The notes under the pieces are model-generated. The model was not told where the DNA came from, did not search any database, and saw nothing but the letters and a program-made list of their open reading frames with translations. Of a DNA stretch of 64,000 nucleotides, positions 1 through 64,000 are shown in pieces. How positions within the stretch are numbered: the first letter of the stretch is position 1; each line of letters opens with the position of its first letter. The position numbers and the translations under genes are program-made. The stretch lies in sequence record AP017925.1; one strand, 5' to 3'.

Positions 1-98
1 GTTTCCAGCGTATAGTTCGCATAGTTACCGTTACCGATTTGTTCACTGGTAGTTTTGCTGCAGCACGGGCAGGTAAAAACTACGGTGTCATAGGACAC
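1..98 (-). CDS. 5' part of a hypothetical protein (runs off the window), N-terminal CPCC motif
   Basis: Manual translation: GTG start at 98 after AAGGA RBS gives MSYDTVVFTCPCCSKTTSEQIGNG...; open to window edge; same strand as neighbours. Confidence 0.6.
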   Translation of the reverse strand, partial: MSYDTVVFTCPCCSKTTSEQIGNGNYANYTLE

Positions 99-109
99 GT
101 TATTCCTTT

Positions 110-460
110 CTAATCTTCGCGATGATAATCAGCAAGCGATTTACGACACTTGCTGCAGAGATAGTACACAGGACCAGCCATTCCTTCGTCGGGATCACGA
201 GTCGGCAGACACTGCTCACCCACAGGGCCGCAGTGATCGCAATCCGTATCGGTCGGATTATCCTTCTGATCCGCCACATGCTTCTCGTGCTTGTCCAAGC
301 ACTCCTGACACATGTCAATGAGTTCGGCTCCCCAACTGTCCGTCTCACCTTGTATCCGAGCAACGGCTGGACGATCGGAATGGTCGTCGCAAGTCATACC
401 CGCAGGCACGGGGTGACGGTGTCCGGGAAGAGTGCTAATCGGTCCAGTAACATCAGCCAT
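110..460 (-). CDS. Cys-rich hypothetical protein, probable Zn-binding
   Basis: ORF 110..466; start at 460 fits AGGAG spacing; CxxH, CxxC, CxxC, CxxC motifs. Confidence 0.75.
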   Translation of the reverse strand: MADVTGPISTLPGHRHPVPAGMTCDDHSDRPAVARIQGETDSWGAELIDMCQECLDKHEKHVADQKDNPTDTDCDHCGPVGEQCLPTRDPDEGMAGPVYYLCSKCRKSLADYHRED

Positions 461-707
461 TATCATCTACTCCTAAGAGTTTGAAATCGGTATTAATAAG
501 GAATCGCTCCTTATCAACTTGTTCAGTTCTGCTCTTGGCCCTAACAACAACCAGCTCGCGAACCGGATAGATGCCTGGGAACGTAGGACTGAGGAGTTCA
601 ATTGGAGGATGCTTAGGCATAACCGCCGGAATCACTACGTTGACGTGCGGGCCATTATCACGCGTCCATTGCCTCAACTCGTCCCAAAGCTTTTTCATAT
701 CAGACAC
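453..707 (-). CDS. hypothetical protein
   Basis: ORF 453..743; GTG at 707 (or ATG at 698) follows AGGAG; overlaps the start of the next minus-strand gene. Confidence 0.6.
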   Translation of the reverse strand: MSDMKKLWDELRQWTRDNGPHVNVVIPAVMPKHPPIELLSPTFPGIYPVRELVVVRAKSRTEQVDKERFLINTDFKLLGVDDNG

Positions 708-762
708 AATGCTCTCCTTTAAACACAATTCTATGCAGTACAACTTTAAGACAGGAGTCTTT

Positions 763-1017
763 ATGAATCTCGAACTCGAACTGATCGATGGCTGGAAAAA
801 GTTCTATGCCATGTACTCGATCTGGTTTTTCGCCATCCTTGGCCTGCTGCCGGACCTGTTCAACCTCGCCATCCAGAATGGTGTGATCACCAGCGCCAGC
901 GCACCCGAACTGCTCACCCGCGCGATCAACGTCATCGCTTTCGTGGGCGCTGCTTCCCGTCTGGTGAAGCAGAAGGTTCTTGCGAGCGAACCGGCTGCGC
1001 AGAACCCTGCCAGCTAA
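763..1017 (+). CDS. putative holin (84 aa, two hydrophobic segments)
   Basis: ATG at 763 after AGGAG; ELIDGWKKFYAMYSIWFF start resembles small phage holin N-termini; two TM-like stretches and a basic tail. Confidence 0.55.
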   Translation: MNLELELIDGWKKFYAMYSIWFFAILGLLPDLFNLAIQNGVITSASAPELLTRAINVIAFVGAASRLVKQKVLASEPAAQNPAS

Positions 1018-1034
1018 AGCTGTTTAGAGCTTGG

Positions 1035-1064
1035 AGCGCTGGGGAAACCCGGCGCTTTATGCTG
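1035..1064. terminator. hairpin + TTATGCTG between convergent genes
   Basis: AGCGCTGGG-GAAA-CCCGGCGCT then TTATGCTG. Confidence 0.75.
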
Positions 1065-1512
1065 TCGAATGCAATTCCTTCGTAGAGAAGGACAGCGGCA
1101 TCAGCATAATCAGAGAGACGGGGTCAGATAAAGGCTGAACTGCATGAACGTCCGGAAGCTTCATCGCGCTAGGTTCGATACGACGAAGTATCAGGTCACT
1201 GACAGCAGGCGGCTTAGGTGGACCTTCAAGCTCAACGAACTTAACGACAACCGTTTCGCGCGGGATGCGCAGGTCGTCCAAGATCTCAGCAAGCGGCTTA
1301 GACATGCTCAGCACGCAGGTGACGATATTGTTCAGCGTCTCCGCCGTATAGGTATCAGAGTGCCAAGCAAGATGAGCCTCCAACTCACTCCGCGACATGC
1401 GTTGTGCAATCTCCAGCCGTTCCTTCAACGAGAGGACTTTTGTTATCGGTTGGGTATAGCCTGGGTAACGCTGGCCGCCTGGAATCCAGCTAAATTCTTT
1501 AAACATTTGCAT
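1057..1512 (-). CDS. hypothetical protein
   Basis: 151-aa ORF in a minus-strand run ending at the hairpin. Confidence 0.7.
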   Translation of the reverse strand: MQMFKEFSWIPGGQRYPGYTQPITKVLSLKERLEIAQRMSRSELEAHLAWHSDTYTAETLNNIVTCVLSMSKPLAEILDDLRIPRETVVVKFVELEGPPKPPAVSDLILRRIEPSAMKLPDVHAVQPLSDPVSLIMLMPLSFSTKELHSTA

Positions 1513-1518
1513 CGCCCT

Positions 1519-1803
1519 CTAGTCTTTATAAGGAGTCTCTTCACGGAACCATAAGTTACCAGATCGTAGTAGAATTACTCGAAAGAAGAGAGAATCTGGA
1601 GTAGAGCCATCACGACGCCGAGGCTGACGCAACATCCAACCAGTACCATTTGGTCGTTTGAGAACTTCTACTGCGTTAAACTCCTTGCATTCGCGCAGAC
1701 CATGTTTGAGTTCGAGCAGTTCGACATCATCGGCCGGAACCATCATTTTCCTAGGGATGTATGCATCAAACACGAACTCTTTCTTCATGGTTAATTCAGC
1801 CAT
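1519..1803 (-). CDS. hypothetical protein
   Basis: ORF 1519..1815; likely start MAELT at 1803; closely spaced with the next gene. Confidence 0.7.
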   Translation of the reverse strand: MAELTMKKEFVFDAYIPRKMMVPADDVELLELKHGLRECKEFNAVEVLKRPNGTGWMLRQPRRRDGSTPDSLFFRVILLRSGNLWFREETPYKD

Positions 1804-1906
1804 ATTTCTCACCATTTTTTACCCATTGAAAGCATGATTTTGAGGAGCGCCAATCGTATGGAGCCCTCGCTCCTAAACAACTTTTTCCATGTGGAGTAGT
1901 AAACAA

Positions 1907-3634
1907 ATGGACGCAAATACGCCTCAAGACGCACAGCCGGTAGCCGACACTGCGCCGGTGGTTGATACCACCGTAGCCGTCGATACCAGCGCCGCCGCTC
2001 CCGCTCCGGACGCTGCTCCTGCAGTCGCTCCGGCACCGGTGACTGTCAACTACACCGACGCCGCCGGCGTGGTGCAAACCTACGTACTGACTGCTGACCA
2101 GTCGCTCGACTCCAACGGTCTGATCCAACCGGGCAATCTGACCCCGGCTGCTGCAGCTCTGGCTGAAGCCCAAGCTGTTGTGAACGCTGAACAAGCTGCT
2201 GCAGCAACTGCCTCTGCTCCTGCTCCGGCTGCAGAAGCCGCAGCCGCGGTGGAGCAACCTGTTGTGGAAGCCGCTCCGGTGGTTGACGCACAAGTGCAAG
2301 CCGCAGACCCGGTCGAAACCCAAGTCGATGCTTCGGCTACTGTTTCTGCCGACGCTGCTCCCGCGGCACCGACCGAACAACCGGTTCAGACTGAAGCTGC
2401 TCCCGTAGCTGCTGAAGTCGCCGCTCCGGTCGCCGATGCGTCGGCAGCAGCCGTGGAACAACCCGCGGCCGAGCAAGCAGCTCCTGTGGCTGAACAACCG
2501 GAAGCTCAGCCGGTTGAACAAGACCAAGCTGCGGCTCCCGCAGCCGAAGTTCCGGCTGCGCCTGTTGCTGACGCTCCAGCGGAAGCAGCTCCGGCTGCGG
2601 AAGTTCAACCTGTCGCTGAAGCTGTCGCTCCCGTTGTGGAACAGCCGGTTGCTGAAGAAGCAGCTGCTCCGCAAGAAACTCAGTCCGTCGCTGCACCGGC
2701 AGCTGAACAAGCTGCTCCGGAAGCTCCGGTCGTTGCTGAACAAGCTCCGACCACCGATGCTCCTGATGCTCCTGATACTCAAGCTGAAGCGGCACCCTTG
2801 GAAGCTGCGCCGGTAGCCGAAGCACAACCGGCAGAAGTCGATCCGGTGCCTGCTGTGGTTGATGCCCAACCGGCAGCTGAAACCCAAGCTGCCGCTCCTG
2901 CTGAAGTTCAAGCAGAAGCGCCTGCCGTTGTTGCTGAAACTCCGGCTGTCGAACAGGCTCCGGTGCAAGCTGATGCTCCGGCCGCTGTTGAAGTTGCTGC
3001 TCCCGCTGTCGACCAACCGGTCGAAGCGGCACCTGTTGCTGATGCTTCCGCAACTGCTGCTGTTGAAACCTCGGTAGCTGCTGAACCGACTCAAGCGCCG
3101 GTTGGCGACACGGGTGCTGACGCGGCTGCGCCGGCTCCCAGCGCTGACGCTGCTCTGGTTGCACCTGCTCCGGAAACTGCTGCCCCTGTGGCAGAAGCTC
3201 AGCCGGTTGTGGAAGAACCCGTAGCCGAAGCCCCGGCTCCGGAGGCTGCTGTTGTTGAACAGCCTGCTGCTGAACCTGCTCCGGCTGCTGACGCATCCGC
3301 AGCTCCCGCTGAACAAGCTCCGGCTCCGGCCGAAGCTCCGGTTGCCGAGCAACCGGCTGTAGCGGTTGATCCCGTTGCTGAAGTTCCGGCCGCACCCGCC
3401 GCTGATGCGCCGGTTGCTCCGGTTGCGGAAACTCCCGCAGCACCGGCGGAAGCCGCTCCTTCCATCGCTGCGCAAGTTGCGGAAGAAGTGAAGGAAGAGG
3501 TCGGTAAGGCCCTCTCCGAAATGATGCATGACCTGAGTGCTTTCGAGCGCGAGACGATTGACCGCGTGGTCAATCTCCTGCGTCGCGTGAAGCCGCATCA
3601 TCGCAAGAAGATCTTCGAACACTTCGGTGGCTAA
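1907..3634 (+). CDS. Ala/Pro/Glu/Val-rich acidic low-complexity protein with short folded termini
   Basis: ATG at 1907 after GGAG; biased GCT/CCG/GAA codon use; helical C-terminus; followed by a hairpin. Confidence 0.9.
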   Translation: MDANTPQDAQPVADTAPVVDTTVAVDTSAAAPAPDAAPAVAPAPVTVNYTDAAGVVQTYVLTADQSLDSNGLIQPGNLTPAAAALAEAQAVVNAEQAAAATASAPAPAAEAAAAVEQPVVEAAPVVDAQVQAADPVETQVDASATVSADAAPAAPTEQPVQTEAAPVAAEVAAPVADASAAAVEQPAAEQAAPVAEQPEAQPVEQDQAAAPAAEVPAAPVADAPAEAAPAAEVQPVAEAVAPVVEQPVAEEAAAPQETQSVAAPAAEQAAPEAPVVAEQAPTTDAPDAPDTQAEAAPLEAAPVAEAQPAEVDPVPAVVDAQPAAETQAAAPAEVQAEAPAVVAETPAVEQAPVQADAPAAVEVAAPAVDQPVEAAPVADASATAAVETSVAAEPTQAPVGDTGADAAAPAPSADAALVAPAPETAAPVAEAQPVVEEPVAEAPAPEAAVVEQPAAEPAPAADASAAPAEQAPAPAEAPVAEQPAVAVDPVAEVPAAPAADAPVAPVAETPAAPAEAAPSIAAQVAEEVKEEVGKALSEMMHDLSAFERETIDRVVNLLRRVKPHHRKKIFEHFGG

Positions 3635-3664
3635 GAAGTAACGAAGAAAAAAGGTTGGTAAACA

Positions 3665-3702
3665 AAGCCTCCACGGTTTCGGCCGTGGAGGCTTTTATGC
3701 CG
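3665..3702. terminator. hairpin + TTATGCCG between convergent genes
   Basis: AAGCCTCCACGG-TTTCGG-CCGTGGAGGCTT then TTATGCCG. Confidence 0.8.
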
Positions 3703-4392
3703 CTAATTAGGACGCCAGCAACTGGCTTTTTTGAATGCAACGCCTCTGGCCTTATGGTCTGCAGCTTTCCGCATAGCTTCACGAAGCATGGACTCGAAGT
3801 TTTCCTCGAAAAACTTGTCCATGTAAGCCTGCATTTGCAGGCTGTTGAACTTGTCCTCCAAGAAGTCACGAATCGTTTGCAGACCCGCTCCGACCACCTT
3901 CTCACCGCCTGTCTCTGCGACAGTCTCTCCGAAGAAAGCTTTGATCTGCGCCTGACATGTCTGGTCGAATGCATCTCGCATAGCCCTTTCAGCTTTCGCC
4001 ATCATATCCTGCGGAGCGAAGCTGATCTGGAAATGAACGTCGCGACTATCAATCTCACGACGATGCTCAGCATCGATGCTATTCATCAGCCACTCAATCA
4101 GAAACGTGCTCCGGTCACGTAACTGATGGATGCTTAGGTGGTTTAGGTAGAAGGAATGAGCTTCACCATCCGGTGCGGGAGAATCGGAGTACGCTTCCGG
4201 ATATTTATCCCGAGGGAACGCTGACTCAAGCATCACCCTAGGCACCAAAGTGCCCAAGCGCATGACCATATCTCCGGTTATCTTCTCGATAGCCGAAGGT
4301 GAGAGTTCATAGCGTTGCCCAACCGCCAGATAAGTTTCCCCGTTGAGAACTTCTCTCGCAATTTTGATATTGCGAAGCACACGCGCACGCAT
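3703..4392 (-). CDS. hypothetical protein with N-terminal helix-turn-helix-like segment
   Basis: RNIKIAREVLNGETYLAVGQRYELSPSAIEKI resembles an HTH pattern. Confidence 0.7.
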   Translation of the reverse strand: MRARVLRNIKIAREVLNGETYLAVGQRYELSPSAIEKITGDMVMRLGTLVPRVMLESAFPRDKYPEAYSDSPAPDGEAHSFYLNHLSIHQLRDRSTFLIEWLMNSIDAEHRREIDSRDVHFQISFAPQDMMAKAERAMRDAFDQTCQAQIKAFFGETVAETGGEKVVGAGLQTIRDFLEDKFNSLQMQAYMDKFFEENFESMLREAMRKAADHKARGVAFKKASCWRPN

Positions 4393-4402
4393 TTCAGTTA
4401 CC

Positions 4403-5173
4403 TCACGAATTCATGGAGGCTTGATTGATAGCCAGAACACGGCCAGGACGCTCAGGAGTCAGTATCTTGTTGACAGCCAAGCGCCAGAAGTGCTTGTAAG
4501 CCTTCACATTCTCGAAACGACGATGGAAGATGCTGAGACTATGGTTAAGCTTTCCGAGTTTGGTGGTGTTCACGATATCCATCACGCGCAGGCAGAGATG
4601 GAACACTTCTGTCAGCTCAGCATCGCTCTTAGCCAGTTCGTTCAATGCGTGGACGTGACGTTCAGCCATGGCATGAACTTCTACCGTGTCGTCCACTGCC
4701 AGCTTGGCATTGTCGGCCATTTCCATGTCAGTGAAATGATGGCCGTAGGTGGCATAGATGTCTTCCAGCAGACCTTTGTGGTACATGACCGGGAAAGCAG
4801 CACGCCACGAACCAGCAGTGTGCAGAGCTTCCAGATAACGCAGAACACTGTGACTCAGCGCCCATTCATCGTCGCTATAAACCAGCATCATTGCCGCTGC
4901 GATATAACGCAGGTCAACAATCACTTCCATGGTCGGGTGATTGATGATCGCCGAAGTTTTGACGAAGCCCAGACCAGAGTGCTGCATGGCCGGCAACAGG
5001 ATTTCATCCGGCAGCTTGAACTTCTCGACCAGCCGCTGGTAGTCTGCCACGCTAGCGTAGCCATCTTCTGCGATGACTTCTTTGATCTCAGCCATCGCTT
5101 GGTCGATGATGGGGTTAGTGCGACGCATTTCATTCGGCTTTTGGTTCTCGATCGAAGTGTTGGTGCGTTTCAT
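4403..5173 (-). CDS. hypothetical protein
   Basis: 256-aa ORF with AAGGA RBS before 5173. Confidence 0.8.
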   Translation of the reverse strand: MKRTNTSIENQKPNEMRRTNPIIDQAMAEIKEVIAEDGYASVADYQRLVEKFKLPDEILLPAMQHSGLGFVKTSAIINHPTMEVIVDLRYIAAAMMLVYSDDEWALSHSVLRYLEALHTAGSWRAAFPVMYHKGLLEDIYATYGHHFTDMEMADNAKLAVDDTVEVHAMAERHVHALNELAKSDAELTEVFHLCLRVMDIVNTTKLGKLNHSLSIFHRRFENVKAYKHFWRLAVNKILTPERPGRVLAINQASMNS

Positions 5174-5202
5174 GCTGCTTTTCCTTTTAGATGTATAGAG
5201 AC

Positions 5203-5238
5203 AGCCACCGGGGTGGTGAACCCGGTGGCTTTATGCTG
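5203..5238. terminator. hairpin flanked by TTATGCTG
   Basis: AGCCACCGGG-GTGGTGAA-CCCGGTGGCT then TTATGCTG. Confidence 0.75.
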
Positions 5239-5239
5239 C

Positions 5240-6607
5240 TTAGCCCTTGAAGCCCAAAACAGCACCACCATTCGAGACACAGATACGCTTACGCGGCTTG
5301 CGCAGCGCTTCAGCCAGCGAGACGTCCTTCACCGGTACGGTTTCGAACTCAGGCAAGCCATTAGCTGCGCGAGCCGCAATAGCTTCCGTCGGAGTCAACA
5401 GACGGCAGTTGACAACGTCGTAGCAACGACCCGGACGCATCAGCGCCGAATCGATATCGGTAGTCTTCGACAGGTTGGTAGTGAAGATGATCTTGCGGGT
5501 ATGGTTCGAACCGATGCCGTCCGTTTCATTCAGCAACTCAGGCATGATCAAGTTGCCTTGGGAACGCGGTGCCAGCAATTGATCGGCGTCTTCCACCACG
5601 ATGATCGGCACACGTACTTCTTCCTCTTCTTCATTTTTCTTCTTCTTCTTCTCAAACAGAGGCTGACCGGCCAAGAACTCCTTGTCTTGGATCAGAGACT
5701 CAGTAAACAAGTCGCTGCGGGCCTTGGCCGAAGTACCGGCGACTTTGGCCATATACTCGTCGCTGCACTTGAACACGAAGTTTACAAAGTCCTTGTCCAG
5801 AATGGCATCAGCCTTCTTGGCATAGATCGGCAGCAGATTGAGCGCATCAACTGCTGCAGACACTGCCGAACTTTTACCAGTGCCAGGAGGCCCCATCAGG
5901 ATCAGCACCGTCTCTTCGGATTCGATGAAGTCTTTCAACAGTGCTTCGACGCCACCGTCCAAGTACGGGTAGTATTCCGGAAGAGCGATGCGTTTGTTGT
6001 CGATCTTGCCAGTGACGCATCTCAGGCCGTCGCCACCGCTCATGATCGACAACATGCCGTGCGAACCACCCTTGACCACTTCTGCATAGGTGGATTTCTT
6101 TTCCACCAGTTCGTCGGTCTTGATGTTCGCTTTGATAACTTCGCGGAATTCGAGCACCAGATGTTCCACACCGCAGAAATCAATCGCGATATTGGAGGAG
6201 TGACTTCCGTCGATATCCAAAAGCATGAGCGGGCGGTTGTAATCATCCAGCAGTATGAAAAGACCGCGGCCGAGACGAATGAAACCTTTCTCTTCGACGT
6301 ACTGGAAGAACCAGGCATCGCTTTCGAAGTAGTGCTCGTTGTTGAGCAAGTTCTTGGTGCTTCCGGAAGCATGCGGAAGACCATTGGCGACGTTGAAAGC
6401 CCGCACCATCCCGCTATCGGTGTTCTTGCTATCCTTGTTTTCGAAGCCATCGCTGTTCATCCAGGAGAACAGTGCATCACCGAACGATTCGAACTTCGAA
6501 TCCAGAGTCTTCACGACAGCCGGGCTAGCCGGAAGCAGGTCGGCGATATGGTCGAGCGCGGACTTGGAGGTCTTGGTGTCAACAGCGTGCAGGGTCGATT
6601 CTTTCAT
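5240..6607 (-). CDS. AAA+ family ATPase
   Basis: Walker A GPPGTGKS, Walker B IIVVEDAD, sensor TTN, SRH-like DSALMRPGR. Confidence 0.9.
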   Translation of the reverse strand: MKESTLHAVDTKTSKSALDHIADLLPASPAVVKTLDSKFESFGDALFSWMNSDGFENKDSKNTDSGMVRAFNVANGLPHASGSTKNLLNNEHYFESDAWFFQYVEEKGFIRLGRGLFILLDDYNRPLMLLDIDGSHSSNIAIDFCGVEHLVLEFREVIKANIKTDELVEKKSTYAEVVKGGSHGMLSIMSGGDGLRCVTGKIDNKRIALPEYYPYLDGGVEALLKDFIESEETVLILMGPPGTGKSSAVSAAVDALNLLPIYAKKADAILDKDFVNFVFKCSDEYMAKVAGTSAKARSDLFTESLIQDKEFLAGQPLFEKKKKKNEEEEEVRVPIIVVEDADQLLAPRSQGNLIMPELLNETDGIGSNHTRKIIFTTNLSKTTDIDSALMRPGRCYDVVNCRLLTPTEAIAARAANGLPEFETVPVKDVSLAEALRKPRKRICVSNGGAVLGFKG

Positions 6608-6679
6608 GATGCTTTCCTTTACTAAAGTACAGTGGTGGTGGTGAAAATAAGGATATTTATCCTATCATTACTCATGCTG

Positions 6680-6687
6680 GTAATATG
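6680..6687 (-). promoter_or_regulatory. possible phage early promoter (CATATTAC, one mismatch to TATATTAC)
   Basis: In AT-rich intergenic DNA about 75 nt upstream of the AAA ATPase. Confidence 0.35.
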
Positions 6688-6709
6688 TTGCTAACGGATT
6701 TTTGAAACC

Positions 6710-6746
6710 AGCATAAAGGCCCGGGTTTCCCCGGGCCGCTTATGAC
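6710..6746. terminator. GCATAA-hairpin-TTATGA element
   Basis: CAGCATAA AGGCCCGGG-TTTC-CCCGGGCC GCTTATGA. Confidence 0.75.
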
Positions 6747-6752
6747 GTCGCA

Positions 6753-7178
6753 TTACTTAACCGCACCTTGCTGAATAATGCCATAATCACGCATGTCTTC
6801 AACCTGCATGATCTCCCACGACTTCAGGAGACGCACGAGAACCCACTCTTCGCCTTTCTTCTCGAACAAGCCATTCTTACACAAGCTTCCATTCAAGTCA
6901 GCTGCGTAGTCCGGGTTTTCATGGATGAGGATGAGTCCATTGGGAAGAATGTTGCGACCCCACTGTTCCCACAACTCTTTCGGCGGAGATGTCGGATGTT
7001 TCTGCTCGTACTCCAACCGCATACTGCAAGTGTTGAAATCACAGAGCATTCCATCGACATGAGCGCAGCTGCCATTCTCTTTGTCCAGATAGACCCGGCA
7101 ATGTTTCACCGGGTCAGTCGGATCACCGCAGAACAGCTTCTTGAAGAAGGTCCCGACTGCTTGTAAGCGACTCATCAT
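6753..7178 (-). CDS. Cys-containing hypothetical protein
   Basis: ATG at 7178 overlaps the upstream stop (ATGA coupling). Confidence 0.7.
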   Translation of the reverse strand: MMSRLQAVGTFFKKLFCGDPTDPVKHCRVYLDKENGSCAHVDGMLCDFNTCSMRLEYEQKHPTSPPKELWEQWGRNILPNGLILIHENPDYAADLNGSLCKNGLFEKKGEEWVLVRLLKSWEIMQVEDMRDYGIIQQGAVK

Positions 7179-7501
7179 GTCACCATCGCATCCAGTTTCT
7201 TCAGATGCAGAATGGCCTCTCTGCACTTAGCGTCCAGAGGAGACAGCTTAGTCGCTGCTTCTTCTGAAAGATCGGACAGATAGGCCCCGTAGGTCAGTTG
7301 GACGTCATGATCGATCATGCCAACCAAATCACGAAGCAGCTGGGCGGTATCACCACTCTTCTCGATCTGATGGAACAAGCCGTCCATGTTTCCCTGCCAT
7401 TGGTCGGTACTGCAAACCTTTAGCGCTACACCTTCGCAGCAGGCTTTCGTCGTACGAAAGCCTGCCAGCTCTAGTAGCGCGAACATCTTTTCGCGCATCA
7501 T
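7175..7501 (-). CDS. hypothetical protein
   Basis: 108-aa ORF between the RNA ligase and the next gene, with tight spacing. Confidence 0.75.
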   Translation of the reverse strand: MMREKMFALLELAGFRTTKACCEGVALKVCSTDQWQGNMDGLFHQIEKSGDTAQLLRDLVGMIDHDVQLTYGAYLSDLSEEAATKLSPLDAKCREAILHLKKLDAMVT

Positions 7502-7504
7502 GGT

Positions 7505-8797
7505 TTATTTCCCTTTCTTCTCCAGCCACTTGTTGGAGATGACCTTGACGCTCTGGCCAGTTACGTGGCTCTTGATCACGAGACCTTCACGGATACCGTT
7601 CGGATCACCGAAAGCTTTGCCATCGGCCATCTTCAGCAGCTCTTTCATGTCTGGTGGCAGCTTCATCCGTTCGGCTTCGAGCGGAATGTACTGCAGACCC
7701 AGCGCTTCGGTTACCAGCTTGGTCTGTTCCGGCAGCAGCCGGCGATTGCCGTTGGCATATGCGCGGTAGACATAGAACTGGTTGTGCTTAAGACGCTCGG
7801 CATTGCCGTTGAAGTCCGGCCCTACCATCTCGCCCTGGATGGCCAACACAGCGCCATTCATGAAGTCGAAGGTATTCGCGCGGTTGAACGATGCGAGCTT
7901 AGTGTCGATCGCATTGCGCTTGAAGAAGGCCACCAACGGCACGGACTGAGCGATATAGCCGCGCTTCCACTGGGGAACAGCGCAACGACCACCAGCCAGT
8001 TTACGAGCGATATAGCGCACCCAATCAGCAGCGTAAACGCGCCACGATTCCTTACGAGTGTACGGAACGTCATCGGTACGCAGCGACCAGTTGCGTTGGG
8101 CAACACCGATAGCACCGGTATCCAGATCGGTGTAGAAGGTAGCCGATTCGCCATCGAGTTTGAACGAGGCTTCAACGTCTTGGTCTTCTGCCACCATTTG
8201 GTTGTAGAGCGCGCTTTGGTTCTGCACACGTTCTTCATCGGACTTGACGTGTCCTGCCGGCCAAGCCTGCAGTCCGTCTGCGACGATACCTTTCTTCAAC
8301 CAGGCGCACAGCTTCCAGATCAGCTTGCGGGTAGTGCTTGCATCGGCAGGCGCCGACTCGCTTTCCAGCTGATACAGTTTGGCTTCTTGCGGTGACACGT
8401 ACTTCAGCACGTCGATCATGTTGGTCACGTTCAAGCCAACATCGCTCTTGTTCGGGATCGTCGCCGGGATATAACTTGCCGGCAGCAGCAGACCCTGAGA
8501 CAGCTGACCGCGCAGGCGCACAGTCTTAACCACTGTCCAATCCTTGCCAGTTGCTTCATCCTTGGTGACCTTCAGGTACTGCTTGTCGAAGCTAGCCAGC
8601 ACCGGGTTGTCCAGCGCAATAGCTGCATCGATTTCGAGGTACAGACCGATGTCGCCTTTGGCAAACGAGCCCTTAGCGATCACGCATTCCCAGCCTTCGA
8701 CCACCGCAACTTCCAGACGATCGGCCTTGGGAATAGGTCGGACGTCATCGACCCGCACGATACGAGCCAGCTTTCGTGTTTCTTCTTTGACTAACAT
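7505..8797 (-). CDS. ATP-dependent RNA ligase, Rnl2/DRB0094-like, with N-terminal OB-fold tRNA-binding-like domain
   Basis: Motif I KLDGES, III QGEMVGP, IIIa FYVY, IV EGLVIK, V KVIS; N-terminus VRPIPKADRLEVAVVEGWECV typical of this family. Confidence 0.9.
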   Translation of the reverse strand: MLVKEETRKLARIVRVDDVRPIPKADRLEVAVVEGWECVIAKGSFAKGDIGLYLEIDAAIALDNPVLASFDKQYLKVTKDEATGKDWTVVKTVRLRGQLSQGLLLPASYIPATIPNKSDVGLNVTNMIDVLKYVSPQEAKLYQLESESAPADASTTRKLIWKLCAWLKKGIVADGLQAWPAGHVKSDEERVQNQSALYNQMVAEDQDVEASFKLDGESATFYTDLDTGAIGVAQRNWSLRTDDVPYTRKESWRVYAADWVRYIARKLAGGRCAVPQWKRGYIAQSVPLVAFFKRNAIDTKLASFNRANTFDFMNGAVLAIQGEMVGPDFNGNAERLKHNQFYVYRAYANGNRRLLPEQTKLVTEALGLQYIPLEAERMKLPPDMKELLKMADGKAFGDPNGIREGLVIKSHVTGQSVKVISNKWLEKKGK

Positions 8798-8802
8798 GGT
8801 TC

Positions 8803-9933
8803 TTATTGTTCCTGTTCGACGCCAGCTGCTGCGTGTTGTTTTTCGGCGCTGTTCTCAGCTGCAGTACGGCTGATGGGAGTTTCGGGTTTTACCAAGCCCG
8901 GCGCGTAGGCTACCGGGAACATGCGCTTGATCCAGTCAGCTTCGAAGATTTCGTTCTGACCGTTAATGCGTACGTCCACGTTAGTGAAGTGTGCTCTCTT
9001 GGCGCGATCAATCAACCGGTCTACCGATGCCTGCATCAGATCGTTGATCGCCGAACGCGGCAGGAACCAACCACCTTCTTTATCCTTCGGAATAACGGAC
9101 AGCAGGCCGTCTTTGCCGGTTACCAACAAATCATCGCTACTGAAGCGCAACGTCTCGTTACCTTGAGCGATCAAGTACAGGTTATCGTTTTCATGCGTGA
9201 CGGGTCGGCCTTTGTACTGGAATGACCACGGCATGTCATTGACGATATTGGCGCCATGGCTCTTACCGTATTCCACGAAATCGTCGAAGGTGATGGCTTC
9301 CGTCTTGCGAACGTACTCCACGTAGGTCTCGCCGATCTTCAGCGTGACTTCACCATACAGGCCATCGGGAGCAGCGCCGCCAGAAACCATCTGCAGACTG
9401 ATGTCGTCGTTGCAGTAGCAGGAGTTCGCCGGCTTGGACAGACCGGTGAATGCGCGCGGCATTGCTCGGCGGTTATCATTGACCGGACAGAGAACGTGAA
9501 TGATCGAGAACTCGGGATGGAACCACTCCGGATGAGTGGCGTAGACTTCTTCCACTGCTCCGTAGTAGTTGAAGCTGTGAGCTGTGAAATCGCTCTCGAT
9601 CACCAGCGTCTTGACATCCTTGAGCTTTTCCGGCACGAGTTCATGCAGTTCCAGCGACTTTTCAGCCGGTACTTCTACCTGCCGCGTCTTACCGTGCGAA
9701 CCGATCACCCAACCACCCATCAGACGGGCACCGCTGTGCTTCTTGACGATGTGCATGACGGCGTCGGTTTTACCGGACTGTCGCGGGCCACCGATGGTCA
9801 GCACGCGGAACTCGCGCAACTGTGACAGCGGATCTTTGATGAGGCTTTGTTCAATCTGCTCGATACGCCTCGGAGCGTTTCTCAGGAAGACCCAGATCAG
9901 ATCATCCCACGGCATTTTGCTCTTGTCGTTCAT
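8803..9933 (-). CDS. multi-domain hypothetical protein with N-terminal P-loop-like motif
   Basis: GGPRQSGKT; 376 aa; in an operon with the ligase. Confidence 0.75.
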   Translation of the reverse strand: MNDKSKMPWDDLIWVFLRNAPRRIEQIEQSLIKDPLSQLREFRVLTIGGPRQSGKTDAVMHIVKKHSGARLMGGWVIGSHGKTRQVEVPAEKSLELHELVPEKLKDVKTLVIESDFTAHSFNYYGAVEEVYATHPEWFHPEFSIIHVLCPVNDNRRAMPRAFTGLSKPANSCYCNDDISLQMVSGGAAPDGLYGEVTLKIGETYVEYVRKTEAITFDDFVEYGKSHGANIVNDMPWSFQYKGRPVTHENDNLYLIAQGNETLRFSSDDLLVTGKDGLLSVIPKDKEGGWFLPRSAINDLMQASVDRLIDRAKRAHFTNVDVRINGQNEIFEADWIKRMFPVAYAPGLVKPETPISRTAAENSAEKQHAAAGVEQEQ

Positions 9934-9983
9934 TATTGCTCTCGTTTGATGACGGGAGAGGCCGCAGCCCCTCCCTAGTTCGA

Positions 9984-11750
9984 TTACGCGGCCAGCAGGG
10001 TGGCGGTGATGTCTTTCAGCTTGACTTCATTGGTGAACACGCTGTTGCTGTACACCAGACGCAGTTCGCCGGAGTGAGTCGGGATATCGCTGATACCGAA
10101 CTCTTGCTCTTGCTGGAGCACGAAGTTCTTGGCCTCGTCCTTGACCACACGCAGGAAGCCCTTGGCCGACTTCTTCAGGGTATCACGCTCAGTCTTCGGC
10201 GCCTTGAACAGTTCGATCAGGTCGTCTTCGACTTGGACAGCAGTGGCCTTCACGGCGAAGCCCAGGGTGTCGCGGGTGTTGTGTTGGTAGGTGTAGGAAC
10301 CGATACCGAACACAGCGTTGCACGAAGCGAAACCCATCACGTACAGCCGGCGCAGGATCTCGTCGGCGCGTTCCACGGTAATCGAGTCACCGTAGATCAG
10401 ACCAACGCGCTCATGCAACACCTTGAAGCCCAGAGCAGTTTCGGTGCCGCCGAAGGTTTCCCACAGGCATTGCACCGCACCCTTCATTTCCGGAGTCGGG
10501 TTCTCGATCTCGGTGAAGGTTTCGTCGCCTTCCAGATGCACAGTGTAGTAACGGCCCTTGCAGCGAACCACCAGCGGATCGAAATTACGAGCATCCAGGC
10601 GTGCATTGATCGCTTGGGACAGCTCTTTGCTCCACTCCAGTTCGGCGATCGGATAAGCCGTGCCGCAGAGGATCTCGACCGGGTTACCGGAGTCCGGGCG
10701 GAACACGGTCTTGGCCATGCCCATTTCGTCCGGAGTACGATTGATGATCACGTCCTTCAGATTCGGGGCGACTTCGGTGATGACCTTCCAGAAGTCGAAC
10801 GAGTCCGACACCAGCGACACGATACCCGTCGGATGCTTCACGGTCAGCACTTCGCGGATGAATTCTTCTTCACCCTTGGAGCGCAGGTCATCCATCACCG
10901 GCTGGGTGATCTCGCTGATCTGGTCGGAGATCTTCTTCACGAGGCGGCTGACGTTGAACAGGATGTTCGAAGTTGCCACGGCGTGTTCGGTAGCCACCAC
11001 CGAGCAGGCCACGAATTCTTCTTCAACGTTGGCGCCGTACATGTCTTCGACGTAGTCGATGGCCGGCAGGGTGTCAGTACCCTTGAACACGACCAAGTGG
11101 CCGGAACCAACACGCGCAGCATCTTCCGGGCCGGACAGACCGCGGAAGGCGAAGTCATGACCCTGGATGTCGACGAACGAACGATCCACGCCGGTCATGT
11201 CGGCCCAGTATTCGAAGGTACGACGGTATTCGTAGGCAATCGTGGCGTTGGTGGACATCTTCCAGATCAGCGATGACATGATCGTTTCGAGGTAGTTCAC
11301 CAGCCAGAAGAAGTCCGGGTGAGTGTTGTACGCTACGTACACCGGCACGTTCATGTTGACGCGGGAACCTTCCGGCAGCGCCAGCACGTTGATTGGCAGG
11401 TATTGCAGATCGTGCAGTGCTTCGAAACACTTGACGTCGACGCGGTTGTCGCCGAGGTAATGCTTCATGCGGCGTGCGTAGCGCTTGCACACGGCGTCTT
11501 TCGGTTTGTCGAAGAACGAGCGTTTCCACAGGCCGTTGATCTCGCGCAGCGAGCCTTGTACGCCGAACAGGACGAACTTGTGGTCCCAGAAGCGCGACTT
11601 CGACTTGTTGTCCAGGAACAGTTTGTCGGAACGGAACGTACCGTTGCTGTAGGTGAAGTTGGTGCCATTCGGGTAGAGCGGGCGGTGACCAACCTTGTAA
11701 CCGTCGGTAGCAGTCGGAGCGAAGAGGTCGAACGAAGTATCTTGCATCAT
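9984..11750 (-). CDS. nadV: nicotinamide phosphoribosyltransferase-family protein (Namat-like, NARP1 second enzyme)
   Basis: TDGYKVGH, HDFAFRG, ATEHAV, VSDSFD, RPDSG, IYGDSIT, FGIGS motifs of the Nampt family. Confidence 0.92.
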   Translation of the reverse strand: MMQDTSFDLFAPTATDGYKVGHRPLYPNGTNFTYSNGTFRSDKLFLDNKSKSRFWDHKFVLFGVQGSLREINGLWKRSFFDKPKDAVCKRYARRMKHYLGDNRVDVKCFEALHDLQYLPINVLALPEGSRVNMNVPVYVAYNTHPDFFWLVNYLETIMSSLIWKMSTNATIAYEYRRTFEYWADMTGVDRSFVDIQGHDFAFRGLSGPEDAARVGSGHLVVFKGTDTLPAIDYVEDMYGANVEEEFVACSVVATEHAVATSNILFNVSRLVKKISDQISEITQPVMDDLRSKGEEEFIREVLTVKHPTGIVSLVSDSFDFWKVITEVAPNLKDVIINRTPDEMGMAKTVFRPDSGNPVEILCGTAYPIAELEWSKELSQAINARLDARNFDPLVVRCKGRYYTVHLEGDETFTEIENPTPEMKGAVQCLWETFGGTETALGFKVLHERVGLIYGDSITVERADEILRRLYVMGFASCNAVFGIGSYTYQHNTRDTLGFAVKATAVQVEDDLIELFKAPKTERDTLKKSAKGFLRVVKDEAKNFVLQQEQEFGISDIPTHSGELRLVYSNSVFTNEVKLKDITATLLAA

Positions 11751-11788
11751 GATGGTGAATTCTTTCTTGCTTGTTGATGGTGGAGCGG

Positions 11789-12703
11789 TTAAAGGGTGAA
11801 CCAGTGGAAACGCGGCTGACCGTTTTCAGCAGTATGTCGCTCGGTCTCAACACGGATGGAGCTTTCCGGATCGGGGTGGAACGAATTGGTGGTGTAGATG
11901 CGGCCGAAGATCTTGAGCAGTGCATCGATGCCATACGAGAAGATCCCGTGCGTCACGAACAGACTCAATTCAGCGCAACCACGCTCCAGCAGGATTTCGC
12001 CCAGCTGGATGAAGGTACGGCCACCGTCGCAGATGTCATCGACAATGATCAGGTTTTTACCTGCTACGTCGGCATCCAGGCGGGTCTCCGTCACTTCCAG
12101 CGTTTCGACATCGCGAATCTTGGTTGCGGTGATGAAGCCCTTCACGAGGCCGAGTGCCTTCAGATGGTCGGCCAGCTTCTTCACTTTCTTCACAGCGCCG
12201 GCATCGGGTGCGACCAGCCACAGGTTGTCGGTATTGAGACCGAGCAGTCGCTTCGAAACCACTTCGTGCAGCATCTTTTCCTGATTAGTGACGCGACTTC
12301 GCTCGATAGCGGCAGCGGAAACGTCGCTGTGCGGATCGAGCAGTTCGACGCTGGCCAAGTTCTGCGTGTTCAGCAGCTTGGCGAATGTGCTGATCGAAAG
12401 TGCTTCGCCGGGGTTACAGACACGGTCTTGACGAGCGTACGGCAGATACGGAATGATAGCGCGAATCTCGACACCAGGCTCGATGCGACGGGAAGCATCG
12501 CAGGTCAGGAAGAACGCCATGACCGTGTCCGAGTTGGAGATGTGCGCGATCACGTCGATCTTTTTCTGCTGGTCACTGTCTTGTTCGAGGTACTTGATCA
12601 CGTCCTCGGTCAGGCGGACGTTGACTTCGCCTCCTTTGAAAACGCTGACATTGACTTCTTCGTAACGGTATTGACCGTCGTAGGTAAAGCCGATCTGAAT
12701 CAT
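11789..12703 (-). CDS. prs: ribose-phosphate pyrophosphokinase-family protein (Adps-like, NARP1 first enzyme)
   Basis: PYLPYARQDR, DPHS, APDAGA, IIVDDICDGGRTF PRPP-binding motif; directly upstream of the Nampt-like gene. Confidence 0.92.
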   Translation of the reverse strand: MIQIGFTYDGQYRYEEVNVSVFKGGEVNVRLTEDVIKYLEQDSDQQKKIDVIAHISNSDTVMAFFLTCDASRRIEPGVEIRAIIPYLPYARQDRVCNPGEALSISTFAKLLNTQNLASVELLDPHSDVSAAAIERSRVTNQEKMLHEVVSKRLLGLNTDNLWLVAPDAGAVKKVKKLADHLKALGLVKGFITATKIRDVETLEVTETRLDADVAGKNLIIVDDICDGGRTFIQLGEILLERGCAELSLFVTHGIFSYGIDALLKIFGRIYTTNSFHPDPESSIRVETERHTAENGQPRFHWFTL

Positions 12704-12708
12704 GTTCC

Positions 12709-13977
12709 TTAACCTTTTACGCAGAGGATCTGCTTGAGGGTGTGTTCGATGTCGACCAGCTCTTCTTGAGCCGACATCACGTCGTCGATGTTCTTGTACG
12801 CTTTCGGCGTTTCATCGATCACTTCCGAGTCCTTGCGGCATTCAACACCAGCAGTATCGCGGATATGATCTTCGAGCGTGAACAGCTTCTTCGCTTGGTT
12901 ACGCGACATCACGCGTCCAGCGCCGTGAGAGCACGAGCAGAACGACTCACGGTTGCCCTTTCCGCGTACGATAAACGACTTTGCACCCATCGACCCAGGA
13001 ATGATACCCAGCGTGTCGAGAGAAGCGTTTACAGCCCCTTTACGGGTCACCAGCACGTTCTGGCCGAAGTGACGTTCGGTCGAAACGTAGTTGTGGTGGC
13101 AGTTAATCGCTTCCAGATCCGAGTCGATCGGCAAGCCGAGTGTCTGGTGGATTGCGTTCAGCGTTGCATGCATCATCACCGTACGGTTCAGGGCAGCGAA
13201 GCGTTGCGCCCACGACACGGCTTGGATGTAGTCGTCGTAGTAGAGCGAACCATGCGGCAAATACGCGAGGTCTTGATCCGGCAGGTGAATGAAGAAGCGC
13301 GCCATCTCTTCTTTCGCCTTGTCGATGAAATACGAGCCGATGGCATTGCCGATACCACGCGAACCCGAGTGCAGCATCACCCAGACACGGTCGGATTCAT
13401 CCAGACAGATCTCGATGAAGTGGTTGCCAGTGCCGAGCGTGCCGATGTGGTTCCAAGCACGTTGTGCTGCCCTAGCGAGCTTCGGGTGCTTGTGGATGAT
13501 CGCGTTCAGTTGGACGCGCAGCGCATCAGCCTCTTCACGTACTGCCTGCACTGGGTGATCGAAGATCTTCACCACACCCCACGCACCTTTGTCACGGGAA
13601 CCGCCGTTGTCAGTACGGCCGTGCGGTACTGCGCGCTCGATAGCATCGCGCAGATGGCTCAGAGACTCCGGCAAAGCATCGGAAGAGAAGCGCAGGCGTT
13701 GTGCCGACATCCCGCAACCCAGATCCACACCTACAGCTGCCGGAACCACCGCACCCTTAGTAGCGATCACCGAACCTACGGTAGCGCCAATACCGAGATG
13801 TACGTCTGGCATCACTGCAACGTGCGAATGGATGAACGGCAACGAAGCAATGTTCTTCAGCTGCTTGACAGCATCTGCCTCGACAGGCACACCAACTGTC
13901 CAGCCCTTGATCGGTTTGGAACCAGCTTCCGGTTCACCACCGATTAATTCAAACGTTTTCTGTACTTGTTCTTGCAT
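12709..13977 (-). CDS. rtcB: RtcB family RNA-splicing/repair ligase
   Basis: MPDVH, VGVDLGCG, GTLGTGNHFIE, HSGSRG, HN, RKGA, PGSMG, SHGAGR, DETPKAYK motifs. Confidence 0.96.
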   Translation of the reverse strand: MQEQVQKTFELIGGEPEAGSKPIKGWTVGVPVEADAVKQLKNIASLPFIHSHVAVMPDVHLGIGATVGSVIATKGAVVPAAVGVDLGCGMSAQRLRFSSDALPESLSHLRDAIERAVPHGRTDNGGSRDKGAWGVVKIFDHPVQAVREEADALRVQLNAIIHKHPKLARAAQRAWNHIGTLGTGNHFIEICLDESDRVWVMLHSGSRGIGNAIGSYFIDKAKEEMARFFIHLPDQDLAYLPHGSLYYDDYIQAVSWAQRFAALNRTVMMHATLNAIHQTLGLPIDSDLEAINCHHNYVSTERHFGQNVLVTRKGAVNASLDTLGIIPGSMGAKSFIVRGKGNRESFCSCSHGAGRVMSRNQAKKLFTLEDHIRDTAGVECRKDSEVIDETPKAYKNIDDVMSAQEELVDIEHTLKQILCVKG

Positions 13978-14059
13978 TTTATCTCACGCTTACGGAAAGA
14001 GATTAAAAAAAGAGAGGGGCCTGAGGGGAACAGGACACCCTCTAACAGGGGGGGGGTAT

Positions 14060-14749
14060 TTAGGCGTACATGCGGCGGTTGTAGTTGATGCGACCAGCCA
14101 GGATGTCATAGCCAGCAGGCTTATGGCCCAGCAACGGCTGATTGCGAATACACCACACCGACTGGCGAGTAATGCGAAGCTCTTTGCCGGGTTCCTTGTT
14201 ATCGTTCAGGAAGATAGTTCCGGTTTCGAGATGCATGCTGCCACTGAGATCCACTTCGAATTCCAGCTCCTGCGGACCTTCCTCAGTTTCGAGGACGAGC
14301 GCGAAAGGAACAGTACCTCGGATCAGCAGAATGCCTTCATCAATGCGACGCTCGGCGCCGGCAGCCGGACGACCGCGCTGATGGCCCTTTGTACGCTCCG
14401 GCTTCTGGAAAGCTACCTTATCCGCAGACGCTACTCGCGGAACTGCACGAAGTACCGGGTGTCCCGGACGCGTCAGATAAAGCGCAGACAGGTAAACATC
14501 CGGCGCGATACTGTCAGTCTGATCGATCACGCCTTGTTCGAGCAGGTCTTTCCGCTCCGAGACCTCCAAGAGCGAAATTTGAGCGCCGAGCGTCAGCACG
14601 CCGATGTCACCAGTCACTTCTTCAGGCTCGCGATAGAACTTCACCGATTGCGCGGTGCTATACGGTTCGCCATTGACGTGCATGAAGAACTTCTTGTTGT
14701 TTCCTTCGATCCACGGAATCAGCGGGGTCGTGTGGTAATGATGTTGCAT
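14060..14749 (-). CDS. hypothetical protein
   Basis: 229-aa ORF between thyA and rtcB. Confidence 0.75.
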   Translation of the reverse strand: MQHHYHTTPLIPWIEGNNKKFFMHVNGEPYSTAQSVKFYREPEEVTGDIGVLTLGAQISLLEVSERKDLLEQGVIDQTDSIAPDVYLSALYLTRPGHPVLRAVPRVASADKVAFQKPERTKGHQRGRPAAGAERRIDEGILLIRGTVPFALVLETEEGPQELEFEVDLSGSMHLETGTIFLNDNKEPGKELRITRQSVWCIRNQPLLGHKPAGYDILAGRINYNRRMYA

Positions 14750-14845
14750 TTTCTTCTTTCTAAAAGAGTTAGAGGATGAGGTTTTTCGAGTTGTTGTTAT
14801 CTCAGGGGCCTCTAACCCCTTCCCGATTGGGGAGCGTTTTACGGC

Positions 14846-15748
14846 TTATACCGCGAACGGGTACTTGATCTCCGGATGGAATTCCGGATAGGTGATCTTG
14901 AAGTCATCCACCGCAACCCACGTCTCCAGATCTTCCAGTGTCTTGATGTCCGGATTGATGTCAATGGTCGGTTCGGCCAGCGGATGGCGTTCCAGTTGCA
15001 CCGGCACCAGGCCCAGCTGGTTACCGTAGATGTGGCAGTTTACGTTGCGATGGAACGCGTGCTTCGGATTCTTTCCGGTGATCTGTGCCATCAAGCGCAA
15101 GAACAACCACACCTGCACCATGTTCGCCACTGTACCCAATGGCCAGTCAGACGAACGCTGCGTCGAGTTCAGATACAGGTCGTCACCGATCAGCGAGAAC
15201 TGATGCTCGTACATGCACGGCCGAAGGCAACCCAGTCCAAACATACCCGGATTCCAGAACGTGATGATCTCGCCACGGTCATCCACGCCCTTACGCAGGT
15301 TATTGTAAACCTTGTGGAAGAGGTCGATGTTACCGGCGACGATCTTATCGCGCGCCTGTCCGTAATACTCGTACTTGGGCCAGTTCTTAGCAACCGCGCC
15401 GTAGACATGACCCATGTCATCTTCACCAGCGCGATTCGGGTTAGCCAGCCAAGCATCGTTCTCGTTAGCATTGGCGTCCCAGGACTTCGCACCGAGCGCA
15501 CGCATATCGGCAGAAGAAGTCACGCCGCGAATGTAACCGAGCAGTTCGGCAATCGCCAACTTCGGCGGCGCCTTACGAGTGGTAACGATCGGTGCCTTGT
15601 TGGACGTCGCGTCGTAGGTGAGATCGATGTTGATCACGGTGCGGCAATCGATGCCAGTGCGAGGATTGGGAAGATCCGTCCCTTGGTAGTAAATGCGGCT
15701 CAAGCCGCGAAGATACTGCTCTTCGGCGCGTTCGATAAGCTGGGTCAT
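14846..15748 (-). CDS. thyA: thymidylate synthase
   Basis: RTG, PIVTTRK, ELLGYIRG, WNP, LRPCM catalytic Cys, QRSSDWPLG, HIYGNQ; start trimmed to MTQLIE. Confidence 0.95.
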   Translation of the reverse strand: MTQLIERAEEQYLRGLSRIYYQGTDLPNPRTGIDCRTVINIDLTYDATSNKAPIVTTRKAPPKLAIAELLGYIRGVTSSADMRALGAKSWDANANENDAWLANPNRAGEDDMGHVYGAVAKNWPKYEYYGQARDKIVAGNIDLFHKVYNNLRKGVDDRGEIITFWNPGMFGLGCLRPCMYEHQFSLIGDDLYLNSTQRSSDWPLGTVANMVQVWLFLRLMAQITGKNPKHAFHRNVNCHIYGNQLGLVPVQLERHPLAEPTIDINPDIKTLEDLETWVAVDDFKITYPEFHPEIKYPFAV

Positions 15749-15838
15749 GGTTGTGGAGACAAAAAAATAAAGTATGGAGAAATGGAGAGGCGGCGCGAGC
15801 CGCACTCTCCCACATACTACTTTTCAAGGCAGTAATTT

Positions 15839-16189
15839 TTAGTGCAGGCAGTACCAGTACACGAACGGTGCAGCGACAACCGTTACCACTGTGAGGATCA
15901 GACCGATCTTCATCGTTCTTTCGAAGGTGAAGGAGCGTTTGATGTTGCGAGCGAAACGTTGCTCAGCGCTGGCCATCGCAGCCTCTGCACGCTCTTTAGC
16001 CACATCAGACGGTGGCGAAGTATGGTCATAGCTGTTGAGCCTCTTCAGAAGCTTTAAGCCAGCCAGCTGTGCCTCGTCCAGAGGTTTGGCCTCGCGCTTC
16101 GTACCATCGGGATTGTAACAGTAGTGACCGCCTTCACAACCTATCTTGCTACAGCCGCCCGGCTTGCACGGATCGTCAAATACTCCCAT
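15839..16189 (-). CDS. hypothetical protein, Cys-rich N-terminus, C-terminal TM helix
   Basis: 116-aa ORF; hydrophobic IGLILTVVTVVAAPFVYW. Confidence 0.75.
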   Translation of the reverse strand: MGVFDDPCKPGGCSKIGCEGGHYCYNPDGTKREAKPLDEAQLAGLKLLKRLNSYDHTSPPSDVAKERAEAAMASAEQRFARNIKRSFTFERTMKIGLILTVVTVVAAPFVYWYCLH

Positions 16190-16191
16190 CT

Positions 16192-16644
16192 TTAATTCTC
16201 CAAGTTATTCATTTCAAAACACATCTCCGGAAAGCAGCTATCAACCATAGCTACAGAGAGATAGATCTTGTTGTTTCTATTTCCTACCAAAACTGTGGCC
16301 GTCAAGGTATTACTGCCTTCCTTCAATTCCCCCAATTCAAGTTTGGCGATATATTGATTATTCTCTTCCGAAGGCTCGAAGAGAATGGCGCTAGCAAGCA
16401 AATCGATGATAGCGCCGGTAGCTTCTCTGGTTAGAGAGATATTTTCCGGATGGCCAACTTTCCGGCCATTTGTTTCACTCGATTTCCAGATAGTGAATTC
16501 CATTCTACCATCATGACTTATTTCTATCTTGAGTTTGTAAGTCGTCTCATCAACGATGGTTTTCAATGGCGTAGTAGTAAACACTTTGTTCTGACGGAAT
16601 AGCTCAGCCACACCGGCACGCGCCATAACAGAAGGTATACGCAT
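16192..16644 (-). CDS. hypothetical protein
   Basis: Start reassigned to MRIPS at 16644 (AAGGAG RBS), which avoids overlap with 16655..17035. Confidence 0.7.
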   Translation of the reverse strand: MRIPSVMARAGVAELFRQNKVFTTTPLKTIVDETTYKLKIEISHDGRMEFTIWKSSETNGRKVGHPENISLTREATGAIIDLLASAILFEPSEENNQYIAKLELGELKEGSNTLTATVLVGNRNNKIYLSVAMVDSCFPEMCFEMNNLEN

Positions 16645-16654
16645 TTCTCTCTCC

Positions 16655-17035
16655 TTAGCGTCCGCGCTGCCACGGACTTTCTTCCCACCAACGACGACTA
16701 CGGTTGTTACGCGAACGCTTTGGCGGTTCAGGATCATCTTGAACCGGAACAGGTTCGGGCTGGTAATCGTACTCGATCGATGCAACGTCATGACCTGCCG
16801 GCAGCTCGACGCTACTCGTACCATCACGCTCTTCCTTTACCAGCACTTCAGTCACCCGCCCGTCAGTGTGGTGCAGTTTCACCGGACGACCATAGCGAGC
16901 TTGAGCGAAACTACCATCAGGCAGTTGCACGCCGAGGGTATTGCCTTTGAAGAAAACTTTGGCGCCCTCGATACTCAATTCGATCAAAGCTTTCATTTTG
17001 TTCAGCTTTGCGAGATGCTCTTTTCTGGTGCTCAT
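16655..17035 (-). CDS. hypothetical protein
   Basis: 126-aa ORF in the minus-strand operon. Confidence 0.75.
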   Translation of the reverse strand: MSTRKEHLAKLNKMKALIELSIEGAKVFFKGNTLGVQLPDGSFAQARYGRPVKLHHTDGRVTEVLVKEERDGTSSVELPAGHDVASIEYDYQPEPVPVQDDPEPPKRSRNNRSRRWWEESPWQRGR

Positions 17036-17038
17036 GAT

Positions 17039-17320
17039 TTACATTCCTAACAGAGTTAGTAAGGATTGGTGGTGCAATCGCTCGTAGCCTACGGCTAAGA
17101 CGTTTCCAGCCACGTAAAGAGACACTCCTACGCAAAGCAGGATCAAGCCGCGATCCAGATACTTGTTAATACGACGCATGCGGCGTTGACGCAGGATTGT
17201 AGCCGCTTCCATACGACGATAAAAGGCTCGGCGATCAGGAGCTTGCAGGTTGTACAGCGCGGGATCAAACGGAGTGATTTCCTTTCTTTGCGAAGTGCGC
17301 AACATGGCTCTATTCCTCAT
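17039..17320 (-). CDS. hypothetical membrane protein
   Basis: 93 aa; basic N-terminus and one TM-like segment. Confidence 0.7.
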   Translation of the reverse strand: MRNRAMLRTSQRKEITPFDPALYNLQAPDRRAFYRRMEAATILRQRRMRRINKYLDRGLILLCVGVSLYVAGNVLAVGYERLHHQSLLTLLGM

Positions 17321-17333
17321 CTAAGTTTATTGA

Positions 17334-17376
17334 CGGCATAAAAGAGGGACCGGTGGTACGAAACCACCAGTCTCTC
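17334..17376 (-). terminator. hairpin + TTTTATGCCG
   Basis: On the minus strand follows the stop of 17380..18159. Confidence 0.7.
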
Positions 17377-17379
17377 GAT

Positions 17380-18159
17380 TTACGCTGCTTCTGCTTTCTT
17401 TTCCACAAGACCGAGGTACTCCTCCATGCCGAGGTGGTCCAACTTCAGCATAGTGTTGTGATAGTACAAGGCATCCACGTTCGAAATGCGGCTCAGCACC
17501 AACTCTTTGGCCACGAGATGGTCGCGTGACAGCTTCGTGATATACAGCATAGCTTCTTGTTCAGTCTCGAACTTCTGTTGCAAATCCGTGACTTCCCAAT
17601 GACTAATGTCGGTGAAACCAAAACGCTTCACGAAGTGGTACATGCAACGGTTGGCATTCACTATGTTTTTCATCACATAGTTGTTGAATGTCAACATACG
17701 CTGGCTCACGCGGGCCATGACTTTGTCAGTCGGAATGTCGTTGGTGTCTTCAAAATAGAAGACTGCACCCGTGGCTTTATGCATCAGCTTCCATACAGTG
17801 TAGTGGATGGCTTCTTCACCAGGAAGCAAACGATTGCTACCACCGCGTTTCGGCTTTGGGCGATTGTACAGCGTACCTTGTTCCGACAAATGACTCACCA
17901 CTTTCCGCGAGTCAATGAAAAGCGATTGCTTCGTACCCTTTGGAAGTTCTACCATCCAGAGAAGAACTTCCGAAGGATGTGTCTTCAACATCTCTTTCAA
18001 GAGAGCCGGGTAGTTGTTCTTACCTCGCTGAGCCCGGCAATTCTTCATCGACCGCACAAAGCATTTCCCCGTTGCTTGGTGCATGTAAATGTAAATCCCC
18101 GGACCCCCATACAGCGTTTGACCCTTAAGTGGCCGAAAGTCAAAACCTGCGATTTTCAT
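17380..18159 (-). CDS. hypothetical protein with degenerate GIY-YIG-like repeats
   Basis: GIYIYMHQATGKCFVRS and YTVWKLMHKATGAVFYF; canonical YIG not conserved. Confidence 0.6.
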   Translation of the reverse strand: MKIAGFDFRPLKGQTLYGGPGIYIYMHQATGKCFVRSMKNCRAQRGKNNYPALLKEMLKTHPSEVLLWMVELPKGTKQSLFIDSRKVVSHLSEQGTLYNRPKPKRGGSNRLLPGEEAIHYTVWKLMHKATGAVFYFEDTNDIPTDKVMARVSQRMLTFNNYVMKNIVNANRCMYHFVKRFGFTDISHWEVTDLQQKFETEQEAMLYITKLSRDHLVAKELVLSRISNVDALYYHNTMLKLDHLGMEEYLGLVEKKAEAA

Positions 18160-18232
18160 AATGCAAAAGCCCCTACAAAAACAGTTGTTGATTGATTGAT
18201 TGATTGTTATTATCTGCTTTGGAGACTGACGA

Positions 18233-18862
18233 TTAAATCGCGGCTGTCACGCCATCGACAAAAGTCGTCAATTCATCCAACCCATCGTCGTTCTGGTACT
18301 GGAACAGATTGACTCTGCCTTCGTACGCCGAGACGTAGTTGCGATAGCCAGCTTGAACTTGTTCCTGATACCCCGGACCGCGCAATTCCAGACGATCGAG
18401 CTGACCGTCGCGGTTCTCACATCGACCAAGACCAAGCCGAGGTGTTACGTACAGCATGATCAGAGCATCGGGAATGATACCGTCGTAAGCTGCATCGAAG
18501 ATATCCCGCGGACGCTCATTCCCGACATTCATTTGCGGCGCGATTTGATACGCCCAGGTGCTGATAAAACTGCGGTCGCAGATCACGTCGATGCCTTGTT
18601 CAAGCAGCGGCAAAACTTTGTGACGATAGACGTTGGTCACAGCAGCGGCATAAAGACATGCTTCTGCATCCGGGTGGATCGTGTTATTCTGATCGGTGAG
18701 CACGGTACGAATCTTGGCCGAAACAGGATCGTCTTTCAGGATGTTTGCCGTCTGCACTTTACGACCCTGTGCTTCCAGACGTTCCTTGAGGAGAGCAGTC
18801 ACAGTGGACTTGCCACTACCGTCGGCGCCCTCGATGATGATATATTTGCCTCGTTGGTTCAT
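18233..18862 (-). CDS. tmk: thymidylate kinase
   Basis: IIIEGADGSGKST P-loop, VICDRSFIST (DR motif), DRLE; start at MNQRGK. Confidence 0.92.
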   Translation of the reverse strand: MNQRGKYIIIEGADGSGKSTVTALLKERLEAQGRKVQTANILKDDPVSAKIRTVLTDQNNTIHPDAEACLYAAAVTNVYRHKVLPLLEQGIDVICDRSFISTWAYQIAPQMNVGNERPRDIFDAAYDGIIPDALIMLYVTPRLGLGRCENRDGQLDRLELRGPGYQEQVQAGYRNYVSAYEGRVNLFQYQNDDGLDELTTFVDGVTAAI

Positions 18863-18928
18863 GATCACTTCTTGGAGAATGGTTGTAGGACTCACAAATA
18901 TCTCCAAGCTCTGTAAAAGTTAAACCAA

Positions 18929-18957
18929 CAGCATAAAAGCCGGGTTACCCCGGCCTT
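18929..18957 (-). terminator. hairpin + TTTTATGCTG
   Basis: GCCGGG-GTAA-CCCGGC then TTTTATGCTG on the minus strand. Confidence 0.75.
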
Positions 18958-18958
18958 T

Positions 18959-19225
18959 CTAGCACGGTATCAGACCGTTATCTTTGATCCACTCGACGAG
19001 CTGATACCAGCCGATAAGCACTTCATTGTAAGGCGTTTTGATGATGAAGCCTTTGGACGGATTAACTTGTCCTTTGCTATACCGTATTACTTCATCAAAA
19101 TTAGTCACGACGTCGTACTGAAGTCCGCAGCATTTCAGAATAGCAGCACAGGCATCGAATTGATCCGTATCTGCACTCCTTATTGATGCACAGATGATTT
19201 TGAATTTTATTTTACTCATGTTCAT
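18959..19225 (-). CDS. hypothetical protein, possible thioredoxin/glutaredoxin-like fold without CxxC
   Basis: 88 aa; size and pattern (C..A..IL...GL.Y..V ... IG.Y.L..W) loosely glutaredoxin-like. Confidence 0.65.
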   Translation of the reverse strand: MNMSKIKFKIICASIRSADTDQFDACAAILKCCGLQYDVVTNFDEVIRYSKGQVNPSKGFIIKTPYNEVLIGWYQLVEWIKDNGLIPC

Positions 19226-19226
19226 C

Positions 19227-19448
19227 TTACCTGTTATTGAACAATGGACTGATCTTCGTCAGATGAGGGTCAACTGCTGCATCCAATGCCCCGGCCAACT
19301 GGTTCAACACCATAGCAGCTTGTTCTGCTTGTTTAGCTGCTGACTTGATTTCTTGCACCGAATAAGGAGCGTTATCTTCTAGGATGCTAGTTGCCTGTCT
19401 TAGGTGGCTCTTAGCATCTTTCAGATAGAGTTCGAGATTGCGCGCCAT
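19227..19448 (-). CDS. hypothetical helical protein
   Basis: 73-aa ORF with AAGGA RBS. Confidence 0.7.
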   Translation of the reverse strand: MARNLELYLKDAKSHLRQATSILEDNAPYSVQEIKSAAKQAEQAAMVLNQLAGALDAAVDPHLTKISPLFNNR

Positions 19449-19486
19449 GAAACTTCCTTAAACAAAAAATAAAAGATGGTAGAAAG

Positions 19487-19519
19487 AGCCCGAGGATTGC
19501 TCCTCGGGCTTTTATGCCG
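19487..19519. terminator. hairpin flanked by TTTTATGCCG
   Basis: AGCCCGAGG-ATTGCT-CCTCGGGCT then TTTATGCCG. Confidence 0.75.
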
Positions 19520-19529
19520 CTAGCGACGC

Positions 19530-19877
19530 TTACACGTAGGCTTCGCTCCACAACGGCTGACCTTTACCGCGGGCGTAGATTTCCTTGTACTCGTCGAGTT
19601 TGTAGCAGAAGTGGTTGCTGGAGCGTTTGCCTTGGATCTTGAGTTCCAGATGGGTTGCATTGATACCCATCTTTTCGATCTGACGTTTCAGACGACGCCA
19701 AGTAGCGTAGTTCAGACCATGTTCGATGAGGAAGGGGCGATCGATAACCACCGGCACGCGCAGGTTCTTCTTCTCGCCCTTGACGTCGGCAACTACCCAC
19801 AGGACGCCGTCGCGAACGGTTTCGTCAGCTTTATCGTTTACGCCAATGTTGACGCGGGTTTCCATGAGAAAGAGCAT
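19530..19877 (-). CDS. hypothetical protein
   Basis: 115-aa ORF with AAGGA RBS. Confidence 0.75.
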   Translation of the reverse strand: MLFLMETRVNIGVNDKADETVRDGVLWVVADVKGEKKNLRVPVVIDRPFLIEHGLNYATWRRLKRQIEKMGINATHLELKIQGKRSSNHFCYKLDEYKEIYARGKGQPLWSEAYV

Positions 19878-19906
19878 GATGTTTCCTTGTAGTTTTGTTC
19901 TGTGGA

Positions 19907-20314
19907 TTACGACTGGGCCGGGGTGAGAGCAGCGACGTTGTCGACCTTGGTGTCAGCAGTGCTATCTTCAGCAAGGCGGCGTTGGGCACTCACCAGAGCG
20001 CGCGAAGGCAGGTTGGAGTCAGCCGGCAACACATTGCCGTAGCTGACCAACGAAGTCGGGATAAAACCAGCAGCTTTGGCTTCTTCCCAGATGTAGTCCA
20101 GAATGCGCGGAGTCAGTACCGGCGGGGTGGACAGACCAGGGAACACGAAGCGGATGTTTTCATCCTTGACGTTGTGTTCAGCACTGGAGGCCGTCAGGTA
20201 GCCGTGAGCGCCGAAGTAGTTCGCTTCCTTGTGGAAGACGATGTCGAGATCAGCGACTTCGAACGACTTACCGAAGAGTTGACGGGCCAGGATACGCAGG
20301 TTGTTCTTGAACAT
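19907..20314 (-). CDS. hypothetical protein
   Basis: Start MFKNN at 20314 after GAGG; strongly biased codon use. Confidence 0.8.
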   Translation of the reverse strand: MFKNNLRILARQLFGKSFEVADLDIVFHKEANYFGAHGYLTASSAEHNVKDENIRFVFPGLSTPPVLTPRILDYIWEEAKAAGFIPTSLVSYGNVLPADSNLPSRALVSAQRRLAEDSTADTKVDNVAALTPAQS

Positions 20315-20395
20315 GGTGAAAGTCCTCATTTAAAGTTTGTTGTGGTACAACGGGGTGAAACAGACGAGCAATTCTACTTACTCTATTCCAAGAGT

Positions 20396-20403
20396 GTAAT
20401 ATA
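20396..20403 (-). promoter_or_regulatory. phiKZ-type early promoter motif TATATTAC
   Basis: Exact TATATTAC on the minus strand in AT-rich intergenic DNA, about 80 nt upstream of 20314. Confidence 0.55.
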
Positions 20404-20502
20404 GACTCCAAAAATCTTTGGTTTCAATTCTGCAAAGCAAAAGAAAAACCAAAGATAGTGGACTCGCTGTTGGGTGTAGACCAACAGCGAGCGAGGTGTG
20501 CC

Positions 20503-20664
20503 TCAGATGTGGTAGCGTACCGGGATGGCTTGCTTCGCAGCCTCGGCTTCCTTAGCCTTGGCTTCCTCGTCCCAGTGCACGGTCAGGCCGTTAAGCAGCA
20601 GGATTGCGAGAATAGCGCCAACAAAGGCGCCGACTTGTTTAGCGGCCTTCACGTATTTTTTCAT
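20503..20664 (-). CDS. small membrane protein, 53 aa (below the ORF-track cutoff)
   Basis: Manual translation MKKYVKAAKQVGAFVGAILAILLLNGLTVHWDEEAKAKEAEAAKQAIPVRYHI; ATGA overlap with the upstream gene. Confidence 0.75.
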   Translation of the reverse strand: MKKYVKAAKQVGAFVGAILAILLLNGLTVHWDEEAKAKEAEAAKQAIPVRYHI

Positions 20665-20843
20665 CCTATCGTCTCAAGAGAGTAGAAGAAGAAGTTGATG
20701 ATGTAGATCATCACGGCGATTTCGATGGCGTACAGAACGCAGTACGCGATCGCAACCAAGATTTCCGGCAGCAGCCAGACGATGGCACCGATGATCAGCG
20801 CCACCAGCAGGAAGGACAGAACGTTATCGAGGAACTTTTTCAT
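20661..20843 (-). CDS. small hydrophobic membrane protein
   Basis: 60 aa, almost entirely hydrophobic. Confidence 0.75.
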   Translation of the reverse strand: MKKFLDNVLSFLLVALIIGAIVWLLPEILVAIAYCVLYAIEIAVMIYIINFFFYSLETIG

Positions 20844-20845
20844 TT

Positions 20846-21067
20846 TTAGAAAGCCCAGGTTTTCTCGCCAGAGGAGAGACGGTTGCCGAAGAGTGCGTCG
20901 AACACGGTGGACAGCAGAGCGCCCACCAAGAACATGGCCACCACCAGTACAACCACCTGCATTACGAACACCACGCAGGTCCAGATGATCTGAGCCAGAG
21001 TCGGCAGGCAGATCGCGATCAGAGCAATAACAGCAAACAGCACCAGGTATTCGATAAGGGTCATCAT
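20846..21067 (-). CDS. small hydrophobic membrane protein, probable paralog of 20661..20843
   Basis: 73 aa; similar hydrophobic-LP-hydrophobic-CV pattern; GAGG RBS. Confidence 0.75.
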   Translation of the reverse strand: MMTLIEYLVLFAVIALIAICLPTLAQIIWTCVVFVMQVVVLVVAMFLVGALLSTVFDALFGNRLSSGEKTWAF

Positions 21068-21096
21068 GTTAAGTACCTCAATAGTAGAAAGTCACT

Positions 21097-21400
21097 GGGC
21101 CGTACAGCGAAATGCACTGCAGTAGCACTTCGCAATACGGCCCCGCCGTATTGTCAGTTCTCGATAGGCTTGTCCTAAGAGAAGTAAAGCAAGCACATGC
21201 ATGGCAGCCGTCATGTGCAACGGCCATAGCGTTTTGGTCAGTCTGGTGACTGTGTAAGTATTCACCCTAAGCGCGCTTGGCGCAAATTGATAACAAGTCC
21301 CGGATGCTGTCTAGTCGCATCTGACTAAGGGGTAATCGTAAGGCAGGTTCTCCTTGCCTTTGGCGTTCGTTGAGAGTGAAGCAACAACCCTGCTTCGTGG
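21097..21400. ncRNA. candidate structured RNA or leader (hairpin-dense non-coding 300 nt)
   Basis: At least six stem-loops and no ORF of 60 aa or more. Confidence 0.35.
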
Positions 21401-21409
21401 GTGCGCTAA

Positions 21410-21793
21410 TTACTTAGCGGCTTTGGCGGCTTTGGTGGCCAGACGACGAACGATCAGTTCGCCCAGGGCCGCGCCAGTGTACCAGCCAACCACGGAGGAG
21501 GTCAGGTAGCCAACCACGGTGATCAGTGCCGACAGTGCGAACGTCACCATTTCACCGAGGCCCAGGCCTGCGACGAATGCGATACCGAAGTGCATGCCGA
21601 AGGCAATCGCCACGATGGCGGCGGTGAACAGCATCAGCACAGCGGCGGAACGCAGGAAGAAGCCGAAGCCGGAGATGCTCTTATCGCCGTCCTTCTTGGC
21701 TTCCATTTTGATACCGGCCTTTGCAGCCAGTTCTTCGGCAACGCCAACGAGGGTTTCGGCGCCAGCGTTCAGGTCGAGGGTAGCAGCAGTCAT
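21410..21793 (-). CDS. membrane protein with several TM segments
   Basis: 127 aa; AGGAG RBS; Gly/Ala-rich hydrophobic C-terminal half. Confidence 0.85.
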   Translation of the reverse strand: MTAATLDLNAGAETLVGVAEELAAKAGIKMEAKKDGDKSISGFGFFLRSAAVLMLFTAAIVAIAFGMHFGIAFVAGLGLGEMVTFALSALITVVGYLTSSVVGWYTGAALGELIVRRLATKAAKAAK

Positions 21794-21837
21794 GGTAAAA
21801 CTCCTAAAGAGGTACTACGTTGATGGAAAAGCCAATG

Positions 21838-21935
21838 GATGGCGCCTAGCTCTTTGGCTGGCGTCCAGTGCACGCTCGTAAGAGCAATGCTTATATGCGT
21901 ACTCCATTTAGAATACGCATATAAGCATGCACTGC
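21838..21935. ncRNA. candidate structured RNA with a 15-bp perfect stem
   Basis: ATGCTTATATGCGTA/TACGCATATAAGCAT, GCTC-GTAA-GAGC, CAGTGCA/TGCACTG closing helix. Confidence 0.35.
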
Positions 21936-21959
21936 CTCAGTCGAGACAGTGCTGGTGTT

Positions 21960-22268
21960 TTATGCGAAGCGACGCTTCAGTCTGACTTCAGTCAGTACCT
22001 TCATCACTACTGCCAGCACGAAGCCGATTACCAGGCAGCAGAATAGGAAGGTAGTGGTCCCTTCGACGTTAACGAACAACGACATTGCAATACCGCCAAC
22101 CCACATGGCGTGGATAGCAAGGCTATGCTTTTGCAATTCGGTTTGCCATTCCTTGTACTTACCGACTCGATGCGCTACGAATGCAGAGATGGCGCACACT
22201 ACTACTTGTGCAACCAAGAACCAGGTCAGCAGGTAGAAGTCGGAATTGAAAGTGGTGATGTAATTCAT
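21960..22268 (-). CDS. membrane protein with about 3 TM segments
   Basis: 102 aa; AAGGAG RBS. Confidence 0.8.
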   Translation of the reverse strand: MNYITTFNSDFYLLTWFLVAQVVVCAISAFVAHRVGKYKEWQTELQKHSLAIHAMWVGGIAMSLFVNVEGTTTFLFCCLVIGFVLAVVMKVLTEVRLKRRFA

Positions 22269-22331
22269 GGAGAAACTCCTTATTTAGAATTGGATTTAAG
22301 AGCCACTTCGTTACTATAGCTCAGGTCTGTC

Positions 22332-22357
22332 ATATGTGGTTGAAAAAATCTTCATTT
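22332..22357 (-). promoter_or_regulatory. putative phage promoter AAATGA-N-TTTCAACCACATAT
   Basis: 14-nt exact match with 59147-59160; both lie upstream of minus-strand small-gene clusters. Confidence 0.55.
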
Positions 22358-22373
22358 CAATTCGACGTCACAG

Positions 22374-22403
22374 CGGCATAAAGGGGTGCCTAAAGGCACC
22401 CCT
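22374..22403 (-). terminator. hairpin + TTTATGCCG
   Basis: GGGGTGCC-TTTA-GGCACCCC then TTTATGCCG after the stop of 22410..23771. Confidence 0.8.
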
Positions 22404-22409
22404 CGACGC

Positions 22410-23771
22410 TTAACTATCAGCCTGATTGGCTTCGTTGGCACAGAAGATGTGCAGACCCATATTCCGGTTGTACCGACCAGTCACGAGACCCGTACCTTCA
22501 TAGCCAGTTGCCGACTGCGCACCGATAACAATGCCGTAGACTTGCCGGACCGTCCCTTCCTTGAAATAGAAGATCTTGGTCTGCATGCCAGGCTTGATCA
22601 GCGAAGGATCGGCATTCTGCCAACCCAATTGCAGATGTACGCCTTCCTTAGCAGCCAACAGACTAGCCTGATACATCGTGTTAGCCGAAATCCGATCAGG
22701 CGCCATCTGAACGTTGTTGAACTCCGACTTCTGGGGGCTAGACAGGAATTCGTTGTTCAACTTACCGCGAGACATCAAAGCCTTGTTGCCTTTGGTTTCA
22801 ACACCACTCTCAAAGAACTTGCTGGCATCGGCAAAACGAATACCGTTACCAGTAGTACGTTTCTTGAGATCGCTGTTGTCGTCGAGATGCAAACCACCAG
22901 TCGCGATGATGGTAGTGACCGAACCCTCTACGATGTACGTGTTGTCCACCGCTGGCATCTTGTTTTCAGGCACGACCAAGATCACCAGCTGCCGAGAAGC
23001 CTCCTCGAACCGCTTGTAATCGAATGGCGGGAATACGTACCAGTAGTCGTCCTGATAGTAGTAAGCTAGGCCAGCCGAGTAGACTCCACCACAGTGTTTG
23101 TGGATGTAACCCGGCGCATCGTAAGCCATAACGCCATGCGGCAGAACGATATGGTCACGGACCTGCTCGTCCTTCGGCTCGACCATATCCACACCCTGCG
23201 GCTTATAGTCGTCATCCACATCCACAGCAGCAGACTGTTGCAGCAGAATCGCACGAATCAAGTCCCCTACCTTGGTCTTACGATACAGACCGCCAGCACC
23301 GCGCATGGAAAACTGCTCCATGGCTTTGGAGAACAGCTGGAACTCGATGATCTCGAAGTTCTGCGTGTCCATCGTGAACTCACTCAAGAGTTCACGTGCA
23401 TTGGCCTCCATTGCAGGATCGGTAGCTTCTTTGAGCACAGCGCGGAAACGCTGCACACCGAAGTTCTGCGCATTCACTTCTTCCAGACCATGCTGCGCAA
23501 TAGGTGAACCCGAAAGCGTGATCTCCAACTCATTGCGACTCGGAGCGACTCGGTAGGCGTATTGACCAGCTGGCACTACGCAGGTGATCGACAGCTCATC
23601 GTTGTACTGCAACGTGTACTCACGCATCACGTCGTAGTTCAATACCCGGATCACGCCAACATCACCGAACTTGGTGTGGATCGTTGCATCGATGTAGAAG
23701 TTGGCATGGCCCTGATTTGCATTGACTACCCGCATCACCTCGTCGCCGAGTGGGGTTTGCATCAGATCCAT
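22410..23771 (-). CDS. virion structural protein, probable baseplate hub (phiKZ gp101-like)
   Basis: 453 aa; position at the end of the structural block; beta-rich hub-like C-terminus; equivalence from recalled synteny. Confidence 0.55.
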   Translation of the reverse strand: MDLMQTPLGDEVMRVVNANQGHANFYIDATIHTKFGDVGVIRVLNYDVMREYTLQYNDELSITCVVPAGQYAYRVAPSRNELEITLSGSPIAQHGLEEVNAQNFGVQRFRAVLKEATDPAMEANARELLSEFTMDTQNFEIIEFQLFSKAMEQFSMRGAGGLYRKTKVGDLIRAILLQQSAAVDVDDDYKPQGVDMVEPKDEQVRDHIVLPHGVMAYDAPGYIHKHCGGVYSAGLAYYYQDDYWYVFPPFDYKRFEEASRQLVILVVPENKMPAVDNTYIVEGSVTTIIATGGLHLDDNSDLKKRTTGNGIRFADASKFFESGVETKGNKALMSRGKLNNEFLSSPQKSEFNNVQMAPDRISANTMYQASLLAAKEGVHLQLGWQNADPSLIKPGMQTKIFYFKEGTVRQVYGIVIGAQSATGYEGTGLVTGRYNRNMGLHIFCANEANQADS

Positions 23772-24500
23772 TTACTGCCCCTTTTTGAAGAACTTCGCCA
23801 GCGAGTTGCGAGCCGGAGCGTCCGGCGCTTGGTCGCGGCCCGAATAGTCAACGAATGTACGTTCTGCATCCGGGTTGTAGCGCGGTGCTGCTTCGACGAA
23901 GTCGATATTGCGCAGCTCCGTCATGCCGCGCTCAGCATTCTCGCGACGACGTTCGTCAATACGAGTCATCGAGTTAAGCATAGCGCGACGACCAATAGCA
24001 CCACGCGACGAAATACGGAAGTGCTTGTCGACAAAGTTCTTGTCGTAGGCGAACTTGGCGTGCTCGTAGATGATGTTGGCAAACTGGTCGAGCACCAACA
24101 GGTCTTCGTACGGCGGTTTGGTGGGATGGTAGGAATTCTCGATGTGATTCTTCCACGCAAAGAGATGGGCAGATATCGCTTCGTAGATCTTAGGTGCATC
24201 CGCGCGATTGACCAATGACACGTTGGCACCACCACTCCACAGGTCAGCCATGCGATGGATCGGGATCGAGATCAAACGCGGCTCCCACTGCATAGCGTGG
24301 TCGTGGTGAACGTCACCAGACGTCGGCAGACCCCAGGCCTCCAACTCATCAATGTTGAGAGTCTGGATATACGGGACGCGACACTGGTAGCGCACATGCC
24401 ACAGCGCATAACGGGTGTCGCGATTCTCAGGGCGGATATAGCCGCTCATGTGTTTCCTCCAAATCAAAAAGGTGCGAGGGGAATCGCACCCCTCTGACAT
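23772..24500 (-). CDS. conserved hypothetical protein (phiKZ gp100-like position)
   Basis: ORF in the structural operon; true start may be MSGYIR. Confidence 0.7.
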   Translation of the reverse strand: MSEGCDSPRTFLIWRKHMSGYIRPENRDTRYALWHVRYQCRVPYIQTLNIDELEAWGLPTSGDVHHDHAMQWEPRLISIPIHRMADLWSGGANVSLVNRADAPKIYEAISAHLFAWKNHIENSYHPTKPPYEDLLVLDQFANIIYEHAKFAYDKNFVDKHFRISSRGAIGRRAMLNSMTRIDERRRENAERGMTELRNIDFVEAAPRYNPDAERTFVDYSGRDQAPDAPARNSLAKFFKKGQ

Positions 24501-25861
24501 CAGATAGCGCGAATTACCGCCTTGATCAAGATGATCAAGATCGGAACGTAGTAGAACGAGTTGACGTTGTCCCAGCGATACGAAGCTTCAACCAGCTCAC
24601 GGATACGAGCATAGTCGATCTCTTTGTCATCCAGGTAATCCTGCACGCACAACTCCAGTTTGCTCTGGGCGTCTGGCGTAGAGCGATCGTCGGTATAGAA
24701 CGCTTTCGAGAAGACGTAGTAACCGTCCTCGAAGGTGTTCTTGATGCCGAACATGGTCGGATCGCCGTCGCTTGCATTCAACAGCGAAGCCATCGACTTA
24801 CGGTTCGCCACCGGGGTGCGTGTCGGTACAAACTCGCCAGCGATCTTGACGTTCTGTTCGAACTGGTTATCCACCCGCACCATCGGATCGTTGGGATAGA
24901 TAACGTGCTCGATACCCGAGTAGCGAATCCCTTCCATCATCGGTTCGTGGGTGAAACTGCGGGCCGAGACGTAGCCCACAGTCTGGAAGGAGTCGCCGAG
25001 CAACATCTTGTTGCGCTCAATGATAGCCGTCCAGATACTGTCGGCCGACATCACTTGATCGTCGTCGCAGTTGAGTTGTCGCAGGTTGGTCAGCTCACGC
25101 GCATCCCAGGTCGTCAGGTGTTGGAACAATGCCCGCACCAAGAATGCATCGTAAGTCACGTTCTGCTGATCCGGCATGATGATCGTGGCGTATTCCTTGC
25201 TGTAGTAGCGTTTGAAATACTGCGTGATCAATGTACCGTAGTTACGACGCAGAAACTGCAGGTTCTCGTAGTCATCACTGACCAGGATCGGATTCTGACC
25301 ATGGTAGATGAAGTCCTTCTCGAAGTAGGTGGTTTGCACCACTTTCTTCGCAAGGTCATTCAGACGCTCAGGTGTACCGAAGTCAACCAGATCGTAATCG
25401 ATCGAGTGACAGGTTTCACGGAACACCGCCAGCCGGGTGACGTTGGTGATCTCGAAGATACCGCGACGACCATCCAGCAGGTCGGCGACGAACATGTCGC
25501 CCTTGTTCGGAATCACGAAAGGATAGACCGTAGCCGAACCCTTCAGATCCATTTCTGCGGTTTCAGCAGTTTGGCTCGATTGCAGGGCAGTGGTGACGCG
25601 CACCTCCATCCCGTTGATCAGCTTGTACTGCTGGAAGACCGGGTCAGTACCCAATCCTTGGCCCGCCGCGCCAGAATCGCGCGCCAACACTTGACTGAAG
25701 TAGTCGACCGTCCAGGCCATGCCTTCGACATGCGAAAGGATCGTTTCCTTCGGGTCGAAACGCATATCGACCTGAATGCTCTTGTAGTCGGGCTTAGCAA
25801 CCAACAGATTCGGCTTAGGCGGAAGCTGGGGCGTACTCGGCCGCGCTTGAATAATTGGCAT
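24500..25861 (-). CDS. virion structural protein, possibly neck (phiKZ gp99-like)
   Basis: 453 aa; translationally coupled; synteny. Confidence 0.6.
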   Translation of the reverse strand: MPIIQARPSTPQLPPKPNLLVAKPDYKSIQVDMRFDPKETILSHVEGMAWTVDYFSQVLARDSGAAGQGLGTDPVFQQYKLINGMEVRVTTALQSSQTAETAEMDLKGSATVYPFVIPNKGDMFVADLLDGRRGIFEITNVTRLAVFRETCHSIDYDLVDFGTPERLNDLAKKVVQTTYFEKDFIYHGQNPILVSDDYENLQFLRRNYGTLITQYFKRYYSKEYATIIMPDQQNVTYDAFLVRALFQHLTTWDARELTNLRQLNCDDDQVMSADSIWTAIIERNKMLLGDSFQTVGYVSARSFTHEPMMEGIRYSGIEHVIYPNDPMVRVDNQFEQNVKIAGEFVPTRTPVANRKSMASLLNASDGDPTMFGIKNTFEDGYYVFSKAFYTDDRSTPDAQSKLELCVQDYLDDKEIDYARIRELVEASYRWDNVNSFYYVPILIILIKAVIRAI

Positions 25862-25870
25862 GATTACTCC

Positions 25871-27454
25871 TTAGTTATCCATTCTGTTTTTGTCGTGCGT
25901 CTCGATGAAGAGAATCATCACAGTGTTCCATTGCACGGTGGCATGGTCTGACAGGTGACCCGTGCAGGACGTACTGGTGCACTGACGCAAAGCCGTAAAG
26001 AACTTCTCGCCTTCGATACGGGAGATATAGTTGCTGTTACCCAGCACTTGGGGCAACTGCTTGTTCTTGACGACGTCCGGACACACTGCGGCTCCGATCA
26101 GGATCAGACCATCTGCATTGTTCCTAGCGCGATCCCTAGCGCCTTGTGACAGCTGGAATGGGTCCATCAACAGACTGAGTCGTACGTAATACGTACGGCG
26201 CAGATCCGGATCAAAGTTGAGCACCACGTTCAGGTCTTGATCGACGTAGAACATCGACTGATGCAGTGGCATATGCCCATCATAGACCGTTAAGTTGACC
26301 AGCGACTCGCCGTACTTAGGCAAGTAGTTGTGATCATACTTCAAATGGTCGATGAACTCCTTCCGGAACTCCCAGTTTTCATCGATCTCATTGAAGTTCA
26401 TGATCGTACGATTCGTCGAACCATCCGGGTTCACTGCAATGCCGATCAGTGCAGAAAGCACTTGCAGTGTGTAACGTGGCGCCGAGCGCGGATAGAACTC
26501 ATGGAACTCCGGCAAGCGGATACCGCTACGAATCGTGGGCTTGGCAAGCTGATCCACTTCAAATGCACCCAGCGCTACGCTAGAACGCGAACCACGCGAT
26601 TCAAACGTCTGGATGTCGTCCTTCGGCTGGAACATCAGGTACTGCTGGTCGATCAGCTGGTTGTGCACCAGCACCGGGTAATCGGCTGAGGTGGCAATCG
26701 GGCAATCGTAATAGATACGATAGCTGAAAGTCTGGCGCCACGCGGCGGTGTCACCTTGCTTTTGCGGTTCATCAGGAAGCTCTTGGAAATCAAACTGACC
26801 CATGATGCGGCCTTGCTGTTCAGCAATTGCCCAGCGCTCGTTCCCCTTCTGGTCACCCATGTTCGTAATTTTGGTAACGTTTTGGGTGAAGTGGTTTGAG
26901 AGGTAAGTTTCCAGATCATCGCCGTAGCCTGCTTGGGCTTCGCGCAATGTCCAGATATGTTCCAGCAACGGCATGAACTCCTTCGGGATCAGATAGGAGT
27001 AATTGATGACGTGGGTGCGGATATCGCGGTTGGTCGATACCCTGGCACGAATTTCGTCACGCCAGCGGCGGGCATTGTTGACGTCTGTCGAGCGGTATTC
27101 GAATTCCAGCGTCAAGATGGTGGGCGAATACACCGGTCGCAAAAACACCCCGATGGCCTGGTCGAAGAAGAACTCAGGGTATTCCGTTTGATGCACTGCG
27201 GTCGACAGCAAGCGGTCAGTCTGGTGTTCTTCCCGGACATTTACGCGCCACAGCTCACGCGAAGCAGTATTGTTGAAAGCCGGAGCACCGTCGATATCGG
27301 AGCCCGGTTGGATGGCGGCTTCGGTGTCACCATTAAAAAGGATGGTCATTGCGCTCAGACCAGTCCATTCTTGGATCTGCCGAGTGATGTCAAACACCAC
27401 CGGTCGGGTTACAGATTCCCGAATCCCGTCGTTGGTATGCAGTACCTTTGGCAT
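25871..27454 (-). CDS. virion structural protein, possibly neck/tail completion (phiKZ gp98-like)
   Basis: 527 aa; synteny. Confidence 0.6.
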   Translation of the reverse strand: MPKVLHTNDGIRESVTRPVVFDITRQIQEWTGLSAMTILFNGDTEAAIQPGSDIDGAPAFNNTASRELWRVNVREEHQTDRLLSTAVHQTEYPEFFFDQAIGVFLRPVYSPTILTLEFEYRSTDVNNARRWRDEIRARVSTNRDIRTHVINYSYLIPKEFMPLLEHIWTLREAQAGYGDDLETYLSNHFTQNVTKITNMGDQKGNERWAIAEQQGRIMGQFDFQELPDEPQKQGDTAAWRQTFSYRIYYDCPIATSADYPVLVHNQLIDQQYLMFQPKDDIQTFESRGSRSSVALGAFEVDQLAKPTIRSGIRLPEFHEFYPRSAPRYTLQVLSALIGIAVNPDGSTNRTIMNFNEIDENWEFRKEFIDHLKYDHNYLPKYGESLVNLTVYDGHMPLHQSMFYVDQDLNVVLNFDPDLRRTYYVRLSLLMDPFQLSQGARDRARNNADGLILIGAAVCPDVVKNKQLPQVLGNSNYISRIEGEKFFTALRQCTSTSCTGHLSDHATVQWNTVMILFIETHDKNRMDN

Positions 27455-27511
27455 GATTGACTCGTGAAGTATGGATAGGAAACGTCTTTTTCAGACTCAC
27501 AACAATTTGCG

Positions 27512-27586
27512 GACATAAATGCCCCCTCCAATAGCGCTTAAACGGCCCTAGAACCGTTTAAGACGCTCTGGAGAGGGATTATGTCG
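27512..27586. terminator. long imperfect hairpin flanked by ACATAA/TTATGT
   Basis: CCCTCCA..AGCG.CTTAAACGG / CCGTTTAAG.CGCT..TGGAGAGGG. Confidence 0.6.
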
Positions 27587-27589
27587 TCA

Positions 27590-29146
27590 TTATGACGGAA
27601 AGCGCTGTAGAGCCTGCAAAGCCGTCTTGGTAATGACGTAGCTTTCCAGTGCCGGATTACTCATCTCGGTGTTCTGCTTGATGAAGAACCGGCTGGTGGC
27701 TGCTCGATCCTTGGGATCTTCCAGCACTGACAGCTCAACCAGCGACACCACCACCATTGCACAACGCACGTACATCCACGCCATGTGTGCATATGGCTGT
27801 TGGATCGACGCGATTACCGCATTGGCGATCTTGAAGTATTCCGCCGCAAAGCTCAGGAACTGCGGCTCTGCATTGGATTGCGCTTGTTTGTTCAGGACGT
27901 CCATAGCTTTCTGGAAATCCTTGGCAAACGAGTCGTTCTTCTTGGCCAACGCCTCGAAGCCCTTCAGATTGTGCAGGACGTTGACCACTTGATCAACCAT
28001 CTTGAGCAGTTCGTCGACGTTCGGTACGTTCATCGACGTTTGTGCCACAACGCCCGCCTTCTTGTCGAAGACCAGGGAAGCACCATAATGCCGGATGCCT
28101 GCGGTGATCTTCTGCGGATCGCTGCCGCCGTTGTTCTTGGGAGCATGTGCTACCAGATAACGGTTATCCAGCAACGAAGCCAGACACACGAACTTGCGAT
28201 CCGGGAAGGCGTTGAGTGCAGACTGCGGAGTCTGACCCGGCTGAGTCGTGATCTCTGCTTCCTTCCAAGTCTGCAGCCAGTGGCGTTCGATGGAGTCGCG
28301 CAGCTCAATCAGTTGCTCAGCATCCGGTTTTTTGGTCGCTTGCAGCATTTGCATGCCAGCCAGTAGCTTTTCCATCACCACCGTACTGTAGCTATCAGCA
28401 GCACGCAGGACATGACGGGTTGCGTCATTCTGCACTGTCATAACGTCTTCGAACGCACTCCAGCCACTGATGGGCTTACCGTCGACTTGGAAGAAGCGCG
28501 AGTAAGCGCCGTAGTCGAAGACATCCGACAACGGGAATTCACGTTTCTCCAACAACGGGCGCAGCTCCAGCAATCGAGCACGGAGTTTCTCTGACATCTC
28601 AACGTAATGGTTCAACGCCTTAGCGGTAAGCTTGAACTGAATCGGAATCTCGCGACCAAAACCTTGCACGATCTTCCGGAACAGACCAGCCGTGATCTCA
28701 GCAAAGCCTTCGTTGCTCGGGACGACGATTCCGCTTACTTCAACAGCACCCATTACGCCGGGACCGTATTGATCCCACAGATCGGTAGGTCCGCCTACCA
28801 GTACAGCAGTGCTGCCTGCCCCAGCATTCAGCGGTCTAGTCAGCGCGTAAGGCGAGTCGCCATCCGGATGCAGCTTGCCATCGTTATCCACGTAGGCTTC
28901 CACTGCGGCTTTATCAGCCACGGCCAGCACCTCGCCGTTTTTGTTGGCACTTGCCAGCGTCTTGAAGTCGTTGACACGCTGTTGCTGATGCTCGGACAGC
29001 TTGACCGCTGGCTCGTCAGCCACCACAGCCTGAGCCAGCGCCTCCAAGGAACCTTGGAGTTCATCGATCTGCCGGGATTGCTCTTGCAGACCTTCGTCCA
29101 GCAATTCCCCGCTCTCGATGTTATTCTGCAGTTCAGTTTCGTTCAT
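27590..29146 (-). CDS. internal head protein (phiKZ gp93-97-like paralog family)
   Basis: Acidic propeptide with SLE motif; tandem with paralogs. Confidence 0.65.
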   Translation of the reverse strand: MNETELQNNIESGELLDEGLQEQSRQIDELQGSLEALAQAVVADEPAVKLSEHQQQRVNDFKTLASANKNGEVLAVADKAAVEAYVDNDGKLHPDGDSPYALTRPLNAGAGSTAVLVGGPTDLWDQYGPGVMGAVEVSGIVVPSNEGFAEITAGLFRKIVQGFGREIPIQFKLTAKALNHYVEMSEKLRARLLELRPLLEKREFPLSDVFDYGAYSRFFQVDGKPISGWSAFEDVMTVQNDATRHVLRAADSYSTVVMEKLLAGMQMLQATKKPDAEQLIELRDSIERHWLQTWKEAEITTQPGQTPQSALNAFPDRKFVCLASLLDNRYLVAHAPKNNGGSDPQKITAGIRHYGASLVFDKKAGVVAQTSMNVPNVDELLKMVDQVVNVLHNLKGFEALAKKNDSFAKDFQKAMDVLNKQAQSNAEPQFLSFAAEYFKIANAVIASIQQPYAHMAWMYVRCAMVVVSLVELSVLEDPKDRAATSRFFIKQNTEMSNPALESYVITKTALQALQRFPS

Positions 29147-29147
29147 C

Positions 29148-30320
29148 TCACTTCCCTACGTTTTCGTAACGTTCAATCGACTGCGAGCACCAGCGCAGCA
29201 GTGCCTGCATCGTACGCATGATAAAGCGCAGGTGAACGATGTAGCTGTTTTGGCCGATTGCCGTGATATTCCGCAGCGCCACGACCGAACTCTGATCCGG
29301 GTCCTTCGACTTGACGAAAGCAGCTTCACGCAGGATCTTGCGCATCAGCTCTTCGTCACGCGAGAAGCGTACGACGTTCTCGCACACCTTCAGCGCAGTA
29401 CGGCACACGCGACGGATTTCATCCGGTGTCAGTACCGGGAAGAATGCCACACGCAGCGGAACTTCGGAATCACGGCGAATGTTGCAGTGATAAGTGAAAG
29501 TACCGTTCTCACGCACTTCCTTACCAATCACACCAGTGATGTAGTTCTGGCCGAACAGCGCCTCACTGGCATAGAAGTCCAGTGAATCGTTCTTTTTTTC
29601 AGTAAAGACGGAGAGTGTGTTCGGATCAATCGGGTTCAAGGATTCCTTGATGCCGGCTTCGAGCTTGTCACGCAGGATATCGGCTTCCTTTTTGACCCGG
29701 TCGTATTCCTTGGCGCGAGCCGCACCCACCAGTCGCACCACTTCCGCTACAGCCGAGAAACGATACTGTTGCTCAAACGTATCAGCCAGACGGTCAAACA
29801 GCTCTGGCGTCTTCTGCGGTGCAATGCCGTCGATGTTGAGCGCTACCATAATGGAGCGATCTTTGATGTTGAGCTGAGCGGCGATGGAAGACGACAGCGA
29901 ATCAGCTCGACCGATGTAGTTCTTGATCGGCAGGATCAGCTTGCGCGCAGTGATCTTCTGGTTGGCGAAGAAGTCGAAGAGCGTCTTGAAGATACGCTCC
30001 ACCAAAGCGTACAGGTAGAGGATCACTTTCTTCAGTCGGCTATGCTTGACCTTGTCTTCTTCTTCTTCCTCATCGGCGCTCTCCAGAGCAGCCGTCGGGA
30101 TGTTGAAGCGATCGATGTAGTTCTCCACCGCGACTTCCAGCTTTTGGAGATCGATCGCAGTAGGGTCAAAAGGATCAATGCCGTTAGCAGTTTCCTCCAG
30201 ACTCTGAGCTGCGTCGAGCGCCTCATTAGCGTACGCGATGGCTTCTTCTACTTCTTGGGGGTTGACGATCGGATGGTCTTCTTGGAGAGCAGTCCTGAAC
30301 CCGTCCTGCGTACCGCCCAT
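29148..30320 (-). CDS. internal head protein paralog
   Basis: ALQE, SLEE, ALES motifs, then the helical LxxLxxxIxxxF segment; start at 30320 (GGAGG) or 30347. Confidence 0.7.
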   Translation of the reverse strand: MGGTQDGFRTALQEDHPIVNPQEVEEAIAYANEALDAAQSLEETANGIDPFDPTAIDLQKLEVAVENYIDRFNIPTAALESADEEEEEDKVKHSRLKKVILYLYALVERIFKTLFDFFANQKITARKLILPIKNYIGRADSLSSSIAAQLNIKDRSIMVALNIDGIAPQKTPELFDRLADTFEQQYRFSAVAEVVRLVGAARAKEYDRVKKEADILRDKLEAGIKESLNPIDPNTLSVFTEKKNDSLDFYASEALFGQNYITGVIGKEVRENGTFTYHCNIRRDSEVPLRVAFFPVLTPDEIRRVCRTALKVCENVVRFSRDEELMRKILREAAFVKSKDPDQSSVVALRNITAIGQNSYIVHLRFIMRTMQALLRWCSQSIERYENVGK

Positions 30321-30374
30321 GCTAGAACCTCCAGCAAAAATTTGCATGATGAGTATCTCTTTATAAAAGACAAA

Positions 30375-30418
30375 AGGGAGTAAGGGAGCCGAAGCCCCCT
30401 TACTCTCTCGTTATGCCG
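30375..30418. terminator. hairpin flanked by TTATGCCG
   Basis: GGGAGTAAGGG-AGCCGAAGCC-CCCTTACTCTC then GTTATGCCG. Confidence 0.7.
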
Positions 30419-30433
30419 TCAGGACAGAATTGC

Positions 30434-31735
30434 TTACCGTGCCTTCGAAACCGCGATCGACTTCTGGACGTAACGCACGTAGTTGGTCGAGTTCTGCAGA
30501 TTCAGACGCAGCAGTTGCGGGATCACCGCAGTCGCTACCGTCGTCAGAACCTTCAGATATACCGCCGCGTACTTCGAAGCAGCTTCACCTTCAGCAACCT
30601 TGGCAAAACCTTCGATCTTCTGCAGACGATCTTCCAGTGCCTTCTGGTCATCGGCCCAACGGACGATCAGATCCAGCATGTTCTTTGCCAGATGCGGATC
30701 GGCCACCACGATGGTGTCGTCGTCAACGATTTCCGGCTGCTTCGGAGACAGCCCTGCTTTCAGATACGACTTCTCGCTGATCGGAGCGGAGTACGCCAGA
30801 TACAGACGCACACCGCCGATCATCGGCTCAGTCAGACTGACGCGCAGCTGCTGGCCTTCCGGCAGTTCCGGTTTTTCAGCCAAATCGCTAGCGACTCCGG
30901 GCTCGTCGAAGACGTGCTGCTGCAGACCCTTCAGAACCTTTGCGGTGTTCTCGAAGATGGCCAGCTGATCGCTGTTCGAACCCTTCTGAGACAGTTCGTT
31001 CAGGCTCGAAACGAACGCATCATTGAAGAAGCCGTACAGGGTCTTCGTAGCCAGAGCACCGTAGGCTTTGAATTGCTGATTAGCATCGCCGCGGTCAGCA
31101 ACCAAGCGCAGGGACTTGATGAACTTCTCGTCTTCGATAACGAGGCCGGAGTTGATGGAACCGACTTGCGGGATCAACTTCTTGGCCTCTTCGGCGACGT
31201 TCATGGAACGGGACAGGATCTTGCGAATCAAGCCGACGATCCAGGCAACGATGCGCTTAGCGGCAGCAGCCAGTCGAGCCAAGATTTCCTTGGACTTGGA
31301 CTTGGCTGCATCACCAACAGCTTCGGTTTGTTCAGCAGCGGAAGCATCAGCGGCGCCGTCCTCCAAAGCCGAGACCGGATTGGGAATCTTCGCACGTGCG
31401 CAGATCTGCTCCAGACCAAAAGCCAGCGATGCTACGCTAGCCTTGTTGGCCTGACCTGACTTAACGGTCATCTCGCAGATGTGAGCCAGCTCTTCGAGCG
31501 CAGCAACGGCTTTGTTGGCTTCCGCCAAATCGCCCTGCATCTCATCGCCAGCTTCAGCGATCGCGTCGGTATCGTTCTCGAAGCACTCATCGCGCAGTTC
31601 TGCATTCTCGGCATCCATCGTTGCGTTCTGCTGTTGCAGTTCAGCAACGCTGTCTTGCGGAGTAATGCTGGTCTCCGTTACCGCACCCGTCTCCAATCCT
31701 TCGAGTGCGGCAGAGATGTAAAGATTACGTTTCAT
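30434..31735 (-). CDS. internal head protein paralog
   Basis: MKRNLYISAALE leader, ALEE and ALED motifs; N-terminal half clearly similar to 31745..33184. Confidence 0.85.
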   Translation of the reverse strand: MKRNLYISAALEGLETGAVTETSITPQDSVAELQQQNATMDAENAELRDECFENDTDAIAEAGDEMQGDLAEANKAVAALEELAHICEMTVKSGQANKASVASLAFGLEQICARAKIPNPVSALEDGAADASAAEQTEAVGDAAKSKSKEILARLAAAAKRIVAWIVGLIRKILSRSMNVAEEAKKLIPQVGSINSGLVIEDEKFIKSLRLVADRGDANQQFKAYGALATKTLYGFFNDAFVSSLNELSQKGSNSDQLAIFENTAKVLKGLQQHVFDEPGVASDLAEKPELPEGQQLRVSLTEPMIGGVRLYLAYSAPISEKSYLKAGLSPKQPEIVDDDTIVVADPHLAKNMLDLIVRWADDQKALEDRLQKIEGFAKVAEGEAASKYAAVYLKVLTTVATAVIPQLLRLNLQNSTNYVRYVQKSIAVSKAR

Positions 31736-31744
31736 GGTGATCCT

Positions 31745-33184
31745 TTATTTCTCGGCCTTGTCCACAGCCTTGGACACTGCGATGGACTTCTCGACGTAAG
31801 CGTTGATACGCTTCGCATTCATCATGCAAAGGTTCAGCACATGCGGCAGCGTGTTGGCAGCCAGGCCGGAGAACATGGAGAGGAACACGTGGTTGTACGT
31901 GGTCGACCATTGACCACTCCAGTGACGCTCCGTGACACCTTGGCCCAGACGCTCCAGACGACTCAGGCTCTTCTGCACCGAACGGAACTCGGACATCCAG
32001 CGCTCTACCGATTGCAGCAGTTTGTCAGCATCCTTAGCCGACAGCACCGGGATCGATTCAGGCGCACGCAGCTTCGGATCGGATGCGCGACCGATCTTCA
32101 GCATGATTTCCTTGGCATCGGACGGGTTCTGGCGCCAGGCCATATACAGCTGAACACCACCCACGAGTTGCGGCGTAGCCCACACGTCGATGTCATTGCC
32201 TTTCGGAGCACCGTCGATCGAACCGGAGCGCGGTTCGAACGGGAACAGGTCTTCTTGCGCTGCTTTCACAACCGGCAGAATCACACGATCCCACGGAGCA
32301 CTGACTTGCTTGGTGTCGCGCAGTTCTTCGAACATATCTTCCATCAGCTTGCTGAAATCAGCATCGAAGAAGTTGAGCGCGTTCTGAGCAAAGACGTGGA
32401 AGTTGTAGTAGTATTCCGCCACCGAGTCATTACCTTCGGGGATGCGGAGCGACTTGATGAAGCCCTGGTCGGTGATTTCCTTGCTGTCGTCGATCTGCGA
32501 CAAGCTCGCGCGCAGTTCTTTGGCCTTCTCCGCCACCTTTCCGGTGTTGGTGAAGAGATTGCGGAAGAACGACATCACTGCTTGGATGATGCGCTTGATA
32601 CCTTCCACCAGCTTCTTGCCGATGTTGGCGGCCAGGGTCTTGGCTTTTTCGCCGATGGAAGCAGCTTGTTCTTCCGGCTCACCACCTTCAGCTTCCAGAG
32701 CCGGCAGCAGGCTCTTGACGCCGATGCGATCGGTAATCTGTTCCAGACCGAAAGCGAGGCCAGCCACGCTGGCGCGGTTGGCCTGACCCGACTTGACGGT
32801 CAGTTCAGCCAGGTGGGCCAGCTCTTCAAGAGCAGCGCCAGCAGCCACTGCTTCGTTCAGGTCTTCCTGCACGGAGTCCGATGCGGACTCGATAACGTCA
32901 GCATCGTTGTCGAAGCACTCGTTTTGCAGCTCTGCGTTTTCGGTAGCGAGCTGGGTGTTCTGTTCCATCAGCTCGGCAACGGCATCGGTGCTGGAGTCCA
33001 TGTTGACTTCAGTCACTTCACCTGCGGCCTGGGCAGCTTGTTGCTGTTGTTCGGTAACGCCAGCGGCAGTGACACCATCGGTAGACTGAGCACCAGCTTC
33101 GCCACCGCCATTCTCACCACCAGTGGCCGCTTGTTCTTGCTGCAGCTCTTCGAGAGCTGCCACGATAAAGGGATTGCGTTTCAT
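31745..33184 (-). CDS. internal head protein paralog
   Basis: MKRNPFIVAALE leader; shares LEELAH...VKSGQAN.ASVA.LAFGLEQI with the downstream paralog. Confidence 0.85.
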   Translation of the reverse strand: MKRNPFIVAALEELQQEQAATGGENGGGEAGAQSTDGVTAAGVTEQQQQAAQAAGEVTEVNMDSSTDAVAELMEQNTQLATENAELQNECFDNDADVIESASDSVQEDLNEAVAAGAALEELAHLAELTVKSGQANRASVAGLAFGLEQITDRIGVKSLLPALEAEGGEPEEQAASIGEKAKTLAANIGKKLVEGIKRIIQAVMSFFRNLFTNTGKVAEKAKELRASLSQIDDSKEITDQGFIKSLRIPEGNDSVAEYYYNFHVFAQNALNFFDADFSKLMEDMFEELRDTKQVSAPWDRVILPVVKAAQEDLFPFEPRSGSIDGAPKGNDIDVWATPQLVGGVQLYMAWRQNPSDAKEIMLKIGRASDPKLRAPESIPVLSAKDADKLLQSVERWMSEFRSVQKSLSRLERLGQGVTERHWSGQWSTTYNHVFLSMFSGLAANTLPHVLNLCMMNAKRINAYVEKSIAVSKAVDKAEK

Positions 33185-33243
33185 GATGTTTGGTCCGACT
33201 ATAGGTTATCAAAAAGAGGAAGCCGTAAACCGCTAGCGCTTAC

Positions 33244-33252
33244 GGTAATTTT
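33244..33252 (-). promoter_or_regulatory. possible middle-type promoter motif AAAATTACC
   Basis: On the minus strand about 60 nt upstream of 33184; resembles the phiKZ middle consensus as recalled. Confidence 0.25.
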
Positions 33253-33272
33253 GACCTCGATCACAATATAGC

Positions 33273-33317
33273 CAGCATAGAAGGCAATAGGCACGGGTGT
33301 GCCTATTGCCCCTATGT
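33273..33317. terminator. GCATAG-hairpin-CTATG element
   Basis: GGCAATAGGCAC-GG-GTGTGCCTATTGCC. Confidence 0.7.
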
Positions 33318-33356
33318 TTGGTTACACGGAGTCGAGAAGACGCCTATGTCGGCCGC

Positions 33357-34781
33357 TTATTCCTTGTGGCCGCCGCGATTGGCAGCCTTGGCTTCAGCGA
33401 TCGAGAAGCGAATCCAGCGGGTCGCGCCGAAGTGGTTGAAGTACAGGCCGTGAGCGGCACCGAACACGCAACCGGCGGACAGGTCAGCCAGAACGCGCAT
33501 CAGGTTGCTGTACTTCGACAGCAGCTTGCGAGCAACTTCGCGGTCATCCTTGTCGTAGCTGTGACGGGCCTTGTACTTCGGCTCGAAGTCAGCGTCGAAC
33601 AGGGCGTCCAGAGCGGACATCACTGCGCGCTCGGCGCGAACAGCGGTTTCCTTCAGGTGCTTGATGTCGGCCGGCGAAGCGATCTTCACGCCAGCCGAGA
33701 AATCACGCTTGCCTTCTTCGAACACGACCTTGGTGCCTTCCAGGCCACCGGTGTTGTCCACGGTCACGCGTTCCGGCAGGTTCACTTCAACCTTGACGGA
33801 GCTGTGCTGGAAACGGGACTCGCCCATGTCCTGCAGGCCCTTGGCGGTGCTGATGCAGCGGTTCATCGCAGCAACAACGGTCTCGGGCTTGTCGGTGGCC
33901 CAGGAGTTCGACAGGGCGCGCATTTCGCCGACCAGCTTGTTCTCGACGAGGCGGATCACTTCGTCGAATTCCGAGCCGGCGTTATCGACGGCGGCGATCG
34001 GGTTCTTGGTCGAGGACGGTGCATAGAAGCGCTCTTGCACGGTCTTTTCCCACTTGGCGCTCTGGAACGGCTTGCCAGCGTGACCATTGAGGATCTGGCC
34101 TTCTTTCTCCAGCTTCTCGTAGATCTTCGGCAGGCCGCGGAAGTAATCCGCGAAGCGCTTCAGCTTCTCGCCGGTCAGCTCGAAAGCTTTCTTGGCGAAC
34201 TTGGCCACAGCAGCCCACACCTTTTCGGCGCGTTCTTTGACCACGTCGACGAAGCCTTCGGTAGCGACGCGTTGGTCGAAGCCGAAGGATTCCAGAGCCA
34301 CGCTTTCTTGCAGCGGCTCGCCGATGCCGGCCGCGTCGATAGCGGTGGTCAGCATCTGCACGGTTTCCGGGGTCAGACCTGCGCCCGGCTCGCCGACGGC
34401 AGCGGGAGCGCCTTCACCTGCTTCACCAGCTTCGCCGGCTTCAGCTTGAACCGGCTCCAGGCTGGCTTCAGCTTGTTCGGCGATGTCTTCCAGGGCAGCA
34501 CCCATGCGGCAGAAGCGCATGGCGACGGATTGGAGGTGTTCCAGCGCCAGGGTATGTTCCTGGCTTTCCGCGACGGCGTCGATCTCGTCGTGGTCGGCAA
34601 TGGCGGCGTCTTCGCCGAATTCCTTGGCGGCCTTCACGTCGTCGGTCGACGGTTCAGCCAGGCTGCCGTCTTCCTTGAAGCCGGGTTTCGGCTGCAGGGT
34701 CGACACTTCGGTCACTTCGGAGATATCCACCGCACCGGATGCTTCGCTTTCCAGTGCCGCGGTGAAAAAGTTTCGTTTCAT
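33357..34781 (-). CDS. internal head protein paralog
   Basis: MKRNFFTAALE leader; ALE, SLE, ALES, ATE motifs. Confidence 0.85.
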   Translation of the reverse strand: MKRNFFTAALESEASGAVDISEVTEVSTLQPKPGFKEDGSLAEPSTDDVKAAKEFGEDAAIADHDEIDAVAESQEHTLALEHLQSVAMRFCRMGAALEDIAEQAEASLEPVQAEAGEAGEAGEGAPAAVGEPGAGLTPETVQMLTTAIDAAGIGEPLQESVALESFGFDQRVATEGFVDVVKERAEKVWAAVAKFAKKAFELTGEKLKRFADYFRGLPKIYEKLEKEGQILNGHAGKPFQSAKWEKTVQERFYAPSSTKNPIAAVDNAGSEFDEVIRLVENKLVGEMRALSNSWATDKPETVVAAMNRCISTAKGLQDMGESRFQHSSVKVEVNLPERVTVDNTGGLEGTKVVFEEGKRDFSAGVKIASPADIKHLKETAVRAERAVMSALDALFDADFEPKYKARHSYDKDDREVARKLLSKYSNLMRVLADLSAGCVFGAAHGLYFNHFGATRWIRFSIAEAKAANRGGHKE

Positions 34782-34872
34782 GTTGGTGTACTCGATTCTG
34801 TCAAGTCGATGGAGGCTAGTGGAATGAAGCCCGTCGTAAGATAGGCTCCATTCCTTCTAAGCAGGCTGTGGA

Positions 34873-36201
34873 TTACTCACCTTTCTTGGTGAAGGCACCC
34901 TTAACCTTGTTGCCAGCAGCGGCGGCAGCTTCGCCAGCCTTCTCGCCCAGGCTCTTGTCGCCGCGGTGAGCGGAGATAGCAGCCTGGCAGTATTGCAGCG
35001 CGATGGTCGAGGCGCTGGTTGCGTAAGCGTAAGCAGCAACCTGCGGACCCTTGATGATGCGCGGTACGACGGCCTGCATCGCCTTGAGTTGCTTGGAGTC
35101 TTCACCAGCAGCACGGTTCTTGCTGGCAGCCTTGTCGAGTTCCTTGTTCAGGGCGTCCAGTTGGCCGATGTTCGACTGGTAGATCTTGACCAGTTGGCCC
35201 AGGCCGACGATGTATTCGGCGATGGCCTTGATCTCTTCACCGTTCGGTGCGGCAACTTCGTTCAGCGGCTTGACTTCGTCGACCTTGCTGATGCCGTGGT
35301 TCCAGTATTGCAGAGCTTCCCAGTTGTCCGGGTAGCTCACCCACGCACGGTAACCGCCGAAGAACGGCTTGGTCAGCAGGGTTTCGGTGCCAGCACCGGC
35401 CTTGACGGCTTGCGCTTGAGCCGGAGTGGCCTTCTCGTGGTAGGAACCAGCTGCCTTCGCCAGAGCGTCGGTGAAGCGTTCCATCACACCTTCGGCCGAG
35501 GAGCTGCCCGAAGCAACCACGTCGATGCAGGTGCGGCATTCCTTGGTCAGGATTTCGGCGGACTTGCCGCCTTGGTCGGTAGCGTGTTCGCTCACCGCCA
35601 TCAGCACTTCACCCACCTCGACGTTCTTGTAAGTGGCGATCTTGGCCAGCAGGCCCTTGTCGTCGATCTTGGCACCGGTACTGGTGTTCAGGTCTTTCAG
35701 CTGATCGATGATCTTCTGCGCTTCGGCAGCGTTCTTGACGATGCGGTCGGTGTAGCGAGCCCAGGTTTCACGAACCCACTGAGCGATGCGCTTACCGAAG
35801 TTGCGCAGCATTTCCCAGACCTTGGCAGCGAAGGCCTTGACCTTTTCCAGCACGCCCTTCTTGGACTTGTCTTCCAGCAGCTTCTGCGCACCGCCGGCGG
35901 CTTCAGCCATGTCGTTGGATTCGAGGGCCACGTTCACGGCCTTCTCGACGAACGGTTCCAGCGGAGCTTCCGGAGCACCCGGGGCTTCATCGATCAGGGA
36001 GATGATGTCTTCCAGACCTTGAGCCGATTCGGTGATCATGGCCAGGTCGTTGTCGATGTCCTCGGATTCTTGCGGGAAGTCGACGCCGGCGGTTTCAGCT
36101 TCGAATTCGCCGTCGGTGGGTTGTTCAGCAACGATTTCGGAGTTCACGTCTTCCGCGAACTCTTCCAGCGCAGCCATGGTTTTTGCGAAGGATTGTTTCA
36201 T
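34873..36201 (-). CDS. internal head protein paralog
   Basis: Start MKQSFAKTMAALEEF at 36201; ALES before the core. Confidence 0.85.
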   Translation of the reverse strand: MKQSFAKTMAALEEFAEDVNSEIVAEQPTDGEFEAETAGVDFPQESEDIDNDLAMITESAQGLEDIISLIDEAPGAPEAPLEPFVEKAVNVALESNDMAEAAGGAQKLLEDKSKKGVLEKVKAFAAKVWEMLRNFGKRIAQWVRETWARYTDRIVKNAAEAQKIIDQLKDLNTSTGAKIDDKGLLAKIATYKNVEVGEVLMAVSEHATDQGGKSAEILTKECRTCIDVVASGSSSAEGVMERFTDALAKAAGSYHEKATPAQAQAVKAGAGTETLLTKPFFGGYRAWVSYPDNWEALQYWNHGISKVDEVKPLNEVAAPNGEEIKAIAEYIVGLGQLVKIYQSNIGQLDALNKELDKAASKNRAAGEDSKQLKAMQAVVPRIIKGPQVAAYAYATSASTIALQYCQAAISAHRGDKSLGEKAGEAAAAAGNKVKGAFTKKGE

Positions 36202-36276
36202 TTCAGGTATCCGAAAAATGGAGTTGGCGATCAGAGAGTGGGACAAGCCCACTCTCCTCACTCAGACAGTTGTTGA

Positions 36277-38052
36277 TCAGGCAGCTGCGCCAGCGGGAGC
36301 AGCAGCTTCGGCAGGAGCGCCGGCCAGGGAAGCAGCCACGTAGTCCAGAGCGTAGCTCAGGTTGCGCGGCAGGGCACGGTTGATCGCGTGGATCGGCATC
36401 TTCGGGGTAACCATCAGGATGCTGTTGATGAACAGCATGACCTGACGAGCCTTCGCAGCGATGCCACCTTCAGCGGCAGCGCTACCCAGATGGCTCTGGG
36501 ACAGAGCAGCGATCGTGTCCTTGTACTTCTTGATCTCGGTGTTGAGTTCCTTCACACCACCGCGATTGCCTTCGGACGCTTCACGTACAGCCTTGGCGAC
36601 GGCCAGCACTTGCGCGCAGACCTTGGTCGCTTCGTTCGAGTTCAGCGCCGGCAGCGAAGCGCCTTCGGCCTTCTTGGTCGAAGCAACGACGCTGCTCATC
36701 TTGCCGATGCCGGCAGTGCTGTTCGGGATGGAGGTAACCAGCACTTGGTTGTCGAACAGGCTCACGCCGAACGAGGTGCAACCTTCAACACTGGTGCCTT
36801 CCGGCAGCGAGCGATCGTCGCCGGACTTTTCCATCTCGCTGGCCCAACGAGCCAGCACGCCGGAGATCTTGCCACGGATCTCTTCATCCTTCTCCGGATT
36901 TTTGACCAGCTCTTCGCACAGCGCCAGTGCTTCCAGGTACTGTTTGTAGGCCTTCGGATCGTTCAGCTTTTCAGCAGCCTTGCCCAGATTGGCGACGAAA
37001 CCAGCGATGTCCTTGACCGGAGCGCCGTTCACCGACATCTTGGTGGCCAGCGACTTGCTGTCGATGGAACCGTCCTTCATCTTCGAGTTCTTCACGCGCT
37101 CGGACAGCTTTTCAGCGCGGCGTTCCACAGCCACGAAGGCATTGGTCAGACGCTGATAGGTCTCGACGGCCCACTTAGCCAGGTTGTCGAATGCGGTGCC
37201 GATAGCGGCCAGGATGCGCTTGATGAACGCAACGACCTGATCCTTGGCGTTGTTGGCGCCATCGATCTTGGCCGACGGAGTTTCCATGTCTTCCAGGGCC
37301 GGCAGCATCAGGTTCTTGACCTTCAGCGACCGGGTGACGGTGTTGACGTTGTTGCGCAGCAACGAGGCGCCGTAGATGTCCAGGCCGCCGCGTTGAGCAG
37401 CAGCGTCCAGAATGGCCACGCAGCCTTCCAGGGATTCGGTAGCGGCTTCGAGCTTCTCGACGTCTTCCTGCACGTCGCCTTCTTTGTCTTCGATCTGGTC
37501 GACGGCTTCCATCTCGCCTTCGACTTCTTCAGCTTCGGCTTCGCCTACGTCTTCGCCTTCGGCACCGCCGGCAGCAGCTGCCGGTTCACCGGTTGCTTCA
37601 GCCGCGCTAGTAGCAGCAGCGGCTGCTTGAGCAGCTTGGGTATCGTCGGCGGAAGTAGCGGCTGCAGCGGAAGCGGCCGGATCGCCGCCTTCACCTGCTT
37701 CACCACCAGCGGCCGCGCCGGTCTCACCGCCTTCGCCGGCGCCAGCGCCAGCTTCGCCGCCTTCAGCAGCACCACCTTCAGCAGCGCCCGCAGCCGCGCC
37801 ACCAGCTTCACCACCTTCACCTGCAGCACCAGCGGCTGCGCCGCTTTCGCCACCTTCACCACCGGCTTCACCGCCAGCAGCACCAGCTTCACCACCGGCC
37901 GCGCCTGCTTCGCCGCTAGCCGGAGCTGCAGCAGCTGCAGCGCCATCAGCGCCGTCGGTCTTGGCTTCGCCGCTTTCACCCGCGCCGGGTGCTTGGTCTT
38001 CTTCGTTGAATTCTTCCAGGGCGGCCATGCCCAGAGCAGACTTGAACTTCAT
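36277..38052 (-). CDS. internal head protein paralog with long Gly/Ala/Glu propeptide (phiKZ gp93-like)
   Basis: MKFKSALGMAALEEF; GGEAG repeats; SLE and ALE motifs. Confidence 0.85.
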   Translation of the reverse strand: MKFKSALGMAALEEFNEEDQAPGAGESGEAKTDGADGAAAAAAPASGEAGAAGGEAGAAGGEAGGEGGESGAAAGAAGEGGEAGGAAAGAAEGGAAEGGEAGAGAGEGGETGAAAGGEAGEGGDPAASAAAATSADDTQAAQAAAAATSAAEATGEPAAAAGGAEGEDVGEAEAEEVEGEMEAVDQIEDKEGDVQEDVEKLEAATESLEGCVAILDAAAQRGGLDIYGASLLRNNVNTVTRSLKVKNLMLPALEDMETPSAKIDGANNAKDQVVAFIKRILAAIGTAFDNLAKWAVETYQRLTNAFVAVERRAEKLSERVKNSKMKDGSIDSKSLATKMSVNGAPVKDIAGFVANLGKAAEKLNDPKAYKQYLEALALCEELVKNPEKDEEIRGKISGVLARWASEMEKSGDDRSLPEGTSVEGCTSFGVSLFDNQVLVTSIPNSTAGIGKMSSVVASTKKAEGASLPALNSNEATKVCAQVLAVAKAVREASEGNRGGVKELNTEIKKYKDTIAALSQSHLGSAAAEGGIAAKARQVMLFINSILMVTPKMPIHAINRALPRNLSYALDYVAASLAGAPAEAAAPAGAAA

Positions 38053-38195
38053 GGTTTTTTCTCCATTCGAATGGAATTAATCTAAAGAAATCGCGCGATT
38101 CTTGAATAGGACAAATTCCCCGCCAGCATAAATGACGGCGAGGCTGTTCTATACAATGGTGTTTTGGCTAGGCGGTATTTACACCGCCTAGGCCA

Positions 38196-38795
38196 TTATC
38201 GGGTGTTATGTTCGCCGAAGAAGGTGTACAAGCTGGTCACCATGTCGACGAAACCGCCGGGATGAGACAGCCACTTCGCGATTACGTTGTGCAGGTTAGC
38301 CGTCGTCTCGTGCTGATGACGGAAGCTATAACCAGTCGGCAACATTGCCAGCAGCACTTCATCGTAATCCGGTTTATCACTCGGATCGTTCGAACCCGGC
38401 CCGATCAAACGCTCCCACATCCCTACCGGCATGTGGCGCTTACCGGTTACGATGAACCGGATAGTGTCAGTGATGAAGTCGGCATGTGTTTGCGTGATCA
38501 GCGGAGAGGCTTGGTTGATGCGCGCCCACTCGGTGAAGTTGTTGACGCCGAAAGCACGCAGAGCAATCTTGATCGCGCGCTCACGGAACTCGAAGTCGGT
38601 ATGGATCACCTGACGACGGATCATCTGGTTGTAGATTTCCACCACCGACTCATCCGCCACAACGTGCTTGATGGCTTCGGGACTCAGATCGAAGACCGAA
38701 AGGATCGGACGAGCCCGCCACGTCTGGTAGGTCTCGCTCGCCATGGCCTTCGAACCGAAGAAGCCTCGCACGTACAGTTTGAGGTCATCACGCAT
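38196..38795 (-). CDS. conserved hypothetical/virion protein (phiKZ gp91-like position)
   Basis: 199-aa ORF in the structural operon. Confidence 0.7.
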   Translation of the reverse strand: MRDDLKLYVRGFFGSKAMASETYQTWRARPILSVFDLSPEAIKHVVADESVVEIYNQMIRRQVIHTDFEFRERAIKIALRAFGVNNFTEWARINQASPLITQTHADFITDTIRFIVTGKRHMPVGMWERLIGPGSNDPSDKPDYDEVLLAMLPTGYSFRHQHETTANLHNVIAKWLSHPGGFVDMVTSLYTFFGEHNTR

Positions 38796-38798
38796 GGA

Positions 38799-39695
38799 TC
38801 AGTCCTCATTCAGCTCTGCGATCTCACGGGTGAGGTCATCCGTGAGGGATTGCAGATAGGCGATCTCGCGTTCCAGCGCGGGATCTTCTTTGCCTTGACG
38901 GGCACGTTCCAGCTGCATCAGGCGCAGCTTGGCCATTTGCAGCTCGGTTTCTGCTTCCTTGGCCCGGGCGATCTTGGCTTCCACGCGATGCATGCGCAGA
39001 CGACGGATCGGGTTCCAGGCAAAGTTGCTGGTCGAAAACAGGAACGGGTCGATCTTGGTTTCGCCGATCGTGTTCTTCAGGTTGGTGTAGTTGGTATCGT
39101 CAGCCAGGATATCCGGGATCTGGTCCAGACGTTCCACCATGTCACCAGCAGAGCGGGTGATCACTGCGATCGCGTTGCAGTACGGCACCAGGCCTTTCTG
39201 GAACGCTTCGATCTCGTACGGAACGAGATCGGTAGTCGGAATCGCTTCGAGCTTCTTCTCGTCGCGAGCGGCCGCAGTCTCGGTCTTCAGGGCGTAGGTG
39301 AGCAGCTTCGAGGTGTAACGGGCCGAGAAGGTGATCGCGTCGACCAGCTGCACCAGGTTGGCCTTACGATAGTTCAGGCCTTTTGCAGCGATCTTGTCTT
39401 CGAACTCACCAGCCACGATGGCTTCGAGTGCGTCGATGGTGGCTGTGATGTTGCTGATGTTGCCAGCCAGGTAGCCAAAGATACCTTTCCCGCCTTGGCC
39501 TTTGACCACGCCGGAAAAGACTTGTTGCGCACGCTTCATTTCGTCGCCTTTGAACTTGGCGCCGAATGCCTTATCTGCGCTCGCCAGCACGCTGGAAGCA
39601 GCGGTGTACTGGTTGCGGGCAAAACGCAGATCTTCCAGCAGTCCGGATTTGCCGAACATGGAAGCGATTTGTTGAATGTAGGTAGTGATTTTCAT
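38799..39695 (-). CDS. virion structural protein (phiKZ gp90-like)
   Basis: Start MKITTY at 39695; C-terminal coiled coil; synteny. Confidence 0.65.
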   Translation of the reverse strand: MKITTYIQQIASMFGKSGLLEDLRFARNQYTAASSVLASADKAFGAKFKGDEMKRAQQVFSGVVKGQGGKGIFGYLAGNISNITATIDALEAIVAGEFEDKIAAKGLNYRKANLVQLVDAITFSARYTSKLLTYALKTETAAARDEKKLEAIPTTDLVPYEIEAFQKGLVPYCNAIAVITRSAGDMVERLDQIPDILADDTNYTNLKNTIGETKIDPFLFSTSNFAWNPIRRLRMHRVEAKIARAKEAETELQMAKLRLMQLERARQGKEDPALEREIAYLQSLTDDLTREIAELNED

Positions 39696-39776
39696 GTTTT
39701 TACTGAATCGCTCTCTGCGAGACAAAGATGGACGGTACAAACAATAGCGGAGGCCTCAGCCTCCGCCATCACTTGC

Positions 39777-41072
39777 TTACAGGCGCGGAGTCGAACCCGC
39801 GCGGAAGGCGTTGAGGACGTCACCGATGTCCACACCACCACCCTTGCTGGAGGCTTTCAGATCGCGCTCGGACAGCTCGGTGTATTCCGGGATGTCACGG
39901 GTGTACATGCGAACACGGCCCCACTGCTTGTCGATGATGAACATCAGCATGCCGTAGCCTTGCTGAAACAGCTTCTGACGGGTGTTAAAGTCCTTCAGCT
40001 TGCCGTAGATCTTCATCTCCAGCGCTTCGGCCGAAGCCTGCGACATGATGATGATGTTCGATGCGTTGTTGGCCGAGAGGCTGGCCGACAGAGCCGCGGA
40101 CAGGCCATTCTGGCGACGCTTCTGCATCATCTGCAGATAGATGCCGGTTTTGTCGGCACGCAGGTTCTGCTTGTGGGTATCGATCAGATCTTGACAGAAC
40201 ACGAGGTCACGCCAGAAGTCGATACCACCCAGGCGCCACTTCTTGAAACGTGCACCGAAGCTGATGTCTTCCGAGCCGGAGGCCAGGATGTGCACCAGCG
40301 GGGCAGTTGCCATGTACATGGCGTTCAGGCGAATCAGCACCGGAACCTGCACTTCACGATCGTTGTCTTTGATCGTAACGTTGATCATGCGACCAACGCC
40401 CAGGTTCACCGGGTCGCTGATGTCCACGGTCTTGCCGATCGAGGCCGAGGAGCTACCGTTCAGCGTGGAAAGTGCAGCCTGCTTGGCAGCATCTTTCATG
40501 TTGGTCGGAGCGGTCGGTTGCGGGGTGTTCTTGCCAGCGGCTTGTTGGCCCTTGACCTTGAACTGGTCATTCGATTCCAGAGCCGGCGTGGCTTCAACAT
40601 TGGAAGCACGTTCAGCAGAAGCTTCGGCGTCTTTCAAGACGGCTTCTTCGAGTTCTTTGATCTCGGCCGGCAGTTCGCGGACTTCACCGTCAACTACGAG
40701 GCGATCATCGAACTCTTCGAGGGCCGCGGAAGCGATGCTGCCGAGGCTGCTTACGGCTGCGCCGGTCGGCGAACGACGCGTCGAAAACTTGTCCAGACGT
40801 TGCAGAACACTGGCATTGCCAATGCTAATGTTGTGCATTGAAAATGCCCGCAGGTAATAACCTGCGAAGACCGATTGTGCGAGCTGGAGCGTATCCGGCA
40901 GCAGGTCCGAGCTGCGCAGATCTTCGTCAACCAGAGCAGTGGGCTCGACGGTGCCTGCCTGGGCATATCCCACCAACGAATCACCGTTGGGCAGGTCGGC
41001 CAGCATCTTGAAGCCATGCTCGATGGCGGCGCCAGCCACCTTCATTCCAGCGGCTGCTGCAAGAGTATTCAT
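39777..41072 (-). CDS. virion structural head protein (phiKZ gp89-like)
   Basis: 431 aa; internal ALEE and ALES motifs; divergent from the next gene; synteny. Confidence 0.65.
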   Translation of the reverse strand: MNTLAAAAGMKVAGAAIEHGFKMLADLPNGDSLVGYAQAGTVEPTALVDEDLRSSDLLPDTLQLAQSVFAGYYLRAFSMHNISIGNASVLQRLDKFSTRRSPTGAAVSSLGSIASAALEEFDDRLVVDGEVRELPAEIKELEEAVLKDAEASAERASNVEATPALESNDQFKVKGQQAAGKNTPQPTAPTNMKDAAKQAALSTLNGSSSASIGKTVDISDPVNLGVGRMINVTIKDNDREVQVPVLIRLNAMYMATAPLVHILASGSEDISFGARFKKWRLGGIDFWRDLVFCQDLIDTHKQNLRADKTGIYLQMMQKRRQNGLSAALSASLSANNASNIIIMSQASAEALEMKIYGKLKDFNTRQKLFQQGYGMLMFIIDKQWGRVRMYTRDIPEYTELSERDLKASSKGGGVDIGDVLNAFRAGSTPRL

Positions 41073-41102
41073 TTTTTGATTCCCAGAAAAGAAGGATTTA
41101 CG

Positions 41103-42260
41103 ATGTCGAATATGTTTACTGATGTCTGGGGCAGAACCTTTACCCAGGGCGGAACGGTAAACGGCGTGGAGGACGTTTGGGCGCGCAGCGCTATTGGCAA
41201 TCCTGGTGTTGCAGTTACTGAAACCCTGTACGGTCTAAACCACCGGAGTCTCGCTAACAGTATTCCCATTAATAAGGACTACTATGGCTTGGCGTTCTTC
41301 ACCCGACCGGATTTGCGCTTCACCAACGATAACTTGTTGAAGCTGCGCAAATTCGTTCCGATGCTCACCACACGAGAAGCCTCGTTGCCGCGCGCCATCC
41401 GCGCCATGCTGGATTTTCGCCACAACACTCATAATGAAGAGAGCTACAATTGTAGCCTGATTGATCCGAAGCAGGCGTTTATTCCTCTTCTGACCAATCA
41501 GCTCGTCAGTATGTCTGGTTGGCCGGATCTCGAATTGCCCACCTACACCAGTGAAGCCGGGGTGTATGGTGAGATGTTTTCTTTTGCCGATGGTATTTCC
41601 GAGGTCTATCGGACTTGGGACATGACGGCAAATTTCCGCAATATCCCAGGTGACCCGATCACCTCGATGTTCTACTACTGGTTGATGTATGCCCAAGCGG
41701 TCTTCGAAGGAACGCTCACACCGTATGCGGACAACGTTGCAGAAAACACTATCGACTACCAGACTCGGATTTACCGGGTGGTTCTGGATTCGACCAAACG
41801 CTTTGTTCAAAAGATTGCGTGTACTGGCGCATCATTCCCTACGTCTGTACCGATGGGGATGTCGTTCAACTTCGAGACCGACACACCAATCAACCGCCTT
41901 GATCAGATTCCGATCAGCTTCCGCTGCATCGGCGCTGAGTATCTGGATGACATGATCATCCATGATTTCAATGCGGCCGTCTGTTTCGCTAACAACGACA
42001 TGTTCGATGATCAGCGCCAAGGAGCGGGGTTGGTGAAGGTGCCGTACGAGTACATCTTCCTCTTTAACCATCTCGGCTATCCGCGCATTAATGCAAACAC
42101 ATTCGAGCTGGAGTGGTGGGTCTACAACAACACGTTCCAGGAACTGACCGGTGGTAGCAGCAATACCTCGGATACGGTGAACTTCAACCCGGACGCTGTG
42201 GATGCAGGTGACCTGAACACGTACACCGGCAATATTCCAATTAACGGCGTGAAACGATAA
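41103..42260 (+). CDS. virion structural protein, tail-tube-like baseplate component (phiKZ gp88-like)
   Basis: Start MSNMF at 41103; tube-fold-like pattern (FRNIPGDPI..F..W....FP); synteny. Confidence 0.6.
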   Translation: MSNMFTDVWGRTFTQGGTVNGVEDVWARSAIGNPGVAVTETLYGLNHRSLANSIPINKDYYGLAFFTRPDLRFTNDNLLKLRKFVPMLTTREASLPRAIRAMLDFRHNTHNEESYNCSLIDPKQAFIPLLTNQLVSMSGWPDLELPTYTSEAGVYGEMFSFADGISEVYRTWDMTANFRNIPGDPITSMFYYWLMYAQAVFEGTLTPYADNVAENTIDYQTRIYRVVLDSTKRFVQKIACTGASFPTSVPMGMSFNFETDTPINRLDQIPISFRCIGAEYLDDMIIHDFNAAVCFANNDMFDDQRQGAGLVKVPYEYIFLFNHLGYPRINANTFELEWWVYNNTFQELTGGSSNTSDTVNFNPDAVDAGDLNTYTGNIPINGVKR

Positions 42261-42271
42261 AGCTACTCAAC

Positions 42272-45199
42272 ATGTCCACTCTTACAGATCTCAAAGCGAA
42301 CATCGATTCGTTCCGCTATAACCCGACCAAGATTCAAGGTGCTGTTCTGCGGATGGTTCGTGACGTCTCTGCTGGTAAGCTCGACATCGTCGATCCCAGC
42401 AACCCCTTCGTCTTTCTGGTTGAAGCTTCCGCTACGGTCGGCGCTTCGATCATGACCGAAAGTGCTACTAACAACCGCAAGCAATATGCACAGGTAGCGC
42501 AAACCGTACAAGACCTGTATCGCCACATGCACTACGGTGACTTCAATGACATCTTCGCTCTGCCGTCGAAGGCTGGCTTTGTCATGGGGTTCAACAAAGA
42601 TGAACTGATCGCTCGTATGGTGCAGATGCCTGATGGCGATATCCGCAAGATCGTGATTCCGCGCAACACTACGGTCTCGATCGCCGGCACGCTGTTTAGC
42701 TTGCAGTATCCGATCGAAGTGCGTCAGCTCGCGCACGGTGGCTTGCAAGTGGTTTACGATACGTCGAAGACCACGCCTTTGAAAAACATCGACACCAACG
42801 TAATCGAATGGCAATCGATGCGGCAGGCCGATGGTTCGGAGATGATTCTGTTCCCGGTAATTCTGGACCAGTTCAATATCATCACGCAAAGTGACGTAGT
42901 GAATGGTGCACAGAAGTTCTCGCTGTCGACTACGATCTCCGATCAGTTCTACTTCTGTCGCGTGTGGCAAGAAACCACCAATGGCTGGGTTGAACTGCCG
43001 ACTACCTATAGCCAAGACATCTACAGCAACAATGGCCCGGTTGCCATTGTAAAGGTTGTGGATCAACAGGTGACGGTCGAGATCCCGATCGTGTTTGTCA
43101 AGACCGGTCAGATCTCCGGCAAGGTGCGGATGGATGTCTACCAGACCAAAGGCCCGATCAGCCAAGACTTGGGAGGCTTTGATCCGAAGCAGTTCACGAT
43201 CAACTGGTTGGCTATCGACAAGAACGAGCAAGACCAGTACGTGTCTCCGCTCAAGGCTATGACGACTGCTGTTGTGTATTCCAGCGCGATGACTACCGGT
43301 GGTCGCAATGCCATGACTTTCGATGAGTTGAAGGACCGCGTGATCCAGAATGCTTTCGGCCCGACCATCCTGCCGATCACGCCAGCTCAAGCGCAGAAGA
43401 AGTTGGAGCGTAACGGCTACAACATCGTGAAGAACTTGGACCACGTAACGGATCGTATCTTCGCTGCTACACGTCCGATGCCTGATCCGAAAGATGTGGA
43501 GCTGATCACGCCTGCTTCGGCTGGCATCCACACGCTGACTGAAACCATGGAGCATCTCGGCATGCTCTCGACGTCTTACGTGAATAACCAGAGTCTGACT
43601 TTGGGGCCGAAGACACTGTACCGTGTGGATCAGGGAGTGCTGAAGGTGGTATCGGATTCAGAAGTTGCTCTGCTGAATTCGCTACCGGGTGACAAGAAGG
43701 CTGTGGTGATCACGGAAGGCTCGTACTTCTACTCGCCCTTCCACTACGTGTTCGATGCGACTAGCAGCACGTTTGTGTCGCGTTCCTACTATCTGGATTC
43801 TCCGAAGATCAACGCGCGTAGCTTCATCGCGGAGAATGGCACCACCTCGTTGCAAGTCAGCACCAGTAGCGCACAAATCGCACGTACGCCTTCTGGTTGG
43901 CAGCTCACCGTCACCACCAACTCGTCGCAGGAGTGGAAGGATCTCGACGATGAAAAAACCCACATCACCTTGGCGTACCAGCCGGACCGCTCTGGCGACT
44001 ATGCCTACACGCTGGGCACTTTGCTTGGCAAGACAACCGCGGGCGAGCGGGTGTACCAGTTCGACATCAAGACCAGTTATGACATCGACGCGAACAACGC
44101 GATGCAATTGACCAACTTCATGATGTACGAACAGTCGCAACAGTTCCTGCGCACGCCGCTGGAACAGAATTTCGAGTTGTTCTATTCGGTTTCTTCGCCG
44201 ATGCCGAGCACTTGGACTGCGACGACCTTCGATCCGCTGATTGGTACGTTCCTTCTGCCTTTTGGTAGCGTCGGCGTGTCTCGTGAACGTCTGGATGTGA
44301 TTCTGGGTTATTCCCTGAGTAACCTCTGGACACGTGGCCGCACTGTGGTGGGTGAGCAGGACTACGCGAAGTGGGAAGTGGATGTTCAGGCGACGTACGA
44401 AAAGGATGTCTACCAAGCTGATCCGGTAACGGGCGCTGCTTTCACTGTGGTCAATGGCGTGCTGACCTACAACAAGCTGCATTCGGCTGGTGACCTCGTG
44501 TTCACGGGTCCGAACAACGACGTTCCGGTGATCAAGTACGCCAAGGGCTCGATCAAGAAGGATGCCTACGGTAATCCGATCGTGGTTGGTGGGCGTAAGC
44601 TCATGCGCCAGATCGATCTGTTCCTGTTGGAAGCACCGTATTATTTCGCGACCAACAAGGCAGCTACCGATTATCGTACGCAATTGGTGGACACGATCGT
44701 GCAATGGATTGCTGATGACCTCAAGGACATTAGCAAGATGTTGCTGGACAAGACCAACATCTACTTCTATCCGGTGCAGAACGTCGGCTCGGTGGATGTG
44801 ATTTACGGTGCAGGTCTTAAGTCCACGATCGATGCCGGTCAATACTTCAACCTGAAGCTGTACGTGAAGGACTCGGTCTACAAGAACGACAAGCTCCGTG
44901 AATCGCTCTCCCGTTCGTCGGTGGTGTCGATCTCCGAGTGCTTGAAGTCGAAGACCGTGTCGAACTCGCAGATCGTCGATGCCTTGAAGATCACCTATGG
45001 CAGCGATGTGGTGGCGTTCGATCTGGAAGGGCTGGGTGGTACGGCACAACTCTCCATCGTCACGATGGTAGATGACTCTGCTCGTCTGACGCTTCGTAAG
45101 AAGCTGGAGTATCGTCCGGACCAGACGTTTGCGTTGCGTGAAGACGTGAACATCGAGTTCGTGGCAGCAGAACGCGCAGGCGTGACGCTGGACGCGTAA
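42272..45199 (+). CDS. large virion protein, probable baseplate wedge (phiKZ gp87-like)
   Basis: 975 aa; TTGGRNAMTFDELKDR resembles baseplate J/gp6-type motif; synteny. Confidence 0.65.
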   Translation: MSTLTDLKANIDSFRYNPTKIQGAVLRMVRDVSAGKLDIVDPSNPFVFLVEASATVGASIMTESATNNRKQYAQVAQTVQDLYRHMHYGDFNDIFALPSKAGFVMGFNKDELIARMVQMPDGDIRKIVIPRNTTVSIAGTLFSLQYPIEVRQLAHGGLQVVYDTSKTTPLKNIDTNVIEWQSMRQADGSEMILFPVILDQFNIITQSDVVNGAQKFSLSTTISDQFYFCRVWQETTNGWVELPTTYSQDIYSNNGPVAIVKVVDQQVTVEIPIVFVKTGQISGKVRMDVYQTKGPISQDLGGFDPKQFTINWLAIDKNEQDQYVSPLKAMTTAVVYSSAMTTGGRNAMTFDELKDRVIQNAFGPTILPITPAQAQKKLERNGYNIVKNLDHVTDRIFAATRPMPDPKDVELITPASAGIHTLTETMEHLGMLSTSYVNNQSLTLGPKTLYRVDQGVLKVVSDSEVALLNSLPGDKKAVVITEGSYFYSPFHYVFDATSSTFVSRSYYLDSPKINARSFIAENGTTSLQVSTSSAQIARTPSGWQLTVTTNSSQEWKDLDDEKTHITLAYQPDRSGDYAYTLGTLLGKTTAGERVYQFDIKTSYDIDANNAMQLTNFMMYEQSQQFLRTPLEQNFELFYSVSSPMPSTWTATTFDPLIGTFLLPFGSVGVSRERLDVILGYSLSNLWTRGRTVVGEQDYAKWEVDVQATYEKDVYQADPVTGAAFTVVNGVLTYNKLHSAGDLVFTGPNNDVPVIKYAKGSIKKDAYGNPIVVGGRKLMRQIDLFLLEAPYYFATNKAATDYRTQLVDTIVQWIADDLKDISKMLLDKTNIYFYPVQNVGSVDVIYGAGLKSTIDAGQYFNLKLYVKDSVYKNDKLRESLSRSSVVSISECLKSKTVSNSQIVDALKITYGSDVVAFDLEGLGGTAQLSIVTMVDDSARLTLRKKLEYRPDQTFALREDVNIEFVAAERAGVTLDA

Positions 45200-45202
45200 T
45201 TG

Positions 45203-45247
45203 CGGCATAGGAGCCAGGAGGGTTACCCCTCCTGGCTTTTTATGCTG
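45203..45247. terminator. bidirectional GCATAG-hairpin-TTATGC element
   Basis: AGCCAGGAGG-GTTACC-CCTCCTGGCT between convergent genes. Confidence 0.8.
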
Positions 45248-45257
45248 TTAAGTCACG

Positions 45258-46718
45258 TTACATGGAGAACACCAGATTGATGTCGTGCTCTGCCACGCCC
45301 ATCTCTTTGGCTTTTTCCAGCACTTGTTTCTTGACACCATTCCGGATGATGGTATCCAGCTGTTCGCGGGTGGCTTTGATGCCCTTCACGAAGTTCACCA
45401 GTTGACTGATGGCCGTGTAGGAGAATGCGATGCGTTGCGTAGCCGGGACGATCACGGACCGGTTGAAGTCCTTGATCGCTTCCAGCGCGGCCTTAGCTTG
45501 CGCTTCCTTGTTGGCATCTGGCGTGTAGAGCTGCATCTGGTACAGGTGATGGCTCATCTCATCCATGCTTTCGGAGAAGCGCTTCTGATCGGCCATGTCC
45601 TGATTCAGCAGCTCGGAACCATAGTCGAAGACGGCTTTCATCTTCGGCGAGTTGAGTGCCTCCAGCAGTTGACGGTAATCTTCAACCTTGAAATCCGTGG
45701 AAGTGGTCTTGAACTCGATGATGGCCTTGGCGTGCTTGTCAGCCAGTTGCGCTACTTGCTGGAAGCTGTCGTCCTGCGTGATCTTCAGAACACCTTCGTA
45801 GTCCTTGCTACCGATGGCTCGCTCGAAGTCAGCCATCAGAACAATGATCGAAGCAATGCTCTTCTCGTGCGTGCCGATCAGACCCTCGATCTGATCCGGA
45901 TCACCCAGGAACTTCTGCACGAACGGCAGGCGCACCAGAATGGCGTTTAGCTGTGTCGCCATCGCGGACTTGTATGCTTCTGCGCTACCCAGGCTTTGCA
46001 CCACATTGGACAGCTTGGCCAGACGCTCAGCGCGCTGACGGTATTCGTCGGAGTCCTTGTAGTTACCCTTGGTGTGCTCCGGCTGTACTTCGGCCTGCTT
46101 CTGGAGTTCGGTTGCCCGAGTCTTGGCTGCTTCGATGATTTCCTGAGCTTTCTTCTCAGCATCGGCGATTGCCTGACTTGCATCGTTGATTTCCTTCGAT
46201 GCATCTTTGAGAAGTTGCTTGTTCTCGTCGCTAGCGAGACCCTGTGCCTGAGCGCGATCGAAGAGGTTCTTGAACCAGTCGAACACACGCTTGAACATGC
46301 TGGCAACGAACTCTTTGAGCTTCTCCAGAATACCTTGTTTCTTCTGATCCACTTCTTCCAGCGCAACCGATAGCATGGTGCGGCTCGGATGCTTGGTGAA
46401 GAAGGCAATCGGACGCTCATCGTTGAGGAAGCCTGGCATCAGTGCTTCGGCTTCCGTGGCGATGCTTTGGCTCATGCCTTTCTGAGCCTTGATGCTTTCT
46501 TGCAGCAGTTCCAGATCACGGAACTGGACTTCCAGGTTTTCAGCTGCAACAGCGATCAGGTCGATGTCGTCGCGCAGCTCCGGCACTTCACCGTTATCGC
46601 CTTCATCTTTGAATGCGTTGACAACAACAGCGGGTTCCTGTTTGGGTTCCATACTGTCATCGGCCAAGAGGAAATTGTCGTTCAATCCTGCCATGATGGT
46701 ATCTCGTAGTTGATTCAA
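45258..46718 (-). CDS. internal head protein, A/S-x-E processed type
   Basis: Acidic N-terminus, ALEE, then helical ILEKLKEFV segment like the other paralogs. Confidence 0.7.
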   Translation of the reverse strand: MNQLRDTIMAGLNDNFLLADDSMEPKQEPAVVVNAFKDEGDNGEVPELRDDIDLIAVAAENLEVQFRDLELLQESIKAQKGMSQSIATEAEALMPGFLNDERPIAFFTKHPSRTMLSVALEEVDQKKQGILEKLKEFVASMFKRVFDWFKNLFDRAQAQGLASDENKQLLKDASKEINDASQAIADAEKKAQEIIEAAKTRATELQKQAEVQPEHTKGNYKDSDEYRQRAERLAKLSNVVQSLGSAEAYKSAMATQLNAILVRLPFVQKFLGDPDQIEGLIGTHEKSIASIIVLMADFERAIGSKDYEGVLKITQDDSFQQVAQLADKHAKAIIEFKTTSTDFKVEDYRQLLEALNSPKMKAVFDYGSELLNQDMADQKRFSESMDEMSHHLYQMQLYTPDANKEAQAKAALEAIKDFNRSVIVPATQRIAFSYTAISQLVNFVKGIKATREQLDTIIRNGVKKQVLEKAKEMGVAEHDINLVFSM

Positions 46719-46776
46719 TGGAATAAAACCCCAGTGGACGCTTGGCCCACTGGAGTCGTGTATTGCTTGTGCCGTA

Positions 46777-48111
46777 TTAGAACTCGACCACGAGACCCTT
46801 GCCGCGCAGTGCTTTGGCCAGCTGGTCTTTCTGAGTCTGTTCCAGACCAGAGCCGGATTCTGCCACAGCCTTGATGAAGCTGGTCACCAGATCCAGCAAG
46901 GCATTGCCCACAGCATTGATGGAGAGCACAGCATCAGCGCGTACTTTCCACAAGCGCAGAATGTCCTTACCGACGGCAGCGATGCGGCGATAGAGTGCGA
47001 TGATCTTCTGGGCGTAGCTGTTACGCTTTTCTTCCGGCACGTCGTCCGGAATCATCTCCAGCACTTCTTCGATCTTCGTACCTTCGCTGAGCTGAACCAC
47101 GCTACCCACTACGCCAGTCAGGGTATCGATCTGGTTCTTGATGGACACGCGCGAGAAGTCATCAACAGCCTTCGCTACGTTCTGGAAGAGCTTGTCGAGC
47201 GACACGCCCTTGTCATCGCCGTATTCGTCCGAAGCCTGATCATTGATGACCATGCCTTTTTCGAATTCATCCAGCATCTGAGTGGCTTCGTCGATCTTGC
47301 CCAGCGCAATCATGAACTGCTCGCCGTTACGGGCTTGCATTGCCATCTGAGCAACCGCTTGTGCCTTTTGCAGGGCTTCGCTGATCGACTTGTTGGCAGA
47401 ATCACTGAAGATGTCTTCCACCGTCACGATGCCCTTGGCCAGACGGAAGTGCGTGGGGTTGTCGTCCATCATCTTTTCGATGGCTTTAGCGCGTCGCGTC
47501 AGACCGTCGAATTGATTGGCCAGACCCGCTGCGAATTCCTTGGTGTCGCCATCCATGAAGCGAGCCACTTCAGCAGCGGCTTCTTCCGGGTTTTCCGGCA
47601 GCGAGGAAATGTACTGCATCCCGCTGAGGTTGCGGCGCTCGGCCAGGAAATCCTTGATGTCTTGGCCAATGTCCAGCGCTTCTGGTTTGGCGAATTTGGC
47701 TTTCATCCATTCCGCGAAACGTTTGAACAGATCACCCACGAACTTGCGGATCTGCTGGATCATTGCGATCAAGCGATCCTTCACGGCTGTACCAGCTTCG
47801 GCCAGACCTTCGAGCGACGGGCGATGCGTGAACACCGCATGACCGCCAGCCTTTTTCAGGAAGCCAGGAGAGAGCTTGTCCAGTTCGCGAGCAGTCGACA
47901 GGCTGATGCCTTCGCAGGCGATACGGGAACCGATGGATTCCAGCGCTAGGGCAGCATCATCGAGCACATCGAGATCGTCCTGCAGCAGGAACTCGCCAGG
48001 CAGTTCCATATCGGCTTCTTCAGCCTCACTGGCTTTGTCTTCGCAGGAGAGCGGAACGTTGGTGATTTCCAGTTCCGGCTCGTCCTCAACGATGAGGAGT
48101 TTCAGCGACAT
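46777..48111 (-). CDS. internal head protein, A/S-x-E processed type
   Basis: ALES and SLEG motifs; similar in architecture to 45258..46718. Confidence 0.7.
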   Translation of the reverse strand: MSLKLLIVEDEPELEITNVPLSCEDKASEAEEADMELPGEFLLQDDLDVLDDAALALESIGSRIACEGISLSTARELDKLSPGFLKKAGGHAVFTHRPSLEGLAEAGTAVKDRLIAMIQQIRKFVGDLFKRFAEWMKAKFAKPEALDIGQDIKDFLAERRNLSGMQYISSLPENPEEAAAEVARFMDGDTKEFAAGLANQFDGLTRRAKAIEKMMDDNPTHFRLAKGIVTVEDIFSDSANKSISEALQKAQAVAQMAMQARNGEQFMIALGKIDEATQMLDEFEKGMVINDQASDEYGDDKGVSLDKLFQNVAKAVDDFSRVSIKNQIDTLTGVVGSVVQLSEGTKIEEVLEMIPDDVPEEKRNSYAQKIIALYRRIAAVGKDILRLWKVRADAVLSINAVGNALLDLVTSFIKAVAESGSGLEQTQKDQLAKALRGKGLVVEF

Positions 48112-48121
48112 GGCCTACTCC

Positions 48122-48574
48122 TTACGCCGTGGCGAAGTTGTCGGCGATCACGTTGCAGATGTGGGTGTACACCGTGCCGATCGCTTGATTGTTCTTGTTG
48201 GCGAACTCGATCATCTCGGGCGAGAAGAACTTGGGTACGCCGAAGACCGAGCAGAAGAAGTCACCCGGCACTTGATCCATGCGTGGGCACTTGTGCACGG
48301 CTTCGTAGCGCAGCAACCAGAAGCCGCGGGCGAAGTCCAGAGCCAGAGCAGTGTCGAGCACCGACACTTCGTTCAGCGCACTCACAACGCGCTTGGCGAA
48401 CGGTTCTACCGTCATGCGGTAGTGGGTTTCTGCGTCGTCGACTTCCGAGGTCGGCAGAACGGAGTTGCAGGCGCAGGCATAGCCGATAGCGATAGCGGCG
48501 ATGCGGTGACGCTCCTGGACCGGGCCAGAGAGCGACTGCATGACATTCACGAAGGGAAACAGTTTTGCGTTCAT
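48122..48574 (-). CDS. hypothetical protein
   Basis: 150-aa ORF in the structural operon. Confidence 0.75.
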   Translation of the reverse strand: MNAKLFPFVNVMQSLSGPVQERHRIAAIAIGYACACNSVLPTSEVDDAETHYRMTVEPFAKRVVSALNEVSVLDTALALDFARGFWLLRYEAVHKCPRMDQVPGDFFCSVFGVPKFFSPEMIEFANKNNQAIGTVYTHICNVIADNFATA

Positions 48575-48634
48575 GGTGGAGAAGTTTCTCGTAATAGTGG
48601 TAGAAAAGACGAGGGCGCTCGGCCCTCGTTACTT

Positions 48635-49936
48635 TTATCGGAACTCGTGGTCACCGTCGCCGCGCTGACGGCCGGCGCCGAGCTGTGCAGCGCGAATGAA
48701 CAGGTCATTGGCAGCAAGCGATTCGAGGCGGTCCGTGTATTCGCGGGAAGCACGGGCATCCATCTTACCGCGACGGAACATGTCGAGGAACTTTACGACC
48801 ATCGGCGGGCTGAAATCGCCATTGTACTTCTGGACGATCTCGTCAGTCAGCTCAATGCTCTCGACAGCCTCGGCAATCTCTTCCTTCGGCAGCCCGCTTT
48901 GCTTGAGCTTCTCCACAAACTGGTTGCGCATCTTCTTCGCTTCCTGTTTGAAGGTCGTGACATCAAGCTGATTGCCAGCGGCGTGAACGCCGGAGATGGT
49001 GATCAACGCACCCATCAAGAAGATGGGGATGCCAACTTCCGGAGCAATCGGGGCCGACAACAGGCCGAGCAGTGACCAACCGATGCCCAGCAGGATGCCG
49101 TAGCTCTTACTGTCGGATTGGAACTTCGAACGCATCGTGACGATGGCTCGCCCTGCGCCATGACGAGCAGCGAAGATGTCCGCCAGCTCTTCAGCGGTAT
49201 CCATCGAGAAGTAGCGCTTGTTGTCCATCAGACGCGGCTCAACCTGTACTGCAGTCACCAGCACACGGAAAGCTACTTCCGGATCAGTGCCATCTTGTAC
49301 AGCTTCCAGCCAATCGCGGCTCTCGACAGCCATGTCGTCGGCCGCCTTGGTCAGGATCAGCTTGACCTTCTTGTCGGCGTTGGCGTTGGTCAGCTCTTGC
49401 CAAGTACGTTGCAGCACCACGTTCACCACGATACTGTCGGCCAGGAATTGCAGGAAGGTGTAGGCGTGACCCGTTTCATGCAGAATCACCGAAGCGGCTT
49501 CTTCCGGCGTGAAAGTCGAGCCGAGCAAGAACGCCTCACCGATAAACATCCGGAAGGTGATCTCGGAGAAAGCACCGCCAACGCGGGAGTTGGCCGGATC
49601 GATCCAGCCTTTCTTTTCCAGGTTGTAGAAGGAGAGCTTGTCCGCGTCGAAGTTCTTGTCGAGGAACTTGTTGAAGCTCATGCGGTTCAGGACGTTGCCG
49701 CGAGCCAGCCCTGGCACGACAACGAAGGCGTTATCACCTCCCGGCCAGAACTTGGTATTGGTAGTGATGCCGGTGTGGTCGGAAATGCACTTGTCAATCC
49801 GCACACAAAACTTGGACATTGCATCTTCGCCCGAGCTACCGGAGGCCCGCAGGTCTTGGACGAGCAGTGTAAGGTCTTTGAAGAATGCACCGGTCTGGAA
49901 GGCGATGCTTTCGGTTCCGAGATTGAGGAGTTTCAT
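48635..49936 (-). CDS. zincin (M48-like) metallopeptidase-domain virion protein with hydrophobic hairpin
   Basis: ILHETGH (HExxH), EELADIFAARHG, two hydrophobic segments near the C-terminus. Confidence 0.65.
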   Translation of the reverse strand: MKLLNLGTESIAFQTGAFFKDLTLLVQDLRASGSSGEDAMSKFCVRIDKCISDHTGITTNTKFWPGGDNAFVVVPGLARGNVLNRMSFNKFLDKNFDADKLSFYNLEKKGWIDPANSRVGGAFSEITFRMFIGEAFLLGSTFTPEEAASVILHETGHAYTFLQFLADSIVVNVVLQRTWQELTNANADKKVKLILTKAADDMAVESRDWLEAVQDGTDPEVAFRVLVTAVQVEPRLMDNKRYFSMDTAEELADIFAARHGAGRAIVTMRSKFQSDSKSYGILLGIGWSLLGLLSAPIAPEVGIPIFLMGALITISGVHAAGNQLDVTTFKQEAKKMRNQFVEKLKQSGLPKEEIAEAVESIELTDEIVQKYNGDFSPPMVVKFLDMFRRGKMDARASREYTDRLESLAANDLFIRAAQLGAGRQRGDGDHEFR

Positions 49937-50121
49937 AAACTGTCAGCCATGAATTGTTGAAATAGACGCCGGCTACGAAGGTCCTCTGTGTAGAAAAAAC
50001 CTTCGAGTTTCATTCTTTTGAATAGCGGGCATATGGCCTGCGCTAACCATCACAAGAATACCTTACAAACTGCAGCGATTGTCATAGTAAAAGACATGTC
50101 GTTGCAGTATGAGTACACGAC

Positions 50122-52005
50122 ATGTCAACCAAAAAACCTAACTTTTCTCCTGAAGATATCTCCGGTGTCGAGTGTCGTCATGTGGTTTTCATTCCACCCA
50201 TCAAAGATTCGAAGGATGACTATCACCTGATCAAAGAGGTTATCCACCTGAAAGACGGGCAGCGGGTTCCAAATGTTCGCATAGTGCGTAATTACAAGCG
50301 CAAGTTCTGGATCACTAAGGAAGGCTACCGTCGCCATAAGCAAAAGAAAGAATGGGAAGACATCAGCAAGCTGAAAGAGTACGAGTGCACGCAGTCTGAG
50401 TTGGTGGAGAAAGCAGCGAAGGCACTGGGGATGTTCAAGCCTCCTCGCTCTCTCAAACAGCTATCGCGCAGCCCGTACCTTTACGGCTCAGATATCCTGT
50501 CGACCTCAGTGATCAAGCAGGAAGTGTACCGTAACCGCTGGCCAGAACTGAACACTCCATCGTCCAGTGCTGCATCGGATACGGAAACCGATATGGTCCA
50601 GGGCCATGGTCGGATCATCATGCAGACCATCTCGATGAAAGAGAAAGTCTATACGGCTGTAGTGCGTGACTTTCTGAGAGGGGTCGGCGGTACAGATGCT
50701 GACAAGATCAAGCTGTGTCAAGAAGCTCTGATCAAGTACCTAGACATCGATGAACCTGTTCTGAAGAAGGACGGAACGCCGGAGATTGATAAGAAAACCG
50801 GTAAGCCCAAGGTCACCAACGTCTATCGTGATCGGAAACTGGAATGGGAAATTGAGCTGGTTGAGAACGACGGCATGGTCGTTTACAACACGCTCAAGAA
50901 GGCTCATGAATGGCAACCTGACTTTATGACCTTCTGGAACATGGACTTCGACATTAAGAAGATGGAAGAGTCCCTGAAGTTCCACAAGATCCCGCTGGCT
51001 GACGCTTGGTCTGATCCTGCTGTTGCACCGGCTTATCGCTTCTATGAGTACAAGGAAGGTCAGAGCCAGAAAGTCACTGCTTCAGGTAAGGTCACTCCGA
51101 TTGCTCCGCATGCTCGTTGGCATACCGTGATCACTCCGGCATCCTTCTACGTGATGGATGCAATGTGCGCCTACAAGCAGGTGCGTACGGGTAAACAGGA
51201 GGAGCGTGCTTATACTCTTGAGTTCATCCTGAACAAGCACTTGAAGCGTGGTAAGCTCAAGTTCACTGCAGCGGACGGATTGGCTAAGGCGGACTGGCAC
51301 GTCTTCATGCAGAAGAAGCACCCGATCGAGTACATCGTCTACAACGTCTTTGACTGCGTAGGTTTGGAGATGCTCGACGAGAAGACCAAAGACTTGTCCG
51401 TGTCAGTGCCTTCGGGTGCAGCTATGTCGGACTATTCCCGGTTCAACTCGCAGCCTCGTCGAGTGGTGGACAAACTCCACTACTTTGTGCAAGCGCGCGG
51501 CAAGATCATCGGGACTACTTCTGATGAAATGGCTACCGACTTCGATCAGGAGACGATTAGCCTCAAGAACTGGATCGTGATGCTACCAGCGCATTTGGTG
51601 GCGGACAACGGGCTGAAGATCATCAAAGAGTATCCGGATATCTGCAGTAACTTACGATTACACATCGGTGACTTGGACGTGTCTGCATCCTATCCGAATG
51701 GTGAATCGGTCTTCAACATCTCCAAGGAGACGACGAAGAAGGAACTGATCTCGATTGAAGGGGTGTCGGAGAACGTACGACGGATGCAGGGTATCAATCT
51801 GTCTGCTGGCGCGACTAATGCTGTTGAGTTCTGTACGGGTATGTTCCATATGCCGCAGATGACTCAGTGGCTGGAAGCTTACCGTCGCCAGGATGATCTG
51901 GTTCAAGTGGCTATGGATCTCCGTGATTGGGTTGACGATAGTGCAGCAACTGCTGATGCCGTTATCTCGATGCGGGAAGACGAAGACGAGAACGAGTACG
52001 CCTAA
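50122..52005 (+). CDS. split family-B DNA polymerase, exonuclease + motif A subunit (phiKZ gp82-like)
   Basis: ExoI SDTET, ExoII WNMDFD, ExoIII YNVFD, Pol motif A DLDVSASYP; motifs B and C absent. Confidence 0.85.
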   Translation: MSTKKPNFSPEDISGVECRHVVFIPPIKDSKDDYHLIKEVIHLKDGQRVPNVRIVRNYKRKFWITKEGYRRHKQKKEWEDISKLKEYECTQSELVEKAAKALGMFKPPRSLKQLSRSPYLYGSDILSTSVIKQEVYRNRWPELNTPSSSAASDTETDMVQGHGRIIMQTISMKEKVYTAVVRDFLRGVGGTDADKIKLCQEALIKYLDIDEPVLKKDGTPEIDKKTGKPKVTNVYRDRKLEWEIELVENDGMVVYNTLKKAHEWQPDFMTFWNMDFDIKKMEESLKFHKIPLADAWSDPAVAPAYRFYEYKEGQSQKVTASGKVTPIAPHARWHTVITPASFYVMDAMCAYKQVRTGKQEERAYTLEFILNKHLKRGKLKFTAADGLAKADWHVFMQKKHPIEYIVYNVFDCVGLEMLDEKTKDLSVSVPSGAAMSDYSRFNSQPRRVVDKLHYFVQARGKIIGTTSDEMATDFDQETISLKNWIVMLPAHLVADNGLKIIKEYPDICSNLRLHIGDLDVSASYPNGESVFNISKETTKKELISIEGVSENVRRMQGINLSAGATNAVEFCTGMFHMPQMTQWLEAYRRQDDLVQVAMDLRDWVDDSAATADAVISMREDEDENEYA

Positions 52006-52008
52006 TAG

Positions 52009-52050
52009 CAGCATAAAAGAGGAGGGGGCAACCTCTCCTCTTTTTATATC
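52009..52050 (+). terminator. GCATAA-hairpin-U tract
   Basis: AGAGGAGGGG-GCAA-CCTCTCCTCT then TTTTAT. Confidence 0.8.
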
Positions 52051-52076
52051 ATCAACATATTTCTAGAAAGTTAACC

Positions 52077-52574
52077 ATGCGCAACATCATTATCTTTGGT
52101 CACAAACAGCACGGTAAGGATACGGCTTGTGAATATCTGGAAGCAAAGTTTGGTGTGAGCTTTGCTTCATCTTCTCGTTTTGCTCTGGATCTTTTCTTAT
52201 TTGAAAAGATGTGCGATGAGTCGTTTGGTTACGAAACGCCTGAAGAATGTTTCAGTGACCGGGTGAACCATCGTAAATACTGGTATGAGGCAATTCGGGA
52301 TTACAACACTCCGAATAAGACACGACTGGGCGGGAAACTGTTTGCCGAATACGATGTCTACTGCGGCATCCGTGACCTAGAAGAGTTCCGCGCGCTCAAA
52401 GCTGCTGGATTGGTTAATCTAGCTATTTTCATTGATGCCAGCGGTCGTCTGGAAAAGGAAGACTCTGAATCCATGAAACTGGATATCGAAGATGCCGATA
52501 TCGTTATTACCAATAACGGTACGCTGGAACAGTTCTACGAGAAACTGGATAAGCTCTTCACGCAGCTGCTGTGA
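52077..52574 (+). CDS. deoxynucleoside monophosphate kinase-like P-loop protein
   Basis: GHKQHGKDT, CGIRDLEE, DIVITNNGTLEQF. Confidence 0.75.
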   Translation: MRNIIIFGHKQHGKDTACEYLEAKFGVSFASSSRFALDLFLFEKMCDESFGYETPEECFSDRVNHRKYWYEAIRDYNTPNKTRLGGKLFAEYDVYCGIRDLEEFRALKAAGLVNLAIFIDASGRLEKEDSESMKLDIEDADIVITNNGTLEQFYEKLDKLFTQLL

Positions 52575-52582
52575 ACATAAGC

Positions 52583-52624
52583 GACATAACGGAGAGAGGG
52601 GAGACCCTCTCTCCTATTATGCCG
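52583..52624. terminator. bidirectional ACATAA-hairpin-TTATGC element
   Basis: GGAGAGAGGG-GAGA-CCCTCTCTCC between convergent genes. Confidence 0.8.
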
Positions 52625-52632
52625 TTGTTTGT

Positions 52633-52995
52633 TTACGTACGTGCTTCGCCGTGATACGGTTTAGCCAACCCTTGCTCGATCAACTGATCGTTGATGCTCT
52701 TAGCCGTGTTGGGTAGGAAGACAGTCGCCAGATAGCGACCGTACTTCTCTTGTTTGTCCTGCACTGTCTGTACCACGACAGCTGTACCCACAGGCAGTGT
52801 CTTCTCCACCCATGCCTTGGATGTTTTGCCTGCGTCGGTGTTCTTTTCCGGCGCATTAATGCCATCCAGACGGCACCGCATGTTGATACTGATGTCGCAG
52901 CCCAGATCTACTTGCAGATCCACGGTATCGCCGTCCACAACGCCGTTAACCTTGGCATTGCGGACATACGTTTCTTTCGGTTTGGCTTTTGCCAA
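52633..52995 (-). CDS. thermonuclease (SNase-like) family nuclease
   Basis: VVDGDTV, RLDGINAPE, KYGRYLA, NDQLIEQGLA; TTG start after AAGGAG. Confidence 0.92.
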   Translation of the reverse strand: MAKAKPKETYVRNAKVNGVVDGDTVDLQVDLGCDISINMRCRLDGINAPEKNTDAGKTSKAWVEKTLPVGTAVVVQTVQDKQEKYGRYLATVFLPNTAKSINDQLIEQGLAKPYHGEART

Positions 52996-53041
52996 GATAC
53001 TCTCCTTAGATAATACTCATTACGGCATAAAATTCTCATAG

Positions 53042-53080
53042 CAGCATAAAAGTCAGGGATTGCTCCCCGACCTCTATGTG
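53042..53080 (-). terminator. hairpin + TTTTATGCTG
   Basis: GTCGGGGA-GCAA-TCCCTGAC then TTTTATGCTG. Confidence 0.65.
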
Positions 53081-53201
53081 CTTCAGTTCATCAACTCACC
53101 CCGCTCTCAGAACCTCCCCGGCTAAGAGAAGCCCACGAATGTAAACCAGGTGGAGGACATCTTAACGTGGTTGCCGTTTCGCGCGTAGCCGATATACTGA
53201 T

Positions 53202-53229
53202 AGCATAAAAGGCTGGGTTTCCCCAGCCT
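53202..53229 (-). terminator. hairpin + TTTTATGC
   Basis: AGGCTGGG-GAAA-CCCAGCCT then TTTATGC. Confidence 0.75.
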
Positions 53230-53234
53230 CTTAC

Positions 53235-53535
53235 TTTGTGCCCGGACGGTGTTCTCTCCTAAGCGAGGTACTATGCGTCCGCATTCGAATTGTAGAAGAA
53301 AGCACTGTGTCTCCCGACATGAGTGCAGTCTTGTGGTCACTACTGGCCTAGTGCTAAAAATAGAAGTGCTTTTCCGAGGTCTCAATGACTCACGGATGTT
53401 TCGCCAATGCAGTTCGGCCGTGCAGAGTTCTCATGCCCAAGGGCCTGTGCTGTGTCCCCGCGATGGGGTTTAATCAGCCGTGTACGACGTTTGAGAACTG
53501 TGCTTCGTTTCCACATAACATAGGGTGCTACCCTG
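53235..53535. ncRNA. candidate structured non-coding RNA
   Basis: No convincing ORF; nested stems AGTTCTCA/TGAGAACT, GCCC/GGGC, GCTG/CAGC, CCCC/GGGG, AGGGT/ACCCT. Confidence 0.3.
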
Positions 53536-53976
53536 TTATTTTTTACCCTGACTACTCTTGATCTCATTCATCAGCGCTTCGATCTCTTGATTCTGAGCCG
53601 GTGTGCGCTTATCCAGTATCTCCAACATCAAGTCGCAGACATACGTTGGTTGATTAATGAAATCAGTCCAAGACAGGTGGAAGTGCTGCCCGATGCGTGC
53701 ATCGAGATATGCTTCCATACGCTCGCGCAAGCGAGAGGCAACAATCGTGTCTTCGCACCAGTGATGTCTCACCAGCGCGAAGTGATCATTAACCCCTTGG
53801 TGGTTGTAAATCCCATACGCCTGCTCATACCGCTCACGCAAGAGGATCTGCACGTCGGTACTCACGAAGCGCTTGGGCACTTTCGAGATGTCTTCCGTGT
53901 GATCCTCAATGCGAACTCCGTAGCCGAACTTCCAGTCTCCCACATGGGAGACTGAATTGATTTCGGCATCGGTCAT
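53536..53976 (-). CDS. hypothetical protein, possible frameshift extension of the upstream gene (tail/baseplate chaperone-like)
   Basis: In the -1 frame of the upstream ORF; ATG has no SD and lies in an 8-bp stem; FHLSWTDFINQP resembles gpT/gp51-type chaperone tails. Confidence 0.6.
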   Translation of the reverse strand: MTDAEINSVSHVGDWKFGYGVRIEDHTEDISKVPKRFVSTDVQILLRERYEQAYGIYNHQGVNDHFALVRHHWCEDTIVASRLRERMEAYLDARIGQHFHLSWTDFINQPTYVCDLMLEILDKRTPAQNQEIEALMNEIKSSQGKK

Positions 53977-55622
53977 CAGCGGCGGCTGATGATAGCGACG
54001 CGCTGCGCGAGTAGGGTAAAAAAAGTGTTCACCACATCGATCGGGATCAGGTGCGGGAAGCGCGGCAGGCCGATTTCCTTACCGCTGGTTTCCGGGATCG
54101 CAACCAAGGCGCGAGTGCAATCGTCCTTGAATTTGTTGATCTCGGTTTCCAACAGCTTGGTAGCGTCTTCATCGACGGAGAGCACGTCCAGAATGCTTGC
54201 GATGTCATCGCGGTTCGTGTTCTCGGTTTCATCGATGATCACCGACTTGATCCAGGCGCCGTTATTGCGCAGGCGGGAAGCCCGGGCGTGCGTCGAGATC
54301 ATGCGGTTACGCTCTTCCTGGGTCGGTACGGCTTGGGTGAACGTAGAGTCCACCGTGGCCACGATACCGGCAATCCAGTTCTCACCGTCGGCGATGTAGT
54401 TGTCGACGTCGGTCGAAGCAATCAGCACGTCCAGACCTTCACGGATCGTAACGCGACGGCCATCGGCCAGCGACGGAATGAACGTCTGCTGATATTCCTT
54501 CACCATCTCCATGGACATCTTGCCGCGATGACGGTTGGCCATGTGGGCACGATGGCGCGGTTCGAAGCTGGCGTTGTCCACCCACATCAGCTTACCGAGA
54601 GCGATCTTGGCCGAGACGGTTTGGGTGTTCTCGATCCCTTCCTGGGTAGTCAGGGAACGCACGTAGTCGAAACCACGCGGCCAGATCAAACAAGCCAGAC
54701 CCCAGAACAGGATGTTCAGGTCTTGGATCTTGATCAGCGGACGCAGTTCCTGATGGCTGTCCACACGCACCGAGGTCTCGTAGATGTGCTCGAAGCAGAA
54801 GTCGAGCAGCCACGAGTTGATGTAGCTCTGTTCGTTGGAGAACACCAGGCCAAAGGTCTCACGACCCAGCTCGATCTTCTCTTCTTGCAGACGACGCTGC
54901 AATTCAATCAGGCTGCTCTCGGTCGGAGTCTGGAGGGTAATCCAGAAACCGGAGTGCCAGAGCGGAATCGATACGATACCGCCCAGACCCATGATCGAGC
55001 GGACGCGCATGATGCCCTTCTCGCCGGTGTAACCAGCCGCGCCTGCTTCAGCAATCTTCGGCACAGAGAAGCCGAGCTTACCCGATTCCGTTTCGAGGAA
55101 CTGCTTGTAGTCGGAACCATCACGCAGGGTGGTGGATTCGAATCGACCGTCCAGATAAGCACTGCGGCTAGCTGCAGCCACGATACTCTGGTTCCAGTCG
55201 GCGCCAGCGCCGTTCTTGATCGAGTTGGGCGAGACAAAGGCCCGGATGCGCTCGTCAACAGCAGCACCGCGCTCGGCCAGGAAGAACATCACTTCGGAAT
55301 TGCCGTCGAGGTCGTTGCGATCTTTCAGCGCCACCGGTTCCTTGAGGTTGTAATCCATCGTCAGGGTAACGTGCTTGTTATCCGACGGGCCAGTGGTCAT
55401 GCCTTCCCAGGCATCGGTAGGAGTTACCAGGCTGAGACCGCCAGAGGTCTGGCCGACCATAACCGGACGTTCCTTCGGCGCCGCAGCGGCAGGAGTGGGA
55501 GTCGCAGCAGCTTGAGTCAGACTCGGAGCGACTGCTTCGGTAATTACAGGCTCCGGAGAGGCCGGAGCAGAAGAAGTGGCTTGCGCCACCTCCCCTTGTT
55601 CGAGTTGTTGGTTGTCGTTCAT
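53976..55622 (-). CDS. conserved hypothetical protein, possible tail/baseplate assembly chaperone (phiKZ gp77-like position)
   Basis: Start MNDNQQ at 55622; 548 aa; disordered N-terminus; T-TTT-TTT slippery run near the 3' end. Confidence 0.75.
   Translation of the reverse strand: MNDNQQLEQGEVAQATSSAPASPEPVITEAVAPSLTQAAATPTPAAAAPKERPVMVGQTSGGLSLVTPTDAWEGMTTGPSDNKHVTLTMDYNLKEPVALKDRNDLDGNSEVMFFLAERGAAVDERIRAFVSPNSIKNGAGADWNQSIVAAASRSAYLDGRFESTTLRDGSDYKQFLETESGKLGFSVPKIAEAGAAGYTGEKGIMRVRSIMGLGGIVSIPLWHSGFWITLQTPTESSLIELQRRLQEEKIELGRETFGLVFSNEQSYINSWLLDFCFEHIYETSVRVDSHQELRPLIKIQDLNILFWGLACLIWPRGFDYVRSLTTQEGIENTQTVSAKIALGKLMWVDNASFEPRHRAHMANRHRGKMSMEMVKEYQQTFIPSLADGRRVTIREGLDVLIASTDVDNYIADGENWIAGIVATVDSTFTQAVPTQEERNRMISTHARASRLRNNGAWIKSVIIDETENTNRDDIASILDVLSVDEDATKLLETEINKFKDDCTRALVAIPETSGKEIGLPRFPHLIPIDVVNTFFTLLAQRVAIISRR
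54018..54024 (-). promoter_or_regulatory. candidate -1 programmed frameshift site T TTT TTT
   Basis: ACT TTT TTT ACC in frame 0; the -1 frame is open into 53536..53976. Confidence 0.5.
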
Positions 55623-55635
55623 CTTCGGTTTCCGT

Positions 55636-56427
55636 TTACGCGGCGACTTCTTCGGCCTGCGGAGCGGCCTCGGTCGGGGTCTCGACAGCTTCAGCGCCAG
55701 TGACTTCGTGCACAATGGTGCGGATCGAGTTCAGGTTTTCCTGGAGCTTCTGGTTCAGCTCGGCCGCCAGTTCCGGGTTGACGTGCTGCAGTTCGATCAG
55801 CGCTTCTTGCAACTGTTCGGAAGCGTGCACGACCAGCGGCATCAGAGCGCTGTCGTAACGTTCCATGAAGTTCACGTAGTCGGAGAAGATGGCGCAGGAC
55901 TCCATCATCTCCGGCTGGCTCTTCGAGCCGCCTTCCTTGTCCTTGTGACCTTCCTTGATCTTGGCCAACTCTTTGGCCAGCGCCAGCGTGTCGCGATTGA
56001 TGGCGCTGACGTTACGAGCGAGCAGGTTCACGTTACGAACGTGGGAGAGCAGCTCTTGCTCTTTCAGCAGCGGCACCAGCGCCAGCGAGGTGCGCAGCAG
56101 GTCCACGCAGGCCAGATAGATGCCATTGACTTCGTCCCAGGCCTTGTTATCAGAGAAGTATTGGTCAGCGTGCTTCTGCCAGCTACGCTTCTCACCCTTC
56201 TTGGTTTTAGCGTGACCACCCACGGGAGTAGCGACAGCCGCAGCAGCGGCATCGGCCAGCATCTTGCGAGCACGCGGATTCGGTACGGCTTGTGCGGCGG
56301 TCAGCACCTGACCCATCGTGGCCACAGCCGCGACAGCATTCGATTGATGCTGCAGCTCCTTGAGCTGTGCAGCCTTCGTCTTGGGCCACTTGATGCCCGG
56401 ATTCTTCGGTTTGTGTTTCTTAGCCAT
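55636..56427 (-). CDS. conserved hypothetical protein, basic N-terminus, coiled coil
   Basis: 263-aa ORF; position between gp77-like and gp80-like genes. Confidence 0.8.
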   Translation of the reverse strand: MAKKHKPKNPGIKWPKTKAAQLKELQHQSNAVAAVATMGQVLTAAQAVPNPRARKMLADAAAAAVATPVGGHAKTKKGEKRSWQKHADQYFSDNKAWDEVNGIYLACVDLLRTSLALVPLLKEQELLSHVRNVNLLARNVSAINRDTLALAKELAKIKEGHKDKEGGSKSQPEMMESCAIFSDYVNFMERYDSALMPLVVHASEQLQEALIELQHVNPELAAELNQKLQENLNSIRTIVHEVTGAEAVETPTEAAPQAEEVAA

Positions 56428-56606
56428 GATGGTATTTGATAATTCGGGAAGTTGATGGGAACATGTAATGAGGCGAATCTTTTGAAACGTCTTTTGAAGA
56501 CGCCGCCATTACCGCACTACAGAATGTTCAAGGCGAGGTAAATAAATACATGCAAACTATTTACCGTAGTTTTGTGCACCTATACAAAGAGATGAGGATG
56601 TAAGAA

Positions 56607-57485
56607 ATGCTCGCTATCCTGCAAGACCACCTTAGCTTGACAGTGCCGCCTGAATTGCAGGCACTGTACGAGCGTGCCTGCGATATGTTCGATCAATACG
56701 ATCTGGAAGACTACCAGCTCGGTTACGAAGATTTGCTGGTAAGCTCCGACGGCGCAGTCGATCATGCTAGCGTGGCTGATAACGACGCGATCTGGCGCCT
56801 GACTATGCAGTACCTTAAACAGATCACCACCGAACACCAGATCACTCTGAGCGACGACGCTACGATGCTCAACTACATCGTGGTGCTGGAATTCATCAAA
56901 CAAATCGAGCGCACCGAACTGATCCAGGAATGTCTGGATGCACTGTCCTGCGATGACCTCGACAACGTCGACAAGTTCACCCGCTGCATGTTCGACGTCA
57001 GTGGTGTACTGGAAGAAGACAGCATGGTGTTCATGCTGGATATCCCGGATTGCGTGATCGCTACCATGCGCGAATACTTCTCTCGCCGAGTAGAGCTGGA
57101 AGTCGAAACTGAGCGCCTCGATCCTGAGACCAAGGAAGTCTATCGCGAGATGGACAAGTACGCTCGGGTAATCCAAGGTCAAGAGATGCGCAGTTACCGT
57201 TACCTCTTTGAAGATGAAGGGACTATCGGCCTGCCATTCGAACACCATTACCGGGAGAACGAGGACTATCTGCTCCAGCTCCCACTCCAAGCCATGATCT
57301 ACGAATGCATTGGCTATGCACTCGTGTCTGAAGGTGGCGTGGAGAATCCGCAACAGGTCATCATGGACTGTGTGGGTAAAACCATCTCTGATCTGGAACG
57401 TCTCACCACAATCCAGTACGAAATTTCCAAGACCCTGATCGAATACCGGAATGAGGTCGCTTCTGGTATTGGCATCGTCATTTAA
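56607..57485 (+). CDS. conserved acidic hypothetical protein upstream of the RNAP subunit
   Basis: 292 aa; GAGG RBS; co-oriented with the RNAP gene. Confidence 0.8.
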   Translation: MLAILQDHLSLTVPPELQALYERACDMFDQYDLEDYQLGYEDLLVSSDGAVDHASVADNDAIWRLTMQYLKQITTEHQITLSDDATMLNYIVVLEFIKQIERTELIQECLDALSCDDLDNVDKFTRCMFDVSGVLEEDSMVFMLDIPDCVIATMREYFSRRVELEVETERLDPETKEVYREMDKYARVIQGQEMRSYRYLFEDEGTIGLPFEHHYRENEDYLLQLPLQAMIYECIGYALVSEGGVENPQQVIMDCVGKTISDLERLTTIQYEISKTLIEYRNEVASGIGIVI

Positions 57486-57494
57486 AGTCCCGTT

Positions 57495-58823
57495 ATGAAC
57501 AAGCGTGAGTTTTATCTCAAAGCTCTAGCCTCCGAGGCTTACCTCGTGACGGCCTGGAACATTGCTTGCTTCAGTCTGATTGCCGAAGGGCCGGAAGACT
57601 GGAAAGCCAAGCCCTATCCGTATCGACTGGTGCAACTCCCCAACGCGCACTACTTCGTCGATCCTGAAGACACCACCAAACTGGTGTTGATCGAAGACAG
57701 CACACCCGGCAAACCACTCTTTGTCCGCAATGAGCTGGTGCAGCTTGAACCCGGCGATATGCCGAACGTGTTTGCTCCGATTACCACCACGTACGGTAAC
57801 GTGCTGGCCAACCAGATCATGCTGGTGCGTCCGTTCGGTGGGAAGATCGGTTTTATGACTGGCCGTATCTCGACCAAGAAGATCGAGAAGATCATCGAGA
57901 TGCGGTTGCAGGATCGTCCGGCGGCTGAACTGGTAGATGGCAATCAGCCCGAACCAGATTTGGCACTGGCCCCGATCTACGTAGATGAGTATCAGCGCTA
58001 CTGCGACGGAGCTTTCTCACTGGTAGCCTATACCCAGCTGTTCACTCCAGCCGATACCCGCAAGACCATGACACCGCCACCGGGTATCAAGCAACTGCGT
58101 GATATGCTGGTCAAGCAGAACGCTGGTCACCTGCATGACCGTGCTGTGGTGGCTGAGATCGCCGAGAAACTCCAAAAGGTCGATGCTGACTACCTGAAGG
58201 GCGATCGTGGTGAAGACTTCCTGACTTCTGACAAGTCCCGCAAGATCGTGCGCTCACGTCTGTTCCTGATGTACGGTGCGGAAACCGGCATTGAAGAAAA
58301 GGTGGACGTGGATCTGATCGAACGCTCACTCACGGAAGGCTGGGACGTTAACAAGTTCCCGACCATGAACAATGCTCTGCGTGCAGGCTCGTTCAACCGT
58401 GGTAAGCAAACCGAGCTGGGTGGCGAAGCTGTGAAGGATCTGTTCAGAGCTTCGGGTAACCTGAAGATCTCCAGTCCTGACTGTGGCTCCACCGTAGGTC
58501 TGCCTTCCTTCTTCACTGAACAAGACGCTGAACGCATCATCGGCTTCAGTGTGATTGAAGAAGGTGGCCCGACCAAGATCACGCATGACAACGTCGGTAA
58601 GTATCTGGGCAAAGCAATTTCGCTCCGTTCTCCGATGACCTGCAAGAACAGTCACACTGACTACTGTGCAGTGTGTCTGGGTGATCGTCTGGCTAACACT
58701 CCGACTGGTCTGTCGATGGCTGTGGCTGATTATGGTTCTGCCTTCTTGGCGATCTACATGTCTGCCGCTCACTCGAAAGGTATTCAGGTAGCACGTCTGA
58801 ATATCAAAGACCAGCTGATGTAG
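57495..58823 (+). CDS. split RNA polymerase beta-prime middle subunit, virion RNAP type (phiKZ gp80-like)
   Basis: Bridge-helix-like GSFNRGKQTELGG and Zn site DCGS...RSPMTC...CAVCLG as in the beta-prime C-terminal Zn domain. Confidence 0.85.
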   Translation: MNKREFYLKALASEAYLVTAWNIACFSLIAEGPEDWKAKPYPYRLVQLPNAHYFVDPEDTTKLVLIEDSTPGKPLFVRNELVQLEPGDMPNVFAPITTTYGNVLANQIMLVRPFGGKIGFMTGRISTKKIEKIIEMRLQDRPAAELVDGNQPEPDLALAPIYVDEYQRYCDGAFSLVAYTQLFTPADTRKTMTPPPGIKQLRDMLVKQNAGHLHDRAVVAEIAEKLQKVDADYLKGDRGEDFLTSDKSRKIVRSRLFLMYGAETGIEEKVDVDLIERSLTEGWDVNKFPTMNNALRAGSFNRGKQTELGGEAVKDLFRASGNLKISSPDCGSTVGLPSFFTEQDAERIIGFSVIEEGGPTKITHDNVGKYLGKAISLRSPMTCKNSHTDYCAVCLGDRLANTPTGLSMAVADYGSAFLAIYMSAAHSKGIQVARLNIKDQLM

Positions 58824-58853
58824 GGCAAAAAAAAAATAGCAAGATAGGCTAGG

Positions 58854-58889
58854 CTAGAGTACCCCTTCCGGGGTACTCTAGTTATGCCG
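58854..58889. terminator. hairpin + TTATGCCG with upstream A10
   Basis: CTAGAGTACCCC-TTCC-GGGGTACTCTAG; convergent genes. Confidence 0.85.
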
Positions 58890-58912
58890 CTTTATTTAGA
58901 ATTAGTTAGTTA

Positions 58913-59083
58913 TTAAACACCACCGCAGTCCGGACAGCAATCATAACCTACTGCACCAGGTCCATACATTTCTTCGTACGGGATCAAGGGCTTGGTTGAA
59001 CCACAATACCCACACCGGTATTGGTAGACGGTATCCGTTTCTTTTTCCAAAGATGTTTCTTTTGTTTCGTGGTTCGTGCACAT
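58913..59083 (-). CDS. small Zn-ribbon protein, 56 aa (below the ORF-track cutoff)
   Basis: Manual translation MCTNHETKE...YRCGYCGS...DCCPDCGGV; AGGAAGG RBS. Confidence 0.75.
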   Translation of the reverse strand: MCTNHETKETSLEKETDTVYQYRCGYCGSTKPLIPYEEMYGPGAVGYDCCPDCGGV

Positions 59084-59146
59084 GCTGGTTCCCTTCCTAT
59101 TTAGAATTAGAATTTAAACCATATCCGTTTATGGTTCACACTGAGT

Positions 59147-59172
59147 ATATGTGGTTGAAATAAATTTCATTT
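59147..59172 (-). promoter_or_regulatory. putative phage promoter AAATGA-N-TTTCAACCACATAT
   Basis: Second copy of the motif at 22332. Confidence 0.55.
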
Positions 59173-59175
59173 AAC

Positions 59176-59204
59176 CGGCATAAAGGGAGGGCCGAAGCCC
59201 TCCC
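59176..59204 (-). terminator. hairpin + TTTATGCCG
   Basis: GGGAGGGC-TTCG-GCCCTCCC then TTTATGCCG. Confidence 0.85.
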
Positions 59205-59212
59205 CTCGTTAC

Positions 59213-59779
59213 TTAGTACGGAAAATCAGCCTTCTTGATCTTCACCATGCGACCATCAGCGTGATGCCACACGATGCCCTCAATCGGCTTATCACTCAGG
59301 TAGTCCATCAGTTCATTAAAGCTGCGCGGGCAATCCACCAGCACGTCTTCTCCGTGAGGCACTAGCACGTGTTCAGTGAGTTGCTCCGGATTGGCTCCAT
59401 GACGAGTACCAATCTTCGGACCACACACTTCATACGTCCCGTCAGGCACGCCTTGCGGATACCTAGAGACCGCTTTGTCGATCGCTTCACGGATATAAAC
59501 GGAGTCAGGACCAGTAGCAGGCACCCAACCCGGCCAGTGTCCACTGATAGGGTCCGGATTAGGCTGAGCAGGAACAAAGTCTAGAGGCGGAGTACGCCCA
59601 GTCTTTGCATCGTAACGCTTAAACACATTACCTGCCTTAACCATAACAGCTACGCCATCCCACTTACGAGTAGCACAGCCTTCCCCTTCCTGTACCCATT
59701 CTGCACCAGCACAGACTTCGTCACGAACTTTACGGTTACCTTCGTAGTTACGCTGAAACAGCGAAATGATTTTCTTCAC
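59213..59779 (-). CDS. DUF5565/RLIG1-like ATP-dependent RNA ligase
   Basis: GTG start (MKKIISLFQRNY); motif I ATRKWDG, YEVCGP, EGIVW, KIK nucleotidyltransferase motifs. Confidence 0.75.
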   Translation of the reverse strand: MKKIISLFQRNYEGNRKVRDEVCAGAEWVQEGEGCATRKWDGVAVMVKAGNVFKRYDAKTGRTPPLDFVPAQPNPDPISGHWPGWVPATGPDSVYIREAIDKAVSRYPQGVPDGTYEVCGPKIGTRHGANPEQLTEHVLVPHGEDVLVDCPRSFNELMDYLSDKPIEGIVWHHADGRMVKIKKADFPY

Positions 59780-59908
59780 GATACTTCCTTCGGTAGGTTT
59801 CGATAATTTTTCGAATCCCATCTCCACCACCGAAGTTACTTCTACTGCTACTGCCAGCATAAGCGAGAGGTTTCCCTCCCGCCTACGGTTAGGTTGTTTG
59901 GTCATTGC

Positions 59909-59990
59909 TTTCTGAGGGAGGATTCGAACCTCCAATTTTGGTCTGAGACCGGACCCAACGACAGGCCGACTGTGTTGCTGCGTCCGAGAA
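59909..59990 (-). tRNA. degenerate tRNA-like element (pseudo-tRNA; anticodon not assignable)
   Basis: Perfect T arm GGAGG-TTCGAAT-CCTCC; acceptor TTCTCGG/CTCAGAA with one mismatch; D stem GCAG/CTGT; aberrant anticodon arm; no CCA. Confidence 0.45.
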
Positions 59991-60145
59991 CGCAACCCTT
60001 GCTAGAATTCACAGCCCTGCAGATTTCCTCTTCCAGCCCTAAGGCGTTCAAGTACAGTCCACGTGTATACCAATTCCACCACTCATCAACCTAACGGAGA
60101 GACCTACGGTTTCTCCCTATCAAATTAACCAACCCTGTAAAAAAG

Positions 60146-60445
60146 TTACATACTGGTCAAGATCTTCTCCGACAGCACCACGACCGGAGAATACATCTTG
60201 AGTGTCTTCTCATGGTCATTCCCTTCTTCGAGCTTCAGCTCGCTCAAGGTGTACTCGTTCTCGACCATGACCTCGACGTGGTCTTGCAACAGGTCTTTGA
60301 TCATGGAGAGAATAGCAGTCTTGCCACTACCGATCTTTCCTTCGATCGTGATCTTTACAATCGGCTTAGCATTGCCAGCCAACAGCACGTCATCAGCAAG
60401 ACTGATGACAGGAGTCTGACGAACTGCGGGTTCTTGATTCTGCAT
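60146..60445 (-). CDS. small P-loop-containing hypothetical protein
   Basis: ITIEGKIGSGKT; AAAGGAG RBS. Confidence 0.75.
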   Translation of the reverse strand: MQNQEPAVRQTPVISLADDVLLAGNAKPIVKITIEGKIGSGKTAILSMIKDLLQDHVEVMVENEYTLSELKLEEGNDHEKTLKMYSPVVVLSEKILTSM

Positions 60446-60748
60446 GGTGTTCTCCTTTACGGTGTGGTGAATACTAATAACTTAGTCTCGTAGTAAAAAT
60501 TGCATGTCTCGTAAGTTATTGATTATAATAGAGATAGTGGGTCGACTCCTTAACGATGGCTTGGTTTCTGTGAAAATTACAGAACACTTTAATCTCATGC
60601 GAGTGCGTAATATCGCTCGTGGGGTTGGTGCGAAATGCACGCCAGAGGCGTGGGCTTTATTAAGCTTATATACAAGAGGGGTCATCCTTCTTATAGACAC
60701 TGGCAGGAGTCAGTGCTCCTTAGCTATTCACTACTGACGGAGGAAGAC

Positions 60749-60973
60749 ATGGGCTGTGCAGAGATCATGGAGTCGACTACGCTAGAAGAGGAGGAGTGTC
60801 TCGCTATCCTCTATCCGTGGCAGTGTTGGTCGAAGGGAATGACTCAGTATGAAGAGTTTCGTTCTCTGGAAGAGATGGCGAAAGCCAAGGCTCTGAGTGT
60901 GGACGTGATCATGGATGCCATTGCAAGCAACAAGGGCAATCTGGATGACCTGCACTTCGTGAAGCGTGCTTAA
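60749..60973 (+). CDS. hypothetical protein
   Basis: ATG after GGAGG; ends at the hairpin-TTTATGCCG element. Confidence 0.65.
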   Translation: MGCAEIMESTTLEEEECLAILYPWQCWSKGMTQYEEFRSLEEMAKAKALSVDVIMDAIASNKGNLDDLHFVKRA

Positions 60974-60976
60974 GTC

Positions 60977-61011
60977 GACGAGGGTGGGTGACGCCACTCT
61001 CGTTTATGCCG
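60977..61011 (+). terminator. hairpin + TTTATGCCG
   Basis: ACGAGGGTGG-GTGACG-CCACTCTCGT then TTATGCCG. Confidence 0.75.
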
Positions 61012-61068
61012 CCTATTAGTTGGAGTGACCTATTGTCCTCTCTTCCATCAACCATCGAGATAAAACTC

Positions 61069-61428
61069 ATGTTTAGCTTCCTTCACTTTACCTTCCCTGT
61101 GTTGTTGTTCATCCTGATCGCTGGTCACTGCTTTGGTGACTTTGTGTTCCAAGGCGACTTCATGGCCAAGACCAAGAACCACAAGCTGGAACCTGATCCA
61201 TGCTTCTGGGTGCCGGTACTGCTTGCTCACTGCATGGTGCATGCACTTCTGGTGCTCCTGATCACTGGTGTGTTCTGGACAGCTATCGTCATGCTGGTAA
61301 CTCACATCCTGATCGACTTTGCCAAGTGTCAAGGTTGGTTGGGTAAGGGAGGTTTGGCCTTCTTGGCTGACCAATTGCTGCATCTGTTCGTGGTGATTAT
61401 GATCGCTGTGCAACTTACGCTGTTATAA
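61069..61428 (+). CDS. DUF3307-like membrane protein
   Basis: GHCFGDFVFQ, AHCMVH, THILIDFAK, DQLLH His/Asp pattern. Confidence 0.85.
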   Translation: MFSFLHFTFPVLLFILIAGHCFGDFVFQGDFMAKTKNHKLEPDPCFWVPVLLAHCMVHALLVLLITGVFWTAIVMLVTHILIDFAKCQGWLGKGGLAFLADQLLHLFVVIMIAVQLTLL

Positions 61429-61538
61429 TAGCTGTTGCAGCCCTTTTAAAGGCCCTAGGAGCGTTTGTTACGCTCCTAGAGTAACTTTGTATGTGGCGCA
61501 GGTAGTCACGCTCTAAAGGGCTTTTATAAGGAGTTACC

Positions 61539-62009
61539 GTGAGTTGGCAATGCAAGCTGATTCCCATCGTAGGGACTAAGCACGTCCGGTTTGATCCGCC
61601 GAAAGACAACTGTATCGTTGGCAAGACGTTCTTGGTGCATGAGAACGGAGAGCTACTCGATCACAAAGAGCTAGAACCGGGATCGATGTTCTTCGTACCG
61701 GAGAACGCAGACATGAATGAGTGGCCTTGGTATCTGGCCACTCCGGACAACATCAGCGATCTGTACAAAGAAGTCCGTCCGTTGTTCGTGGTATTGCCTG
61801 ACCAGTCCTTGTTTCTGGTGCATGGCAAGTGCTGGTCGAATGGCCAAAAGTATGGTGGCTGGACGGTGACTGGTGAAGCACCAGAGATCACTGTTCATCC
61901 GTCGATCAATCTGGTCGGCTTCTATCATGGCTGGATTCATAACGGCATCGTGTCGGATGATTGCGAAGGACGGCAGTTTCCTCCTAAGCTGATAGACGCC
62001 TCAGCATAA
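61539..62009 (+). CDS. hypothetical protein with C-terminal DUF6527-like domain
   Basis: GTG after AAGGAG; WTVTGEAPEITVHPSI...YHGWIHNG. Confidence 0.7.
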   Translation: MSWQCKLIPIVGTKHVRFDPPKDNCIVGKTFLVHENGELLDHKELEPGSMFFVPENADMNEWPWYLATPDNISDLYKEVRPLFVVLPDQSLFLVHGKCWSNGQKYGGWTVTGEAPEITVHPSINLVGFYHGWIHNGIVSDDCEGRQFPPKLIDASA

Positions 62010-62082
62010 CCCTATTGTGTGCTTGAGGGTTTGTCCATCCAAACTCAATTTCCACCTCTTTTATTTCTTGGAGTTTTATTCC

Positions 62083-62859
62083 ATGTCGACCCTGAACACC
62101 AAAGCTGGTGCTACCCAGCTGCAAGAAGACATCGCTGCTGAAGACGCAGCTGCGCAACAGCAAGAAACCACCACTCCGGTGCAAGAACAGACCGGTACGA
62201 GTGACCAGACCGGTCAAGAGCAAACTGCTCAAAGCACCGAAGGCGCTACTGGTGAGCAAGAAAGCGCTGGTGAACAACAGCAACAGGAAGAGCAAGACAT
62301 CATCACTCAACCCGTCGCTGTAGAACCGACTGCTCCTGTGGCCAAGTCTGCTCCGGCGGTCGTGGTGATGGAAGCTGCTGCACCGGTGGCTGCTGATGCT
62401 GCCCTGCATGAAAAGCTGGCCGGCATCCTGAAGGACGTGCCGGCGGCACATCAGACCGACATCGGTCGCATCCTGACCTACTTGGAGCGCATGGCTCCGA
62501 AGCGTCCGGTGGATGTGAAATCCGGCGTGACCGAACAGGTTGCTCTGTACAAGGCCATCCAGAACATCATCAACCGCCAGGGTGATTATTTCACTCAGCT
62601 GTTCTCGGCCTTGCTGTTCATCTTCAAGAGCGAAGCCCGAGGTGCGCTGAGCGATCGTTATCGTTGCCGCTTCATGGACAACATCACGCTGGCTGTCGGT
62701 GACCGCAAGGCCTTTGTCAACCTGACCCAGATGCTGGCGATCCTGGCTGATCCGAAGAGCCGTGAACTGGCCATGAAACAAGTGCATATGGAGCGCGCAC
62801 TGGAAAATGGTCTGACCGTCGAAGGCCGCACTCGCGTGTTGCACTACTTCGGCGTGTAA
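62083..62859 (+). CDS. conserved hypothetical protein with disordered Q/E/T-rich N-terminus
   Basis: Start MSTLN at 62083 after GGAG; helical C-terminal domain. Confidence 0.8.
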   Translation: MSTLNTKAGATQLQEDIAAEDAAAQQQETTTPVQEQTGTSDQTGQEQTAQSTEGATGEQESAGEQQQQEEQDIITQPVAVEPTAPVAKSAPAVVVMEAAAPVAADAALHEKLAGILKDVPAAHQTDIGRILTYLERMAPKRPVDVKSGVTEQVALYKAIQNIINRQGDYFTQLFSALLFIFKSEARGALSDRYRCRFMDNITLAVGDRKAFVNLTQMLAILADPKSRELAMKQVHMERALENGLTVEGRTRVLHYFGV

Positions 62860-62950
62860 GCACATCTCGAAGTAAGTTTCATATCCTCCCTTCTACCCTC
62901 CCACAAAGAGGGTGGAAGGGGTTTATGTCTGTAATAAAGGAATAGTAAAG

Positions 62951-63796
62951 ATGGACATGTCTAAGGTAAGCAAGTCCGACGTCGCGCAACTGCAACGTGC
63001 TCTGCGTGAGAATGTAGCACCTTCCCTTAACCCGGATGGTGTATGGGGTAATGCCAGCGTCGCTGCATTTGCGCAATTCGCTCAAACAACCGGTACGGAC
63101 GAAGCAGGTGCAATGGCGCTGTTGCACAAGTACGCAGATCTGCGCTATGTGAACGATGACGCCTATGCTCAAGCAGCCAAGGCGCTGGGTGTACCACAGA
63201 GTTACGTGCGTGCCATTCAGCAAGTGGAAACTACGGGCTCCTCGTTCCTGCCAGATGGCCGAGTGAAGATCCTCTTTGAGCGGCAATGGTTCTACCAGAA
63301 GCTCAAGGGTGCTATCGCTTCGAACGCTGCTACGCGCGCTAACGTAGCAGCCAAGCTGAAATCCACCGCTACTGACGTTGCCACGCTGATGACCCAGATG
63401 GTGCAACAGTTCGGTGACATCTGCAATCCGGTGCGTGGTGGTTACCAAGGCGGTGCCGCTGAGTGGGATCGTCTGAACAAGGCAATGGACTTCGACGTTG
63501 AGTCTGGTGCTCAGGCCGCCAGTTACGGTGGCTACCAGCTGATGGGCTTCAACTACAAGGGCTGTGGTTACAGCTCCGGTAAAGCCATGATGCTGGCGCT
63601 GGCTGCTTCGGAATCGTGCCAGTTCTTGGCGATGATTTCGTTCATCAAGTCGAACCCCAATCTCTGGAGTTCGTTCAAGGCTGCAAACTGGGCTGCTTTT
63701 GCTGAGGGCTACAACGGCTCCCAGTACAAGCAGAACAACTACGACACCAAGCTGGCCTCGGCAGAGCAGTCTTCACGTTCGTACAACGTCGCTTAG
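62951..63796 (+). CDS. modular endolysin: peptidoglycan-binding domain + N-acetylmuramidase (DUF3380/Muramidase family)
   Basis: LQRAL...DGVWG PG-binding motif; VET..., KILFERQWF, SYGGYQLMGFNY, WAAFAEGYNG. Confidence 0.92.
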   Translation: MDMSKVSKSDVAQLQRALRENVAPSLNPDGVWGNASVAAFAQFAQTTGTDEAGAMALLHKYADLRYVNDDAYAQAAKALGVPQSYVRAIQQVETTGSSFLPDGRVKILFERQWFYQKLKGAIASNAATRANVAAKLKSTATDVATLMTQMVQQFGDICNPVRGGYQGGAAEWDRLNKAMDFDVESGAQAASYGGYQLMGFNYKGCGYSSGKAMMLALAASESCQFLAMISFIKSNPNLWSSFKAANWAAFAEGYNGSQYKQNNYDTKLASAEQSSRSYNVA

Positions 63797-63812
63797 CAGC
63801 AAAAAAAAACAG

Positions 63813-63859
63813 CAGCATAAGCGAGAGTACCCCGAAGGGTACTCTCGCTCTTTATGCCG
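63813..63859. terminator. bidirectional GCATAA-hairpin-TTATGC element
   Basis: GCGAGAGTACCC-CGAA-GGGTACTCTCGC flanked by both half-motifs; A9 upstream. Confidence 0.85.
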
Positions 63860-63862
63860 TTA

Positions 63863-64000
63863 TTACTTCCACGAACCACCGCGCTGCGGCACCAGTGCTT
63901 CCAGTTCTTGCACCAGCCGGCGCGAGAAGGAAGACGACAGGCTCGACAGGCTGAACCAGCGCGGGTTAGCCGGATCGGTATCGGATGCACCGACCATGTA
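63863..64000 (-). CDS. 3' end of a gene entering from outside the window
   Basis: Open frame ...YMVGASDTDPANPRWFSL...GGSWK stop, ending at the terminator. Confidence 0.65.
   Translation of the reverse strand, partial: YMVGASDTDPANPRWFSLSSLSSSFSRRLVQELEALVPQRGGSWK

Follow-up and report, generated by a model that had tools for sequence, protein, structure and literature searches.

The intergenic regions of the phiKZ-like Ralstonia jumbo phage RP12 carry a real and recurrent signal, a GC-rich hairpin followed by TTATGC, which is most likely the form taken by the phiKZ-type terminator in RP12/RP31, serving the phage's own multisubunit RNA polymerases. Earlier descriptions of the motif cover phiKZ and 201phi2-1; none concerns RP12/RP31. 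Our assignment draws directly on the anatomy and statistics of the element, its link with gene 3′ ends, its phiKZ-like conservation and its identity with the published motif.

The window analysed, a stretch of 64,000 nucleotides from record AP017925.1, is part of RP12/RP31 and includes an RNA polymerase β′ subunit gene (ORF258). RP12 is a phiKZ-like phage with both virion and non-virion multisubunit RNA polymerases, and it encodes a homologue of phiKZ GP123. Replication of RP12 and RP31 proceeds in rifampicin (PMC5468394), and therefore the phage polymerase, not that of the host, must read the predicted stops. An earlier note on this DNA had suggested, among other functions, a termination or pausing signal for phage polymerases; this proposal is supported by the rifampicin-resistant growth, by placement at gene 3′ ends and by a tail that is the same as that at mapped RNA 3′ ends of phiKZ.

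Results

Element anatomy and genome-wide counts

The window contains 24 elements (Table 1), comprising 23 strong intergenic hairpins found by a fold-based scan (ΔG -15 to -30 kcal/mol) and the long hairpin at 27511..27589. Each of the 21 sites listed in the earlier note does have a GC-rich hairpin, flanked 3′ by TTATG(C)YG, 5′ by GCATAA, or both; three elements, at 21915, 59855 and 61447, were absent from that list. The accompanying statement that nearly every intergenic hairpin carries the motif was too strong, since a strict test finds it at 18 of 36 in the window, with a few more recognizable by eye. Neither Rfam nor tRNA searches of the window returned any hit, and a generic terminator scan missed most of its elements.

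Table 1. Hairpin elements of the window, in window coordinates. ΔG values are in kcal/mol; a point marks elements listed without a strand.
Element	Position	Strand	Context
Hairpin + TTTATGCTG tail	1034..1064	+	3′ of ORF200 (+), convergent with ORF201 (-); ΔG -19
Hairpin + TTTTATGCCG tail	3664..3702	+	3′ of ORF203 (+), convergent with ORF204 (-); - side tail T-rich; ΔG -25
Hairpin, antisense-facing TTTATGCTG tail	5203..5238	+	Between two - genes; GCAUAAA ahead of stem in transcript
Two-armed element	6709..6747	.	Between - genes; TTTATGCTG on sense side, CTTATGACG on antisense side
Hairpin + TTTTATGCCG tail	17334..17376	-	Tail gene-sense; variant TTTACGCTG on opposite side
Hairpin + TTTTATGCTG sense tail	18929..18958	-	Immediately 3′ of thymidylate kinase gene stop
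Hairpin, antisense-facing TTTTATGCCG tail	19484..19519	+	Between - genes; sense-strand loop GCAA (GNRA)
Weaker two-armed hairpin, TATGCG tails	21915..21967	.	ΔG -17.6; absent from earlier list
Hairpin + TTATGCCG sense tail	22374..22404	-	Kept at orthologous FLC4-3B junction
Long imperfect hairpin	27511..27589	.	ΔG -55, z -6.0; TTTATGTCCG on sense (-) side, TTATGTCG on + side
Hairpin, antisense-facing GTTATGCCG tail	30369..30418	+	Between - genes; UUCG loop and canonical T-rich tail on sense side
Two-armed element	33273..33319	.	TTCTATGCTG on sense (-) side, CCTATGTTTG on antisense side
Two-armed predicted terminator	45203..45247	.	Convergent ORF246 (+) / ORF247 (-); ΔG -24.7
Hairpin, perfect TTTTATGCTG tail, antisense-facing	52009..52044	-	3′ of DNA polymerase gene (+); GCAA loop and variant TTTTTATATC on sense side
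Two-armed predicted terminator	52573..52624	.	Convergent ORF252 (+) / ORF253 (-); ΔG -29.6
Hairpin, tandem tail TTTTATGCTG then TTTTATGCCG	53023..53082	-	~30 nt upstream of ORF253 start; TTTTATGCCG 12 nt beyond TTTTATGCTG, first bases 19 nt apart; weak CTCTATGTGC on + side
Hairpin + TTTTATGCTA tail	53201..53232	-	Within 540-nt non-coding gap
Hairpin + GTTATGCCG tail	58852..58889	+	3′ of RNA polymerase β′ subunit gene (ORF258, +); faces next element over 390-nt gap; ΔG -23.9
Hairpin + TTTATGCCG tail	59176..59207	-	3′ of ORF259 (-); UUCG loop on - strand
Hairpin + TTATGCTG tail	59855..59884	-	At ORF259 start; absent from earlier list
Hairpin + TTTATGCCG tail	60977..61011	+	4 nt past ORF261 (+) stop; tail kept and stem different in FLC4-3B
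Hairpin + GTATGTGG variant tail, weak member	61447..61496	+	3′ of ORF262 (+); absent from earlier list
Hairpin + GTTTATGTCTG on sense (+) side	62877..62930	.	3′ of ORF264; weak ATATGAAA on - side
Two-armed predicted terminator	63813..63859	.	Convergent ORF265 (+) / ORF266 (-); ΔG -26.3

Genome-wide, the consensus element is stem-(T)TTATGCYG, with an extended tail TTATG-C-Y-G-Y that begins 0-4 nt past the stem in 100-104 arms. TTAT is followed by G, then C (71%), Y (96%) and G (78%). The T run ahead of ATG measures 1-4 nt, and only 21 of 104 tails hold at least five T in 8 nt (83 fail), in agreement with the earlier remark that a long U tract is often missing. The RP12 genome contains 77 exact copies of TTATGCYG, compared with 23 of the reversed control. 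Intergenic copies make up 62 of the 77, and ~58 of these 62 lie directly 3′ of a hairpin, a position taken by none of the 23 control copies. A first hairpin test (RNAfold ΔG <= -8) had been too lax, with 17 of the 23 reversed-control sites also passing, and in its place the final calls used a stem-based test and inspection by eye.

The association was also apparent when all hairpin flanks of the genome were considered (stems of at least 7 bp, TATG counted within -3 to +9 of the stem end). TATG was found at 104 of 314 intergenic-hairpin flanks compared with an intergenic background of 4.3% (binomial P 1.6e-61), and at 22 of 1,200 genic hairpins (odds ratio 26.5, intergenic versus genic). The stems are mostly unrelated, as had been claimed: any one 7-mer is common to at most 6 of 76. 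One-armed copies number 47 (~60% of motif hairpins) and two-armed copies 29, the latter being extended palindromes GCATAAA...TTTATGC. TATG tails occur throughout the genome, without a clear regional class or a clear segregation of early from late regions. The ATG of the tail was considered as a start codon and rejected (median open frame 10.5 codons).

Position and orientation relative to genes

At convergent junctions of RP12 the tail is present on 18 of 19 hairpins, 13 of them with tails on both sides, compared with 3 of 18 hairpins at divergent junctions. This convergent-rich, divergent-poor pattern is repeated in five other genomes. Hairpins start at a median of ~10-14 nt past the upstream stop codon, and their distance to the next start codon varies from 12 to 369 nt. 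Arms located 3′ of a gene on the same strand carry TATG in 45% of cases and a canonical T tract in only 12%; ~40% of gene-end hairpins have neither.

The motif had been called as preceding the stem in the transcript at 5203, 19487, 30375 and 52009 and as following it at 17334, 18929, 22374 and 59176, and these calls match the GenBank annotation. The broader contention that motif orientation does not depend on gene direction is correct insofar as both facings occur, but sense-facing tails are about twice as frequent as antisense-facing ones (71 versus 33 arms) and loop polarity follows the gene. Of 75 sense-only elements, 53 have a GNRA or UNCG tetraloop when read on the tail strand and 3 when read on the other strand. 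The tetraloops show that hairpins are in all cases built to fold in gene-sense RNA, which resolves the orientation puzzle in part. Where a tail faces antisense, its most likely effect is to let the stop work in both directions. The 33 tails facing away from any same-strand gene end are not needed by a simple terminator model.

Comparison with known terminators

In phiKZ, ONT-cappable-seq located the motif BCCYCCCCHWWDGGGRRGGBYTTATKYYGT at 61 RNA 3′ ends (Putzeys et al. 2024, PMC10914365). The RP12 consensus fits this terminator motif, and a similar one is motif A of 201phi2-1 (PMC11512511). Our own scan of the phiKZ genome recovered TTATG-Y-Y-G-T with the stem-to-tail spacing seen in RP12. Like the RP12 elements, the phiKZ and 201phi2-1 terminators consist of a GC-rich stem-loop followed immediately by TTAT-K-Y-Y-G-(T); they are intergenic, lie just 3′ of genes, are two-way at convergent pairs and include some antisense copies. 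phiKZ and RP12 also possess the same pair of phiKZ-type multisubunit RNA polymerases. The two phages differ in that the RP12 tail is sharper after TTAT and its stems are unconstrained in sequence, while those of phiKZ have CCYCCCC...GGGRRGG in common; genome GC content is 53% in RP12 versus 37% in phiKZ, and the host of RP12 is Ralstonia. RNA 3′ ends have been mapped in phiKZ, and by homology they would be expected to form at the RP12 elements as well.

Canonical intrinsic terminators likewise have a GC-rich hairpin just past the stop codon and then U-rich sequence, and in two-way examples the U-rich 3′ flank has an A-rich counterpart on the 5′ side. Their U tract extends for ~7-9 nt past the hairpin. 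Most RP12 tails lack such a tract, and their U run of only 1-4 nt is followed by a fixed AUGCYG that is absent from canonical terminators.

Conservation among related phages

At syntenic junctions of phage FLC4-3B, hairpin and tail are kept at 14 of 26, often with a different stem, indicating that between RP12 and FLC4-3B selection acts on structure and tail and not on stem sequence. TATG is the most enriched tail 4-mer in RP12, FLC4-3B, FLC9, RSF1, phiKZ, 201phi2-1 and OBP, and no TATG tail enrichment was seen in AR9, SPN3US or PCH45. PCH45 resembles RP12 in combining unrelated hairpins with a fixed lineage-specific tail, but its tails resemble TTTGTGCTGT, with a TGTG core that differs from TATG in the second base. 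In contrast to RP12, the tails of SPN3US and AR9 are plain T-rich. Tail type thus follows phage lineage, and the TATG tail is kept although the hosts span four genera (Ralstonia, Burkholderia, two Pseudomonas lineages).

The TATG core and a proposed mechanism

As the earlier note correctly pointed out, the motif contains TATG, the core of the phiKZ late promoter, and this may matter mechanistically. phiKZ GP123 binds TATG of the non-template strand (PMC12809450). The TATG of RP12 tails would similarly lie on the non-template strand, and the RP12 homologue of GP123 keeps the core pocket residues. Residues S144, F151, H331, S334 and Q466 of the pocket are invariant in the GP123 homologues of all seven phages with TATG tails, and positions 185 and 406 are aromatic in all seven. 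In SPN3US, a phage without TATG tails, other residues stand at positions 144, 158, 185, 186 and 334. A profile search detected no GP123 homologue in AR9, which was left out of the pocket comparison. The pocket argument is suggestive only, because GP123 and its RP12 homologue align with 28% identity and only 5 of 14 TATG-contact residues are identical in RP12.

In the model we propose, the hairpin would fold in the gene-sense transcript right past the stop codon, and the short U-rich UUAU would loosen the RNA-DNA hybrid. We infer that the non-template TATG could then be re-read by the pocket of the β-like subunit that reads the late-promoter TATG, and that this grip would delay the polymerase long enough for hairpin-driven RNA release. 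Tails on both sides would constitute a two-way stop, the rule at convergent gene pairs, and an antisense-only tail on a sense-built hairpin would most likely block antisense transcription while allowing some sense read-through. A bolder version is possible, although we hold it only tentatively: one pocket may have two jobs, the β-like subunit never departing and its TATG pocket both starting and stopping late transcription, with re-capture of non-template TATG past the hairpin replacing the long U tract. Our literature search found no paper tying the terminator tail to the TATG pocket, and no published in vitro test of factor-independent termination by the phiKZ polymerase.

Discussion

A position at gene 3′ ends would also be consistent with an RNA processing or stability element. 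Transcripts would then read through, be cut by an endonuclease in the single-stranded UUAUGC and be trimmed by an exonuclease back to a protective hairpin. The strength of the RP12 hairpins suits such a role, those gene-end hairpins with neither TATG tail nor T tract may act as bare stabilizers, and 3′ ends from phiKZ ONT-cappable-seq alone cannot separate termination from trimming. However, the tail is constant over four host genera and variable between phage lineages, and so tracks the phage rather than host RNases; its conserved core is the exact tetranucleotide read by the phage polymerase, and the two-armed form at convergent junctions is what termination in both directions would call for. 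Processing thus appears improbable. We give as little credence to a coupled terminator and late promoter, in which the polymerase would re-initiate at the tail TATG (G as +1) and yield sense restarts or antisense RNAs. Several RP12 tails are followed 27-32 nt later by a start codon, which would leave a 5′ UTR of plausible length (for example 17334 and 53023 in the window), and phiKZ nvRNAP late promoters require TATG with G at +1, but TATG is not sufficient (PMC4666361). The region upstream of the phiKZ late promoter P119L is AT-rich and hairpin-free, whereas positions -4 to -30 of the RP12 elements are occupied by a GC-rich, hard-to-melt stem. A late promoter of the phiKZ type would be expected upstream of late genes in easily melted, hairpin-free DNA; the RP12 tails lie behind hairpins at gene 3′ ends and are rare at divergent junctions, where promoters must lie. 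Their location is tied to the upstream stop and not to the downstream start, and exact TTATGCYG copies are nearly all hairpin-bound and seldom free-standing. The orientation and distance of hairpin-free TATG upstream of genes gave no significant signal, even in phiKZ with its known late promoters, and so weigh neither for nor against a promoter role; a 6-mer search upstream of genes returned only the tail itself together with RBS-like and T-rich words.

The extended palindromes of the two-armed copies could point to an element acting at the DNA level, be it a symmetric protein-binding site, as the earlier note had also offered, a cruciform or a mobile palindromic repeat of the REP/MITE type. 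This we judge highly improbable. One-armed copies predominate, the stable RNA tetraloops are confined to the gene-sense strand, and placement tracks gene ends and avoids divergent junctions, which leaves the binding-site proposal unsupported. REP/MITE-like repeats would be similar over the whole element, but the stems are too dissimilar to be copies of one repeat and orthologous sites have different stems.

Termination by the phage polymerases, our preferred reading, has practical consequences. Since generic terminator finders depend on a U tract, they miss ~80% of these predicted stops. A rule combining a hairpin with TTATGCYG would mark out the transcription units of RP12/RP31, the FLC phages and their relatives, which are studied for the biocontrol of bacterial wilt, and tetraloop polarity provides a simple indicator of the strand whose RNA a hairpin was built for. 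If one pocket does serve both initiation and termination, the tail would co-evolve with it (TATG in phiKZ, RP12 and OBP; TGTG in PCH45; neither in SPN3US and AR9), and a sense-built hairpin whose tail faces antisense would be a one-way valve through which operon read-through passes while antisense transcription is stopped. The core of the tail is identical to the four bases gripped by the polymerase, and the tail varies by phage lineage, not by host; together, these two features make it a concrete and testable proposition that a non-canonical multisubunit polymerase terminates in a sequence-specific manner.

A conserved tail adjoins intergenic hairpins

A 6-kb piece of the window was 100% identical to both RP12 and RP31, Ralstonia jumbo phages related to phiKZ (PMC5468394), and the full window aligned to RP12 189255-253248 at 99.77% identity (138 mismatches, 4 gaps), which makes it RP31 or a sibling phage. 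Relative to the RP12 record (AP017924) it carries 138 substitutions and 4 indels, and gene coordinates are offset by 5-7 nt upstream of ~27.5 kb. Genes in the window were taken from the GenBank table; for whole genomes we used a self-trained ORF caller, which almost exactly recovered that table (284-286 genes versus 290 annotated).

All 21 positions listed in an earlier note on this DNA carried the GCATAA/TTATGC hairpin as described, and the window holds 24 such elements. The 280-kb RP12 genome contains 77 exact copies of TTATGCYG, compared with 23 of the reversed control, and 62 of the 77 copies are intergenic. A strict finder (stem of at least 6 bp) placed 48 copies within 4 nt of a hairpin, as opposed to 0 of the 23 reversed controls; 17-18 of the 21 intergenic copies that it missed stood behind an imperfect but strong hairpin. 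Just 3-4 free-standing intergenic copies exist in the whole genome, such as an exact TTATGCTG (window 38124-38131, minus strand) without an upstream hairpin (dG -1).

Starting from hairpins instead, we scored TATG at -3 to +9 of the stem end on the 314 flanks of 157 RP12 intergenic hairpins with stems of at least 7 bp. TATG was present on 104 flanks (background 4.3%, P = 1.6e-61), and in only 22 of 1,200 cases for genic hairpins. The TATG-aligned consensus was T(79%)-TATG-C(71%)-Y(96%)-G(78%), its core beginning 0-4 nt past the stem. In the window the motif was found on about half of the intergenic hairpins, so that its assignment to nearly every one was overstated. Stem sequences were indeed diverse, and the reported scarcity of long U tracts was borne out, with only 21 of the 104 tails satisfying the canonical U-tract rule. 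A generic terminator scan did not detect the majority of elements.

Elements lie at gene ends

ONT-cappable-seq of phiKZ mapped 133 termination regions, and 61 predicted intrinsic terminators have a common motif, 5'-BCCYCCCCHWWDGGGRRGGBYTTATKYYGT-3', in which TTAT comes after a stem-loop (PMC10914365). In 201phi2-1, motif A (n = 59) 'strongly resembles' the phiKZ motif, and 15 terminators of that phage are bidirectional (PMC11512511). In RP12 the tail reads TTATGCYG(Y)T, the same word again. Promoters, terminators and motifs go unmentioned in both the RP12/RP31 and the FLC genome papers, so the motif is undescribed for these phages, although it is known for the family.

In RP12, hairpins at convergent junctions carried a tail in 18 of 19 cases (two-sided in 13), whereas only 3 of 18 at divergent junctions did; the same contrast was seen in phiKZ, 201phi2-1, RSF1, FLC4-3B and FLC9. 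Between co-directional genes the hairpin started ~10-14 nt (median) past the upstream stop codon, while the distance from tail to next start codon ranged from 12 to 369 nt. Arms behind a same-strand gene end had a TATG tail in 45% and a T tract in 12% of cases. The junction contrast, the anchoring to stop codons and the share of TATG behind gene ends are hallmarks of a transcript-end signal rather than of a promoter or a symmetric DNA site. Homology and anatomy support the termination reading, and the RP12 elements are predicted to act as terminators. Termination by host RNA polymerase alone, which the earlier note had named as a finding that would refute its reading, is ruled out, since RP12 and RP31 replication proceeds in 20 ug/ml rifampicin (PMC5468394).

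Median protein identity between RP12 and FLC4-3B is 62%, and the gene pairs flanking 26 RP12 elements are neighbours in FLC4-3B as well. At these junctions FLC4-3B had a hairpin with tail in 14 cases, a hairpin without tail in 3 and no hairpin in 9; where both were retained, the stem was often quite different from that in RP12. Selection is on structure plus tail.

Hairpins are built for the sense RNA

Among co-directional RP12 hairpins 25 had only a sense-facing tail, 15 only an antisense-facing tail and 15 both. Chance would produce ~5 antisense tails, so the antisense class is real. Antisense-only hairpins still lie 7-37 nt past the upstream stop, and their sense-side flank is T-rich or a near-miss of the motif (for example TTGTGCTG and TTGTGCCG). 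We scored the stable RNA tetraloops GNRA and UNCG by strand over seven phiKZ-like genomes. Sense-only elements had the tetraloop on the gene-sense strand in 53 of 75 cases and on the other strand in 3, and antisense-only elements in 18 of 37 on the gene-sense strand versus 3 on the tail strand. At window positions 19487, 30375 and 52009 the sense-strand loops are GCAA, UUCG and GCAA, respectively. Tetraloop polarity and the position after the upstream stop show that hairpins are in every case made for the sense RNA. The earlier note correctly saw that tails may point against gene direction; the hairpin itself follows the gene. The antisense tail is an add-on, most plausibly giving a two-way stop or a tight block only against antisense transcription. 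Tail-less intergenic hairpins show the same bias (GNRA/UUCG-type loops on the gene-sense strand in 90 of 172, on the other in 5), so in these genomes loop polarity can serve to mark the strand of an RNA hairpin.

Neither a symmetric DNA-level site, as proposed for protein binding, nor a mobile repeat is compatible with one-armed copies, unrelated stems and polar loops. A promoter reading is disfavoured: tail placement is tied to gene 3' ends, exact copies are bound to hairpins rather than free-standing, and the GC-rich stem occupies a region that is AT-rich in P119L, the hairpin-less model late promoter of phiKZ. Several tails do lie ~30 nt ahead of a start codon, which makes a dual role as terminator and promoter possible at some sites, and an RNA processing site is likewise a possible reading.

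Individual loci

Features of note in the window
Feature	Window position	Context	Properties
Non-coding gap	52996-53535	between ORF253 and ORF254 (-)	540 nt; no credible ORF
Tandem tail	53023-53049		TTTTATGCTG, then TTTTATGCCG after 12 nt; first bases 19 nt apart
Long imperfect hairpin	27511-27589	between ORF234 and ORF235	-55 kcal/mol; z -6.0; two-sided tails
Strong hairpin	50069-50114	divergent junction	dG -19; terminal TATG 14 nt before DNA polymerase start codon
One-way terminator pair	58824-59212	convergent ORF258 and ORF259, one each	~290 nt, unassigned, between hairpins

The non-coding gap is split by two tail-bearing hairpins (53201 and 53034) and folds better than shuffles (z -3.7); one or two small non-coding RNAs of the kind reported in phiKZ 5' UTRs may be encoded there. 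Because its second copy lies 31 nt ahead of the ORF253 start, the tandem tail is a candidate terminator-plus-restart site. The hairpin upstream of the DNA polymerase gene, given its divergent, non-terminator context, may be a 5'-UTR structure or promoter-proximal element. The long imperfect hairpin far exceeds the remaining terminator stems in length.

The tail follows phage lineage

When the 4-mers in hairpin tails of ten genomes were ranked without bias, TATG came first or nearly so, and had the highest enrichment relative to background, in RP12, FLC4-3B, FLC9 (Burkholderia), RSF1, phiKZ, 201phi2-1 and OBP, which range in GC from 37 to 56%. The ranking gave no TATG enrichment in AR9 or SPN3US; SPN3US tails had T tracts and TATT, and AR9 tails only a weak T/A-rich enrichment. 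PCH45 tails were enriched for TTTT, TTTG, TTGT, GCTG and CTGT; TTTGTGCTGT-like words stand behind the hairpins, and the tail looks like a TGTGCTGT-type one. With TATG in seven genomes and other tails in AR9, SPN3US and PCH45, the tail tracks phage lineage rather than host. RSF1 depends on the host polymerase, and its arms have fewer TATG tails (29% versus 45% in RP12) and more T tracts (18% versus 12%), a difference that, with two groups only, is at most suggestive.

A possible role for the TATG pocket

Late promoters of the phiKZ non-virion polymerase require TATG, with G as +1, although the motif is not sufficient (PMC4666361). The RP12 homologue of GP123, the subunit that binds non-template-strand TATG in phiKZ (PMC12809450), is encoded outside the window (genome 102145-103821; 28% identity). 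Among 14 contact residues S144, F151, H331, S334 and Q466 are invariant, and positions 185 and 406 aromatic, in all seven TATG-tail phages, low-identity columns being uncertain. The SPN3US homologue differs at 144, 158, 185, 186 and 334. We found no paper linking the terminator tail to this pocket. The late-promoter requirement and the pocket residues kept in TATG-tail phages lead us to hypothesize that the elongating enzyme would re-capture TATG just past the hairpin and pause, and that RNA would be released over the weak UUAU hybrid. TATG re-capture is a mechanistic hypothesis worth testing.

What the first reader, a model, noticed from the sequence alone, without database searches (positions are those of the whole stretch)
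53536..55622. Candidate -1 programmed ribosomal frameshift joining a 548-aa ORF to the next ORF (G/GT-like architecture in a jumbo phage)
Seen in sequence: 13 codons before the stop, frame 0 reads AAC ACT TTT TTT ACC, a T-TTT-TTT slippery heptamer (54018-54024). The -1 frame is closed by a TAA about 19 codons upstream, then runs open (F-Y-P-T-R-A-A-R-R-Y-H-Q-P-P-L-M) into 53536..53976. That ORF's ATG has no Shine-Dalgarno, overlaps the TGA and is buried in a perfect 8-bp stem (TCATCAGC/GCTGATGA, 53973-53992). The products would be 548 aa and a 695-aa fusion. Established: tailed phages make G and GT tail assembly chaperones this way, and P2 E/E' slips on a U run. Inference: the downstream ORF's LSWxxFxxxP segment resembles such chaperone tails, but this ORF is far longer than usual and no tape-measure gene lies nearby in this window.
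Basis: partly seen in the sequence, partly recalled or inferred. Interest (0 to 1): 0.85.

Follow-up and report, generated by a model that had tools for sequence, protein, structure and literature searches.

The report
Conserved -1 frameshift in jumbo-phage core gene
A run of seven T's near the end of a 548-codon gene of Ralstonia jumbo phage RP31/RP12 is very likely a real ribosomal slip site that adds a hidden 150-residue tail to some copies of the protein, and the same unannotated arrangement occurs in nearly every phiKZ-like phage examined.

Summary
The window is Ralstonia phage RP31/RP12. Gene A (ORF252, 548 aa, ortholog of phiKZ gp077) carries an in-frame T_TTT_TTT 13 codons before its stop. 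The -1 frame runs open from there into ORF251 (B, 146 aa).

Comparison decides the question. In 77 of 79 related loci a T5-T8 run sits at the same conserved Phe-Phe position. These loci come from Ralstonia, Burkholderia, Xanthomonas, Erwinia, Pseudomonas, Escherichia and Bacillus phages and from metagenomes. In each of them the -1 frame stays open for 123-177 codons past the A stop.

The first possible start codon in that frame falls anywhere from 15 codons before to 125 codons after the stop. RP31's ATG is the exception. In phiKZ itself 73 start-less codons lie in an annotated gap. At the site, Phe codons are TTT 133 : TTC 11, against 398 : 669 elsewhere in the gene.

A is not a lambda G/GT family member. 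Its confident model has no PDB match, but it weakly and repeatedly matches T4-type baseplate hub assembly chaperones.

I found no published description. This is a new member of a known kind of recoding, with no direct protein evidence yet.

The parts
53976..55622 (-). Gene A (RP31 ORF252, BAW19515; ortholog of phiKZ gp077 / PhiPA3 gp074 / Goslar gp081). The frame-0 product is 548 aa. Residues 1-47 are predicted disordered, followed by a confidently folded core.
   Evidence: ORF list and sequence; record annotation; PhiPA3 annotation notes giving the phiKZ, 201phi2-1 and EL equivalents; phrog_4585; AF2 model with pLDDT 81 and pTM 0.81.
54018..54024 (-). Slippery heptamer T_TTT_TTT, in frame with gene A (ACT TTT TTT). 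It spans the two nearly invariant Phe codons 534-535.
   Evidence: Sequence. The same position carries a T5-T8 run in 77 of 79 related loci. TTT is strongly preferred at the site.
54079..54081 (-). TAA that closes the -1 frame 18 codons upstream of the run. It marks the upstream limit of the overlap window.
53977..54017 (-). Overlap segment read in both frames. Frame 0 gives the last 13 residues of A, part of a confidently predicted C-terminal helix. The -1 frame gives the 14-codon bridge into B.
   Evidence: Three-frame reading. This stretch is almost identical in FLC4-3B, against 77% identity overall. Frame-0 third positions +3 and +9 are conserved as first positions of -1 codons. Helix 530-547 is in the model.
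53536..53976 (-). ORF B (RP31 ORF251, BAW19514; phrog_12109; corresponds to PhiPA3 gp073, 201phi2-1 gp135 and phiKZ PHIKZ076.4 plus the unannotated gap before it). It is proposed to be mainly the C-terminal extension of the frameshift product. In RP31 it also has its own ATG (TGATG).
   Evidence: AF2 model pLDDT 90, all-helical.
53973..53992 (-). 8-bp stem with a 4-nt loop that encloses the TGATG junction. It is real in RP31 but not conserved, and it lies too far (25 nt) from the heptamer to be a classical stimulator. It may lower independent initiation at B's ATG (inference).
   Evidence: Folds of RP31 and FLC4-3B; survey of 70 loci.

Best explanation
Gene A and ORF B form one recoded gene.

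Most ribosomes translate gene A in frame 0 and stop at the TGA. This gives a 548-aa protein that ends in a short helix.

A fraction slip back one base while tRNA-Phe occupies the T_TTT_TTT site at codons 534-535. These ribosomes continue in the -1 frame across the A stop and through ORF B. The product is about 695 aa: the last 13 residues of A are replaced by a bridge plus the helical B domain.

This arrangement is ancestral to the whole phiKZ-like (Chimalliviridae and allied) jumbo-phage group. The separate ATG of B in RP31/RP12 is a recent local addition. It may also allow some free B by termination-reinitiation.

Shown: the sequence features and their conservation.

Inferred: that slippage occurs, that it is ribosomal, and its efficiency.

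The protein itself is most likely a non-virion assembly factor distantly related in fold to T4-type baseplate hub assembly chaperones. The two isoforms would then act like lambda G and GT. This functional step is the weakest link, at about 0.4.
For: 1. In-frame T_TTT_TTT 13 codons before the stop, with the -1 frame open from 18 codons upstream into B.

2. FLC4-3B is 77% identical in DNA. It keeps the site and about 60 nt around it almost unchanged but has no ATG for B. Its first ATG/GTG/TTG lies 32 codons past the A stop, inside conserved residues.

3. Survey of 79 loci: 11 from GenBank records (10 surveyed for the site), 65 from IMG/VR, 4 further metagenomic contigs.
- 77 have a T5-T8 run 11-37 codons before the A stop.
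- In those, the -1 frame is open 123-177 codons beyond the stop, while the +1 frame is usually short.
- Heptamers in 70 distinct loci: TTTTTTT 46, TTTTTTC 10, GTTTTTT 5, TTTTTTA 1, TTTTTTG 1, other T5/T6 forms 7.

4. The first canonical start in the -1 frame ranges from -15 to +125 codons relative to the A stop. In 17 of 60 non-redundant loci it lies inside the conserved C-terminal domain of B.

5. In phiKZ-type genomes the first start is 73 codons past the stop. The phiKZ record shows PHIKZ077, a 218-nt 'gap', then an 80-aa PHIKZ076.4.

6. The start-less stretch is as conserved as the rest of B: pairwise identity 0.25 against 0.21. See also the alignment.

7. Codon choice at the site is TTT 133: TTC 11, against 398: 669 in the rest of gene A (Fisher p = 4e-39). 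In loci with GC of 0.50 or more it is 66: 5 against 100: 391. The first Phe codon is TTT in 75 of 75 loci.

8. Frame-0 synonymous positions just after the site are fixed where they are first positions of -1 codons: +3 C in 58/70 and +9 C in 51/70.

9. A B-domain profile was searched against 1.84 billion representative proteins. It found 666 hits. All of the best 150 are 57-169 aa with ragged N-termini, and none is an in-frame A-B fusion. The two-frame layout is therefore maintained, not resolved.

10. Function:
- AF2 model of A has pLDDT 81 and pTM 0.81.
- Foldseek against BFVD gives repeated matches to 'Baseplate hub assembly protein, bacteriophage T4-like', 'Baseplate hub subunit' and 'Baseplate hub assembly chaperone', with E from 5.7e-4 to 5e-2, probability 0.95 or more, and target TM 0.42-0.54.
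- T4 gp26 and gp51 are listed as hub assembly chaperones, and gp51 is absent from the particle (PMC3004832).
- Goslar gp81/gp82 are never mentioned in the paper describing a 28-protein cryo-EM virion model.
Against: - No peptide, ribosome-profiling or size evidence for the long product is available here.
- No stimulatory element was found. Folding energies of the 70 nt downstream are ordinary (mean z = -0.34; 7 of 70 below -2). No conserved Shine-Dalgarno-like motif sits at a helpful distance upstream. Efficiency may therefore be low.
- RP31 itself has an ATG overlapping the stop, so B could be made on its own in this phage.
- About 13 of 70 loci have weaker sites (G_TTT_TTT, T5/T6 forms). One small clade combines T5/T6 with an ATG 9 codons past the stop.
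- The loci are phylogenetically related, so the p-values overstate independence.
- One of the three peptide patterns used to fetch IMG/VR loci contained the Phe-Phe motif. This biases towards Phe-Phe but not towards TTT.
- The functional assignment rests on modest Foldseek scores only. Pfam, NCBIfam, PHROG annotation, PDB sequence and PDB fold searches gave nothing.
- The phiKZ gp077 ortholog of phage Churi was listed among proteins detected early in infection (PMC11849849). That fits a late tail-assembly role poorly.
Confidence: 0.8

Rival explanations
1. Transcriptional slippage. The phage (or host) RNA polymerase stutters on the T run and adds one U to a fraction of transcripts. Ordinary translation of the edited mRNA then gives the same A-B fusion.
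For: The site is a pure homopolymer. No RNA structure or internal Shine-Dalgarno stimulator is conserved. These phages transcribe with their own unusual multisubunit polymerases; a beta-prime-like subunit gene lies next door.
Against: Run lengths are 5-8, mostly 7, and 18 of the 73 loci with a run have only 5 or 6. From my own knowledge, documented bacterial cases need about 8-9 or more. The run is always placed on the Phe-Phe codons so that a P/A-site or single tRNA-Phe re-pairing is possible. Neither point excludes slippage by a polymerase of unknown properties.
Confidence: 0.1
2. Two ordinary, separately initiated genes. In RP31 they would be coupled by the TGATG overlap; elsewhere B would start at GTG, TTG or non-canonical codons. 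The T run would be only the way Phe-Phe happens to be encoded.
For: RP31/RP12 have an ATG exactly at the stop, a common coupling layout that by itself puts B in the -1 frame. Every database record and gene caller treats B as a separate small ORF.
Against: There is no conserved start. Positions scatter over 140 codons and often fall inside the conserved domain. Homology extends upstream of the annotated starts. The -1 frame is open from the run onward in all 77 loci that carry a run, which separate genes do not need. The TTT bias at the site is extreme even in GC-rich genomes. Four further RP31-clade contigs lack the ATG.
Confidence: 0.07
3. An artefact: a homopolymer sequencing error or a decaying gene, so that A and B are really one uninterrupted ORF or a pseudogene.
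For: Homopolymer runs are error-prone. Two records (RTH11 and one IMG/VR contig) have the frame of gene A interrupted once each.
Against: The same two-frame layout recurs in independently sequenced isolates and metagenomes over a wide identity range (21-100% protein identity). Frame 0 after the run encodes a conserved, confidently modelled helix followed by a stop. No in-frame fusion appears among the best 150 of 666 B-domain hits.
Confidence: 0.02

Closest known systems
Lambda G/GT and the conserved tail assembly chaperone frameshift of long-tailed phages (Xu, Hendrix and Duda 2004; cited from my own knowledge)
   Same: A -1 slip near the end of an upstream ORF yields a short product and a C-terminally extended one. 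The downstream ORF usually has no start of its own. The layout is conserved while the sequences diverge. The proteins are probably assembly factors absent from the virion.
   Different: Gene A is 548 aa, not roughly 100-150. It lies among polymerase, helicase and unknown genes, not between tail tube and tape measure genes. It has no sequence match to any chaperone family. Only non-significant fold hits to tail assembly chaperones were found (E 0.5-2.3).
Phage P2 E / E+E' frameshift on a T run
   Same: The slippery sequence is a run of T's with no strong stimulatory structure. One surveyed locus even has TTTTTTG.
   Different: P2 E/E' is a small G/GT-type pair inside the tail operon. There is no detectable homology to A or B.
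T4-type baseplate hub assembly chaperones (gp26 / gp51 class; PMC3004832)
   Same: This is the only annotated fold relative of A. About ten BFVD entries with such names match with probability 0.95 or more. T4 gp51 is required for assembly but absent from the particle. Goslar gp81/gp82 are not mentioned in the virion-structure paper. One Bacillus phage and one Erwinia phage ortholog carry 'baseplate' annotations.
   Different: Those proteins are 238-312 aa and align to only part of A (query TM 0.25-0.31). No sequence-level signal was found. To my knowledge no frameshift is described for them. I could not tell from the hit names whether they are of the gp26 or the gp51 type.
E. coli dnaX tau/gamma (from my own knowledge)
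   Same: A -1 slip on a homopolymeric heptamer makes two isoforms of one protein that share the N-terminal body and differ at the C-terminus, in a fixed ratio.
   Different: In dnaX the shifted product is the shorter one, and the slip is driven by a strong upstream Shine-Dalgarno-like element and a downstream hairpin. Neither element is conserved here.

Membership tests
Programmed -1 ribosomal frameshift site | In-frame slippery heptamer X_XXY_YYZ that allows tRNA re-pairing in the -1 frame | tested here: met
   T_TTT_TTT sits in frame in the window. 58 of 70 distinct related loci have TTTTTTN in frame, and the rest have G_TTT_TTY or T5/T6 forms that still allow a tRNA-Phe slip.
Programmed -1 ribosomal frameshift site | The -1 frame is open from the site into a conserved coding region that lacks its own conserved initiation signal | tested here: met
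   In 77 of 79 loci the -1 frame is open 123-177 codons past the stop. The first start is scattered from -15 to +125 codons.
Programmed -1 ribosomal frameshift site | Purifying selection on the site itself (synonymous constraint) | tested here: met
   TTT 133: TTC 11 at the site against 398: 669 elsewhere in the gene. Positions +3 and +9 are fixed. Phylogenetic non-independence was not corrected.
Programmed -1 ribosomal frameshift site | Stimulatory element: a downstream hairpin or pseudoknot 5-9 nt away, or an upstream Shine-Dalgarno-like sequence | tested here: not met
   No enrichment of downstream structure (mean z = -0.34) and no conserved upstream motif beyond what the protein motif explains. 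RP31's stem is 25 nt away and is not conserved. Pseudoknots were not searched. From my own knowledge, this feature is common but not obligatory in bacteria.
Programmed -1 ribosomal frameshift site | A trans-frame protein is actually produced | not testable with these tools
   No proteomic or ribosome-profiling data were at hand.
Lambda G/GT-type tail assembly chaperone pair | Position between the tail tube gene and the tape measure gene | tested here: not met
   The neighbours are phiKZ gp78/gp79-like unknowns, an RNA polymerase subunit, a nuclease, a DNA polymerase and a helicase.
Lambda G/GT-type tail assembly chaperone pair | Small upstream protein (about 100-150 aa) with sequence or profile membership of a chaperone family | tested here: not met
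   A is 548 aa. No Pfam, NCBIfam or annotated PHROG hit was found.
Lambda G/GT-type tail assembly chaperone pair | Chaperone fold | tested here: inconclusive
   Several tail assembly or pre-tape-measure chaperones appear among the BFVD hits, but at E 0.5-2.3 and over about 120-150 columns only.
T4-type baseplate hub assembly protein | Fold similarity to named family members | tested here: inconclusive
   About ten named BFVD hits with E from 5.7e-4 to 5e-2, probability 0.95 or more, target TM 0.42-0.54 and query TM 0.25-0.31. No solved structure of the family was found in the PDB search.
T4-type baseplate hub assembly protein | Sequence-profile membership | tested here: not met
   No Pfam hit for eight diverse orthologs at E up to 0.1. 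No annotated PHROG hit at E up to 10.
T4-type baseplate hub assembly protein | Needed for assembly but absent from the finished particle | tested here: inconclusive
   Goslar gp81/gp82 are not mentioned anywhere in the paper describing a 28-protein virion model. This is absence of mention only. The Churi ortholog was seen in early-infection proteomes.

The most novel reading that the evidence does not exclude
phiKZ-like jumbo phages, and perhaps T4-like phages more widely, may have their own counterpart of the lambda G/GT system: a large hub or tape-measure assembly chaperone whose two isoforms are made in a fixed ratio by a structure-independent slip on a T run. The B domain of the long isoform would recruit a second tail component. 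That would extend the 'universal' tail-chaperone frameshift to the one major group of contractile-tailed phages thought to lack it. It would also give a function to two core genes of unknown role in phiKZ, PhiPA3, 201phi2-1 and Goslar.
Probability: 0.3. Interest if true: 0.75.

Novelty: new member of a known kind. Interest (0 to 1): 0.62.

Why it matters
- Annotation. A core gene pair of the nucleus-forming jumbo phages would have to be re-annotated as one recoded gene in hundreds of genomes. This includes the model phages phiKZ, PhiPA3, 201phi2-1 and Goslar. In phiKZ, about 220 nt now shown as non-coding would become coding, and PHIKZ076.4 would become the tail of a gp077 isoform.
- Experiments. 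Tagging, knock-down, pull-down and structural work on gp077-like proteins have so far considered only the short form.
- Selection. The two-frame layout has been kept over very deep divergence (down to about 21% protein identity, and across Gram-negative and Bacillus hosts). This implies that the ratio of the two isoforms is under selection.
- Mechanism. The site offers a natural example of a bacterial -1 slip that seems to work without a conserved stimulator.
- Function. If the fold link to T4-type hub assembly chaperones holds, it gives a first functional handle on this protein.

Tried and rejected
- Sequence-based function searches found nothing annotated for A or B: Pfam, NCBIfam, PHROGs (also at E up to 10), and PDB by sequence and by profile.
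- Foldseek against PDB gave no match for A or B.
- Rfam found nothing in the region.
- The promoter/terminator scan was uninformative. It showed only a weak hairpin after B.
- An upstream Shine-Dalgarno-like stimulator was rejected. The conserved G/A columns upstream are explained by the Asp-Val/Met codons of the protein motif. RP31's GGTGA lies only 4 nt from the site and is clade-specific.
- The idea that some phages encode A-B as one ORF was rejected for the top 150 of 666 B-domain hits and for all surveyed loci.
- Literature searches for a prior description found none: phiKZ, Chimalliviridae, jumbo phage or 201phi2-1 combined with frameshift or slippery, and gp77, gp077 or PHIKZ077. 'gp77' hits in other papers refer to unrelated genes of other phages.
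I used the permitted alignment A2 instead.
- Not attempted: any search or fold with a two-frame joined product, and pseudoknot prediction.
Full report
**1. What is in the window**

The region is 100% identical to Ralstonia jumbo phage RP31 (AP017925) and RP12. On the minus strand, gene A (RP31 ORF252) runs from the ATG at 55622 to the TGA at 53978-53976, 548 codons. ORF B (ORF251) runs from 53976 to 53536, 146 codons.

Frame 0 reads AAC ACT TTT TTT ACC, with the seven T's at 54024-54018. That is an in-frame X_XXY_YYZ heptamer, and 13 sense codons lie between it and the stop. The -1 frame is shut by a TAA at 54081-54079, 18 codons upstream, and is then open through the run into B.

B's ATG shares one base with the stop (TGATG) and has no Shine-Dalgarno-like sequence. 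It lies in the 3' arm of an 8-bp stem with a 4-nt loop, 53973-53992.

One caution applies. A TGATG or ATGA overlap by itself always places the downstream gene in the -1 frame. The frame relation in RP31 alone therefore proves nothing.

**2. The nearest relative already tips the balance**

Phages FLC4-3B and FLC1-1B are about 77% identical in DNA. In FLC4-3B the roughly 60 nt from the T run to the stop differ at a single base. The ATG of B is absent. The -1 frame goes on encoding residues clearly homologous to the N-terminus of RP31 B. The first ATG, GTG or TTG in that frame comes 32 codons after the A stop, which is where the record annotates a truncated 115-aa protein behind a 95-nt gap.

Four more RP31-clade contigs from metagenomes, 46-76% identical in protein A, all have T7 or T8 at the same place. 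None has the ATG.

**3. Wide survey**

Gene A is a core gene of phiKZ-like phages. tblastn finds it in 176 phage records. It is the ortholog of phiKZ gp077, PhiPA3 gp074, 201phi2-1 gp136 and EL gp47.

I examined the gene end in 79 loci:
- 10 GenBank phages (RP31, FLC4-3B, Burkholderia FLC9, Xanthomonas LucasX and RTH11, Erwinia Asesino, a phiKZ-type Pseudomonas phage, PhiPA3, Escherichia Goslar, Bacillus AgentSmith);
- 65 IMG/VR contigs;
- the 4 contigs above.

In 77 of the 79:
- a T5-T8 run lies 11-37 codons (mostly 13-16) before the A stop, on the nearly invariant Phe-Phe of a conserved C-terminal motif;
- the -1 frame is open from at or before the run for 123-177 codons beyond the stop;
- the +1 frame is usually closed within a few codons in AT-rich genomes.

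In-frame heptamers in 70 distinct loci are TTTTTTT 46, TTTTTTC 10, GTTTTTT 5, TTTTTTA 1, TTTTTTG 1, and other T5/T6 forms 7.

The two exceptions are the RTH11 record and one IMG/VR contig. In each, the reading frame of gene A is interrupted once. I did not repair or analyse them further.

**4. No conserved start for B, and no fused gene either**

The first canonical start in the -1 frame after the run lies anywhere from 15 codons before to 125 codons after the A stop. In an alignment of the -1 translations, these starts scatter over columns 9-228. In 17 of 60 non-redundant loci the first start falls inside the conserved C-terminal domain of B.

Residues between the A stop and the first start are as conserved between phages as the rest of B (0.25 against 0.21 pairwise identity; alignment).

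In phiKZ-type genomes the first start is 73 codons past the stop. The phiKZ record shows PHIKZ077, a 218-nt unannotated stretch, and then an 80-aa PHIKZ076.4 that begins at that internal ATG.

Gene callers give B homologs ragged N-termini of 102-149 aa. A B-domain profile searched against 1.84 billion representative proteins found 666 hits. The best 150 are all 57-169 aa, and none is an in-frame A-B protein. Over this whole divergence the layout has been resolved neither into one ORF nor into two cleanly initiated genes. That is the expected signature when both products are needed.

**5. Selection on the site itself**

Within the run, Phe codons are TTT 133: TTC 11. In the rest of gene A they are 398: 669 (Fisher p = 4e-39). 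In the 37 loci with GC of 0.50 or more the figures are 66: 5 against 100: 391. The first Phe codon is TTT in 75 of 75 loci. RP31's gene A has 4 TTT and 16 TTC, and two of the TTT form the site.

Just downstream, two frame-0 third positions are unusually fixed (+3 C in 58/70, +9 C in 51/70). Other third positions show a commonest-base share of 0.3-0.57. The two fixed positions are first positions of -1-frame codons.

The loci are related by descent, so these numbers overstate independence. The direction is still unambiguous. One of the three patterns used to fetch IMG/VR loci contained the Phe-Phe motif. This can favour Phe-Phe but not TTT over TTC.

**6. Stimulators**

RP31's stem-loop is real, but the 85-nt fold is not unusual (z = -1.4, 20 of 200 shuffles as good). 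It starts 25 nt after the heptamer, and it shrinks to 5 bp in FLC4-3B.

Across 70 loci, the 70 nt after the site fold no better than shuffles (mean z = -0.34; 7 below -2), and there is no common spacing. The conserved bases upstream are those of the Asp and Val/Met codons of the protein motif. Rfam finds nothing.

So the site appears to act without a conserved stimulator. In RP31 the stem may instead hinder independent initiation at the ATG (inference). Pseudoknots were not examined.

**7. Mechanism**

The best reading is ribosomal -1 slippage of tRNA-Phe on the U run. This could be tandem P/A-site slippage on U_UUU_UUN. Where only UUU_UUU or U_UUU is available, it could be single-tRNA slippage, which gives the same protein.

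Transcriptional slippage would give the same product and cannot be excluded with sequence alone. However, 5-7 T's are short for it (my own knowledge), and the run is always locked to the Phe codons.

The shift replaces the last 13 residues of A with a bridge and the B domain. Those 13 residues are part of a confidently predicted terminal helix, 530-547.

**8. What the proteins are**

No family library or PDB sequence search gives a name.

AF2 on a 44-sequence alignment gives a confident model of A: pLDDT 81, pTM 0.81, with only residues 1-47 disordered. It has no PDB fold match (best E 3.5).

Against BFVD it finds its orthologs first. It then repeatedly finds 238-312-aa proteins named 'Baseplate hub assembly protein, bacteriophage T4-like', 'Baseplate hub subunit', 'Baseplate hub assembly chaperone' or 'Baseplate protein'. 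These have E from 5.7e-4 to 5e-2, probability 0.95 or more, and target TM 0.42-0.54. A non-significant tail of the list contains several tail assembly chaperones.

Three further observations bear on function:
- T4 gp26 and gp51 are listed as hub assembly chaperones, and gp51 is not in the particle (PMC3004832).
- Goslar gp81/gp82 are not mentioned in the paper on the 28-protein virion model.
- Against a late assembly role, the Churi ortholog of phiKZ gp077 was listed among proteins detected early in infection (PMC11849849).

B is a small, confidently modelled all-helical domain (pLDDT 90) with a long terminal helix and no fold match.

I put the 'assembly chaperone' reading at about 0.4.

**9. 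Comparison with known systems**

It works like lambda G/GT or P2 E/E+E': a short and a long isoform from a late -1 slip. By position, size and sequence it is not a member of that family. It resembles dnaX in making two isoforms of one body, but it lacks the dnaX stimulators.

The recoding mechanism is a known kind. The gene family, its breadth (a core gene of a whole phage family plus a Bacillus jumbo phage) and the apparent lack of a stimulator are new.

None of ten literature searches found a description. No paper in the library holds both 'slippery' and 'phiKZ'.

**10. Limits**

- There is no protein, ribosome or RNA evidence.
- The efficiency is unknown.
- The function is tentative.
- My working note describes the RTH11 interruption only as a possible homopolymer miscall. 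It gives no coordinates or corrections.

Noticed in passing
window 53503-53522 (-), just downstream of ORF B; L002 about 7871-7890: A 20-nt block beginning TATGTTATGTGG is perfectly conserved between RP31 and FLC4-3B in otherwise diverged intergenic DNA. It is unique in the window (expected 0). In both phages it opens a 15-codon ATG ORF ending at a shared GGCTGA. It could be a small peptide gene or a regulatory or promoter element.
   Followed up: partly
L076 (phiKZ AF399011) 1913-2130; L007 3462-3784: The phiKZ reference annotation leaves a 218-nt gap between PHIKZ077 and PHIKZ076.4. A newer phiKZ-type record fills it with tiny opposite-strand ORFs. This stretch is the open, conserved -1 frame with no start codon.
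   Followed up: yes
L005 (Xanthomonas phage RTH11) and L069 (IMG/VR contig): In these two records the frame of gene A is interrupted once each (frameshift type), so RTH11's annotated protein is 627 aa and runs in a third frame. This may be a sequencing miscall or a real variant. Not repaired and not pursued.
   Followed up: partly
gene A orthologs, alignment A4; window residues about 325-335 and 505-520 of A: Most orthologs carry a Cys...Cys-x-His plus Cys-Pro-x-Cys set, which looks like a zinc site, just before the C-terminal motif. The RP31/FLC9 clade has lost all four ligands.
   Followed up: no
L047, L049, L050 (IMG/VR): One small clade has only T5/T6 at the site (the second Phe is replaced) together with an ATG 9 codons past the A stop. 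This may be a lineage drifting towards independent initiation of B.
   Followed up: no
window 58827-58836 and 63801-63809: These are the two longest homopolymers of the window, A10 and A9 on the plus strand. The first starts three bases after the last base of the ORF annotated as an RNA polymerase beta-prime subunit (57495..58823).
   Followed up: no
gene A N-terminus, window about 55300-55622 (-); L006 659-1400: The N-terminal 50-110 residues of A are Pro/Ala/Glu-rich, unalignable between phages and predicted disordered. Erwinia phage Asesino has expanded this region by about 150 residues.
   Followed up: no
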